A DNA stretch of 64,000 nt from Octopus vulgaris (taxonomy: Eukaryota), in contig OX597824.1 of NCBI GenBank assembly GCA_951406725.2, forward strand, positions 21,576,001 through 21,640,000, given 5' to 3'. The position numbers were made by a program, and so were the translations under genes. Of this stretch, positions 1-64,000 are shown piece by piece (the first letter of the stretch is position 1; the number at the start of each line of letters is the position of its first letter). Under the pieces are notes generated by a model. That model was given only the letters and a program-made list of their open reading frames with translations. It did no database searches and was not told the origin of the DNA.

Positions 1-557
1 AGTACCTGTGGAGATATAATTTTTCTGGGATTTGTTCAGTTGAATGGTAATTAAGTTGTAGAGTAGGTTGTGATGGAGAGGTGTTGTGGAGAAATTTTTC
101 ATTGATTAAATTTGGGGTTATGTTATTGTTCAGAATTTATTCATGCATGTACACCTTTGTAAACAGGTGTGTATATTTAGGGGTGTCAACTTCAGGTCAT
201 GAGATTGCTTTTTAGTGGTTCACAAAAAGGAAGCAGGTATGGTAGAGGAAGTTTTTTTGTCTGAAGATATGTCTTATTTTTAGTTATTATTGTGGTCTTA
301 TCAGATTCCATTCTTTGCTTTGGCAATGTAAAAGAATATATATTGTCCACTCAGCAAATGGACATTAAGCCACGTGTGCAATACAAGCACTGCCTGCTTA
401 GTTCAGATGTCACTTGGTTTAAACCACTTCCTTGTCCTTGAGTGCCTCTATTGGAGCCTGTTCTCTTGTAGGCATTTATGCCAGGTGTCCTGTGAGAGGA
501 TAACTTTCTCCTTTCCTCTTACCATTCCTTGAGAACTTGAGTCCTTGAAAACTGCCA

Positions 558-863
558 TCTCTATATATATAAACGGCAAAATGTATGTCTGTGTGTGTGT
601 CCTTTATACAAATCCACAATTTTTCAGTTAGAGGGCTCGTGCACATCTTTACATTTCCCCAGTCACCCCGCAAAGCCATTAAAAAATCAATAGAAGTAAC
701 TTTTTTGTGAATTTTCTATCCCAAACCCAATCAAAATGCCCGAAACTTGATACACCAATTGAATGCCAGCTAGCTGTATGTGATTGGTCAGAAATTTGGA
801 CAGTACTTGCATGTATGTGCACACGCCCGTAGCTGTATATGCATGCACTAGCACTAGTGCTAG
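558..863 (+). mobile_element. Non-autonomous Helitron-like element (internally deleted)
   Basis: Begins A|TCTCTATATATATAAA followed by a GTCT/GT-rich tract and ends CTAG|T with no TSD, matching Helitron termini; the 3' hairpin is not clear. Confidence 0.6.
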
Positions 864-1352
864 TTAGTACAATTTGTCCTCTTGTGACTTATTGAAAAAC
901 GTTTATGCAAAGTCTAGTTTGTCTTAATTGAACAGGGTTGACATATATTTTTTATAAGTGGAAGGCAGAACAATCAAGTTGATCATTGCCGAGATTTGAA
1001 TACAGATTGTAAAGGGACATAATTCATATAGTAATATGTTCAGCATGGCAGTTAATTATGTCCAGCATGTTGCTATCCCTATATCAACCAGATTTCAGAA
1101 AAGAAATCAAGAGTGAAGTGGCAGCCTTTGTCATTAACATCGGGAAGTTTTGAAAACTACTTTCCCAGTTTATTGTTTCCTAAAATATTTTATTTTATTT
1201 TAATTTATTTAATGCTTTCACCAAGGAAGCTTATTCAAACTGGTGACATTTTTTTACCTGATATTTAGTTGGAATCTAAAATGTACCTGTGGTTATTTCT
1301 ATCAAACCAGGAAATATTTATGCATTCAAATAAACATAACAGATTTGTGTAT

Positions 1353-1410
<58 letters not shown>

Positions 1411-1532
1411 TCTATTATTCATAAGATACATTGATGAGATGAGGCAGATTTAAGGCTCATGGTTATTTTGAGTGACCTAATGTGTATGTGTATAAATGTA
1501 TATCATATATCTGTCTGTCTGTCTATCTCTCA

Positions 1533-1596
<64 letters not shown>

Positions 1597-1790
1597 GTAT
1601 GTATGTATATATGTATATATTATATATATATATGTATATTTATATATATATATGTATATTTATATATATGTATATATATATATATATATGTATATGTATA
1701 TATATATATGTATATGTATGTATGTATGTATGTATGTGCGTGTGTATATATGTATGCATATATGTGAGTGAGTGAGTGTGTGCATGTGTT
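1353..1790. repeat. Compound microsatellite (CA)n/(CT)n/(TA)n/(TATG)n
   Basis: Directly visible. Similar tracts at about 4390-4575, 8055-8243, 21460-21870, 26670-26940, 35445-35690, 41630-41825, 45740-45965 and elsewhere explain most YIYI/HTHT ORFs. Confidence 0.95.
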
Positions 1791-2275
1791 ATTATAGAGC
1801 AATTTTTTTCAGCTGTGTATATTTTCCGCATACAATCACACACTCACACATGCACATGCACAAACACCCATTCACTGTCACACACACATACACACACACT
1901 CACGCATATGCACATTCTATGTTTAAGGCTTCTTAATTTGCAGATAATTGAATGCATTGATTTGCATTTCATAATTTATTTTAATTACTTTTTTACTGCA
2001 ATTTTTTTTTTTTATTTCCAAGATTTTCCATTTTCTCATTTGCTTTTGAAATATACACATATTTCTTCCATGCAAATATATTTTGTCTGCTTAGAAAGTC
2101 AAATAAATAAGTTTGTATAACTCTAGTAAATTTCAATTTTGATATCAAACAACAACAAAAAGACAGCATTAATTATAAGAAAAATAGATTAAATTGGAAA
2201 ATCTTAAATATTTAACATTTTGCATTCATTTGAGCAAAATTGAGAAAAACAGTAAAGTTTATTCGCCAACAGAAT

Positions 2276-2800
2276 GTTGTGGTCCTATAAAGGAAGGTGT
2301 CACTCTTGTTTAACCCCCAGGAAAACATCTTTTCCGGCTGGTTATTGATACAGTGTCTGTGTCCATATAGTGTTTGCAAGGGAAGTCATCGCTCTCATCT
2401 CCAGCCGGAAAACATGTTTTCCTGGGGCTTTAACAAGGGTAGCATCATTCTTTGTAGTGACGCCATCTTGGAAATCTCCAGCACGCATGCGCAGAGTTGG
2501 ATTCTTCTGGGAGGGCTGCCGGAAGTTCCCTCATGTGCATGCACAGAAAACTAGCAGCAGCAAATTTCCCTCGTATCGTTCTCTCGAGTGCCAGCAACTA
2601 AACAGGACAGTCGTGCTTTATCAGCTCTCTCAAGCTGCTACTTCATGGCATATCTCCGCTATGCTTGAACGGACAGGATTTGGCTCACTCCACTTGACTA
2701 CTGCGACGAGCTCCTAGGCTGCCGATTCGCCCTGAAAGAAGAATGTATATATTGCGAATCAAGAAATAAATATTTATACTGTTGAAATTAATCTACTTTT
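2276..2800 (+). repeat. Unclassified GC-richer repeat, possibly a solo-LTR-like element, with an internal hairpin
   Basis: Abrupt rise in GC, TGT start, 37-nt inverted repeat at 2305-2341/2401-2437 and AATAAA near 2765. No CA end or TSD found. Confidence 0.35.
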
Positions 2801-3173
2801 CCATGCTTGCATGGATCAGATGGATATTTTGGAGGCAGATCTTCCATTGATGGGTGCTCTTCTTATCATCAACCCTCATCTGTTTCCCAGTAAGGTTACA
2901 TTTCCCCATGACCAAACATATTTTTCACAGAACACTTGTATGTTGGTGATGTTCATTTACAACCATCATGCGATGCCAAGGTTACTATTGTCATTATTGT
3001 ATCGTGACAAAACCAAAAAAGGCACCAAAGCCATATTCACCTTCCTGAATCCTTTCTATTTGTGTGTTTTCTCTTTGAAAAAGATCACAAAGGCATAGAA
3101 TATAGAATTAATAATATTCACACTTAATATCAAGTTGTGAAAGCATTTGTAAGAACCCAATTACATTCTCTGT

Positions 3174-3425
3174 GGAGGCGCGTGGCTTAGTGGTCAGGGT
3201 GTCAGCATCATGATCATAAGATTGTGGTTTCGATTCCTGGACCGGGCGACACGTGTTCTTGAGCAAATCACTTCATTTCACGTTGCTCCAGTCCACTCAG
3301 CTGGCAAAAATGAGTAACGCTGCGATGGACTGGCATCCCATCCAGCTGGGGAACACATACGCCATTGAAACCAGGAAACCGGGCCCATGAGCCTGGCTAG
3401 GCTTTAAAAGGGCGCAAAAAAAAAA
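3174..3425 (+). mobile_element. tRNA-derived SINE (family B)
   Basis: A box GTGGCTTAGTGG, B box GGTTTCGATTCC, CORE-like GTTCTTGAGCAA segment and A tail. Confidence 0.85.
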
Positions 3426-3724
3426 ATCACATTCTCTAGAAGTACTTACCCAATACTTTCCTTCTGGATATTTAAATACAACTTCCAGTCTCTGCACCTG
3501 TATTAATAAGATATATGTATTTGATAATATATTTCTCTTACAAAATAATGCATATTTCGTACATCAGTGAGCAGCTGTGTGGTTTCATAATCTTCAAAAA
3601 ACCCTTAGTTATGAAATTTGTTATTGCTTATAATTTACTACCTTGGATTAAACTAATTTTGTAATTTGATTTTTAGTTATTTTGTACACATTATCAGTAA
3701 ATAGCATTCTCTCTTTATTGAAAA

Positions 3725-4118
3725 CTAGCAGTATCGCCCGGCATTGCTCGGGTTTGTTTCGACCTTTTATAATTGAAATTTTTGAAAAGTAAAAACTTTG
3801 CATTATGTAGCTTGTTATTCTCTTTAAGTGAACATTTTTCTGGTTGAAATACACCGAAAAATGGCAACACAGCAGTCAAAAAATTGTAAAAAAAAAGGGA
3901 TTTTCATAGAAAAAAAAGCACCTTTTTGATGTAAATAATTTTTGGTGTTAACATGGTCCGATTTGAATTTTATCTTCTATGGAAGGAAGAGCAAGCCTTC
4001 TTCTATCATACTCTCAGTTTTGATCACCTTGCGCTGCAGGGTCTTGGAGGAGACAGTGTTAGTTGAAGGCTACCAAACCTGCCACACACAGACAACTTCA
4101 GCTTTATATAGAGAGAGA
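3725..4118 (-). mobile_element. Non-autonomous Helitron
   Basis: On the minus strand: 5' TC..., 3' hairpin CCCGAGCAATGCCGGG followed by CTAG, inserted between A and T with no TSD. A second copy lies at 9969-10355. Confidence 0.85.
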
Positions 4119-4577
4119 TAACATTTTCAAAGAGAAACATTTATACTCTTTATCCGTCTGTGCGATAAATTATCACCTCGATAAATAGACTTAATCCCAT
4201 TATTAATATTGATGAATGTTAATCTTAATATTCATTAATTAAAACCTATTGAAATTTAGTAAAACATCACTGAGTTACATTTCCAAATAGTTTGAGTTAA
4301 AAACCTGTTCAGTTTATATTCAGACATTTAAAAAAAATAGTGATATTTAGGGTAAGGCTTTTCGTTATTTTCATTGCTGGCTACTCATACACACACACAC
4401 ACATAATATGTGTGTGTGTGTGTGTGTGTATATATATGATATAATATATGTATGTGTGGGTGTATACATATGTGTGAGTGTGGGTGTATATATATATAGA
4501 TATATATGTGCGTGAGTATGTGTATATATATATATATATGTATATGTATATATATATGTGTGTGTGTGTATATATAT

Positions 4578-4791
4578 AATACAAAATGGGACAAGAACGC
4601 AAAACAACCAAGTAGACGATGCAAAAAACATGGACGGGTCATTTGAAGCCTTTAATCTTCAGTCAAGAACCGGATCATCCTTGCAATTTCGGCTGCCAAT
4701 TCTTGACTGGAGATTAAAGGCTTTGAATGACCCGTCCGTGATTTTTGTATTGTCTAGTTGGATGTTTTGCGTTCTTGTCTCATTTTGTATT
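4578..4791. mobile_element. Fold-back insert in (TA)n, probably Penelope-like derived
   Basis: Arms of about 90 nt are inverted repeats; a single-arm copy of the same sequence lies at 20658-20800. Confidence 0.6.
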
Positions 4792-5142
4792 TTTATATAT
4801 ATATATATATATATGTATATTATATATATGTATATGCATATGTATGTATATATGGTCTGTGCTTTGTTGCTGATTTTTTTTTTGTGATTCTTAACCTGCC
4901 ACACGTACCCGCTCATCTCATTCATTTTCCTGCCTTATTTACTTTATTCTGAGAGACATGTGTTTGAGAAAAAGCTTCTTTTTGCACGATAGTTGTGGCC
5001 CAGTCACCTCTCCTGGTTCTAGACCCAAGGACAGTGCCTTAGGAAGGAATTACCTGAGATTGCATCTGTTTTTGATTTTCCTCCTTCTCTTTTTTTTTTT
5101 TCACCAAACTATGTTGATGGCATTATTTGTTTTCTAATCCAG

Positions 5143-5202
5143 ATGATGAAAGAAGCTAGAAGTTCGATCATGAGTGGTTCATCGACTTTAAAGCCAGGAG
5201 AG
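5143..5202 (+). CDS. Internal coding exon of an unidentified gene (MMKEARSSIMSGSSTLKPGE)
   Basis: Acceptor ttttctaatccag|, donor GAG|gtaaga, 60 nt; only frame 0 is open. Upstream exons lie outside the window. Confidence 0.7.
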
Positions 5203-5718
5203 GTAAGACAACCATGCATCGACTGCAGTGCACTGAACTGATTTGAATCAGTGTATTGCAGCCCATGCTGTAGTCACCTCAGATGTAGTCTTGGAGGCTA
5301 TTTTTGTTTATAATTGACTTTATCTTTCACTTTACTCCCAAATTTTTTTAATTCCACGCATGAATTTCGGACATAGAGTGGAAGTTCAATTATAAACAAC
5401 TGTTTTTCTCCCAAGACCCCTAATAGAATGTAGAATTTATTAGAACCACTTTCCCTTGAAACAGGTACTTCTGTTATTCCTTGAATGATGATGAAAAAAA
5501 AAAGATCAATAAGATGGTGGTATAAAGGTGTGTGTAGTTGGTACAAAATGTCTTTGCCTTTATTTGAAAGCTGCTGAGTAAAACCAATTGAAAATATTTA
5601 GTGATGTTTAATTGATGTTTATTAACGTCACTTGAATAATGTTTGGAAGAGTACTACACATATCGTTGTTTGGAATGGGAAATGAAACAAAATACAGATT
5701 TAAAATACATTTTTTTTT

Positions 5719-6490
5719 TAAATTAGAAAATGAATAACTAAATATATTAATAAATAAACCAAATTTTAAAAGCATTCAAAAACAGAAAATTATCCTCATC
5801 TTAACGATGTATTTTGCTTTTTTATAGTGTTGAGATTTTTAAAGATTATTTTCAAAATGGTTTTGAGAGGAAAATGTCCTATATTTTAAAAAATTAAAGA
5901 TTTTTAATGTTTCCATGACTATTTCTTATTTCAAATTTCCTTCTATCTACAAAAAAAATATAAGTGTAATTCAAAACACCCATTATAAAAATATTCTAAG
6001 TATATATTTTTGTCTTCTCCTCACACATAAACCCTATTAAGGTGTTCAAATATATTTTTGGTTGAAATATACCTTTATGTATTTTTAAAGGGCTCTAAAA
6101 TTTTCTAAATTAGAAAATGAATAACTAAATATATTAATAAATAAACCAAATTTTAAAAGCACTCAAAAACAGAAAATTATCCTCATCTTAACGATGTATT
6201 TTGCTTTTTTATAGTGTTGAGATTTTTAAAGATTATTTTCAAAATGGTTTTGAGATTAAAATGTCCTATATTTTAAAAAATTAAAGATTTTTAATGTTTC
6301 CATGACTATTTCTTATTTCAAATTTCATTCTATCTACAAAAAAAAATATAAGTGTAATTCAAAACACCCATCATAAAAATATTCTAAGTATATATTTTTG
6401 TCTTCTCCTCACACATAAACCCTATTAAGGTGTTCAAATATATTTTTGGTTGAAATATACCTTTATGTATTTTTAAAGGGCTCTTAAATT
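5719..6490. repeat. Near-identical tandem duplication, period about 387 bp
   Basis: Copies start at 5719 and 6106 and differ by only a few substitutions. Confidence 0.9.
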
Positions 6491-6842
6491 TATATAATTT
6501 CTTTAAACTTTTGAACTGTTCATTTCAGTGGACTTTCAGAGGTTTTTTCCAGGTTCAATCAAACCTGGGTTGTGTACCCAATTCAAAAATTTCCCTTTTA
6601 TTTCAATGCTAACCATTTTTTATCCAATTCATAATTATTCATCTGCTATGCCCTTTTCTTTGTATGCTGTGGCATTAATATCTACAAAGAAACTGAAGTG
6701 TACAGACAGCAATTTCAGCATCCCTTTGTTGCACAGATGCCCTCAGAATCTTAGTGTCCAGCGATCAAATTCGTTGTAGAATTTCTTCTGGTAATCTCAT
6801 CCTAATCTTTTGAAACATGCCAGAAAAAATATAGATAGATAA

Positions 6843-7269
6843 GTGCAGGTATGACTGCGTGGTTAGAAGTTTTCTTCCCAACCACATAGTTCTGGGTTAA
6901 GTCCTGCTATGTGGCATCTTGGGCAAGTATCTTCTACTAAAGCATCAGACTGACCAATGCCTTGTTAATGGATTTTGGTAGATGGAAACTGAAAGAAACC
7001 TGTCGTGTGTGTGTGTGTCTGCATGCATGTGTGTGTGTGTGCGCATGTGTGTGTGTGTCTTTGTGTCTGTGTTTATACCCTACCACTGCTTGGCAACTAG
7101 TGTTGGTGTGTTTACATCCCTGTGACTTAGCAATAGAATAAGTGCCAGGCTTAAAATAACCAATATTGGAGTTGATTAGTTCAACTAAAATAACTAAAAT
7201 TCCTCAAGGTGGTGCCCCAGCATGGCCTCAGTCTAATGACTGAAACGAGTAAAAGATAGAATAAAAGAT
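6843..7269 (+). mobile_element. tRNA/CORE-type SINE (family A), diverged
   Basis: Colinear with the intact copy at 19667-20066: CTTGGGCAAG core, internal GT tract, GACTGAAAC..GTAAAAGA tail. Confidence 0.85.
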
Positions 7270-8067
7270 GCTGAACTGTTGGATACAAATATGTCCGTCA
7301 ATCTAAGCCCCCCCTTTTTTGAGTTTCCATATTTATATTGTCCATACCGTCAACTTTGTTAGTCCACCTTACTGAACAGAGGTAGCTTCAACATGTCTTT
7401 AACAGGAATTTTAAAGAACTGGCATTGCCATCTTTGGTGTTGGCAACAACACAATGTTGTCTTGCAAAGATAAAATTTAATGGGAATTCTAATGCATTCT
7501 AAACGATTTCTGTTTCACAGTCTCTATATATTCTCATATGACATTTTATAAAAAAACATATTAAATTTTTTCTTTTTATGGTAATCAACATATCATGTTA
7601 ATTAAGTTTTCATGCATTTAGTTAACTAACTTTAATTAATATATTTAACATAACTAACTTTTATTAACATATTTAGCATAAATTTTACTAACATAATTCT
7701 TAAAATACAATCACCATTATTTCAGTTCAAATACATTAAAAATTTTCAATTTTTTTAAAAGCATTTCTAAATTCTAACATAATTTTTCAACCTAATAAAA
7801 GGGTTAAAATTCAGATATCTAACTTCATTTCTTTAAAAAAATTCAATTAGCATCATATTAAATACAGAAAATTAATAATAATTTTAAAAAATTTTAAAAA
7901 AGGCTTCTCATAGAACTAACAATGGTTGGTAAAAATTGTCTCACAATTCCTAGATTTCAACAAAGTATGGTCGAATCTGTACTTGTTTCCTTTCTCTTGG
8001 CATGAGCATGCACTGTTTGAGCCTCACCTCATGTAGAAATCTTCTCATTTGTTTTATATATACATAC

Positions 8068-8135
<68 letters not shown>

Positions 8136-8208
8136 ATATATATATGTATGTATATATATATACATGTGTGTGTATATGCATATATACATATGTATATATA
8201 TTATATCA

Positions 8209-8243
<35 letters not shown>

Positions 8244-8397
8244 TGAGTCAATGCACTTTGCACATTGGCAGCTGTAAGTATGCCGACTGTTAATTTATGC
8301 TGTAGTTGTTTATTTTGTTCTTATATATTCTTTGATTTTCTTTTTTTTTTATCATTAATTCTCCTTCTTAATTAATTTTTTTTTAAATCATTGGCAG

Positions 8398-8399
8398 AG
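8398..8399 (+). other. Candidate 2-nt microexon (AG) or recursive splice site
   Basis: About 90-nt U-rich AG-free zone, then ggcag|AG|gtaagt. Confidence 0.3.
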
Positions 8400-8710
8400 G
8401 TAAGTTCTTTCAGAACGAAAATCTTAGCTAGAAATTATTTCTCTAGAATTTTCTTTTCTTTTTTTTTTCTTTTTTTTTTACAAATTTTTTAAAAAGATTT
8501 TTCAAGCAAATATATATATATATATATATTTTTTTTTTTCAACAAAATACTATTTTTTGATTATGAACTTTCTTCTTTCAATATTTTTTTTGAATGATTT
8601 TCTAAAAAATATTTATTGAAAATTTTTAGATGATGATGATGATGTTGATGATTTCAGTGATTTTTCTGATAATAATTGTGATGGTACTGATAATTATTTC
8701 TTACATTCAG

Positions 8711-8757
8711 ATGAAACGAAAAAATGTTCAGCTGTGATGTTCGTGGCTTTCCTATTG
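8711..8757 (+). CDS. Candidate alternative exon giving C-terminus MKRKNVQL* (stop 8735-8737)
   Basis: Acceptor ttatttcttacattcag|, donor TTG|gtatga. The stop is 20 nt before the junction. An in-frame upstream acceptor at 8629 is also possible. Confidence 0.5.
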
Positions 8758-8854
8758 GTATGAGCAATGAAAATTAGAGAGTTCCACTGAAAAGTAAACA
8801 AGGGACATTACTGCTTAATAGCTTGTCAACATCTGTTGATTTCAAAAGATTAGA

Positions 8855-9143
8855 TTCTGTTGTGTCTGGGGAGAGTCATTCTCTTTTTGTGCCTTATAAT
8901 GTAACACACTCACTGGTAAAATTTCCACTTATTTCTTATTTTTATTTTTCTAAAATTTTCGCTGCGTAGGTTGCAAGACGCAACGAAAATTTTAGGAAAA
9001 TAAAAATAAGAAATAAGTGGAAATTTTACCGGTGAGTGTGTTACATTATAAGGCACCAAAAGAGAATGAATCTCTCCAAACACAACAGAATATGCTTCAA
9101 CACACGAACTCATATAAAGAATCTTGAAAACCAAATCCCAAAA
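8855..9143. mobile_element. Asymmetric fold-back retroelement with 12-bp TSD
   Basis: Inverted arms of about 112 nt plus about 55 nt of unpaired tail; CAAAAGATTAGA at 8843-8854 and 9144-9155. Confidence 0.75.
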
Positions 9144-9351
9144 CAAAAGATTAGAGAAATTTAGTCAAAACCTGCACCAAAATGATATCTCACCATATTT
9201 AATTATATCTTACTATGTTCTGGGTTTGATTTTGTTTTAATGTTTATTTTGACTTTGGTCAAAATTTGGTCACCTGTCATACCATAAAAATAATTCCTAA
9301 AAACACAGGCGGAAGCATGGCTGTGTGGTAAGAAGTTTGGTTGCCGACCAC

Positions 9352-9853
9352 ATAATAATATAATAATAATGAAATTATTGTATACAGTGCTCAGGTGCAC
9401 CACAACTTGTCAAAAGTGCGTATAAAGCATATGCAGTAATGTACAAATGTCTGGAAAGTGAACAGTGTATGAGTCAGATACATGCTTGTGTGTGTATGAA
9501 GGGGAGAAAATCAGATGTAGTGTTGGCAAATCTCAGGAAGCATGGAAGTTTTGAAGGATGCAGTGCTCCGACAACTAACAACTGATGCCGGCAGTTTGTT
9601 CCATGCTTCAGCAACTCTTAGCGTGAAAAAATGTTTCCGAAAGTCATAGGAGCTGTGCTATTTTCTGACTTTGTAAACATGTCCACGGGTGTTAGACAGG
9701 TGGAGTTTGAAAAGGTGCTCGGAGTTATTGTTAATAAGATGATTAATAATTTTATGGGTGTCTGCCAAGTCAGCTGCCAGACGTGGGAGTTTCAATGTAT
9801 CCATGCCCAGGGAAGTAAGGCGTTCAGAATATGGTAAAAGTCTGATGGAGAGT
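9352..9853 (-). mobile_element. CR1-clade LINE, 5'-truncated 3' end
   Basis: Minus-strand translation LPYSERLTSLG..DL..HKII..TRGHVYK..FFTLRVAEAWNKLPASVV..SFK (one in-frame stop), then 3' UTR and (ATT)n tail. Confidence 0.88.
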
Positions 9854-9968
9854 ATTCTCTTAATAGCTTGTTAACATCTGCTGATTTCTTACATTACCAA
9901 ACGATTAGAGAATTAAGTCAAAACCAACACCAAAAAGATATCTCTCTGTGTTTAATTATATCTTACTA

Positions 9969-11039
9969 CTAGTAGTATCACCTGGTGTTACTTGAGTTTG
10001 TTTCGACCCTTTAGAATTGGAATGTTTGAAAAGTAAAAATTTTGCATTATGCAACTTGTTATTCTCTTCAAGTGAACATTTTTCCAGTTGAAATACACCG
10101 GAAAATGGTGACACAGCAGTCAAAAATTGTAAAAAATAGGGATTTTCATAGAAAAAAAGCATCTTTTTTATGTAAATAATTTTTGGTGTTAACATGGTCC
10201 GATTTGAATTTTATCTTCTACAGAATGAAGAGCATACTCTTCTATCATACTCTCAATTTTGGTCAACTTGTGCTGTAGGGTCTCGAAGGAGATAGTGTTA
10301 GTTGAAGGCTACCAAACCTGCCACACACAGACAACTTCAGCTTTATATATATTGATTTGCTACACACTACTTTCCATCCTTAATAATGAAACTTGGTAGA
10401 TCCAAAAGTTAAACACACAGACACGCACAAAGATACACAGACAGGCACACAAGTTGAGTTTTATATATATAGATTTCTCAACGGGGATTTCAGGGGAGAG
10501 TTTCAGGGAGTCACTGGCAATGTATCGTGATGATCAAAAATCCAGCCTGCTAAAATTTGGTTAAAGTGATTCAAACTGCAGACTCAACGCAAAATGGTCA
10601 CATTTAATTCAAAGTGTTAAAAATGTTATGAAAACAATTGGTATGTGTTCACAAAGTCCAAACGATTAATACGAAAAAGCCCTCTAGGCTACATCCTGAA
10701 AATTCATTTCTTTGCCGAATTTCTACAATATTTATGGCGATTCGTTTTTATATCTTGATTTTTTATTTTTTATGCAATTTACGCATTCTTGCACGCGTGG
10801 TGGACACAGTTCACGTCAAACAGCTGACTGAGTAAAGTTCACTATTCAATGCATGAGATAAGGCCTAAACAAACACATTATGAACTTCAGAACAGAAATA
10901 GCGCAGTTCAATTTTCATTCGCCTAAACATTAAGTGACCCATTTTTGGTGGTTCTACAATTTGTTGGCTAGGAGGAGATGTGCCGGGAAGTTAAACACAC
11001 AGATTCACAAACACACAAGTTGAGTTTTATATATATAGA
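9969..11039 (-). mobile_element. Composite Helitron: one 3' end, three 5' ends
   Basis: CTAG end at 9969; 5'-end motifs near 10355, 10473 and 11039; the paralogous empty site is A9215|T9216. Confidence 0.8.
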
Positions 11040-11131
11040 TGTTCTGGGTTTGATATTGTATTAATGTTGATTTTGACTTTGGTCAAAATTTGGTCACCTG
11101 CCATGCCATAAAAATAATTCCTTGAAACACA

Positions 11132-11501
11132 GGCACAAGCATGGCTGTGTGGTAAGAAGTTTGCTTGCCGACCACATGGTTCTGGGTTCAGTCCCACTGC
11201 ATGACACCTTGGACAAGTGTCTTCTACTATAGCCTCAGGCTGACCAAAGCCTTGTGAGTGGATTTGGTAGACAGAAACTGAAAGAAGCTTGTCGTGTGTG
11301 TGTGTTTTTATGTCTGTGTTTGTCCCCCATCGTCACTTGCACTTGACAACTGGTGTTGGTGTGTTTATGTCCCCATAACTTAGCGGTTTCAGCAAAAGAG
11401 CCTGTTAGAATTAGTACCAGGCATAATAAAATTAAGTTCTGGGGGTCAATTCATTCAACTAAAAATTCTTCAAGCGGGTGCCCCAGCATGGCCTCAGTCT
11501 G
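11132..11501 (+). mobile_element. SINE family A
   Basis: Colinear with 19667-20066; the 3' end is clipped. Confidence 0.88.
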
Positions 11502-11780
11502 TAGCTGCGGGTGAAATACCACTAAGCATTTCATCCGGCATGCTAACAATTCTGCCAGCTCGCCACCTTAATAATAATAATAGTAATAATAATTTTGAAG
11601 GAAGGGGCTAGTCAATTATATTGACCCTCAGTACATGACTGATACTTAATTCATCAACCCTGAAAGGATGAAAGACAAGGTTGACCTTGACAGTTTTTGG
11701 ATATAGAATGTAAAGAACTGGAAGGAATACCACAAAGCATTTTTTCTTTCTCAGTGCTCTAACAATCTTGCATGCTAACT

Positions 11781-12176
11781 GGCGTAGGAGTGGCTGTGTG
11801 GTAAGTAGCTTGCTTACCAACCACATGATCCCAGGTTCAGTCCCACTGCATGGCACCTTGGGCAAGTGCCTTCTACTATAGCCTCGGGTTAAACCAAAGC
11901 CTTGTGAGTGGATTTGGTAGACGGAAACTGAAAGAAGCCCCGTCATATATGTATGTGTGTGTATATGTTTGTGTGTCTGTTTGTTCCCCCCAACATCACT
12001 TGACAACTGATGCTGGTGTGTTTACGTCTCCGGAACTTAGCGGTTCGGCATAAGAGACCAATAGAATAAGTATGAGGCGTACAAAGAATAAGTCCCGGGG
12101 TCGATTTGCTCGACTATAAAGGTGGTGCTCCAGCATGGCTGCAGTCAATTGACTGGAACAAAGTAAAAGAGAGAGA
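11781..12176 (+). mobile_element. SINE family A, full length
   Basis: GGCGTAGGAGTGGCTGTGTGG head through GTAAAAGAG tail. Confidence 0.9.
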
Positions 12177-12915
12177 GTAACTGCCTTAACCTCAACAGCA
12201 ACAATAACCATAATAATTAACAACAACACTAATTTCTTTATTGGCCACAAGGGCCTTAACATGCAATACAAACATCATACAAAGGGAGTTACAAAATTTG
12301 TATAGAATGTACAGCATCATCATCTTCATCATCATCATCATTGTCATCATTATCATCATCATCATCATCATTTTCATTTTCACATATATGATAAGCAGTG
12401 GCAGGTTGCAAGAACTGAGTATAGAATATTTAAAACAGGTTAAAAGAGATGTTAGAATCTGTCACCTTGACAGGATTAGAACACCTTACAGCCTGATCAC
12501 CTTCAGTTATAGATAGTTTCTGCCCATTCCCACCCAAAACTTGGTTATCCAAATTCAGACATGTGCATCTCTGCTTTAGGAATGCTGAGGAAAGCGTTCC
12601 TTTAGCTCTACATAGACTGTTGGTGCAGTTTTCCTCAGTAACCTGTCACTTTAGGGTACTTGGTATTTGTCCAAGAACTGTGAATTTCATGAACTTCAAG
12701 GGAAATGGGACTCTTTTGTCATGAGGGGCTCTCAGCATCATCTTGCCTTCTGTCTTAGCTCATTCTGCCACTTCTCTCCCTTTTTATTCTTTCCAATGTC
12801 TTCTCATTTTTCTCATGGAAACCATCTCTTCATCATCCTTTTGAGGCAGTGATGACAGAGATTATGACATATGTGGGAATGTACACACATAGTTATATAA
12901 AAAAAGTTATATTAA

Positions 12916-13136
12916 CCCTTTAGCATTTAAACCGGCCATATCCGGCCAAAAGTATTCTGCCTGTTCTATGGTCAAACTGGCCAGATCTGGTCTCTCACAC
13001 CAACCCTACAATATCGTTTTAAAAATGAACAGCTACCTCATCAAAATCTCATAGCTACAAGATAATGCACGATTAGTTCAAAACAATGTGGATAAAAAAG
13101 AATTAGTTTTGGCAGAATAATGTGAACACTAAAGGG
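12916..13136. mobile_element. piggyBac-type MITE
   Basis: TTAA|CCCTTTAG ... CTAAAGGG|TTAA. Confidence 0.85.
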
Positions 13137-13150
13137 TTAAGTATATAAGT

Positions 13151-13534
13151 CGTGGCACTCTATCGGTTACGATGACGAGGGTTCCAGTTGATCCAATCAA
13201 CAGAACAGCCTGCTTGTGAAATCAAGGTGTAAGTGGCTGAGCACTTCCACAGACACGTGTACCCTTAATGTAATTCTCGGGGAGATTCAGCATGATACAG
13301 TGTGTAACAAGGCTGGCCCTTTGAAATACATGTACTACAGAAACAGGAAGAAAGGCTGAGAGAAAGTTGTGATGAAAGAATACAGTAGGGTTCGCCACCA
13401 CGCCCTGCTGGAGTTTCATGGAGCTTTGGGTGTTTTCGTTCAATAAACACTCACAACACTCGGTCTGGGGATCGAAACTGCAATCCCACGACTGTGAGTC
13501 CACTGCCCTAACCACTGGGCCATTGTGCCTCCAC
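13151..13534 (-). mobile_element. tRNA-derived SINE (family B2) with TSD
   Basis: Reverse complement of 13758-14144; TSD AGTATATAAGT at 13140-13150 and 13535-13545. Confidence 0.9.
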
Positions 13535-13757
13535 AGTATATAAGTATATAAAAGTATATGAAGTATATTAAGATGCTAAGAATTGACAGTCAAGTATTTT
13601 AAAGTTAACAAGGCTGACTTCTTCAGGACATGTGTAGAGAGCATTCTTCTCTATAAGAGATGAAACCTGGACTATAAAGGAAGTACTTTACGATTGCCTT
13701 GATGGCATCAAAGAAGAAATTTATGGACACATTCTATCCTATCTTTACTATTGTTGT

Positions 13758-14144
13758 GTGGAGGCGCAATGGCCCAGTGGTTAGGGCAGCGGACTCGCAG
13801 TCGTAGGATCGCGGTTTCGATTCCCAGACCGGGCGTTGTGAGTGTTTATTGAGTGAAAACACCTAAAGCTCCATGAGGCTCCTGGCAGGGATTGGTGGTG
13901 ATCCCTGCTGTACTCTTTCACCACAACTTTCTCTCACTCTTACTTCCTGTTTCTGTTGTACCTGTATTTCAAAGGGCCGGCCTTGTCACTCTCTGTGTCA
14001 CGCTGAATATCCCCAAGAACTACGTTAAGGGTACACGTGTCTGTGGAGTGGTCAGTCACTTACACGTTAATTTCACGAGCAGGCTGTTCCGTTGATTCGG
14101 ATCAACCGGAACCCTCGTCGTCGTAACCGACGGAGTGCTTCCAA
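13758..14144 (+). mobile_element. tRNA-derived SINE (family B2) with TSD
   Basis: A box TGGCCCAGTGG, B box GGTTTCGATTCC; TSD ACTATTGTTGT at 13747-13757 and 14145-14155. Confidence 0.92.
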
Positions 14145-14423
14145 ACTATTGTTGTACAATGCAAGGTAAGCTTTGCTGACCTCATACTGGACACCTGGTC
14201 CTTTCAAATGTTATATTTCGGAAGCTTCTGCATTGTAACAGAAGATGAAGAATACTCGATTTCATTGGTCGTATTAGGAGAAACATGCAACATGAAATTG
14301 AGAATTTACAAATGCTAATGGAGGCAGAGGTTCCCAATGCAGTTTGAAATGCATTCCAGTTGTGGCTGCCCTTGAAGAAGAAGAAACAGTGGTAAATAAA
14401 CACAAATGAATACATTATATGAA

Positions 14424-14771
14424 TGGCCGTTGCCAGCGCCGCCCCGACTGGCCTCCGTGCCGATGGCACATAAAAGCACCATCCGTTCGTGGCCGTTGCC
14501 AGCCTCGCCTGGCCCCCATGCTGGTGGCACGTAAAAGCACCATCCGTTCGTGGCCGTTTGCCAGCACCGTCTGGCGCCTGTGCGGGTGGCACGTAAAAAG
14601 CACCCACTACACTTGCAGAGTGGTTGGCATTAGGAAGGGCATCCAGCCGTAGAAACACTGCCAGATCAGACTGGGCCTGATGCAGCCTTCTGGCTTTAGA
14701 GACCCCAGTTGAACCGTCCAACCCATGCTAGCATGGAAAACGGACGCTAAATGATGATGATGATGATGATG
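14424..14771 (+). mobile_element. SINE family D 3' part with (ATG)n tail and internal ~65-nt repeats
   Basis: GGAAGGGCATCCAGC..CCATGCTAGCATGGAAAA..(ATG)n. Reverse-strand copies at 43106-43531, 44131-44267, 44318-44496 and 48252-48500. Confidence 0.8.
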
Positions 14772-14843
14772 AATATAAATAAAAATGAGTAAGAAACCAC
14801 CACTTTAGGTTACCTAGGTTACCTCTTGATCCTGGTATTGGAA

Positions 14844-15148
14844 ATTGTTTTGTTGTTTGTTCCTTCTCGAGCCACGCCTGGCTCATAAGGGCTGGTTTCC
14901 TTGGAGTATAGGTTCTCCACCTGGATGGGACGCCGGTCCATCACAGGTGAGCTGTAAGATGTAGGAGGAAAGAGTGAGAGAAAGTTGTGGCGAAAGAGTC
15001 AACAGAAGTTCGGCATTAATTTCTGCCGGAACCGCATAGGGCTTAGATGTTTCACTCATAAACACACACATCACTCGGTCTGAGATTCGAACCCACGAGC
15101 CCTCGACTGCGAGTCTGCTGCTCTAACCACTAGGCCACGTGCCTCCAC
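14844..15148 (-). mobile_element. tRNA-derived SINE related to family B2
   Basis: Minus-strand head GGAGGCACGTGGCCTAGTGGTTAGAGC..GGTTCGAATC; TSD (C)TGGTATTGGAA on both sides. Confidence 0.88.
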
Positions 15149-16218
15149 TGGTATTGGAACTTAGGACTCTTGAAAGTGACTGTTAGTATTACATTCTCCG
15201 TACTAGGCTAGCTTTGAGTCCTAATGAAGACTCTGGGAAGCTCTCATTTGGTTCTTCTTCCTCCAGCCATTTGCTGTCAACTCTAAGGTCTGTGAATTAC
15301 ATGCCAGAAGAAGATGGAATTTTCTGATGTTTGTCTTTGATCTGGATCCACTCTTCTGCTTCTGGATGTCTTGTTTTGGGTTTTTGGCTGTCTCTGGTGG
15401 CTTTTTCAGTCCTTTACAGCCTCCATATCCTCTTCATTTTTGCAAGGTGACAGCTGGAGTGCACCCTGCAAACAATACTTTCTGGGGCCTTCAGATTTGT
15501 CTACTACATTCTTCCTCTGCTTTTCCAGCCCCTGTTTTTGTTGAAAGCCTTCATCTGGCTTTTACTGCCACTTATATGGCAACTAGGATTTTTGCTCTTC
15601 ATTGCTTTACTTTTTGCCTCCACAATGGACAGCTCCAGAATAGTCTTGTTGTCTTCAGGGGTCATGCAAGTCTCTATAGTCCCCTCCTGATGCCATGTTA
15701 TCTTGCATCACCTCTGCACTTGCTACTTACACAAAAGATATCAATAATCTTTCTAGTTCATTGCTTCATATATTTTGATACCAGCCTGTAGGCATTTGTG
15801 TGGGGCACCACTTTACCTGTCACTATCCTTGCCTTCAGTTCATCTTTGGTATTACAGCGAGTTCTGTTGGTGTAACTGATATTCTGGTGATTTAATGAGT
15901 TAGCTTTCTCATTAAATCATATTCACAAATTATTTGCATTAATTTGTGAATATATAAGTTTAAAATACTAATTTTTGCATACTGAAATTAATACTACATG
16001 AAGAAGTTTTCAAATCAGTTGTAATCATATGAAAGCCATTTGGAAAAAATAAATTATCACCTCTCCCACTTCCTGCCAGAAAAACATACAGATATAGAAA
16101 ATGTGCACCTCCAGGGTCTTTTTACTGCATCTAGCACTAAAGTACTTTGTGTCTTTAACATAACATGTCTATAAAGGAGTCTTTTCCTGGATGAACACTG
16201 GAGTTAGTGGGCGTTCTA

Positions 16219-16252
<34 letters not shown>

Positions 16253-16255
<3 letters not shown>

Positions 16256-16585
16256 GGCGCGTGGCTCAGTGGTTAGAGCGTCGAGCTTACGATCGTGAGG
16301 TTGTGAGCTCGAATCCCAGACCGGGCTGCGTGTTGTGTTCTTGAGCAAGACACTTTATTTCACGTTGCTCCAGTTCACTCAGCTGCAGAAATGAGTTGCG
16401 ACGTCACAGGTGCCAAGCTGTATCGGCCCTTGCCTTTCCCTTGAACAACATCGGTGACAGGGAGAGGGGAGGCCGGTATGCATGGGCGACTGCTGGTCTT
16501 CTATAAAACAACCTTGCCCAGACTTGTGCCTCAGATGGTAACTCTCTAGGTGCAAACCCATGGTCAGTGTCTGACTGAAGGGGGT

Positions 16586-16590
<5 letters not shown>
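16253..16590 (+). mobile_element. tRNA-derived SINE (family B) inside (TA)n
   Basis: GGCGCGTGGCTCAGTGGTTAGAGC head, CORE-like segment, flanked by (TA)n on both sides. Confidence 0.88.
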
Positions 16591-16620
<30 letters not shown>

Positions 16621-16621
<1 letters not shown>

Positions 16622-16783
16622 GCATAAGAATGGCTGTGTGGTAAGTAGCTTGCTTACGAACCATATAATTCTGGGTTCGGTCCCACTGCGTGGCACCTTG
16701 GGCAAGTGTCTTCTACTATAGCCTTGCACCGACCAAAGCCATGTGAGTGGATTTTGTAGACGGAAACTGAAAGAAGCCTGTCG

Positions 16784-16852
<69 letters not shown>

Positions 16853-17270
16853 GCGTAAGAATGGCTGTGTGGTAAGTAGCTTGCTTACGAACCAAAAAAT
16901 TCTGGGTTCAGTCCCACTGCGTGGCACCTTGGGCAAGTGTCTTCTAGTATAGCCTCAAGCCAACCAAAGCCATGTGAGTGGATTTGGTAGACAGAAACTG
17001 AAAGAAGCCCGTCGTATATATGTATATATATGTATGTATGTATGTGTGTGTGTATATGTTTGTGTGTCTGTGTTTGTCCCCACCCCCAACATCGCTTGAC
17101 AACCGATGCTGGTGTGTTTACGTCCCCGTAACTTAGCAGTTCGGTAAAAAAGAGACCGATAGAATAAGTACTAGGCTTCCAAAAAATAAGTCTTGGGGGT
17201 CGATTTGCTTGACTAAAGGCAATGCTGCAGCATGGCCACAGTCAAATGACTGAAACAAGTAAAAGAGTAA
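16621..17270 (+). mobile_element. SINE family A with tandemly duplicated 5' half
   Basis: Heads at 16621 and 16852 share private variants (AAGAATGG, TTACGAACC, AAAGCCATG). Confidence 0.85.
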
Positions 17271-17730
17271 ACAGTATAAGAACAGACATTAATATAAACA
17301 TTTTTATATATGTGTGGTGTGTGTGTATGTGTGTGAGTGCCTGTGCAAATGTGTACACCCCCACAACATACATACATACATACATATACATGTGCACCCG
17401 TATAAGCATACATGTCAGAGAACAACTCATACATACACAGCCAAAATGTTTCATATCAGTACTAATAGTATTTTAGTATTTGCTTCCAAATATGACTGAA
17501 GTGAAAGCACCTCCAAGCTGCAAGGTAATGTTACAAGCTACAAACATAATCACCAACCTATAGGAATGTTTTAATAAATTTCGTTTGATTTGTTTTTCTT
17601 TTCAAATATTTGTTACAATATTATGCGTGGAGATAATATGTCTGTTTACCTTTCAGCTTTGAAATGCAATCTTTTCTGTCTAATCAACACATTTTTCTTT
17701 CCTTATTTTTTTATACCTTTTATATTACAG

Positions 17731-17737
17731 CTTACAT
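17731..17737 (+). CDS. Candidate 7-nt frame-shifting microexon (CTTACAT)
   Basis: Branch-like CTAAT, long pyrimidine tract, tacag|CTTACAT|gtgagt. Confidence 0.55.
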
Positions 17738-17754
17738 GTGAGTGATCCAGTTAA

Positions 17755-17969
17755 CCCTTTCGTTACTGTATTTATTTTGAGATGCTCTGTGTTTCTTTCA
17801 ATTACTTTAAACATAACAAAGAATTTAGTAAAATAACTTAGCAATAATTAAGCTGGTGTTAGGAACATAAATTGTGACTAAGGTTTGGTGGAAGATTTTT
17901 ATTCAAAATTTATGAAAGCAAAACATTTGTACTACAGAGCCGGTTTCAGCCGGGTTGGTAACGAAAGGG
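17755..17969. mobile_element. piggyBac-type MITE
   Basis: TTAA|CCCTTTCGTTAC ... GTAACGAAAGGG|TTAA. Sister copy at 48966-49186; older relatives near 29870-30100, 30805-31020 and 32500-32712. Confidence 0.88.
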
Positions 17970-18084
17970 TTAATGTTTGGTTTCTTTGTGTTGCGACTTC
18001 TATTGCGTATTAGAGTCATCCATGCCTTTTATACTGTAGAATACTTGAATATCGTAATAGTATATTGTTTAGAAATAAACTGTA

Positions 18085-18447
18085 GGTGTAGGAGTGGCTG
18101 TGCGGTAAGTAGCTTGCTTACCAACCACCTGGTTCTGGGTTCAGTCCCACTGCGTGGCTTCTTGGGCAAGTGTCTTCTTCTATAGCCTCGGGCCAACCAA
18201 AGCCTTGTGAGTGGATTTGGTAAACGGAAACTGAAAGAAGCCTGTCATATATATGTATAGATATATATATTTGTGTGTGTATGTTTGTGCGTCTGTGTTT
18301 GTCTCCCCAACATCACTTGACAACCTTGATGCTGGTATAGAATAAGTAATGGGCTTACAAAGAATAAGTCCTGGAGACGATTTGCTTGACTAAAGGCGAT
18401 GCTCCAGCATGGCCGCAGTCAAATGACTGAAACAAGTAAAAGAGTAT
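18085..18447 (+). mobile_element. SINE family A with internal deletion
   Basis: Colinear with 19667-20066 but lacks about 45 nt. Confidence 0.88.
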
Positions 18448-18844
18448 AGAACAAGATAAGCTTTGGTTGCATGGTTAAGAAGTTGCTTTAAGGATCTCAT
18501 AGTTGGGACTTTGGTCCAGCTTAAGGATGCTGTCTGTTGATGTCCTCTGCTGTAGCTACAGCTTGACCAATACCATATCAGTGGAATATGGTTGATGGAA
18601 ACTAAAAGAAGCTTGTTGTACACATGCACAGATGGGTCTAGCTTCTTTTGAACTTGTCACTCCCTCGTGGCATACGCATGTGTAATTGTATATATATAAA
18701 CATACGTGTGTGTGTGTGTGTGTACTTGAGTGTCGTGTGTGTGTGTATAGTCACAATGAGGATATTTAAACCTCTTATTGGGATATTTTATCCTAGATAC
18801 ACTGGTTTAATATAATATCATATATATATATATATTTATATATA

Positions 18845-18880
<36 letters not shown>

Positions 18881-19278
18881 CGTAGGAGTGGCTGTGTGGG
18901 AAGTAGCTTGGTTACCAACCACATGATTCTGGGTTCAGTCCTACTGTGTGGCACCTTGGGCAAGTGTCTTCTACTATAGTCTCGGGCTGACCAAAGCCTT
19001 GTGAGTGGATTTGGTACATGGAAACTGAAAGAAGCCTGTCCTCTATATGTGTATATATATATATATATGTGTGTTTGTGTGTCTATGTTTATCCTCCCAA
19101 CATCGCTTGACAACTGATGCTGGTGTGTTTACGTCCCTGTAACTTAGCAGTTCGGCAAAAGAGACCAATAGAATAAGTACTAGGCTTACAAAGAATAAGT
19201 CCTGGGGGTCGATTTGCTCGACTAAAGGTGGTGCTCCAGCATGGCTACAGTCAAATAACTGAAACAAGTAAAAGAGTA
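18881..19278 (+). mobile_element. SINE family A
   Basis: Colinear with 19667-20066. Confidence 0.9.
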
Positions 19279-19280
19279 TG

Positions 19281-19314
<34 letters not shown>

Positions 19315-19666
19315 GTTAAAATATATACAAAAAAATACAGACAGGTAAAAGAACAACATAAAGGATGTATTAATTAGAGTGAAACACCTGCCTCAACAAA
19401 CCTTGTCCACCCCAGGTGAACATAGAAAAGTGGATGTTAAAATGAGGACAGTAACGATGTTACATTTAAGCCTGTCTCGAATTGTTTACAAAAAATTAAA
19501 AGTAACTAAAACTAAATATTAAAATTGTAATTCATTTGTTTCCTCTTCAGTTTTTCAGCCTCTGCCTCTTTGATGTATTCATGTATTTCTGTATATACTT
19601 GCATGTGCTGATGTGTGGCATATATGCAAATATGTGTGTTTGTATGAATTTCATATATATATAATA

Positions 19667-20066
19667 GGCGCAGGAGTGGCTGTGTGGTAAGTAGCTTGCT
19701 AACCAACCACATGGTTCCGGGTTCAGTCCCACTGCGTGGCATCTTGGGCAAGTGTCTTCTGCTATAGCCCCGGGCCGACCAATGCCTTGTGAGTGGATTT
19801 GGTAGACGGAAACTGAAAGAAGCCTGTCGTATATATGTATATATATATATATGTATGTGTGTTTGTGTGTCTGTGTTTGTCCCCCTAGCATTGCTTGACA
19901 ACCGATGCTGGTGTGTTTACGTCCCCGTCACTTAGCGGTTCGGCAAAAAGAGACCGATAGAATAAGTACTGGGCTTACAAAGAATAAGTCCCGGGGTCGA
20001 GTTGCTCGATTAAAGGCGGTGCTCCAGCATGGCCGCAGTCAAATGACTGAAACAAGTAAAAAGAGT
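19667..20066 (+). mobile_element. SINE family A, intact and CpG-rich (young)
   Basis: A-box-like TGGCTGTGTGG, B-box-like GGTTCAGTCC, CORE-like CTTGGGCAAGTGTCTT, internal (TA)/(GT) tract, 3' tail. Confidence 0.92.
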
Positions 20067-20087
20067 GAAAAAAAAAAGAGTATATAC

Positions 20088-20311
20088 ATAAATAAGATCG
20101 TTAATCTAAAAATAAAATAACGATTTTATCAAGTGGTCAGCATGGGAAAAAATAACCTTCAAAGGTAATAATTATTAAAATTATAAATTAGGGTATCTAC
20201 GAGATACCACCATGCTGAAAATAGCAGCCATGATCTGACAATTAAGGTGGTTTTAGAGTCAGATCATGGCTGCTATTTTCAGCATGGTGGTACCTCATAG
20301 ATACCCTAATT

Positions 20312-20320
<9 letters not shown>
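20088..20320. mobile_element. Asymmetric fold-back insert
   Basis: Arms 20177-20239 and 20258-20320 are near-perfect inverted repeats, with an unpaired extension on the left; abuts (TA)n. Confidence 0.65.
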
Positions 20321-20344
<24 letters not shown>

Positions 20345-20345
20345 G

Positions 20346-20607
20346 CTAGAGTGAGCACATGAATGTGAAACAAGGTGGAAAAAATAGTACTTGAATACCA
20401 GAGGTAGAGTAATATGCTTTATTCATAAAGCTGCAGAGACATCACAAAAGCTGTTACTCAGAGTTTCACATTCCCCTTCGTCAGACAGTTTTGGTTGAGA
20501 ATGGAACAAAAATAAGGTTCCCTTCTCAACCCAAACTGTCCGACAAACGGAAACTTAGAACTTTGATTAAGAGTTTTCGCGATGTCTTTGCAGCTTTATT
20601 AATAAAG
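20346..20607. mobile_element. Asymmetric fold-back insert with hammerhead core (Penelope-like terminal repeat)
   Basis: Diverged arms of about 85 nt; the left arm has an extra ~70 nt; flanked by (TA)n. Confidence 0.7.
20447..20492 (-). ncRNA. Type I hammerhead ribozyme motif (stem II damaged)
   Basis: Minus strand ctgt-CTGACGA-aggggaatgt-GAAAC-tctga-GTA-acag: stem I ctgt/acag, stem III ACTC/GAGT, GUA cleavage triplet. Confidence 0.6.
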
Positions 20608-20983
20608 TCCATACATATATATATGTGTGTGTGTGTGTTTTTATATATATATATATAAATACAAAATGGGACAAGAACGCAAAACATCCAGACAACTAGG
20701 TGATACAAAATGGGACAACAAAACATCCAGATAGACGATACAAGAATCACGGATGGGTCATTCGAAGCCTTTAATCTTCAGTCAAGAACCGGATCATCCT
20801 CATATATAAATATATATATATATCTGCATATATACATACATGTACAGTCATGCATTCAAAATTAATTGATCCACATATAAACATGCAAGTTATTTATTAT
20901 ACCGGATTTTTTTTTTTCTTTCTATAACTGAATTTTGATTTTGTGTTTTTTTTTTCTTTCTTTTTTTTTTTTTAAAAATACAG

Positions 20984-21085
20984 GCTTTTGACAAAGAAAG
21001 AAGAACTCCCAATCCACAAAGAAAGGACATGTTCCGAAAACGGTCTGTGACTACAGAACATACTGCCACCACAGAAAAGGTCTGA
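20984..21085 (+). CDS. Probable terminal coding exon AFDKERRTPNPQRKDMFRKRSVTTEHTATTEKV*
   Basis: Very long T tract then tacag|; in frame with exon 5143-5202; followed by UTR-like sequence and AATAAA at 21178. Confidence 0.7.
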   Translation, partial: AFDKERRTPNPQRKDMFRKRSVTTEHTATTEKV

Positions 21086-21477
21086 CTGAATGTACCAACC
21101 AAAATCCGCAACTACGAAAGGAAGAACCACACAGGGACAGTTGACTGACAAATGGTTGTGACAATTGCAACTGGTTTAATAAATCTATTGTGACTAAGAG
21201 ATGTCCAGACCTAATTGACCACCGCCACTATCTCCATCTTGTACTCCTACTCCTACTACTACTACTACTACTACTACTACAACTACTACTACAACTACTA
21301 CTACTACTATTGCTACACTGTTTCTATTACTAATAATATAATAATACTTTTGAAATAGCCAATCTGTCAAAAAATGAATTTTTTTGTCCTTATACTTGTG
21401 TGTTAAAAGAAGCCAAGAAAAATGTTTTATTATTTTATTGAGCGTTGACCAATTAGCATTTTATATATATGTATATA

Positions 21478-21536
<59 letters not shown>

Positions 21537-21781
21537 ATATATATACACACGCACATACATATATATGTATGTATATATATATGTAATATATATATATATA
21601 TATGATGCATGTATTTATGTACACATATATGTATATACACGTGTGTGTGTATATATATATATATGTATATATATGTAATATATATATGATGTGTGTATGT
21701 ATGTACATATATGTATATATATATATGTATGTCTATATGTATATGTTTGTGTACACACATACACACACACATATATATATG

Positions 21782-21826
<45 letters not shown>

Positions 21827-22800
21827 GTATATACACATATATATATGTATGTATATATATATGTAATACAAGTTAAATGTTTTCAGGGGCTGTGCCTTCA
21901 GTGATATTAACAATGGATAGATGCATGGAAGCAGCCTAATGGTATCTCATGTAGCACATATCTGTCAGTTGTTTTATTACATCTCATTTTTTTTTTGACT
22001 ATAATTCATTTCATTTCATTTTTTTAAATCACACTTGGCAAGTTTTTAATTTTTTTAAAATTTTATTAATTACATTTTAGTTTACTCGCAACCCTTCCTC
22101 TGGTTAGGAAATTAGTATCCTAGTTTTGCTAAAAAAAAAAAAGGCTCTTTCTTAGCTATCATCATTCCATTCTCACTAGAAAGATGTTAAGGCAAAAAAA
22201 AAAAAAAATCTGCTTTTCCTTTTTTTTTTTTTTCCTTCCAATAGTTAACCAGCCCATAAGTTGTCTCAAGAGTATTTTAATCAAAAAAGTCAAAAAATTC
22301 TGTACTCAGTCTGTCATGATAGTGAATCCATTTCTCTCATAATGTTGCTTTATGGTCAACTTAGTGAAAAATAACATGGCAGATGATTTCATTTTCGTTA
22401 TTTTCCACACGTTTAAGCTTTAATTTTCCCCCCTCCCCATTTAGTTTCATTTTTGAAGCTTTAGTTAAAAAAAAAAAAGAAAACTCCATTCACATTCTTT
22501 ATTTATCCTCATATATTCACCATTCAGAAAACTGTTTGAGAATATGATCTCAAATTTATATCTTAATTTTTAAGATTTTATTTAATTGATTAACTAATCA
22601 AAGATTTTTTTTGTTTTTTTGTCTTTGTTTTACTAGTTAGCTATAAGAGCACACGGTGCAGTCTTTGACAATTCTTTCTATCAGTTCCTCAGCTAGCTGC
22701 CATAAGAACATTTTTTATTATTTGTTAAGCACACTGTGAAAGTAAGAGAGCGAGAAAGATTCCTTGGAAGTATGTCTGCAACTAAAATTGTTTCTGTCAG

Positions 22801-22958
22801 CTACCCCGGGTGCTGCCAAATCAGACCACGATGTTCCCGTCCATACTGAAGTAGGCAGCCACAGCAGCAGCAGCAGTACCGATTCTTCTTCACATGCTCA
22901 CCATTATTACCTGATATTTTGTGGAGTTTTGTTATCCATATTGAATACAGGTATATGA
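22801..22958 (+). CDS. Candidate alternative exon with Ser-rich linker and hydrophobic tail
   Basis: actaa..tttctgtcag|; phase-1 frame is open (xTPGAAKSD...SSSHAHHYYLIFCGVLLSILNTGI*); possible donor CAG|gtatat at 22950. Confidence 0.3.
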
Positions 22959-23896
22959 TGGCTAACGTTTAACCGATTCTGTAAGATAAATATGTGAACA
23001 ACAGTGATACTTAAGAGAACAAACGATATGTCTGTACATAGTTCTCTCCCCCACCCCGCCTACACTTATGTGTGAAATGTTAGACAGCTTCACATTTTTT
23101 TTGACCAGAACGTTTTTTTTTCTTTTTTTGGTATTTTTAAACAGTTCACTGCTGGTCTTTTTTTTTTTTTTTTTTTCTTTAAAGGAATATAATATCTTGA
23201 TAAGTGGCACATAAAATTACTTACATCTCATATACAAAACTAAAAGCATGCAAAGAAATCTAAAATGTTCATCTTATCAAGTTAAAAAAAAAAAAAAATT
23301 TCACTGAAAGAAATCTTTTTCTTTCATTGAAGACAAATCTGCTAACACTCTTTTTATTTCATATATTTATTTTATTTATTTTCAATTTGTTTGCAACGTT
23401 CATTCGTGGAATTTTATTTTCCAATTTTTTTTCTTAAACTAATTAAAAATCACAGTTCTTCATTTATGGCTTTTTAAATTCTTTGACAGTGATCTCATTC
23501 CATTACAAAAACACAAAAAAAAAACCAACAAAAAAGCCTTTTACATATCATCTTTGATTTCTGTTGCCTAATTTATCCATTTAGCAGTGTCTCTTTTATA
23601 TGTTTTTTAAAAATTTTTTTTAATTGTAATTATTCGTTTCCTAGTTTTAATTATTTATTATTCATAAGCCATGGCTATCAAACTGATTAAATGTCTTGTA
23701 TGATGCCAAATACACGAACACACAAAAGCAAAAAATAAAAAAAATAAACAACAAATATTTATTATTTTATTTGTTTTTTTAAACCATTACAAACTATAGA
23801 AAACTAATTCCTAAGTATTTTGCTTAAATCCATTAATTTTCTTTTCTTCAGTTTTTTTCTGTTTTATTATTATTTTTATTATTATTATTAATGTTA

Positions 23897-24112
23897 AGGT
23901 AGTGAGTTGGCAGAAACGTTAGTGCACCAGATGAAATGCTTAGCGGTATTTCGCCTGTTGCTACGTTTCCAGTTCAAATTCCGCCGAGGTTGACTTTGCC
24001 TTTCTTCCTTTCGGGGTCGATAAATCAAGTACCAATTGCGTACTAAGGTCAATCAAATCAACTGGACCCCCTCTCCCAAAATTTCAGGTCTTGTACCTGT
24101 AGTAGAAAGGAT
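23897..24112 (+). mobile_element. SINE family C (Deu/Nin-type central domain)
   Basis: GTTCAAATTCCGCCGAGG..GCCTTT..CCTTTCGGGGTCGATAAA..AGTACC. Decayed copies near 25290, 28490, 36600, 39010, 39240 and 57035. Confidence 0.75.
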
Positions 24113-24525
24113 TATTATTATTATTATTATTTTTATTTTTGTTGTTGTTTTTTTCTCTTTATTTCTACACTAATGACATAACTGATCACTCCTCACCTCC
24201 CGCACACACAACTACTATATTCTTTAGCTGTTGTTACACTTAGAATCTTTATACAATAAATAACAAATAACAAACATCTTTTGAGATCAACCATATTCCT
24301 ACTGGAATTGGTTTGAAGTAAAACACCTTAAAAATATGAGCTTAATACAATGAAACTTTAGTTCTAGTTCTGAAAACCCATTTTTCTTTTATTGATTCCA
24401 TTAAGAATATATGGTCCTCTTTAACACTGAGTCATCACAAAGATAGCGGAATTTATATTTAAGGACAGAAGTTTGGTGAAACAAACAAGAAAATAGAACT
24501 CAAAATACGAGTATATGTATGTATA

Positions 24526-24582
<57 letters not shown>

Positions 24583-25514
24583 TAAAATACTGAGGGTAGA
24601 AATTGATAATCAATCAATTAACATCAATTTAAACCAATGGTCTAGCATATTCAAAAAAACTCTGAAGATTTAAAAATTATATTACAATTAATAAGAGGAA
24701 TGACCACTAAAGTGGTCTACAAATTCATTATTTCCATAAATTAACTCACTTTAAAAATTATAATTTGTACCAATTCTGATCACTTTCTGCAAGATCTATT
24801 CTGACAAAATAAACGACATTAGTTTCCCTTCCAGTAAAGTTCATACTTGAAGCAAGCTCTACTTTACTGCAAAATAACTTATTTACATAAATATCTGAGT
24901 AAATTTTGTTTTCTTTCTTTCTTTCTTTTTTCTTTCTTTCTTTCCTTCTTTCTTTTTTTGAAAAACCAACTTGTCTTTGGGTTAATTCCAACACCTGAAT
25001 ATACTGTTGTTTTTGCTGTTGTTAACACCAATACCAAATACAGAACCACCACTACCACTATAACCACCACCACCACCACCACCACTACAGCCACTACTAC
25101 TACTACTACCACAAATAGCATTATCTTTGATTTTTTTAAATATTTATGTTGTTTTCTTTTTAAGTTCTTCATTCATCATTCATCATTCCTCATATCATTA
25201 TATATTATATCATCAATAAATGTCATTCATCTCCTCACCGCCTTTCTATTATTATTATTACTGTTACTATTATTATTATTATTAAAGATGTCAAGCTGGC
25301 AGAATCATTAGGGCATCGGAAAAAAATGTTTTTTCATTATTTGTTCCAGTGCTTTGCATTCTAAGTTCAACTACCACTGGTCAGCTTTGCCCTTCATCCT
25401 TTTGAGGTTGATAAAATAAAGTGCCGGGCAGTTACTGGGAGAGGGGTTGATGGTATCGACTAATCCCCTCCTCTAAATATCAGAAACAATTATTATTATC
25501 ATTATTTTATTTTA

Positions 25515-25819
25515 CTCTTAATCCGCATGTTTGTTACTGTCACTTGCCGGGACACACCCAGTTTCCTGGGACGAGTGAAGGATAAGAGATGTTACAGCAT
25601 GACTCAAAGCTTGGGGGAGGGGAAGGAGCAAAATATCTTCATGTAATACAATACATACATTTAAATGGATAGGGTTTTTCCAAGGATGTGGACAGTACTT
25701 ATCAGTACAATCTTTTGGATTTCTCTGAGACATGGTTCTCCTGGGATGTTATCTAGATGTTTCTGACATCCCTTGTTTTATCATATCTAGGGCACCTACA
25801 ATAACAGGAACAGTTCTTG

Positions 25820-25822
<3 letters not shown>
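25515..25822 (-). mobile_element. R4/Dong-clade non-LTR retroelement 3' fragment
   Basis: Minus-strand translation TVPVIVGAL..(frameshift)..HLDNIPG..EIQKIVL.STVHIL..LSI*; bordered by (ATT)n. Confidence 0.7.
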
Positions 25823-25851
<29 letters not shown>

Positions 25852-26504
25852 CATTATTATTAATTTTAAATTGTGTTGTCAAACTCTGCCATCAAAGAAA
25901 ATGCATAATTAAAAGGCCTCACCAAGGAACACAAGCTTGTTATCATTATTGTCATCATCATCATCAGCGTCAAAATCATCAGCATCATCAGCAGCAGCAG
26001 CGTTGTCATCATCAGCTTCGTCATCATCATCAGCATTGGTTTCCAAATACTTCCCTCATTGCCACCCTGGAATTCCACTCCGCCCACCACATCATTGCAT
26101 TTTTCATCTCCGATGCCTACTTCTTTAGTTTTTATCGAAGACATAGCTAAGATGAATCCCATCAAGGCGTTTGTTTCAAATAAATTTTAGACATTAAAAG
26201 TTTTGAATTGAGTTAAAGATTGAACTTTTTGTATCAATTTAATACAAACTAATTATTTTCTCATTCATTAACTAATTTAACGGTTAACCAAATTCTTCTA
26301 TAATGTCCATTCAGTTCACTAAAAATTTGTTGTTGTTATCATTGGTTTCAATTCCGTTCTGAAATCAGTCCGATAGTTTGTCTGAGGCCACATTCCTATA
26401 TATTCCAAATCAGCAAATAATTATTTCTGATCAGCGATTATTTATTATCACTCAGTCTGCCATATTATTAACACAACAATACAGTAATAATAATAATAAT
26501 ATTA

Positions 26505-26552
<48 letters not shown>

Positions 26553-26720
26553 TATTGAAATATTTTGTGTTTTTGCTTTCCATGACATTTTCAAGCCATC
26601 GAATCATCAAACCGTCACCTCTTTCATTTCAACAGAATATTCTTTGGAACCTCTGTTTGTGTGTTTATAGATTGTATGTATGTATGTATGTATGTGTGTA
26701 TTTGTATATATATATGTATA

Positions 26721-26777
<57 letters not shown>

Positions 26778-27610
26778 ATGTATGTATATATATGTATATA
26801 TATATATGTATATATATGCATATATATATATGTATATATATGTATATATATATATGTATATATATATATGTATGTATTTGTATGTATATATATATATACA
26901 TATATATATATGTGTGTGTATTTATGTATGTATGTATACCATTGTCATCATCATCATTGTCATTGCCTTTTAGCGTCCATCTTCCATGCTGGCGTGGGTT
27001 GGATGGTTTCACAGTATTCAATAGATTCAAGGATTGCATCAGGCTCTTGTGTCTTTGGCATGGTTTCTATGGCTAGAGACCCTTTCTAATACCAACTTTG
27101 ATATAATGTATTGGGTGTTTTCTCTTGGCTCCACCATCTATGTATGTATGCATGCATACACATATATACATATATATATATATATACATGTGTAAATTAC
27201 CATTAAATTGTTTTGACCCATCATCCCTTATCATTCTTCATTCACAGTTTCATCTTTATTTTCCATATTTCTTTTCAATTTTATTTAATTTTAATTTGAT
27301 TTTTGTTTGTATTATAGCATATACTACAGCAGAATATCGTTTCTAACGCCCCCTCCCCCCACTTCCACACACTTTCTACCGTTCCATTCTAACCTCGAAT
27401 TACTTAGAAAGGAAAATGAACAATAAAAATTACATCTGAAACAAGACACATCTCTGTTAATCATCTCTGGTGAATGTAACCTTGACAAGGAGGAGTCCAA
27501 CTTTCATCCCCCCCCCACCTCCGATTGGCAGGTCAGCAGTGTTGGCCATATCACTGTCCGTCTTCCCCTTCTGACTTGCACTTTAGCTCCTCTCTGGAAT
27601 AAATAGTATA

Positions 27611-27980
27611 TTCTTTTATTCTTTTGCTTGTTTCAGTCATTTGACTGCAGCCATGCTGGAGCACCACCTTTGGTTGAGCAAATCGACCCCTGGACTTATT
27701 CTTTGTAAGCCTAGTACTTATTGTATTGGTCTCTTTTTGCCAAACCTCTAAATTACGGATACATAAACACACCAGCATCGGTTGTCAAGTGATGTTGGAG
27801 AGACAAGCACAGACATACAAACATATACACACGCATACATATATAGATATAGACGACGGGTTTCTTTTAGCTTCCGTTTACCAAATCCACTCACAAGGCT
27901 ATAGGCTATAGCCGAGACTATAGTAGAAAACACTGTGGTTGGTAAGCAAGCTACTTACCACACAGCCACTCCTGCACCTA
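27611..27980 (-). mobile_element. SINE family A with internal deletion
   Basis: Reverse complement of family A. Confidence 0.88.
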
Positions 27981-30441
27981 TTCTGAAATTTTTATAAATA
28001 TTTCTAATTTGAATTGGAAATAATTTTATAGATTCCTGTTTCTAGCAAGCAATCCTTGATAATTATTAATTAGTACCACTTAATTTTCTTGTTATAACTT
28101 ACATGGCCCTAATTTAGCTGCTCGAAGTATTTCTAGGGAAAAATACAGTCACACTTTGCTACAACTGTTTATTAAAATCATATCAGTTGTTTGAGTATTT
28201 AATTGGCATTATGATTCATTAGACCGTCTTTGATAGAATATCAGAGTGTTATATTTAACAACAAAAAAATTTGTGATGGCTACATTCTTACTCTGATTAT
28301 AATCTGAAGGTATACCTTCTCTTCTTGAATCCCCAATCTTAAATGTGGTAGGTCCATTTGAAATTTTATGTTGTATATCAACTTAGCTAGAAGTAATTCA
28401 AAGAATTTTTGCAGTCATAGATCACTCTACTTTCAATATTAGTGTGTTTTACTAGATTATTATTATTATTATTATTATTATTAAGATAGCAAGCTGGCAG
28501 AATTGTTAGCATACCAGGAGAAGTGCTTAGCAGTATTTCTCTTATTACATTCTGAGTTCAGGTTCTGCCAAGGTTGACTTTGCTTTTCATCCTTTTGGCA
28601 TCAATAAATCAAGTACCAGTGAAACACTAAAGTCAATGTGACCGATTAGCCCCATCCCCAAAATCCAGGCCCTCTGCCTACAGTAGAAAAAATTATTATT
28701 ATTATTTGTAATAGTAAATATTAAAAGTTTTTTTGACTGAGATATTTTTATCATTTCCTGTTAAGACTGACTTTTTCATATCAAAATGTATAATTAATTT
28801 AGAGTTAATTGGAAAGAAAGTTGGAAAACCTCACGATACATTTAAAAAAATGTGTTATGAATATATTTCACCAGAGAAAATTTCTTTTTAAAATTAAATA
28901 TCATTACAAAAGTACATTTTAATTCTAATATATAATGAAAATCATCACTAACCTCTCCAGCAGTGAACCAATGAAAGAATCTCCATGTGGTCACTCAACA
29001 TGCTAGAAATAGTAGCCAAAATGTCCTTAAATTGTACCCTACAGTCTAAAAAATAGAAACAAAGAATTTGTTGAACAATGTCATTCTGGATGGGATGGTT
29101 TTGGTTGGACCAGCTTTGACCATAGGTCTGCTCAATCAAGCCTGACCTGGAGCTAAATAATAACATTAATTCTCTTAATTTCCCCATTCAACATTTCAAA
29201 GGCTAAGAATGCATTCATACATTACATATTTGGTCTGTCTTTTAAGTCTAATGCTGACCATTCTTGGCTAATATTCCGGTGAATATTTACTAGTTTATAG
29301 ATATTTCTCTGCATTGCTTTTCCTTTTACATTTACCTATTCAATTTTTTTATTTTAATTTTCAAACCGACTGAGGAACAACTCACATAGGTATTCTTCAG
29401 CCAGCTACAAACAGTAGCCAGTCCTTCCTCAAATCACACCCTACCGTTTTTAAAGAAAGACAATTACTATGTCTGGAAACAAAAAAGATTTGATGGTCAC
29501 AACTAAAACCAAACTGTTTTCATCATAGATCTTTTCAACCAGAACTAACCTGGAGTTAATCAGCAGCTATCCTCATTTTTTTTTCTCTATTTCTATACCA
29601 AAGAAAGAAGAAATATTTGTATGTAAATTTTCTTTCGGTGCCATACCGTTTAACAGAAATTCCCATTCTTTTAATGTGCTAGAAATTTTATTGATTTTAT
29701 TATTACTATTTATTTTTATTTTATTTTTTTGTGGGTCCCAATAAAAAAAATTTGACAACATCTTTAATGTAGATTTCTCTTAAATTTTGGTGATGCTAGC
29801 TTTGTTTCTTTTAGGTTCTTCATTCATAATTAATTCATTATAATCAGGCAGCAAGAAATGATAAGCTTAATCCATTCGTTACCATATTTCTATTAAAATA
29901 CAATGTCTTCGTTTCAGTTACTTTTAGAAAAAAAATAATTAAAAAGATCCAATAAAATAACTTTGTCCTCATTAACCTGGTGTTTGGAACATAAATTAAC
30001 ATGGAATCTTGCTGGAAAGTCTTAATTTCGGTTACTTTAAAACAGAAAGTTTGCATCCTAGAACAAGAAGTGGTTTCAAGTGGGTTGACATTAAAAGGGT
30101 TAAAATGTATATTAAAAGAGAAATTTAATTTTTCCTAATCAAAACAAAAAGAAAAAAATGAAGAACCACTTGATATAAATTTTAATCGTTCTATCTAAAT
30201 CCTTCTTCGTTAAGCATGTTTGTTTTTACAGAGATCAAAGTCAATTCTTATGTTTACTATTTTTAAGTTAAGGTTGTTAGTAACGCCAAAAAATGGTTTT
30301 CTCTTTAGACCATTTCAATATGAAGAACTCGCTGCTTTTAATTTTTGAAATAAAATTTAATGGTCCTTGATTCCTACATAAATAATTGATATAATTAATT
30401 TCCTTCAATACTCATTGTTTTCCATAATTAAATTAATTTAA

Positions 30442-30731
30442 TTTCGTTTTTGGATTTGGTTTGCAAGATTCTTTATCCGAGTTCATGTGTTGAAGCATAT
30501 TCTGTTGTGTTTGGGGAAAGTCCTTTTCTTTTTGTGCCAGTAAAATTTCACTTATTTCTTATTTTTATTTTCCTAAATTTTTTTTTCCTACAATTTCAAG
30601 ACTATTGAAAAGGTTGCAAGATGCAACGAAAATTTTAGGAAAATGAAAATAAGAAATAAGTGGAAATTTTACCAGTGAGATTGTTACATTATAAGGCACA
30701 AAAAGAAAATGACTCTCCCCAGACACAACAG
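30442..30731. mobile_element. Second copy of the 8855-9143 fold-back family, opposite orientation, 12-bp TSD
   Basis: AAATTAATTTAA at 30430-30441 and 30732-30743; the fold point differs from the first copy. Confidence 0.75.
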
Positions 30732-31502
30732 AAATTAATTTAAGATTTATCATTAATATCTTCTGTTGCTAAAATATTATTAGATTTCTTAGTTAAATTA
30801 TTTAACCATTTTGTTACCATATTTTTGAAATACTCTGCTTTGTTTCAATTAATTATAAAAATAACGAAGAATTCACTAAGATAATTTTGTCCTTATCAGC
30901 CTGCTACTGTGAATATAAATTATGAAATTTTGATGTAAGAATTCAATTTAGAACTCTTTTAAAGCAGGAAGTTCATATCATGGAACAACGGTAGTCTCAG
31001 GCATGTTGGCATCAAAAGACTTGAAATATTTTATCAATATCTTTATTCATTTTACAATTATTATACATCTCCTTTTCTTTTTTATGTTGATTTTGTTTGT
31101 CCCTAATTTCCATTATTTACCATTTTATTTAATTTTTAATTATTTCTCCTTAAAAACACTTCATGTCAATTTTTAAAAGCCCAGAATTTTTCTGATGGTT
31201 AACCTTTTGACTTTAGTGTATATAAGATGGCAAAGGGGACCAAACTTTACCCACTGAAAGTGAAAGGGAAACAAATAACCAGTAATATTTGGCACAAATT
31301 GGCAATGACTACCAATAAAGACTGTAATAGTAATATGGGTCTGATTTATTTGATTTTTTCCTTTTATATATATATATATACATTTTTTTTTTATTTTAAA
31401 ACTGAAGTATAATAATTATACAGGATACTAATGCCTGATATGTATGTATGTATATATACATGTGTGTGTGTGTAGATATATATATTTCTGCATATATATT
31501 TC

Positions 31503-31541
<39 letters not shown>

Positions 31542-32226
31542 TCTGTTGATTATATATGTGTGTGTGTGTGTGTGTGTGTATGCATGTATGTATATTTGTC
31601 TATGCACACATGTATGTCTGTGTGTTTCTCTACATATGCTGCTCACTTATTCAAAAGTCATGTTGTTTGGTGCTCTGTTGGCATTTCACCCATCGATGGA
31701 TCACCCACTCACTTCATGCCTTTAAAGCCATATGGAATAAGAGACCCCCTTGCTTGTAAAAAAATAAAGTAAGGTTTAGTGTCAGGAAAGGCATCCAACT
31801 GTAAAACAAAACCTCAATAATATTTGTCTAACCTATGGATAAAAAAAATTTAAAACAAACATCAAAAAATATGTCAAAGTTTGTTGAATTGTGCCAAACG
31901 TTTACAAATATTTACAATTATTTGTTAACCTTTTACTTTCGACTGATCTATTTGGTTTCACTTTTGTTCACCATCTTAAATGTACAAAGTTTGAAAGACT
32001 GACATCTTAATCCCCTCTCAATACTCGACTTAGTGGCATCACAATATTTACACATCCAGAAAAATTAACATTTTATTTAAGTGGCTGCTGTACTTCCTCC
32101 CAACTTACTTCATTGTTTAGATCGCAGTCCCAACACAGTCCTAACGTAGTCCTATTAATTCTACTAAAATTTTTGTCAGTATTTATTATACATGGAAATA
32201 TTCCAAATCTTAACTCCCATTCTGTG

Positions 32227-32379
32227 CAGTGCTGTCCTTAAAGCAAGGGCACTGGACAGTTTCATAGGGCCCCCAACTCTGATTTCTGTATGCTGTGGCT
32301 TGCTGTCAATAAATAACTACTATAGGGCCCAATGCATTGCTATGCTCAGGGACCTAAAATGCTGCTTAGATGGCCCCTG
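32227..32379. mobile_element. Old hAT-type MITE
   Basis: CAG...CCCTG termini and degenerate 8-bp TSD (attctgtg/atcctgtc); a similar CAGGGCC...GGCCCTG element lies at 40649-40852. Confidence 0.45.
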
Positions 32380-34185
32380 ATCCTGTCACTGATTAATTTA
32401 ATTTTTCAGCTAATTAATAGAAAATAGCTATAGCCTGATACATTTTTTCATGGTCTTTGATTGTCAGATATGCTCTCAGTAGGATCAATTTATTTTAAAC
32501 CCATTTCTCCTTTGTTACCATATTTCTGCTGAAATACACTGCCTTTGTTTCAATTTATTTTGAAAATTATGAAGAATTTAATAAAATAACTGTCTATATT
32601 AAGCTGGTGTCTGGAACATAAATTAACAAGAAATTAGAATGGAAGGTTAGAGCAGGAAGCTTGTATCATAGATCCAAGGAACAGTCTCAGGTGGGTTGTT
32701 ATCAAAAAGGGTTTAAATTTTGACTCAACCCTTCGTTGGCCAATATCCTACTTCATATACACTCACCAGATACACTGTTTGGTAAGAATCATTTGCTTGC
32801 TCTTTCCAATTCATTGAGCAAGATTTGTTTTAATTGTGATCTTATGTTTGTCTGTGATTATTTTGGCCCTTTTAATTCTAGGCTCTTATTTGTGGTTTTT
32901 GAAATTTAAATTAATAAAAGTCTAAATCATTCTGTAATGAAAAAAACAGTCATCTGTATATAAACATTTCTGTTAAACATGTTATCTTAAATCCACTTGT
33001 GATAGAAACTATGGGCTCAGAGCAGTACACCGGTAAACATTTATTACAAAACCAATTAAATCTTGAATTTACAATTTTTTTATTTATGAACATCAATGTT
33101 TTAAAATGAATTATAAATGATGGTATGTTATTCAGAATTCTGTGGAATATATTTCTGGTTCATTACAGATTTTCCTTAGCCAGATATTCTTGTGTAATGA
33201 TATAATGTTCCTGCAATGTTTTTTTTTTTTTTGTGTACTTTTTTGTTTTAATGGCTTCTTCTTAGAATGGCCCTATGGGCACGTTTAGGGTAGTCCCCTC
33301 ATATCTCTAATTAAAAAAAGATACCTGGAGTGAAAACAGCCAAAATAACAATGGAATTGGGATTGGAGTCTCTTTAAATTCAACTGGCCAATTATTGTTT
33401 AGGTTTTAACCATTCCTCCTTCTGTGTTTCTCATAAGATAAACACTGGAGGAGCGACAATTTCTCTATACTGTCTGGATTTAGACTAATTTGTTGTATTT
33501 AACAGTGTCATATGGTTTCTACACTCTCTTAACCATTTGACAAGGTTGCTAACATATCAGTCATTAAGATATATACCTTTGTAAGGAGTCTCGTTAGACC
33601 AAGAATACTGCTTTAACAGCTTGAAGCATTTCCATGCTACCTTTTTGTTTTCCCAAATTACAAATGTGCCTGCATTGTTACATGTTATTCTTGTGTATGT
33701 TTTGCCATGCCTTCTGGAGAGAAAATAAGGAAGATATTCGGCTGATCTTCCTCTCACAGTCAAGGATCCCACATGCTTTGCTTTCCTTTTTTTTTTGTTA
33801 TAGACTTAAAAACTTGTTATTTCATCATTTTTACCACTTTGCTTGTTATTATTGGTGTGCCCATTAAGATTGACCGATCACTTGGTCAAATATCATATTT
33901 CCTGATCTCAAAAGACATTGATTACACAACCTGATAGTGAGAGAGATTTCTTTCCAAAACATGTTACCTTTAACTTCGACAAATTACTTTTTCCTTGCTA
34001 CCTACTTGCCTTATTTTCATCATTTCACCTTTCATCTAGCAAACAGTTTAACTTAAATTTAACGATATATTCTCATTAAGGATTAGTTTCCAAGATTCCT
34101 ACTCTACAGTTCTATATTTAAGTGATGAGGAATTATGTACATTATTTACATTTGACGGATATTTGTCCTCATCTTGTTTGTTGTT

Positions 34186-34231
34186 AACACAACATTTCAG
34201 GTGATATACCCTCTCGCCTTCATCAGGTGTC
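34186..34231 (-). ncRNA. Minimal hammerhead ribozyme motif (decayed)
   Basis: Minus strand gacac-CTGATGA-agg...cct-GAAAT-GTT-gtgtt. Confidence 0.5.
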
Positions 34232-34288
34232 TTGGAGAAATTTCGAACCTGGGTTCTCATTCCTCAGGTATTTTTCGATGTTGTTGTC

Positions 34289-34335
<47 letters not shown>

Positions 34336-34440
34336 AGTCACTGCCTGGAATCGAACTCGGAATCTTGGGGTTAAGAGCGCTGGCTGCTAACACCAAGATT
34401 CCGAGTTTGATTCCTAGCAGTGACCTGAATAATAATGATG

Positions 34441-34479
<39 letters not shown>

Positions 34480-34526
34480 TCGAAAAATACCTTAGGAATG
34501 AGAACCCGGGTTTGAAATTTCCCCAA

Positions 34527-34572
34527 GACACCTGATGAAGGCAGGAGAGTATATCAACTGAAACGTTGTGTT
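34527..34572 (+). ncRNA. Minimal type I hammerhead ribozyme motif (stem II decayed)
   Basis: gacac-CTGATGA-...-GAAAC-GTT-gtgtt: stem I gacac/gtgtt and palindromic AACGTT in place of stem III. Confidence 0.6.
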
Positions 34573-35640
34573 AACAACAAACAAGATGAGGACAAATATC
34601 CATTTAAATGTATATAATGTAAATAATATTCCTACTCTAGTTTTCAAATATGTGTTAATATGTATTTCTTTTAACCTCCTGTTCTACCTCATAGATTCAA
34701 TGTTAGCTTATTTGGTTCACAGGACAACTTAAAATAGCCATCAACTTAAGGTATCGTATCATTGAATCTCCTTGGAATCACCAAGACTTCTCTTGAAAAT
34801 TCTCATACAATAATATAACGCAAACAGCATCAAAGTGACTTGCTGTCACCTTGCAACCATGAAAATTTCAGTTCTTTTAATTAAATCTCTACAAAGTGTT
34901 GCAATCGTACCTGGGGGTGATGCATTTTCTGAACACAGGTATCCTAGATTACATGCAGAAGATTGTTATCAATCAGATTTTTAATTCCCTTTTTAGAAGG
35001 AAATAAAAAAGCAAAAACAAAACAAAAACTCTTCAGTACTGGGTTTATCACTGCGCTAACCCTTTCTTCTTTTACTGACAATTAAATCTACCCCACTATT
35101 ACACCTGGTACTTAACCTCTTGCCACATATCCTATAGTTCTCTCTTCTTATGATTCATTTTGACCCCTCCATGTGGTCCTTTTATTCTTCTAATGACCAG
35201 CATCCTAATCTGAACCTGACCTCACTTTCTACCCTTATATATTTAATACAATAGTAATGTAACCTCCTACATTTCTTCAACATCCACCCTGATTGTATTA
35301 CTGTCATTCGCCACATCTACCCAAGCTAATGAAGAAAGCTCTGTATGGGTATTTGATCTATCATAAATACCAGACAAGTTTCCTTCAAAATCACATTCCA
35401 CCATTTTCAAAAGAATGGCACACAATGGGTAATGTATTCCTATAGATATATGTATAAATATATATATATATGTATATATGTGTGTATATATATATATATA
35501 TGTATGTATATGTATATATATCTTTATATATATATATATATATACATATGTGTGTATATATACATACACACACACAATATATATGTTATATATATTTATA
35601 TATGTATATAATGTGTGTATATATATATATATACACATAC

Positions 35641-35687
<47 letters not shown>

Positions 35688-37216
35688 GTGGCTAAACAAT
35701 AATACTAATGTGATCTGAGGGGTTCCAACTAGCTACCGCAACATGGCTTGCTGAAGATCTTAGGATGTAGAGCAAGGAAGTAAACGCAAATGTTGCTCTG
35801 ATCTTACTTCACTAATATTAAAATACATCATATTTCATGAACCACTTGACAGCTTCTCTGTTGTTGCTTGTCCTGCTAGGAATGGCAGCTAAAAATCACA
35901 TCCAGCCAATTTAATATGCGGGACATATGCGTTGGATAATGTAGTTCCTGGTATACAAAAAAACATATATATATATATATAAATAAAAGGTGAAACAGAC
36001 AGGATGGTCATGGCTGGAATGTGTTTGATCAGGACTAACATGGGTCTAAAGAAACAGCATCCTGCTAGTGTTGCACTTTGCAGATAAGTTACAAAGGTGC
36101 GGTTTCTCTAACTAAACTACTAATTTTATTTATTAGTCATAAATTACAGGTGGGAGGAAATGATGATGGTGATGAGAGAATCTTAATAGGTTATGTTGGC
36201 ATGATTGTGGAGTTAAAAGGGTTGTTTTGCCATTACATGCTTCTTGGGCAAGGGTTTTCTGCTGGTGCCACCAATTGGCTAAAAGCTTGTGTGTCATATT
36301 TGGGGCCAGTGGTGAACAATGTAGAAACTTATTATTGAGTAGACATAATATGTCTCCCTGTTTAACACCCTCACCTAGGGCTTGGTTGCCTTTAGCAAGA
36401 GTCCACTCTGTTGCTGACATCCAGGCATGGTCTCCGATCTGGGGATCACTCTTTCCTTTTTTCCCCTTCAGTTGCAGAGGTTCTTAAAAAAAAAAAACAT
36501 CATGGCCACTGCCCTTTTTCCTCCTTTAAAAAAAATGTTTCTTGTAACAAAGATAAAAAAATTTAACCCAGCTAAAGATAATATCAGAACAATTGTTGGT
36601 GGATTGGCGAAATCATTTCGGCCCTTTATATTCTGAGTTCAAATCTTGCCAAAGTCGACTTTCTCTTTCATCCTTCAAGGGTTGATAAAATAAAGTACTG
36701 GTCAAGCACTGGAGTTGTATAATCAAATATATCCCTCGCACCGAATGTGTGGTCTTGGGACTCGAGTCAGAAATTATTATTTGAGCAAAACATATCAAAG
36801 GGCAGATAAACTCAGGAGACCCAATAGCCAGCCAATAACATTATACATACATACATACATATATATATATATACATGCATACACACACATCCATACACAG
36901 ATGTATGTATGTGTGATGACTTAGAAGTTTCTGGTTTGGTACCTAGGTGTACATTTAGCCTCCCAAGGTGGGTTGGACTCTAAACCATGGTGAAAGCAAC
37001 TAACCCAGGAGATGGAGAAGCCTGAGGCATGTTGCACATTGAGTTTGCAGCAAACATTTGCACCAACTTTCTGCTGTTCAGCATTTCTAATAAAAATGTG
37101 TGGATGGTCCTACATAAGCCTTCTCCACTGGAAACAAATAATTTTTTCTGGGTACTCTAATCTTTATACTGTTGGCTGTTATACTCTCATATGTCAAAGC
37201 CAACAGGAGAATCTAC

Positions 37217-37243
<27 letters not shown>

Positions 37244-37247
<4 letters not shown>

Positions 37248-37390
37248 TAGAAGGTTTGGAGATGATGTACAGGTTTTATATATTAGAAGAAATAAGGTAC
37301 TCAGAAATCTGGATGGTTTTATATTTACAGATTTCTATAGATAAAATTCTGTAAATATAAAACCATCCAGATTTCTGAGTACCTTATTTC

Positions 37391-37402
<12 letters not shown>
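37244..37402. mobile_element. Perfect asymmetric fold-back insert in (TA)n
   Basis: Arms at about 37276-37331 and 37347-37402 pair without visible mismatch. Confidence 0.7.
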
Positions 37403-37429
<27 letters not shown>

Positions 37430-38530
37430 GAAATTTAGAGAGGAAAATAGATTGCACATTTTTTTACCATATCTAAATTTGGTTGCAATAAATATACTGT
37501 AAAGTTCTTATTGATGAAGTGTTTCAAAGCTTTGAGGTGCATCATTAGTAAAGACTTATTTGCATATTTTTTAATGCTTCCATGTTTGCACTCTAAATTA
37601 ATATTTTTATTCTATTTAACCAGCTGAAAGAGAATCAGTTTAATTTCTGAATTTTTCTAAATACATCCATGTGCACAGGCACAGCTTAGGGATTCTTGGG
37701 CCTCTGGTCTTTGAAGTTGGCCACAAATCTGCGCATGTGTGCGCTGATGCATGTCCAAGGTGTTTTGAGAAAGATTAATAGTTGCCCATGCATATAAGTC
37801 CTCCCTTATTTACACCATTGAAGTTTACCCAAGAGAAAAGCCACTGAGTCGGTTTTGATAGAACTTGGCGTCAGTGTTGTCATAGGTGCTGCTTTTAGAA
37901 TCCAAAGAACCAGAATAGATATCAAAGGACCTCAAGCTTGGTTCTGTAACAGTTTTTACCAATCCATCACCCTGGATTGTTATTTCTTTCATTGACCCTA
38001 AAAGGATGAAAAGTAAAGCTGACCTTGGTGGGAGTTGAACTCAAAGCTCAATAAATACCATGAGGCATTCTGTCTAATGCATTCACAATTCTGCCAATTG
38101 TTTTTGTGGTCAAGAAGTCTACTTCGTAACTACATGGTTTTGAGTTCAGTCCCACTGCAAAGCATATTGAGAAAATGTCTTTCTCCTATAACATCAAGTT
38201 GACCAAAGCTCTGTGAGTAAAATTTGTTGGGTGGAAACTGTGTGGAAGCTCATCAGGGGACCTGTTGTTATTCTTGAGTGATAAATCTAATCCATTGCCT
38301 CTAACACTCCTGATCTTTTAGGTGTCTTAGTCATTTAGGCCAGATCTGGACATTACTTCCTCCTTCTTGTTAGTGTCAGAGATCCTGAAAAAGGGCTTGA
38401 ATATTGGTCTTCTTTTCTTCAGACCAAGTTACATAAAAAAAAAAATTAATTATCAATCTTTTGCCCTCATTATCCCATTTATGCAAATTTTCATGAGCTG
38501 GCAGTATTAACCCCCTCCACCAAATCCATG

Positions 38531-38567
<37 letters not shown>

Positions 38568-38589
38568 CATATATATATATAAATATATA

Positions 38590-38621
<32 letters not shown>

Positions 38622-39598
38622 CATGAATATATATTATATGTATGTATACATGTAAAGCACATACACAGGTTCATATAATTTCTGTCTACTGGCTTCACTC
38701 ACAAGGCTTTAGTCAGCTTAGGTTATTGGGTGAAGATACTTGCCCAGGGTACCATACATTAAGACTGAACCCAAAATCACATGCTGCCAAGTGAATTTCC
38801 CAATCCCACAACCATATCTGCATTTGTTAATATTAATACTACTAACATTTATTAGTATTATATTACTTAATAAACAGATGATTAAACCAAAAAACAAATT
38901 TAGTTCTTAACACAAAGAGTTCAGAATTCTTCAAAGATCAAGCACTGGAATGGTGTGTTTGTTCATCATTCACATGTTATTGATGTTTTATGAGGAAATG
39001 AAGAAAGGCCTGGTGGTATTTGTTCCAGCTCTTTATATTCCAAGCTCACATTCCACCAAGGTTGACTTCATCTTTCATCCGACCGAGGTTGATAAAATAA
39101 AGTCCCCAGTCAAATACTGGGGTCGATGATATCAACCAACACCCTCCCTTCAGAATTCTTGGTCGTTTGCTTTTGGACCTAAATTTAAGAAAACAAATAT
39201 GACTTAATTTATTCAAAGGCAGTGTCTGGGAGAAACAGAGTGTTGGAAGAAATGCCTGGCACTATTTGTTCCAGCCCTTTATGCTTTGAGCTCAAATTCT
39301 GCTGAGGTCATCTTCATCTCTCATCCCTCTACGATTGATAAAATTTAGTACCAGTGAAGTTGAAGGTTTTGACTAGAACCCCCCTCCCTCAAAATTGGGG
39401 CATTGAGCCTAAATTAAAAAATTAGCATCAGTTCTTTCATTTATTCAATTATTTATTAGAAATGGTAGATTTCATCTGGATTCATTTTTATTACCAAAAA
39501 CAAGCAAAATATTTTGTATTGCGTAAAGAATGCACAAGAATGTAGATTGGAAGAATTTCTAAAGCAACAGACAAAATGCTTTGTGGTATTTTTTCTAA

Positions 39599-39836
39599 GG
39601 CGGCGAGCTGGCAGAATCGTTAGCATGCCGGGCGAAATGCTTAGCGGTATTTCGTCTGCCGCTACGTTTTGAGTTCAAAGTCCGCCGAGGTCGACTCTGC
39701 CTTTCATCCTTTCGGGGTCGATTAAATAAGTACCAGTTACGTACTGGGGTCGATATAATCGACTTAATCCGTTTGTCTCTCTTTGTTTGTCTCTTCTGTG
39801 TTTAGCCCCTTGTGGGTAGTAAAGAAATAGGTATTT
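39599..39836 (+). mobile_element. SINE family C, young copy
   Basis: GGCGGCGAGCTGGCAGAATCGTTAGC head, CpG-rich, ends AAAGAAATAGGTATTT. Confidence 0.88.
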
Positions 39837-41661
39837 TTTCCAGCTCATTATACTGAGGTCAACTTTGTTTTCATCCCACCGGGGGCCAATAAAATAAAGC
39901 ACCAGTCCATTACTGGGATTCTTATAATCAATTATTATCCTCCCCCTAAATTCCAAGCCTTGTGTCTATATGTTTGAAACAATTATGTGAACAATGCATT
40001 CTTATAAGTTAATTTTTATTTTTTATTTCTAATGAAAATTTCAATCAATATTTCAAAGTAAATTGTCTTCATAAAGTGATAAATTTTATTTGAAACAGTA
40101 AAAGATCTTACCTCCAAAACTATTTGGAGTCAGCCAAAGTTTTAGTTTGTTCCTTTATTTTTCATGGACTTTCATGCAATTGTTACCATTTCTAGTTGTT
40201 TCTTACAGATGATATGATTAACCCAGTGAGGGCTGTGGATTGGAAGAATGTTAGTGTCAAACAAAATACCATGCAGCGTGTGTTTCGGCTCTTTACCTTC
40301 TGAGTTCAAATCTTGCTCAGGTTAACTTTACCTGGGTTTCACAAAATAAAGTACCAGTCATATACTGGAATCATTTTAATCAACTAACTGCAACCTCCAA
40401 ATTCCAGGCCCTTGTGCATATGTTAGCAACAATTACTCGGTGATGCACATCATGGTTCACGTGGACTGCAATCTGTCCATACCCAAATTTTGGTGGCCCA
40501 CAGTGAATTTTATGTCCTGCTGTTTCATTGCATAATATGACTAAAATTAAATGTATATCTGGTGGCCCATCAAGTTTTCTTCATTAATTTTTTTAGTGGC
40601 CAACCTTCTGTAAAAAGTTTATTACACTTTAAATGACCTATGGCCAATCAGGGCCTGTAAGAAAAGGTGAGGAGATCAGCTGGTACTTTAGTCTGGGACC
40701 AAAAGAGCATAAGAAACGGCTTCAAGACAATCTGTCAGGCACCAAGTACCCTAAAAAAATTCTTTTTGATAATTCTACCCACCCGTGAATTTGGGGCCCC
40801 TGAAAGCTCTTTTGCTCCCCCCTTGCCAACCCAATTTCTCTTAGAGGCCCTGGTGGCAGTGATCTCAAAGACAAAATATTCTTCTGAACCATGATGTTGC
40901 TGCCTGCTGCATATATTAATTAATTAATGATTTAAAGCAGTGATTTTGTTTTATTTAATTGTAGTTTCTTATTAATTAATAAATACCTCAGTCCAGTCTA
41001 AATTAACACAATCAATCAATATCTCTTTAAACTGAGTATTATATAAAAAAAAAAGAAGAAAAAAAACTGAAGAGACCTAATTAATAAAATGCAAGACAAT
41101 ATTTCACATAAATTATTAAAAATGAAATGTTTAACCAAACTGCCACTTTTTTTGTTGTTGTTGTTGATAAATGTCTCTTGAGCTTTTCCAAATCCATTCC
41201 GTAATCCCCATTTGCAGTGTGAACAGCAGTTCATTAGATTTAATATATACCTGTCATCTCTTTTTCATAGATAGGCGACACAATCCTGCAATGATCTGCA
41301 GGTTTACACCACATAGCCACCATCAGAGGTGGTAGGTACTCAATACCTAAATGTTAAGACCACATACAATCAACAAGAAATATACTGGTACATTAGATAT
41401 TAACTAACAGAATAAAGCCTTTAGCCCAACTATGGTAGCAGTGCTTGGTTTGTTTCTCCTGTGTGAATTTTAGCCAGCAAAAAGTAAAGATAGAAATAGC
41501 TTCAAGTGTCCCAAGCAATTATTTCAATTTTTATTTAAAACATGATGCTTCAGAACAGTCAGGGATAAAAAAAAGAAAGAGAAAGAAGAAAGGAAAAGTG
41601 GAAAGGCAAGATAAAAATGATATGCATAGATAAATATACATATATACACACATGTATATGC

Positions 41662-41698
<37 letters not shown>

Positions 41699-41719
41699 TA
41701 TATATATATATACACATAC

Positions 41720-41770
<51 letters not shown>

Positions 41771-41781
41771 CATATATATAC

Positions 41782-41827
<46 letters not shown>

Positions 41828-42342
41828 TAGAAAAAAAAACCACCTTTTATCAATTCAATAATGAAAAATTAAATTATAATATTTAGAAAAATTACATCTT
41901 ATAGAAAGATTAAATATAAGATAAAACATATAACAATGATTAAATAATGTGCATATATATGTATATATATAAACGCACACATATAATGTACATATATATA
42001 TATGTGTGTGTGTGTATGTAACAGTACAACTGTTTCAGTATCTTGTATCTGTTCGAAACAAAAGAGATACATCAATGTATTAAAACAATTCTATTGTCAA
42101 CCATTACCTCATTAATAAAAGGCATCAATTGTTTGATGAACCACCTATTGATCCCCTCCATTTTCTTATTGCTATATATATTAATGGTAAAATATCTCTT
42201 TACCTTCACCCATTTAATACACTCGGTAATGTAATTGCAATGCAATAAAAAAGCACTTGTGTATTAATAATTTGGTATTCTACCAACAGTATATTGGATA
42301 GATATTATCCCTTAGTGGGTTGGATTCACAAGCTCTAACTTT

Positions 42343-42390
<48 letters not shown>

Positions 42391-43105
42391 CACATACATA
42401 TACATACATTTATAAACATATACAAATACACACACACACATATGTATATATAAAAATATGTCTGGTATGTGCAACTGGGGCAGTATTTGATTAAAAAAGC
42501 CATCTATGTATCATACTTAATGTATACCCACAATCAATAGACTAGTTACTGGAGTATTTATCCTGATATACCTCTCGTGGACTTGCTGTGTTAAAATAAC
42601 AATAAATATCAGACAAAAATTCATCCCAGCATCAGCCTCAACAGCATTTCAGCTGTTTTGAGTCTTTTCAGTGTGTCGTGTGCTTGCATCTAGTCCTGTG
42701 CTCAGACAAGAATTCATCATCTCTGATATAGGAAAAAAGTAAATAAAACATTCACTGATTTTGCAAATAGCTTCCAAGCTGATTAAAAATCTAGTGTATG
42801 CAATTGAGGCTGTATTTAATTAAAAAAGCCATCCATCTTTCACGGACTAGCTTTATTAAAAACAATAGCTATCAGAGACATGAAAATTTGTCCAAGCAGT
42901 GGCGAGCAAACCTGCCGGTCCCTTTGTGTTCCTTCTTGTCAGCTGGTCTGCTGTCGTTAACCGTGATCACCATCTGTTACCCAAGGGGCTTTATGTTATG
43001 GTGTCAGTAGGTAGTATTTGAACTTAGAATGTACAGAGCTTAAAGATATATCACATGACTACAAGGTATTTCCTTTAACATTCTACCAATCTGGAAGTAT
43101 TTTAT

Positions 43106-43531
43106 TCATCATCATCATCATTGTTTAACGTCCACTTTCCATGCTAGTATGGGTTGGACGGTTTGACTGAGGGCTGGTGAACCAGATGACTACACCAGGC
43201 TCCAGTCTTGATCTGGCAGAGTTTCTACAGCTGGATGCCCTTCCTAATGCCAACCACTCTGAGAGTGTAGTGGGTGCTTTTACGTGCCACCGGCATGGGG
43301 GCCAGTCAGGCGGTACTGGAAACGACCTCGCTCGAATCTTTTTACACATGCCACCAGCACAGGTGCCAGTAAGGCGATGCTGGTAATGATCACGCTCGAA
43401 TGGTGCCTCTTACATGCCACCAGCACGGAAGCCAGTTAGCCGCTCTGGCAACGATCACGCTCGGATGGTGCTCTTAGCACCCTACTAGCTCAGCGCACAA
43501 GTGCCAGTAAGGCGAAGCTGGTAACGATCAC
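43106..43531 (-). mobile_element. SINE family D with internal repeats
   Basis: (CAT)n tail on the + strand followed by the reverse complement of 14424-14771. Confidence 0.8.
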
Positions 43532-44779
43532 TATTATTCTGACTAATGTTTTATTTAGCAATCATGAAAACTTTAAAAGCAAGGCTGACCAATGTTAGAT
43601 TTGAACTTAAAGCACAAAGAGTTCACACAACTAATTGAACAACCGAATATTTGTCAGTGAATCTGAGATTTATTTACTTTATACATCTGTGCATGTCTAT
43701 AGGCATCATCATCCTGTTTCCATGCTGGCATGGGTTGGACAGTTCATGATTGCCTGACTCATTCCTTATTTGGAGTTACTACCTTTCCTAAAGGGGTCAG
43801 AGGGCCCCATCTCAATCACATGTTTCATGATTTCATGATTGTTTTACAGCTCAATTTCCATCTTATAACCAACCATTTTACCCGAATGACAGCAAATTGT
43901 TTGACAAAAAACTAAGTGACTTGGATAGCATAAACAAATAACAACCAATCACAATATTAATCTGTACCATTCCTACGTGCAAATTGATGGCTGGGAACCA
44001 GGCCCATTCTTATGAGAGGGTTCTGAACAGATACCAAATTCCTCGTAAGAAATTTTTGCTGCCACATTGACTCAAATCCACCGCAACGGTTTCTAAAAAC
44101 TGAGTCAGATGTCTCTGAGGTGTGACAAATCATCATCATTTAACGTCCGTTTTCCATGCTAGCATGGGTTGGACGGTTCGACCAGGGTCTGGGGAGCCAG
44201 GAGGCTGCACCAGGCTCCAGTCTGATCTGGCAGAGTTTCTACAGCTGGATGCCCTTCCTAATGCCAAATGATTACAAGATATGAATTATAAAGATTTGTT
44301 TTCTCTAATTTTGTATATCATCATCATTATCATCGTTTAACGTCCACTTTCCATGCTAGCATGGGTTGGACGATTTTGACTGTGGGCTGGTGAACCAGAT
44401 GGCTGCATCAGGCTCCAATCTTGATCTGGCAGAGTTTCTACAGCTGGATGCCCTTCCTAACACCAATCACTCTGAGAGTATAGTGGGTGCTTTTTACGTT
44501 GACTTTAGCAGGATTTGAACCCAGAACACCAGTGCTAGAATAAATTCTACAATGGGTTTTTTTCCGATGTTGTATATAACTGTTGTAATGTAAGGAACCC
44601 CCCCCCCCCCGAAAACTAAATATTACAAAAAGCAAGCCCAAGACCCATTACACCTGGGTAATCAAAACAAGAAGGTCACAGTATTCAGTCAAGGGTTTGC
44701 TCACTCAGGGTTTATCTGGAGTTAAACAATTACTGTGCCTCTTGCCAACTAAACACTAATTACCAAATCTATTAATTTA

Positions 44780-45300
44780 ATTCTTTATTGCGCACAAGGG
44801 TCTAAACATAGAGGGGACAAATAAGGACAGACAAATGAATTAAGTCGATTATATCGACCCCAGTGCATAACAGGTACTTAATTTATCGACCCCGAAAGGA
44901 AGAAAGGCAAAGTTAACCTCGGTGGAATTTGAACTCAGAACGTAGCGGCAGACGAAATACCTATTTCTTTACTACCCACAAGGGGCTAAACACAGAGAGG
45001 ACAGACAAAGGGATTAAGTTGATTACATCGATCCCAGTGTGTAACTGGTACTTATTTAATCGACCCCGAAAGGATGAAAGGCAAAGTTAACCTCGGCGGA
45101 ATTTGAACTCAGAATGTAACGGCAGATGATATATCTGTTTCTTTATTACCCACAAGGGTCTAAACATAGAGAAGACAATCAAGGACAGACAAACAGATTA
45201 CGTCAATTATATCGACCCCAGTGCATAACTGGTACTTATTTAATCGACCCCAAAAGGATGAAAGGCAAAATCGACCTCGGCGGAATTTGAACCAGAACCT
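44780..45300 (-). repeat. Head-to-tail trimer of the SINE family C body (~175-180 bp unit)
   Basis: Three colinear units, each with CGACCCC.AAAGGA.GAAAGGCAAA..CCTCGG.GGAATTTGAAC. Confidence 0.85.
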
Positions 45301-46325
45301 AGCAACAGAGTGGATTCTGCTAAAGGCTCTCAAGGTACCAGATGATGGTATAAACTGAGCAATGGATTCAATCTCTCACCCAAGTAGGACATGGTGGGAT
45401 TTGAGCTCAGAACACAAAGACCCAGAAAAATCACCACTAGGTATCCTGCCTGATGCTTTAAGATTTACAGCAATCCATTGCCTGCCACTAGCACTTAATT
45501 TACCGATCCCAGAAGGATGAAAGACAAAGTTGACTTTAGCAGGATTTGAACCTAGAACACCAGTGCTAGAATAGATTCTACCATGGGTTTTTTTCTGATG
45601 TTGTATTGACTCTGCCAAGTTTTTAGAACAACAAGCAAAGCACCTGTTACCAAGCTAGTCATATTGATACCAGTAATACTGTCAGTCAACTGCTAGTTGC
45701 ATACTTGTCCTAACACTTTTATCTATCATAGAGTTGCCAGTATATATATATAAATATGTACATACATATATATATATATATATGAATATATATATTTAAA
45801 TATGTATATATGTGTATATATATGTATATACATACACACATACATACACAGACACATACATACACACACACACATATATATATATAGAGAGAGATTACAG
45901 CTATACATATAATAAAACACATATATATATATATATGTATGTAAACACATACACACATATATATCATCATCATCATCGTTATCATTCTATATCCACTTTC
46001 CATGCTGGCATGGGTTGGATAGGTGATTTCTGTTCTCTGAGATCTGTTAGGGGACCATACTTCACTTATAAGTTTCATTTCGGGCCTTATTTCTATAGTA
46101 GGGTGCCCTTGCTAACCTTATCCACTTTAAAGAGTGTTTGGCATGCATTTTCTTGTGGCCCAGCACCTGAGAGATTGTTGTGTTGCGTCTTCTTCCACAC
46201 TAGAGAGCACAGAAGTAAAAGAATGATATCCATATATAATCAGTGTGTGTTATTAAGCGACATAATGATACAGCCGTTTCCTTTGAGAAGAGAAAGAGAT
46301 AAAGAAAGAAATAAGCTAGCATTTA

Positions 46326-46620
46326 GGCACAGGAGTGGCTGTGTGGTAAGAAGCTTGCTTCCCAACCACATGGTTCTGGGTTCAGTCCCACTGTGTGGCA
46401 CCTTGGGCAAGTGTCTTCTACTATAGCCTTAGGCTGACCAAAACCTTGTGAATGGATTTGGTGGATGGAAACTGAAAGAAGTCTGTCATACGGCAAAAAG
46501 AGACCGATAGAATAAGTACTAGGCTTACAGACAATAAATCCTGGGGTAGATTTCCTTGACTAAAGGTGGTGCTCCAGCATGGCCACAGTCAAATGACTGA
46601 AACAAGTAAAAGAGTAAAGA
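46326..46620 (+). mobile_element. SINE family A lacking the central microsatellite
   Basis: Head and tail are colinear with family A; the middle is deleted. Confidence 0.85.
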
Positions 46621-46971
46621 ACTAAAAAATATTCATTAATATTTATGTGTGGAGAAAACCAAGGCGATAAGATGAATGAATATATAATTTTTATTTGGAA
46701 CTGGCAATGTTATAACTATTATTATTATTATTATTATTATTGTTATAAATTTGTGTTTACATCAGCTCTTAGTGTTATTTACCAAATTATCCAAACAAGG
46801 AGCTCTTTGAGAATCTGAGTGTTGTTTGTAAGATTGGAATAAATTCAACAAAGATACAAAGTAAATATTTGGAGAATTACCAAAATATTTCTATTAAGAG
46901 TTTGTTGTGCTTGTATGGTATGATGCTATGTATGTATGTATGTATATTAATATATATATATAGAGAGAGAG

Positions 46972-47002
<31 letters not shown>

Positions 47003-48521
47003 GAGGGTGAGAGAGAGAAATATATATATATACAAGGAGACAGAAAGAGAAACACATACACATACTCACACACACACTCATATATGCATGTATATTTCAC
47101 ACGTATATTTAACTATATACACGTGTGTGAGTTTATATATGTATGCATATTTGTATATATATGTATGCACACACACACACATATATATATATATATTTGC
47201 ATACATACAAATGTATTGTTTGTTTGTTGGCAAGATAACCAAAAAAGTAATCAATCCAGTGGGAGAAAATATATCATTTAATGAATACAAAAGTTTTACG
47301 TGAGCTACTTCAAGTTTCATGTTCAGATAATGTAATAAACAGATGGGTTTGAGTAGCATTTCACGCATGATAGGCAGATCTTGAAATGGTAAGCTATACA
47401 AACCCATCTGAACACACATATATATATGTGTGTGTATGTATATATATAAAGAAAGAAGACAAATGAGTTGGGGTTTACTACAGCTGTTTCAGGTGCATTT
47501 GTTATAGATGAATAAACCAATTACATCATGATAAAACCACTCACATACAAGTATGAGCTTGTGGCTTGTGCCACATTGTTGGTAATAGTTCAATCTTTAT
47601 GTAGTTTCAGGTAGACTTAAGCACCTTTTTGGCCCTACTTTCCTTGACCTTGTGGAACATTTAGGATTTGACAGTTCTGAAAGAGAATGCTGCACCAGCA
47701 ATTGGCTGGTATTCATTTTCAGGCTGAGTAGAGATGAGCAGTGTGAACTGAAGACTTGCATGTGACACCAGGTCCAGGAATTGAGCCCTTTATCTCATGA
47801 CCACGAGACCAACACACTTAACCATTAGGCCACATGCAAACACACACATTATATATATATATATATATGTGTGTGTATTACATAAATATATATATATATA
47901 TATACATATATACATATATCTGTGTGTTTGTATATATATATATATATATATACATATGCATCCTCATAATTATTGTTATCATTGTAACATCCCCTTTTCC
48001 ATGCTTGCATGGGTCAGGCAAAATTCCTTGAGGCAGATTCTCTATGGTTAGATGCCCCTTCTGTTGCCAGCCCTCACTTCTTTCCAAGCAAGTTAATATC
48101 TTCCTATTTCCTGACATGTTCTCACTGGCCATTGGAAATAAATAACGCAGCTCGTATGACTGATCTTCCTTTAAAACTAATATGTGATGTCAGGATAAGG
48201 AAGCATACACACACACATGCCCACATACACACACACACACACACACATATATATCATCATCATTGTTTAACGTTCGTTTTTCATGCTAGCATGGGTTGGA
48301 CGGTTCAACCATGGTCTGGGAAGCCAGGAGGTTGCACCAGGCTCCATGAGTGTAGTGGGTGGTTTTTATGTGCCACCGGCACAGAAGCCAGTCATAGTAG
48401 TGCTGGCATTGGCCACGTTCAGATGGTGCTTTTTACTTGCCACTGGCACAGGTATCACAACTACAATTTCCATTTGATATTTATTTTGATGTTGATGTTG
48501 ATGTACTTGACTCAATAGGTC

Positions 48522-48559
<38 letters not shown>

Positions 48560-51419
48560 CCTTTACTTATATATAGGTATACATGCAATCATCTTCTCTC
48601 AGTTTCAATTTACCAAATCCACTTACAATGATTCTGTTGGCTTAGGGAGCTTTTGTAGAAGAGTCATGTCTTGAATACTACACAGTGGGACTGAACCTGG
48701 AACCATGTGGTTGGGAAGCCAAGTTTTCAACTACACAGCTATACCTGCAGCTAGATGGCCTGGGTTGAATTGTTTGACAAGCTTGAATGGGTTGGAGGGC
48801 TGTGCCATACTGTAATGTTTACTTTGAACTGGCTTCTATGGCTGGATGCCCTTTCTAAAGCCAACCACTTCACAGAGTGTACTGGGTCTAAGGGGGTACT
48901 TGTGACAGGGGGAAGAACATGAGAGAGAGATGGTGATGATTCTTATCTGGAACTAGAGAGGTTAATCCTTTTGTTACTGTATTTATTTTGAGATACTCTG
49001 TGTTACTTTCAATTACTTTAAATATAACAAAGAATTTAGTAAAATAACTTGGTTATCATTAAGCTAGTGTTAGGAACATAAATCGTGACTAAGGTTTGGT
49101 GGAAGATTTTAATTCAAAACTTATGAAAACAAGACATTTGTACTACAGAGCTAGAAGCGGTTTCAGCTGGGCTGGTAATAAAAGGGTTAAATAAGATGAA
49201 AGGAACACAAATAGGCTGTAGCCTACTCAGGCAGTAGGGATTCTATGATCTGCCCTTGTGTGTGAGTCAGCTGGGCCTAGGATAGTGATTGCATAAAGAA
49301 GCTTCAGTTGTAATTTACAAAATATCACTTGAATCCTAGAATAGTATTTGAATTTTACAGGTTGATGGATTGGTAGAGCATCAGACAAAATACTTTGTGG
49401 TATTTAGTTATATCCCTTTGTGGGTTTTTTGTTGTTTTTTTTTTTTCTTCATATCGTTCAGATTCTAATAGCATTAATTTTACTGTCTAGCATCAATGTT
49501 GATGATAAAATTACCAGTGAAGTACTGTGGTTGATCTTATCGACTGTGTATTTCCCCCAGAAATGCGTGGCTATGTGTTTACATATTCCCAGTTTACAAA
49601 TAAATAATTATTTCATTTATTATTTCATTAGGCTTTTAGATATTACAAATATCAAATATTTTTTACAACACATGTTTCACATTAAATTAATGAAAAACAC
49701 CTTTTTTTTTTCTTAACTAAATAGAATTCATAGAGAAAATATAATATATAAGGAATTATATTTCATCAGTACAATTAAAACAGGGTTTTAAACTCTGGTT
49801 TAAATTTTTATAAATGCAATAAATTCTCATGTTAATGGATTTTGGATTTAACGGATTGGATAATAGTTATACAAATCTGTGCTACCACTATGGTTTCAGC
49901 AAAATACACAACTACTCTGTCAAAAAATGAAATAAAAATTACATATTTTTTGTTACAATTTAATAGAAAATTGTTGTATAATTTAATAATTTAGTGTATA
50001 TATATATATATATTGTATCAAATAATGTATCTTGTATTCAAGGCTTTTTTTACATCAAAAGCATTAAAAAATGGCCCCTATGTTAACTTCAGTTTAATGG
50101 ACATATGGTATTAATGAAAGCACTTTCTTCCCTGTTCAGTCCATTAAATTGAGAGTTTACTGTGTTGATGATTGTTAGTTATGCATAGATACACTTCTGT
50201 ATAGAACTGCCAAAAACTTAGTTCCTTAGAAACACCCTGAAACTAGTAATTAAACTGATTGGTAATATGTTCAATTTTAAATTGCAATTCACTAAAATGC
50301 TGTTGTTATGAAAATATTGAAAACATTATGCATATACTTTTACTTGTTTCGGTCGTTTGACTGCGGCCATGCTGGAGCACTACCTTTGTTTAATTATATT
50401 CTTATAATTTTTAAGTTTTAACCCCAACAGTGGTGTAAGCAGTAACTGTTCCAACTCCATTTGTAACTTAACCGATGAAAGAAATCTTTAGGTTTGTGTG
50501 TTTAATATTATTTGATTTTTGTGTTGGTTTTTGGTGCAACGTATGGTGTAATACATTAACAATTTGGTCTTTGATGTTTAGATAATCCTGCTGGATTATT
50601 TCACACAGCATATGGTTCCTTCTAACAAACTGACCACAAAATACCAGGTTATTTATTTCTTGTGATTTAAATAATCCATTCTTGTCACAAAGTAAAAGAT
50701 TTTTAAGTCAACTTATAGACACACACACACACACACACATATACACATTTTCAAAGCAAGAGATTTATCTTGCTGTGAAAAATATAGTAGTATAACCGTT
50801 TAAAATGTGCAGTGGTGTTCTGTGTTCAATCATTATTCTTTATTTTGATTTTAGCCATAAAGTACAACGTTGGTTTTTGAAGTTGGTTCACTATATAATA
50901 TCATCCGTGTGAAAAAGATAATCTAACAGTCCATATTAGTAAAACAAAATAAGAGCTTATGTAAGAAACGGTATTATGTAGCTTATGAGGTGATAAAAAT
51001 AAATATATTTGAATAATCTTCGTTCTGTAAATTGAACCTAACTTTGATTAAGTAAATGTTAAATGCTTCAGTTCTTGTTGTACAAGATGAATGATTATAT
51101 TTATTCAAATGGTTTAAACATCAAGAAAGGGAGGGAGAGAATGAGAGAGGGAGATGTGGGAGACAGGGAAAGAGAAAGAGTAAGAGAGGGAAAGAGAAAG
51201 AGAAAGAGAGAGAGAGAGAGTGATTGTAACATTAAAAATCTCCTTTCTAATATTATTCCAGCTGAAGATTAAACTTATAATTTCTCTTAGGTATTTGGGG
51301 TTTGTGTATATTCCCATGACTGTGTGTGTGTGTGTGTGTGTGTGTGCATATGCACAGACTCATACACACTCATATATTTGCATTTATATACACATACATA
51401 TGTGTGTATGAGTTCATGC

Positions 51420-51460
<41 letters not shown>

Positions 51461-51467
<7 letters not shown>

Positions 51468-51706
51468 ATAAGGGTAGAAATTGATATTAATCAATTAAAA
51501 CCAGTGGCCTAGCATATTTTTAAAAAATCCGAAGATTAAAAATTGCTTTACATACAAAATTTAGAGGACTGACCACTAAAAATGGACAGCCTATATGCTA
51601 GATATAGATGTCAAAATCACCATTTTCCACGAATTTGACGTCTATATCTAGTATATAGGCTGTCCATTTTTTTTGTGGTCAATCCTCTAAATTTTGTAAG
51701 TAAAAA
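51461..51706. mobile_element. Asymmetric fold-back insert in (TA)n
   Basis: Arms at about 51547-51618 and 51632-51704; a related single-arm copy lies at about 24580-24720. Confidence 0.7.
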
Positions 51707-52084
51707 AATTATATATATATATATATATGTGTGTATGTATGTATGTATGTATGTATGTATGTATGTATGTATGTATGTATGTATATTTGTGTATCACTAA
51801 TTATCAAAAACTGATTTATAATGACAATTTGGCAAGCTCATTAATATTCTATCACAGAAGAGTTGATATTAAAAGCAGGAATGTAATATATGATAATGAC
51901 AGTAATTATGATTATTATAATTATTACTCTGATTAACATCATCTAGTTGTTTTTCTATTTTCTAATGAAAATAGACATTTCTTATAAAACTAACACCTTA
52001 GGATGAAATGAGAAAACATCACCATTTAAATAGCTGTGTTCATTCTAAATTATCATAACATCAAAACAGAAATGTATTAATATC

Positions 52085-52137
<53 letters not shown>

Positions 52138-52809
52138 CTTTAGGAGATTTGTAGTTATATATTTATTGGGACTATATAACCAAATAGTTAAGAAGTTCTC
52201 TTCATAACCAGAAGCTCTAAGGTTTGAACTCACTCTTTAACATCATGGGCAAATATAATTTTTTTTTATAGCCTTGGTTTGACCGATACCTTGTGAGTGA
52301 AACCAGGTAAATGGAAACTGTACAGAAACCTGCCTAGTGGATTGTACAGCCTTGTCACACACTGTGTCATGCTGTTCCTACTTCAGAATTACATTAAAGG
52401 TACAGGTACAGGTATGTACCTGTGGAATGCTTATTCACGTATATGTTGATTCAGATAGAGGTAATTCAATTAAGCAATGGAAATCTGTTACCATCACCAC
52501 CAATACCATCACCACCACCATAACCTCAGTTATATATTTGTTACATGTATAATTGTAGTGAACAAATGAATTTATTGTCAGTAATTAGTAATTACGAAGA
52601 TATTGTTAAGGTGAACATAGGTAGCTCTGAAACTTACTTGCAATGTTTTATTTAAAATAGATTTTCTAGTTAAACACATTTCAAAGTGAACCATACTTAA
52701 ATAGATTAAATATACACCTCTTCAACATCCAACAAATTAAAAAGTAAAAGAAAATTGACTGATCTTTAATGCTTATATATTTTTATTTTCACTTATTATT
52801 TGTTTTCAG

Positions 52810-52826
52810 TTTGTACTGAACTGTAA
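52810..52826 (+). CDS. Candidate distal terminal exon, coding part xCTEL* in phase 1
   Basis: Long AG-free U-rich tract ending tgttttcag|TT TGT ACT GAA CTG TAA, followed by kilobases of UTR-like sequence. Confidence 0.5.
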
Positions 52827-54495
52827 TTTACGAAAGAACTGCAAAACCATTTTTATAAAAGGTGTCATTTTGACTTTAATTTGAGAACATTTATTCAAAA
52901 TGCCACCAAAGAGTAATTATTGTAAAGTTTTTTTAAAAAAATAATTTCTGTTCTAAAAGAAACTACATCATTTAATTATACAAAGCTATTAAATTCATGG
53001 TTAAATATAAATTTATTTCATGGGTTACCAAAAGCTTTGTCATGTGACTGCAACCTGGTCACTGATGAAAGTTTTCATACATCTTTTTCCTCATCATTTT
53101 AAGGTCCACTTTTCCAAGCTCGCATGGGTCACTTTTCCAGGCTTACCTGTTGAGGCAGATTTTCTATGGCTGGTTGCCCTTCCTGTTGCTAAGCCTCACC
53201 TGTTTTCAGGTAGGGGAATATTTCCCCATTGGCCTGATGTGTTTTCACAAAGGATTGGAAACAAATGACACTGCTTGTATGACAGTGAGGTTCGTTTGAA
53301 ACCATCACATGATGTCAAGATGAGGACACGCACATACACATACACACACATTTTTATATAAAGATGTACAGCTGGCTTCTTTCAGTTTCCATTATCCAAA
53401 TATTCTCACAAAGCTTTGGTTAGCCCAGAGCTATTGTAGAAGACACTTGCCCAAGGTGCCATGCAGCAGAAGTGAACCTGAAACTATGTGGTAGGAAGCA
53501 AACTTCTAACTACACAACCATACTTGCGCCTATTGAAATAAATTTAGATTCAAAGCTGTATGTTATATTAAATAGCTCTTTGATGATGTAGATGCTTCAA
53601 TTTCAACATACAGTCTCAGATCAGGTCAAGTCTCTTGCTAGACAGGTACAGCTCTGAAATTGTTTTTACAGCGATGTAAAAAATATATTTTATTTCCTTC
53701 TTTGGATTTGAATAATCCAATATAAGATGTATTTTATTTCAAACGTTTGAAAATTTAATTTAATTTTATTTCTTTTTCTATTTTGGAAAGATTGTGTCCT
53801 TTCCAAACTTACTCCACGACTAATGGGAACAAATGATTGAAATGAAGAATAGTTATTACTTGACTTAAAAAACTATATGTGTCAAGAAATACTTAAAAAA
53901 TACACAAGAAATACTTTAAAAAATTTAAGCGGCAGATTTACATTGAAAAGAAAAAGAAAAAGAAAAGCTTTCAACTAAGAAGATACGACTAGGATTCTGT
54001 GATACGCAAACATACAAACAACTTTGTATGAGAATATGCATGAGAATATGAGTATCTCTTAAAAACCATATAATTATTATGTTCAATCTATGTTCAACCT
54101 CATTGTTTTAAGGTTGTCTTGTCGCAGTGCAGTATCATATTATATACTAAACCTGCTGTTGCGAGTTATAAGTTGTTCACCTTTTTTATGTATATCCATT
54201 GGAAGACGAAAGCACAATTGTATTCAGTTAATTTTCAGTGAATTCCTTTCTCAAATGCTAATAGATTTATTAAATTGACAAATGAAATGAAAGTGAATGA
54301 ATTATTTATGTAATTAATATAACTTTGTAATCTATAAACTTTATACATGGTTAATTTATGGTTATATTTCTTACATAGACTTACAATTGTTTCTTCTGTT
54401 TGACCAAACAATCATCTTTAACAACTACCTTATTGAAATCTCCATCAGCACACATATTGTTTGTGTTCCTCAATGATAGTTGAAGTCAGGAATAA

Positions 54496-54535
<40 letters not shown>

Positions 54536-54537
<2 letters not shown>

Positions 54538-55036
54538 GAGTGAGAGAGCAGTGCATGCCATCAAAGTGACACTGGGGTAAAATATACGAAGCCCAGTATA
54601 CCCATCATGACTACCCGTCTGATAAGGGTACACCAGGCACATGCATCACAACCATATGTGTGCGACATGGTGATCTCATATCAAGATAAACAGCACATGA
54701 CCTTGCAGGTGGGGCCCAGTTAGAATTTTCTTCTGGTCAGGTAACCCAACTCACTCAAAAGGTCTCTGATTAAGGGTTGTTTAAGGATGTTGAATGAAAC
54801 ACCTATGTTTCCAGAGGTGAATTATTCAAACCCCAAAGAATCCCTCTCAACACATGGCTATGATGCTCCCCCACTACTTCTGCTCATGATCAGAGATGCA
54901 CATATCGTCAGCCACTAAGGGACATGCTCAACGTGTTAAGGTGAAACAACTGACAAGCAAATCTGTGGCATTGAGCAGAATATTTGCTGTAGCCCATCTT
55001 TTATATCAAGTCAAAACAATGTACATGATAACACTT
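54536..55036. mobile_element. ~500-bp unclassified repeat embedded in (ATT)n
   Basis: Sharp compositional boundaries and (ATT)n on both sides; no coding similarity recognised. Confidence 0.5.
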
Positions 55037-55046
55037 ATTATTATTA

Positions 55047-55083
<37 letters not shown>

Positions 55084-56975
55084 CATTATATAAGCCACTT
55101 TTAGGAATATTGTGTTGGAAGATTGGATACGGTTTTGTGTGATCTGATAAATGAGCATGAAAGATGTTAACAAACGAAGTCAGAATATTTTTTCCGTTTA
55201 TTATTATCGTAACATTGCTAATGCTTTCTACTTGTTTTAAATGCCATGAATAAATGGTAGAGTGATTTCTCTCAAGTTTAAACAAAACAAAAACAAAACA
55301 AAACAAAATGACAACAAAAAAACCCCCAAAAACAAAGTATAAAGAATCAGAAAGCTGTTTGTAAGAATGGGCTAAGGCAAAAAAAATTAAAAAAAACTTT
55401 CTTGCCATTTCCACCAACTTTGCCACAGACTGATAGCATTTGTGCCAATGTTTGGAGTATGAGCCTTTAATTTGATTCTTTCTTTTTTTTTTATTTTTAA
55501 ACGAATATTTTGAAGACCTCAGATACTAATTTCTTGTTCTGTGTTCAGTCTGAAAAAAAAACAACAAAAACTTATGTCAACAGCAAAAGACCCAACTTAA
55601 AGGGCAAATGGTAACACATTTAATCATTTTTTTTATTTGTAATTATTTATCTATTTATTCGTTTATTTATTCCATGTCAAGCAATAAGTTTTTTCTCTTT
55701 TCTTTATTTATAAGAAAAAACCTCAAACAAGTTGGCATACCACATTTTTCTAATTTTTCTTTTTTTTTTTGTTGAGATTTACTTCTTTTGAGGAAGTGTT
55801 AGGATGTCGTCCCCCATTAAATAGAATTTATTTATGGGCAGCTGAATAACTTCTATAATTACTTTCACTTTCATTTTCTATTATTTGTTTTCTGTGCCTA
55901 AAGCTAACAATTATATCACATAGTGTCCTTTGTCTACTCATTAAATGTTTTCACCTCAAATTACCGATTCTCTAAAATGCATTTCTTTTAATCAGAAGAT
56001 TGCAAAAGTGAAGCAACAACCTATCAATAAACTGTACATCATTGCAAACATAAATTAGCAATTAGCTCTAAAAAAATTAGACAAACAGTCTATGCATTTT
56101 GTATCTGCGTTGGCTAATTCACTCGTTATGATTACGGCATCCTATGCTTTTGAATGTTTATCTTATCCCATTCAATATTTCTGTGATATCTTTGTTATTT
56201 TCTGTTCTATTAATCCATACATGCTAGAAACTATCTAGGCATTAGTTTATTGCATATACCTGTAATATATATTATATATATATAAATTAACAAAATAAAA
56301 TAAAAATGAATAAACAATTTAAAAAAAATAACAACAACAAATTACTCCAAATTGGTTTATCTTAGATGATGTAGTGAGCTTTCTGGATGCTTCAGTGATG
56401 GTAAATGGAACATAAATATATTAGAAAAATGGAAATTTCATTAAATTCCTGCCCTTCTGTTATGAAATCAAATAAGAAATATATAAATGATGATGGAAAA
56501 ATATAAATTTGAATTTTCCTCCATGATTGGAAAAATATTTGAACAATCTGTTAAGAAATCTGAATATTTAATATTTATTGTCTTTGAATGATTTTTTTTT
56601 TATTTTGTAGAAAATCAAATTAATGATAGTAGTAAATAACTTATATTAATTTCAACTGATCTGATTTGATTTTATTTGCCATTTCATATTTCAGATAAAT
56701 TACCATCAATAAATTCTTTTTTTTATATTTGCGTAAAAATCAATGTAAAGGTGAAATCTTGAACAGCATCGTCTATGTTCTCTCAACAGGGAACTATCTC
56801 ACTTACATTATACTTGCCTTTAGAAAGGCATGAACATCACAACATCCGGTCACCTAATAAATAGAAAAGGTTTTCAAATCAAATTAGGGAATCATTACAA
56901 AAATCCACCAACCAAATATTTCCCAATTAAATTGGTGAAGATCAAGGACAATCAATTATATTACTTTTATTGTTA

Positions 56976-57029
<54 letters not shown>

Positions 57030-58298
57030 GAACAGTGATGGATTGGTAGAATTGTTCCAGCTCTTGGCATTCTGAGTTCCAATCATATCAAGGTGTAGTT
57101 TGCCTTTTATAAAACGAGGTACCAGTTAAGTGGTGGAGTTGATGGTATTGACTAAGCCATTTCCCTTAAAATTTCTGGCCTTGTGCCTGAATTAGAAACC
57201 GTTATTATAATTCTTGTTTCTTCGCTTAAGAGAAATGGTTTAATGTTTTGTTTCTTTTAGTTTTCATATTAAAGAAAAAAATTATAATGAAATAGGATTA
57301 AACCTTTTTTAATCTTGGGCTGGTTGGTAGAATTGATCCATTGCTTGGTTTTTAACATTACTATCTGGCCCTTGAATACCTTTAGTGGAGTCCGCCCACC
57401 TGTCTCAGAGGCCCTGAAAAGAATCATGTGCACTGACCTTCTTCCTTTAACTAAACCCCTTTCTATGAAAACCTCTCATAAAAGACCCTAAAAACAAATT
57501 AAGGACGCTATGTGATATCTTAATCTTTTAGAGACAAACGGATTTGAGCTATTTTCTGCTCAAAATTGTCTCAATGCTATTTATTGCTAGCCTGGCTCTT
57601 TTTCCATTCATTTAAGCACTCATGTATGATAAAATTATACACAAAGTTGGCCACCACCTTTTCACCTTATTTTTATTTTATTTCATTTTATTCACTATAA
57701 ATAAGTAAAACAAATCAAAACAACTATCAATCCAGATGATAAGGCATAATTCTTAAGCTAAAGAAAAAAGGTTCATAAGCAAATATATATATATACATAT
57801 ATATAGAAAGTAAATTGCAATTTGTATTGTGAAAGGGAAAGCTTACCGTGTAAGGCCTTTCACAGTCATTTTATTTATATATATATATATTTTGGCATCA
57901 TTTTCGGTTGTGGGAGGCTGGAAAATGACATCTTGAGAAATAAATCAATTATACCATATTTTGAAAAAAAATTTTAAAGATTTATTATATTCTACACTTC
58001 TCTCATTTTAATTGGCCAAAAAACAAAAAAAAAAAACAAAACAAAACAAAAATACTCCCCTCAAGATAACAACCCTGTTCTTTGTATATATTTCTTTTGA
58101 TTTTTTTAGCCTTCTCATTTATTTTTCCTTTACAAATGTTGTCATAAGTTTGAGATTCATGATTTTTACTTCATTTAGCGTTGACTCTTTTTTTTTTTTT
58201 TCTGATATCCAAGATTAACTGTGTAATTGTTGAAAGGGCTATTGTTGCTGAAGTGTGAGAAATGTACAGAAAAAAAAAATTTCCAAAAACCTGCAATG

Positions 58299-58304
58299 AA
58301 TAAA
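58299..58304 (+). terminator. Candidate polyadenylation signal
   Basis: AATAAA with upstream TGTA motifs and downstream TTGTTTTATT; the UTR-like, repeat-poor sequence ends here. Confidence 0.45.
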
Positions 58305-58865
58305 TGATTCTTTGAATCTGGTCTCAATTGTTTTATTCTAACAAAGTTTAAACTATTTTATATAATTACTTTCAGAATTTCAGAAGTCTTCTGTGGCACC
58401 GTTAAACCATGTGGCCTAGTGGTTCAAGTGTTGTTGTCATGATCATGAGATTGTGGTTTCTATTCCTGGATATTCCAATGTGTTCTTTTGTAAAACAATT
58501 CATTTCACATAGATTCCATCCATTGAGCAGTAAAGGAGAAACCCTATGACAGACAGGTGCCCAGTTCAGAAGGAATATTGTGATTTGGGTCCCTTATACT
58601 CTATGTTTAGCCCCTTGTGGGTAATAAAGAAATAGGTATTTTGTCTGCCCTTACGTTCTGAGTTCAAATTCCGCCGTGGTCGACTTTATAAATTAAGTAC
58701 CAGTTAATGTAGTTGACTTAATCCCTTTGTCTGTCCTTGTTTGTACCCTCTATGTTTAGCCCCTTGTGAGCAATAAAAAAATGAGAAAGCTGCTTCCCAA
58801 ACATATGGTTCCATGTTCAGTCCCACTGTATGGCACCTTGGGCAAGTGTCTTCTACTATAGTCTC

Positions 58866-61632
58866 AGGTTTGACCAAAAGTTTCAAAAAATTTTGACCAA
58901 AAATTTTCATAAAATTTTTGAAAAATATTCTGAAATTTTTCTTTAAAATTTTTGGTCAAAATTTAAAAAAAAATTTGAATATATTTGCTAAAAATTTTTG
59001 GTCAAACCGGTTCAAACCGGTTCATACCGGATCGAACCGGTTAAAACTGGTCAAAATTTTTTGCAAAATATTTTGAAAATTTTGGTCAAAATCTTGGTCA
59101 AACCAGTTTGGTCAAATTTTGGACAAAATTTTGGTCAAACCAGTTCAAACCAGTTTGAACCGGTTTGATCCGGTTTGAACCGGTTTGAACTGGTTTTATC
59201 CGGTTTGAACCGGTTTAAACCGGTTTGAACCGGTTTGAACAGGTTTGAACTGGTTTTATCCGGTTTGGACCGGTTTAAACCAGTGTGAACCGGTTTGAAC
59301 CAGTTTAAACCGGTTTGACCAAAACTTTCAAAAAATTTTGAACAAAATTTTCATAAAATTTTTGAAAAATTTTGTGAAATCTTTCTTTAAAATTTTTTGT
59401 CGAAATTTTTTCAAAAATCTTTTGAAAATGTCTAGTGAAAATTTTCGAAATATTTTTGGGTAAGATTTTCGGTGAAAATGCCAAAATCACAAAGTATGGA
59501 AGGCCAGCAGTGACAAAATCCCAAAGTATGGAAGGCCAGCGGTGCAAAAATCCCAAAGTATGGAAGGCCAGCGGTGCAAAAATCACAAAGTATGGAAGGC
59601 CAGCAGTGACAAAATCCCAAAGTATGGAAGGCCAGCGGTGCAAAAATCACAAAGTATGGAAGGCCAGCAGTGACAAAATCCCAAAGTATGGAAGGCCAGC
59701 GGTGCAAAAATCACAAAGTATGGAAGGCCAGCAGTGACAACAATCCCAAAGTATGGAAGGCCAGCGGTGACAAAAATCCCAAAGTATGGAAGGCCAGCGG
59801 TGCAAAAATCCCAAAGTATGGAAGGCCAGTGGTGCAAAAATCACAAATTATGGAAGGCTAGCGGTGCCAAAATCACAAAGTATGGAAGGCCAGCTGTGCC
59901 AAAATCACAAAGAATGGAAAGCCATTTTTGGGTAAAATTTCCAGTGAAAACCGGTTTGACCAAAAGTTTAAAAAAATTTTGACCAAAAATTTTCATAAAG
60001 TTTTTGAAAAATATTCTGAAATTTTTCTTTAAAATTTTTAGTCAAAATTTTTTGTAAAATATTTTGAAAATTTTCGTCAAAATTTTGGTCAAACCGGTTT
60101 GGTTGAATTTTGGTCAAACAAGGTCAAACCGGTTTGAACTGGTTTGATCCGGTTTAAACCGGTTAGAACTGGTTAGATCCGGTTTGAACCAGTTTAAACC
60201 GGTTTGACCAAAACTTTCAAAAAATTGATGAAAATTTTCATGAAATTTTTGAAAAATATTGTGAAATTTTTCTTTAAAATTTTTGGTCCAAATTTTTCCA
60301 AAAATTTTTTGAAAATGTCTGTTAAAAATTTAGGTCAAACCAGTTCAAACCGGTTTGAACCAGTTTAAACCGCTTTGAACAAGTTTGAACCGGTTTGAAC
60401 CGGTTTAAACCGGTTTGATTCGGTTTGATCTGGACTGAACAAGACCGATCAAAATCTGACCAAACCGGACCGAGCCAGACAGGGCCAAACCAGTTGGGTC
60501 TGGTTTGAACCAGTTTGAGTTTAAACCGGTTTGACCAAAAGTTTCAAAAACTTTTGACCAAAAATTTTCATAAAAAAAAATTTGAATTTTCTTTAAAATT
60601 TTTGGTCAAAATTTAAAAAAATTTGAATATATTTGCTAAAAATTTTTTGAAAATGTCTGGTAAAAATTTTCGAAAAATTTATGGGTTAAATTTTCGAAAT
60701 ATTTTTGGGTAAGATTTTCGGTGAAAATGCCAAAATCACAAAGTATGGAAGGCCAGCAGTGACAAAATCCCAAAGTATGGAAGGCCAGCGGTGCAAAAAT
60801 CCCAAAGTATGGAAGGCCAGCGGTGCAAAAATCACACTGTATGGAAGGCTAGCGGTGCCAAAATCACAAAGAATGGAAAGCCATTTTTGGGTAAAATTTC
60901 CAGTGAAAACCGGTTTGACCAAAAGATTAAAAAATTTTTGAAAAATATTCTGAAATTTTTCTTTAAAACTTTTAGTCAAAATTTTTTGTAAAATATTTTG
61001 AAAATTTTGGTCAAAATTTTGGTCAAACCGGTTTGGTTGAATTTTGGTCAAACAAGGTAAAACTGGTTTGAACCGGTTTGGAGAGAGAGAGAGAGAGAGC
61101 AGTAAGTAACATAATTTCAATGAGGCTATATTGGCTCACGAGTTTAGAAATTATCCTGTTGAAAAAACAATGTGTATGATCAAATGTAGCAATGATTTTG
61201 AAAATAGTGCTGGTATAAAGTTAACGTTCAGTTTCATGTTTTCGAAAAATTTATGGGTTAAATTTTCGAAATATTTTTGGGTAAAATTTTCGGTGAAAAT
61301 GCCAAAATCACAAAGTATGGAAGGCCAGCAGTGACAAAATCCCAAAGTATGGAAGGCCAGCGGTGCAAAAATCCCAAAGTATGGAAGGCCAGCGGTGCAA
61401 AAATCACAAAGTATGGAAGGCTAGCGGTGCCAAAATCACAAAGTATGGAAGGCCAGCTGTGCCACAATCACAAAGAATTTAAAGCCATTTTTGGGTAAAA
61501 TTTCCAGTGAAAACCGGTTTGACCAAAAGTTTTTAAAAATTTTGACCAAAAATTTTCATAAAATTTTTGAAAAATATTCTGAAATTTTTCTTTAAAATTT
61601 TTAGTCAAAATTTTTTGTAAAATATTTTGAAA
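58866..61632. repeat. Complex satellite: 10-bp CCGGTTTGAA arrays, AAAATTTT tracts and 32-bp minisatellite blocks
   Basis: 32-bp unit AAAGTATGGAAGGCCAGC(G/A)GTG..AAAATC.C in blocks of about 14, 5 and 6 copies at 59491, 60740 and 61312, each within a repeated higher-order unit. Confidence 0.9.
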
Positions 61633-61633
61633 T

Positions 61634-61993
61634 GGCGAGCAAATCGTAGTTATACACGTTGTAGGCCTACATATACACACGAAGGATCAGGGTCATCTAC
61701 GCTGGCGAGTAACTCGTAGTTGTACACGTCGTCGGCCTACATATACACATCAAGGATCAGGGTCATCTACGCTAGCGAGTAACTCGTAGTTGTACACGTC
61801 GTAGGCCTACATATATACACCAAGGATCAGGGTCATCTACGCTGGCGAGTAACCCGTAGTTGTACACGTCGTAGGCCTACATATACACACCAAGGATCAG
61901 GGTCATCTACGCTGGCGAGTAACCCGTAGTTGTACACGTCGTAGGCCTACATATACACACCAAGCATCAGAGTCATCTATGCTGGCAAGTAAC
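61634..61993. repeat. 70-bp tandem repeat, about 5 copies
   Basis: Unit GGCGAGTAACCCGTAGTTGTACACGTCGTAGGCCTACATATACACACCAAGGATCAGGGTCATCTACGCT. Confidence 0.95.
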
Positions 61994-62020
61994 GCTGCCA
62001 AAAAATAGCAAAAAACTTTC

Positions 62021-62472
62021 CTTGAAAATCTTCAGGCTCTGGTGCTGTCAATGGTCTTGGTTGCAGTACTTCATTGCCTTCTGCTCCGTCTACTCTGTCG
62101 AGCTGCTGGTATAATTTCAGTGCTTTCTCATGAATGCTGTTGCTGCTCAAGGGGATGTTTTTATTTTTGCAGTCATTGATCCACAATGCCAAGGCAGATC
62201 CATCCTGACGAAGTGCTTATTTCTCACTATCCTTATCTTTTTGGCACTTTCATAGAAACATACTGCTGCAGTAATCCTGATCACCACCTCCTTCTTCTTT
62301 ATATAGCATATGGTGCTTTCTTTGACAACATAATAGCGATCTAATACAGCATAACTTTACCTTCCTGGAACATATCCGACAGTTGTACCTTCTCATGGAG
62401 CGTCATAACCATTTTCTTGTGCTTAGGTTCACTGCCAGAAGCCTTAGAAGGTGTAGGGCATTTGGGCGGCAT
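62021..62472 (-). pseudogene. Tigger/pogo transposase N-terminal remnant (CENP-B-type HTH domains)
   Basis: MPPKCPTPSKASGSEPKHKKMVMTLHEKVQL..KESTICYIKK..VRM(frameshift)ALALWINDCKNKNIPLSSNSIHEKALKLY..FQ; truncated before the DDE domain. Confidence 0.85.
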
Positions 62473-62675
62473 CTTAGGGCTTTAATAACATGCTGCGAAA
62501 AACACAGCACTCAACAAAATACTGGAGATAGTTATTGGACATAGCTTTTCCCTAAAAAACCTACAAAATCTTCATTGTGTCTAATATGTGCATACCACCA
62601 ATGGGAGATAGAGCAGAGGTTAAAAATAATCATAGTTTTGGAAAATTTAGTTTGTATTACTACTAGATACAGTAA

Positions 62676-62694
62676 TCTATACTATAATAATAAA

Positions 62695-62745
<51 letters not shown>

Positions 62746-62935
62746 AGTAAGTAACATAATTTCAATGAGGCTATATTGGCTCACGACCTTAGAAATTATC
62801 CTGTTGAAAAAACAATGTGTATGATCAAATGTAGCAATGATTTTGAAAATAGTGCTGGTATAAAGTTAACGTTCAGTTTCATGTTGTATATAACTTTGAT
62901 CTGTTATCACTAGCCCAAGTAATACTGGTACTATA

Positions 62936-62941
<6 letters not shown>
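62676..62941 (+). mobile_element. Non-autonomous Helitron-like element with (GA)n
   Basis: A|TCTATACTATAATAATAAAAG start, decayed 3' hairpin and CTA end; an internal piece is also present at 61081-61238. Confidence 0.6.
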
Positions 62942-63007
<66 letters not shown>

Positions 63008-63023
63008 ATATAAATATATATAT

Positions 63024-64000
63024 GATGACCGTCCACTCGTGACCGAGGAAGACCATTGCCGACCTTCAGGAACATTGTGCGCTCTAGGACTAACTTATAT
63101 TTTGCATTTGCGGCTCCGTTGGTGGCTAATGAGCCCAGCTCTTGACAAGCATACACGACTGAAAACATTGCAGACCAAGCTTTCCCCAGTCACTATACGA
63201 GCCATGCGCTTTCGCGCAGCTTGCTTAAGTTCTTCATGCTGGATACGTGCTCTCTCAAAAGTGTCGATCCCCTCCTTAACCTGCTTCCTCCATCTGTGGC
63301 GATGACAGGCATTGTTCTCCCAGTTAGTGTCCTGCATACCACAGGCTTTTAATGAAGACTTGACACAGTCCTTAAATCACAGCCTTGGTTTCTGCCGGAG
63401 TCTCCTTCCATTCACAAGTTCTCCATAGAGCATCTGCCTAGGAATCCTTCTATCCTCCATTCTAATAAGGTGTGTACCATCGCCTCAATACTCAAGATAT
63501 CAGCTGTCCTCAGGATCTGTGTGTCTGGAATTTTTGAGGTCCAGCCAACATTGAGAATGTGTCTGAGACATCTCTGATGAAAACGTTCAAGGACCCTTAC
63601 CTGATGTTTGTACAGAGTCCATGTCTCACATGAGTAGAGAAGCGATGTCAGTACACAAGCACGGTACACAGCAACTTTTGTTCTCCTTGCGATGCCATGT
63701 TGGGACCAGATACGAGACTGAAGAGACCGGAAGGAATTAGTTGCTCTCTGCAACCTGAAAGATATTTCCTCATCCAGGGAGCAAGAACGGCTGAGTGTGC
63801 TGCCCAGGTAGACAAACTTGTCTACTACCTTCAGAATTGTTCCTTCAACCAAGATAGCTGGTTCTATATATGGATTTCCTGGTGCAGGCTGGAACATTAC
63901 AACAGTCTTGTCCAGACTAATGCTGAGTCCAAATGCCCTGCAAGAAGCAGAAATGCAATTCATGAGTATTTGCATGTCATCCACTGTATGAGTGACTAAG
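63024..64000 (-). mobile_element. RTE-clade LINE, degenerate 3' part (RT C-terminus)
   Basis: FVYLGSTLS, LLYSCETWTLY, LERFHQRCLRHIL and RIPRQMLYGEL motifs plus a C-terminal Cys/His motif. Frameshifting deletion near 63470 and an in-frame stop near 63377; runs off the window end. Confidence 0.92.

Follow-up and report, generated by a model that had tools for sequence, protein, structure and literature searches.

The DNA analysed, a window of 64,000 nt (G000:C11:21576001-21640000), holds the 3' end of the octopus BRSK/SAD-1 kinase gene. The variation at this end probably lies in the spacer before one E-K-V end, through a duplicated pair of exons and an alternative donor 6 nt away; this end is a predicted PDZ ligand, likely of neurabin, and intron read-through likely drops the ligand. 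SAD kinases are involved in neuronal polarity and presynaptic assembly. The BRSK gene, the duplicated exons and both supported tails are already present in NCBI models, and a literature search found no paper on cephalopod BRSK splicing.

Gene identity, exon chain and reading frame

The kinase-domain exons were recovered by an exon scan of the 200 kb upstream of the window. At one upstream exon, identity reached 100% to Octopus BRSK2-like/SAD-1-like proteins and 96% to Acanthosepion BRSK. Residues 26-758 of P0025 (O. sinensis BRSK2-like X1, 758 aa) mapped to the locus through 22 GT-AG junctions, the final one being 5202->20984. P0025 carried Pkinase (257.8 bits, above the Pfam cut-off), UBA_BRSK PF21115 (90 bits against a cut-off of 27) and KA1_BRSK PF21122 (117 bits against a cut-off of 27). 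The exon chain and the domains thus identify as octopus BRSK/SAD-1 a gene that the first-pass annotation had left unnamed, and the candidate sites described below therefore span its last intron, its last exon and the downstream DNA. The BRSK/SAD kinase reportedly has an autoinhibitory sequence between UBA and KA1. The features at the end of the gene are as follows (window positions, except for the first line).

G000:C11:21570574-21570633, outside the window: first duplicate, IMKVARSTIMTTPSTLRPGE
5143..5202, + strand: cassette exon of 60 nt, phase 0, MMKEARSSIMSGSSTLKPGE; second of two tandem duplicates
5203..5241, + strand: read-through tail, VRQPCIDCSALN and a stop; no PDZ-type end; first AATAAA at 5749
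20984..21085, + strand: true terminal coding exon, AFDKERR..TTEKV and a stop; acceptor score 11.7
21086..23750, + strand: probable 3' UTR; T-rich; AATAAA at 21178, 23734 and 23743; no interspersed repeats detected within it

Frame 0, which had been assumed for exon 5143-5202, proved to be correct. The upstream exon ends in phase 0 and the NCBI isoforms contain MMKEARSS..KPGE, which rules out entry in another phase. The exon has AG/GT flanks and is open in frame 0 only. The five tails that had been translated in silico (..TTEKV, ..KPGEMKRKNVQL, ..KPGELTCF, ..KPGELTFCTEL and ..KPGERLLT..SENGL, each followed by a stop) were all reproduced. The join 5202->20984 (..KPGEAFDK..TTEKV and a stop) was the sole tail of the five with transcript and protein support.

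Duplicated spacer exons, the E-K-V end and read-through

The first duplicate lies 10.5 kb upstream of exon 5143, with 46/60 nt identical and similar flanks. Annotated protein isoforms contained both duplicates, either one, or neither, which establishes that each is optional. Mutually exclusive use was ruled out, because one X18 contig and many of the proteins contain both. The preceding exon has two donors 6 nt apart, and the longer form adds Val-Thr (VT); VT as a separate microexon was rejected, being the product of the donor 6 nt further on. The two 60-nt exons and the alternative donor would change the spacer before the terminal exon, giving a predicted linker of 0, 20 or 40 residues with or without VT. 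The duplicated spacer exons are Ser/Thr-rich and, among the proteins seen, apparently occur only in coleoid cephalopods.

RNA was investigated in four runs over positions 4900-5700. Contigs were obtained from X18 and X11, both covering exon 5143; X1 and X4 had no contig on this interval and hence give no evidence either way. The runs were RNA by guess and of unstated tissue; exons were joined in the contigs, and X18 and X11 therefore contain spliced RNA. X18 gave one 111-nt contig running from the end of the upstream duplicate through exon 5143 into 21 nt of exon 20984 (30+60+21). The duplicates share a 9-nt suffix and the words were of 31 letters; the contig appears to have the shape of the inclusion arm of a skipping bubble. 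X11 gave a 64-nt contig ending at 5203 and two contigs starting at 5174. The X11 path branched only after base 5203 (G), into exon 20984 at a depth of 34.5 and into the intron at a depth of 7.6. The loose ends of the X18 and X11 contigs matched the start of exon 20984; the short sides of the junction contigs were 29 and 21 letters, which is under the 31-letter rule for bridging on both sides.

The peptide of exon 20984 was identical in Octopus, Argonauta and Acanthosepion proteins. The tails of 34 cephalopod-type proteins were TTEKV in 24, DCSALS in 7, and DCSALN, VSQLSF and EKARSLTSEEVSGEEGI in one each. This set comprised 18 cluster representatives and 16 further members, with 6/21 of the largest cluster outside it, and unnamed Logan proteins were counted as cephalopod on 96% identity. 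The first-pass annotation had described the end of a gene with an alternatively processed PDZ-type tail, and this description stood, with E-K-V as the real terminus. Its account of the variation was incomplete: the duplicated cassette exon, the 6-nt alternative donor and the intron read-through tail had been missed. A D-x-V/L/M end was present in 125/133 other relatives, mostly molluscs, and 82 of the 125 ended in DKV; the 133 (137 minus 4 fragments) form a redundant isoform set from no more than a few dozen species. A D/E-x-hydrophobic end, as coded, was found in 0/25 distant representatives reaching the end of KA1, so the PDZ-type tail is not universal.

Read-through after exon 5143 (DCSALS or DCSALN) occurred in 8/34 cephalopod proteins, and read-through after the upstream duplicate (VSQLSF) in 1/34. 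One of the X11 contigs (5174-5520, depth 7.6) ran from exon 5143 into the intron. The tail at 5203..5241 may represent an intronic-polyadenylation isoform, or else unspliced RNA or DNA. All O. bimaculoides models seen (7/7) ended in read-through, and the read-through models may be an artefact of unspliced RNA or of an assembly gap. The protein records thus hold forms with and without a terminal D/E-K-V, of which the latter may be unspliced RNA. If mature, a read-through isoform after either duplicate would lack the E-K-V ligand.

A further tail after KPGE was found in P0005, a cuttlefish-like Logan protein represented by 5 contigs, and this position therefore varies in cephalopods. It was ruled out that the P0005 tail is a shifted frame of the terminal exon, as at most 3 residues are compatible. 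A search for an octopus homologue of this tail on the sense strand, from -12797 to +100000, found none.

Candidate microexons and distal last exons

The remaining tails would require the following sites in the last intron and downstream of the gene.

8398..8399, + strand: candidate 2-nt microexon, CAG/AG/GTAAGT; the last exon would then give ..SENGL, stop at 21048-21050
8711..8737, + strand: candidate alternative last exon or stop-bearing cassette, MKRKNVQL and a stop; acceptor score 10.4
17731..17737, + strand: candidate 7-nt microexon CTTACAT; would give ..LTCF, stop at 20989-20991
17751..17973, no strand assigned: TTAA-flanked miniature inverted-repeat element with 12-bp inverted ends; multi-copy from 17749
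52810..52826, + strand: candidate distal last exon, ..FCTEL and a stop only after the 7-nt exon; acceptor score 10.2

The first base is A in 8398 and 8711, C in 17731 and T in 52810. Since the X11 branch follows a G, neither graph contains a path from 5202 to any of them. The 2-nt, 7-nt, 8711 and 52810 tails were found in 0/2 informative runs (X11, X18) and 0/34 cephalopod proteins, and ends in TCF, CTEL, VQL or NGL in 0/185 proteins. The earlier proposals of switching between ligands of class I, II and III, and of a last exon read in up to three frames, found no support in these data. Contigs drop rare variants, and exons shorter than 10 nt are often missed by gene-model pipelines. A search of short proteins gave one genomic ORF (P0185), and no cephalopod or mussel DNA turned up in two metagenome scans.

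The architecture of the two microexon candidates was compared with background by means of splice-site matrices built from the sites of the gene itself. Site 8398 had an acceptor score of 8.1, a donor score of 11.8 and a 90-nt AG-free zone; no background site in 912 kb of strand matched or beat both scores. Site 17731 had an acceptor score of 8.4, a donor score of 7.4, a 72-nt AG-free zone and CTAAT at -51; both scores were equalled or exceeded by 5 sites of the same 912-kb background. Both candidates lie in single-copy DNA. With acceptor and donor scores of at least 6 and an AG-free zone of at least 40, 8398 and 17731 were the only sites in the last intron, against 1 site across the 21 other introns. 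At moderately strict settings, the 15.8-kb last intron had 2 sites against about 0.1 expected. Over 140 threshold sets the median p was 0.025 (range 4e-5 to 0.79), with p<0.05 in 62% and no significance at loose settings. The splice architecture of the two candidates is rarer than background. This is a lead and not proof, because the training set was small, the background may hold real exons and the window was picked from a large scan.

In neural microexons the splice sites are strong and the AG-free pyrimidine zone is long, as at both sites here. Typical neural microexons also have a TGC motif close to the acceptor and a length divisible by 3. The nearest TGC motifs here were at -100 and -66, and the lengths of 2 and 7 nt are not divisible by 3. 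A literature search found no paper on frameshifting 2-nt C-terminal microexons, nor on SRRM with octopus microexons.

The two sites could be explained by inclusion of the 7-nt and/or 2-nt exon in some neurons, so that LTCF or SENGL replaces TTEKV, swapping or removing the ligand together with a 33-residue tail. This explanation is rather unlikely. It draws on the rarity of the architecture, on the position in the last intron, where frameshifts would escape decay, on the shifts themselves (one of +1, the other of +2) and on P0005, whose tail varies at the same position. It is opposed by the contigs and proteins described above and by the distance of the TGC motifs from the acceptors. By summed score alone, moreover, the 7-nt site is common, with 29 background sites and an expectation of 0.5 for each intron of this size, and the transposon-like element begins at the 14th base after it. 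A PDZ-like end arises by chance about 1 time in 4, and the finding itself came out of a very large scan. Alternatively, 8398 may be a recursive (stepwise) splice point or a splicing decoy in the 15.8-kb intron that leaves the mRNA unchanged. Its strong acceptor directly adjoins a near-perfect donor, and such a role would account for an above-background architecture that leaves no trace in contigs or proteins. However, zero-length use needs a GAG acceptor, and CAG acceptors are preferred over GAG, so the CAG 2 nt upstream should win; we regard this role as very unlikely. Any use of the 2-nt and 7-nt candidates would be minor or restricted to some cells, and it is possible, if on balance doubtful, that at least one of them is really used.

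The full set of five tails, with 8711 and 52810 serving as last exons and PDZ classes I, II and III all represented, is hardly credible. Its translations are all correct, and the acceptors of 8711 and 52810 score like the real ones of this gene (0.2-16.0 in leave-one-out scoring). Polyadenylation signals follow both sites, AATAAA at 8999 and ATTAAA at 52988. However, these acceptors are not exceptional. The 8711 acceptor ranked 6th of 38 in the last intron and is followed by a weak donor at 8757 (score 4.2); the 52810 acceptor tied for 17th in 21083-64000, where at least 16 were stronger. In 5203-64000, 57 acceptors scored at least 8. A loose PDZ-class end followed 16/57 of them in phase 0 and 13/57 after the 7-nt exon, and antisense DNA in phase 0 gave the same rate (86/338); SENGL lies outside all three PDZ classes as coded. 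Because about a quarter of the 57 acceptors give PDZ-like ends, 8711 and 52810 are at chance level, and the PDZ matches that had been noted in these two tails are expected by chance. In addition, 52810 lies 31.7 kb past the TTEKV stop; to reach it, splicing would have to include the 7-nt exon, itself unproven, and also bypass a strong terminal exon that carries several signals for polyadenylation. Both sites are most likely cryptic.

Site 8711 may be the decayed remnant of a third copy, judging from sequence likeness to the duplicated exon; 4 and 2 among 367 acceptors score as high as 8711 in likeness to the two copies. Site 52810 is single copy. Its membership of another gene was considered, and no owner was found: a simple exon finder over 243 kb downstream gave no obvious neighbouring gene, and 0/4 window candidates passed the Pfam cut-off, both of which are weak negatives.

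Comparison with other SAD kinases

In C. elegans, the sad-1 isoforms bind NAB-1/neurabin differently owing to a C-terminal cassette exon (PMC6641836), and the interaction of SAD-1 with neurabin is needed for polarity (PMC2564922). The octopus gene belongs to the orthologous kinase family, and in both animals splicing changes the C-terminal sequence and length (PMC6641836, PMC2564922). The two systems differ in arrangement: the worm has one tail-changing cassette (exon 15), whereas the octopus has two duplicated in-frame exons, a tandem donor and read-through. The long form of worm SAD-1 ends in D-K-V, similar to the octopus E-K-V. Neurabin is the likely partner of the octopus E-K-V end, and a neurabin/spinophilin-like exon was found in the genome (G000:C23). 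The neurabin PDZ domain binds a tail ending in MDI, in a report whose available part does not mention SAD (PMC12185105). The octopus switch would then be mainly PDZ on or off plus linker length, as with long and short worm SAD-1.

The cephalopod BRSK2-like records (O. sinensis XP_036362962-969, O. bimaculoides XP_0528278xx, Acanthosepion CAE12947xx) represent the same gene. They include exon 5143, the duplicate, the VT donor, the TTEKV exon and the read-through tail, and those seen lack the 2-nt, 7-nt, 8711 and 52810 candidates. Vertebrate BRSK1/BRSK2 share the kinase-UBA-KA1 layout, and the vertebrate-like sequences retrieved lack the D/E-K-V end. BRSK1 and BRSK2 (SAD-B and SAD-A) differ mainly in the C-terminus (PMC6641836). 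Neural microexons recur across bilaterians; BRSK is not mentioned in the part of that report available (10.64898/2026.09.05.749416). The octopus candidates resemble these microexons in being very short, with long pyrimidine-rich AG-free acceptors and strong donors. They differ in shifting the frame and in having no TGC adjoining the acceptor, and a 2-nt exon would lie at the extreme short end.

It is improbable that octopus neurons use both the 2-nt and the 7-nt microexon, besides the duplicated spacers, to read one terminal exon in three frames (E-K-V, T-C-F and N-G-L) and so route the kinase among synaptic scaffolds. If both exons were real, they would provide a rare last exon read in three frames and one of the shortest animal exons. 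With the duplicated spacers and the single E-K-V end, which we consider the probable arrangement, the two spacer exons are a modest case of exon duplication tuning a neural kinase. In the worm, the spliced SAD tail decides neurabin binding, and the octopus gene keeps an ancestral-type ligand.

Duplicated 60-nt cassette exons

Protein comparison showed that the tandem cassette exons were present in cephalopod BRSK proteins and missing from the other molluscan proteins compared. The two copies were located as follows.

G000:C11:21570574-21570633 (locus L003, upstream of the window): 60-nt cassette exon, tandem copy 1
Window 5143-5202: 60-nt cassette exon, tandem copy 2

In the protein comparison, the duplicated exons interrupted an acidic stretch, D/E-D/E-[AV]-F-[DE]; this stretch was unbroken in bivalves, a chiton, and nemerteans.

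Other variable coding stretches and repeats

More optional internal coding stretches were present in the O. sinensis BRSK2-like isoform X1 (P0025) and missing from the cuttlefish-like BRSK protein P0005.

Window-relative -96958..-81081 and -26250..-26198 (upstream loci): two optional exons ahead of the UBA domain and one extension ahead of KA1

P0005, based on five Logan contigs, carried a distinct tail after KPGE, ending in EGI. No octopus homologue of the exon encoding this tail was found on the sense strand between window-relative -12797 and +100000.

Within the last intron, a tandem duplication of ~360 bp with near-identical copies was spotted by eye at about 5730-6490. An open frame was recorded elsewhere in the window.

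Window 63601-63937 (minus strand): open frame, 112 aa

The frame resembles a LINE reverse-transcriptase fragment; a profile search of it gave no Pfam match.

Sequence possibly related to the duplicates

The 8711 acceptor (window 8666-8736) showed weak likeness to both duplicated exons, with equal or higher scores to the two exons in 4/367 and 2/367 acceptors. The region is possibly a decayed third copy.

In P0185, a genomic ORF of another species, VRQLSIDPS followed the first duplicate, and the similar VRQPCIDCS followed the second duplicate in octopus (5203-5230). It is possible that the first ~25 intron bases after the duplicates have stayed conserved ever since the exon was duplicated.
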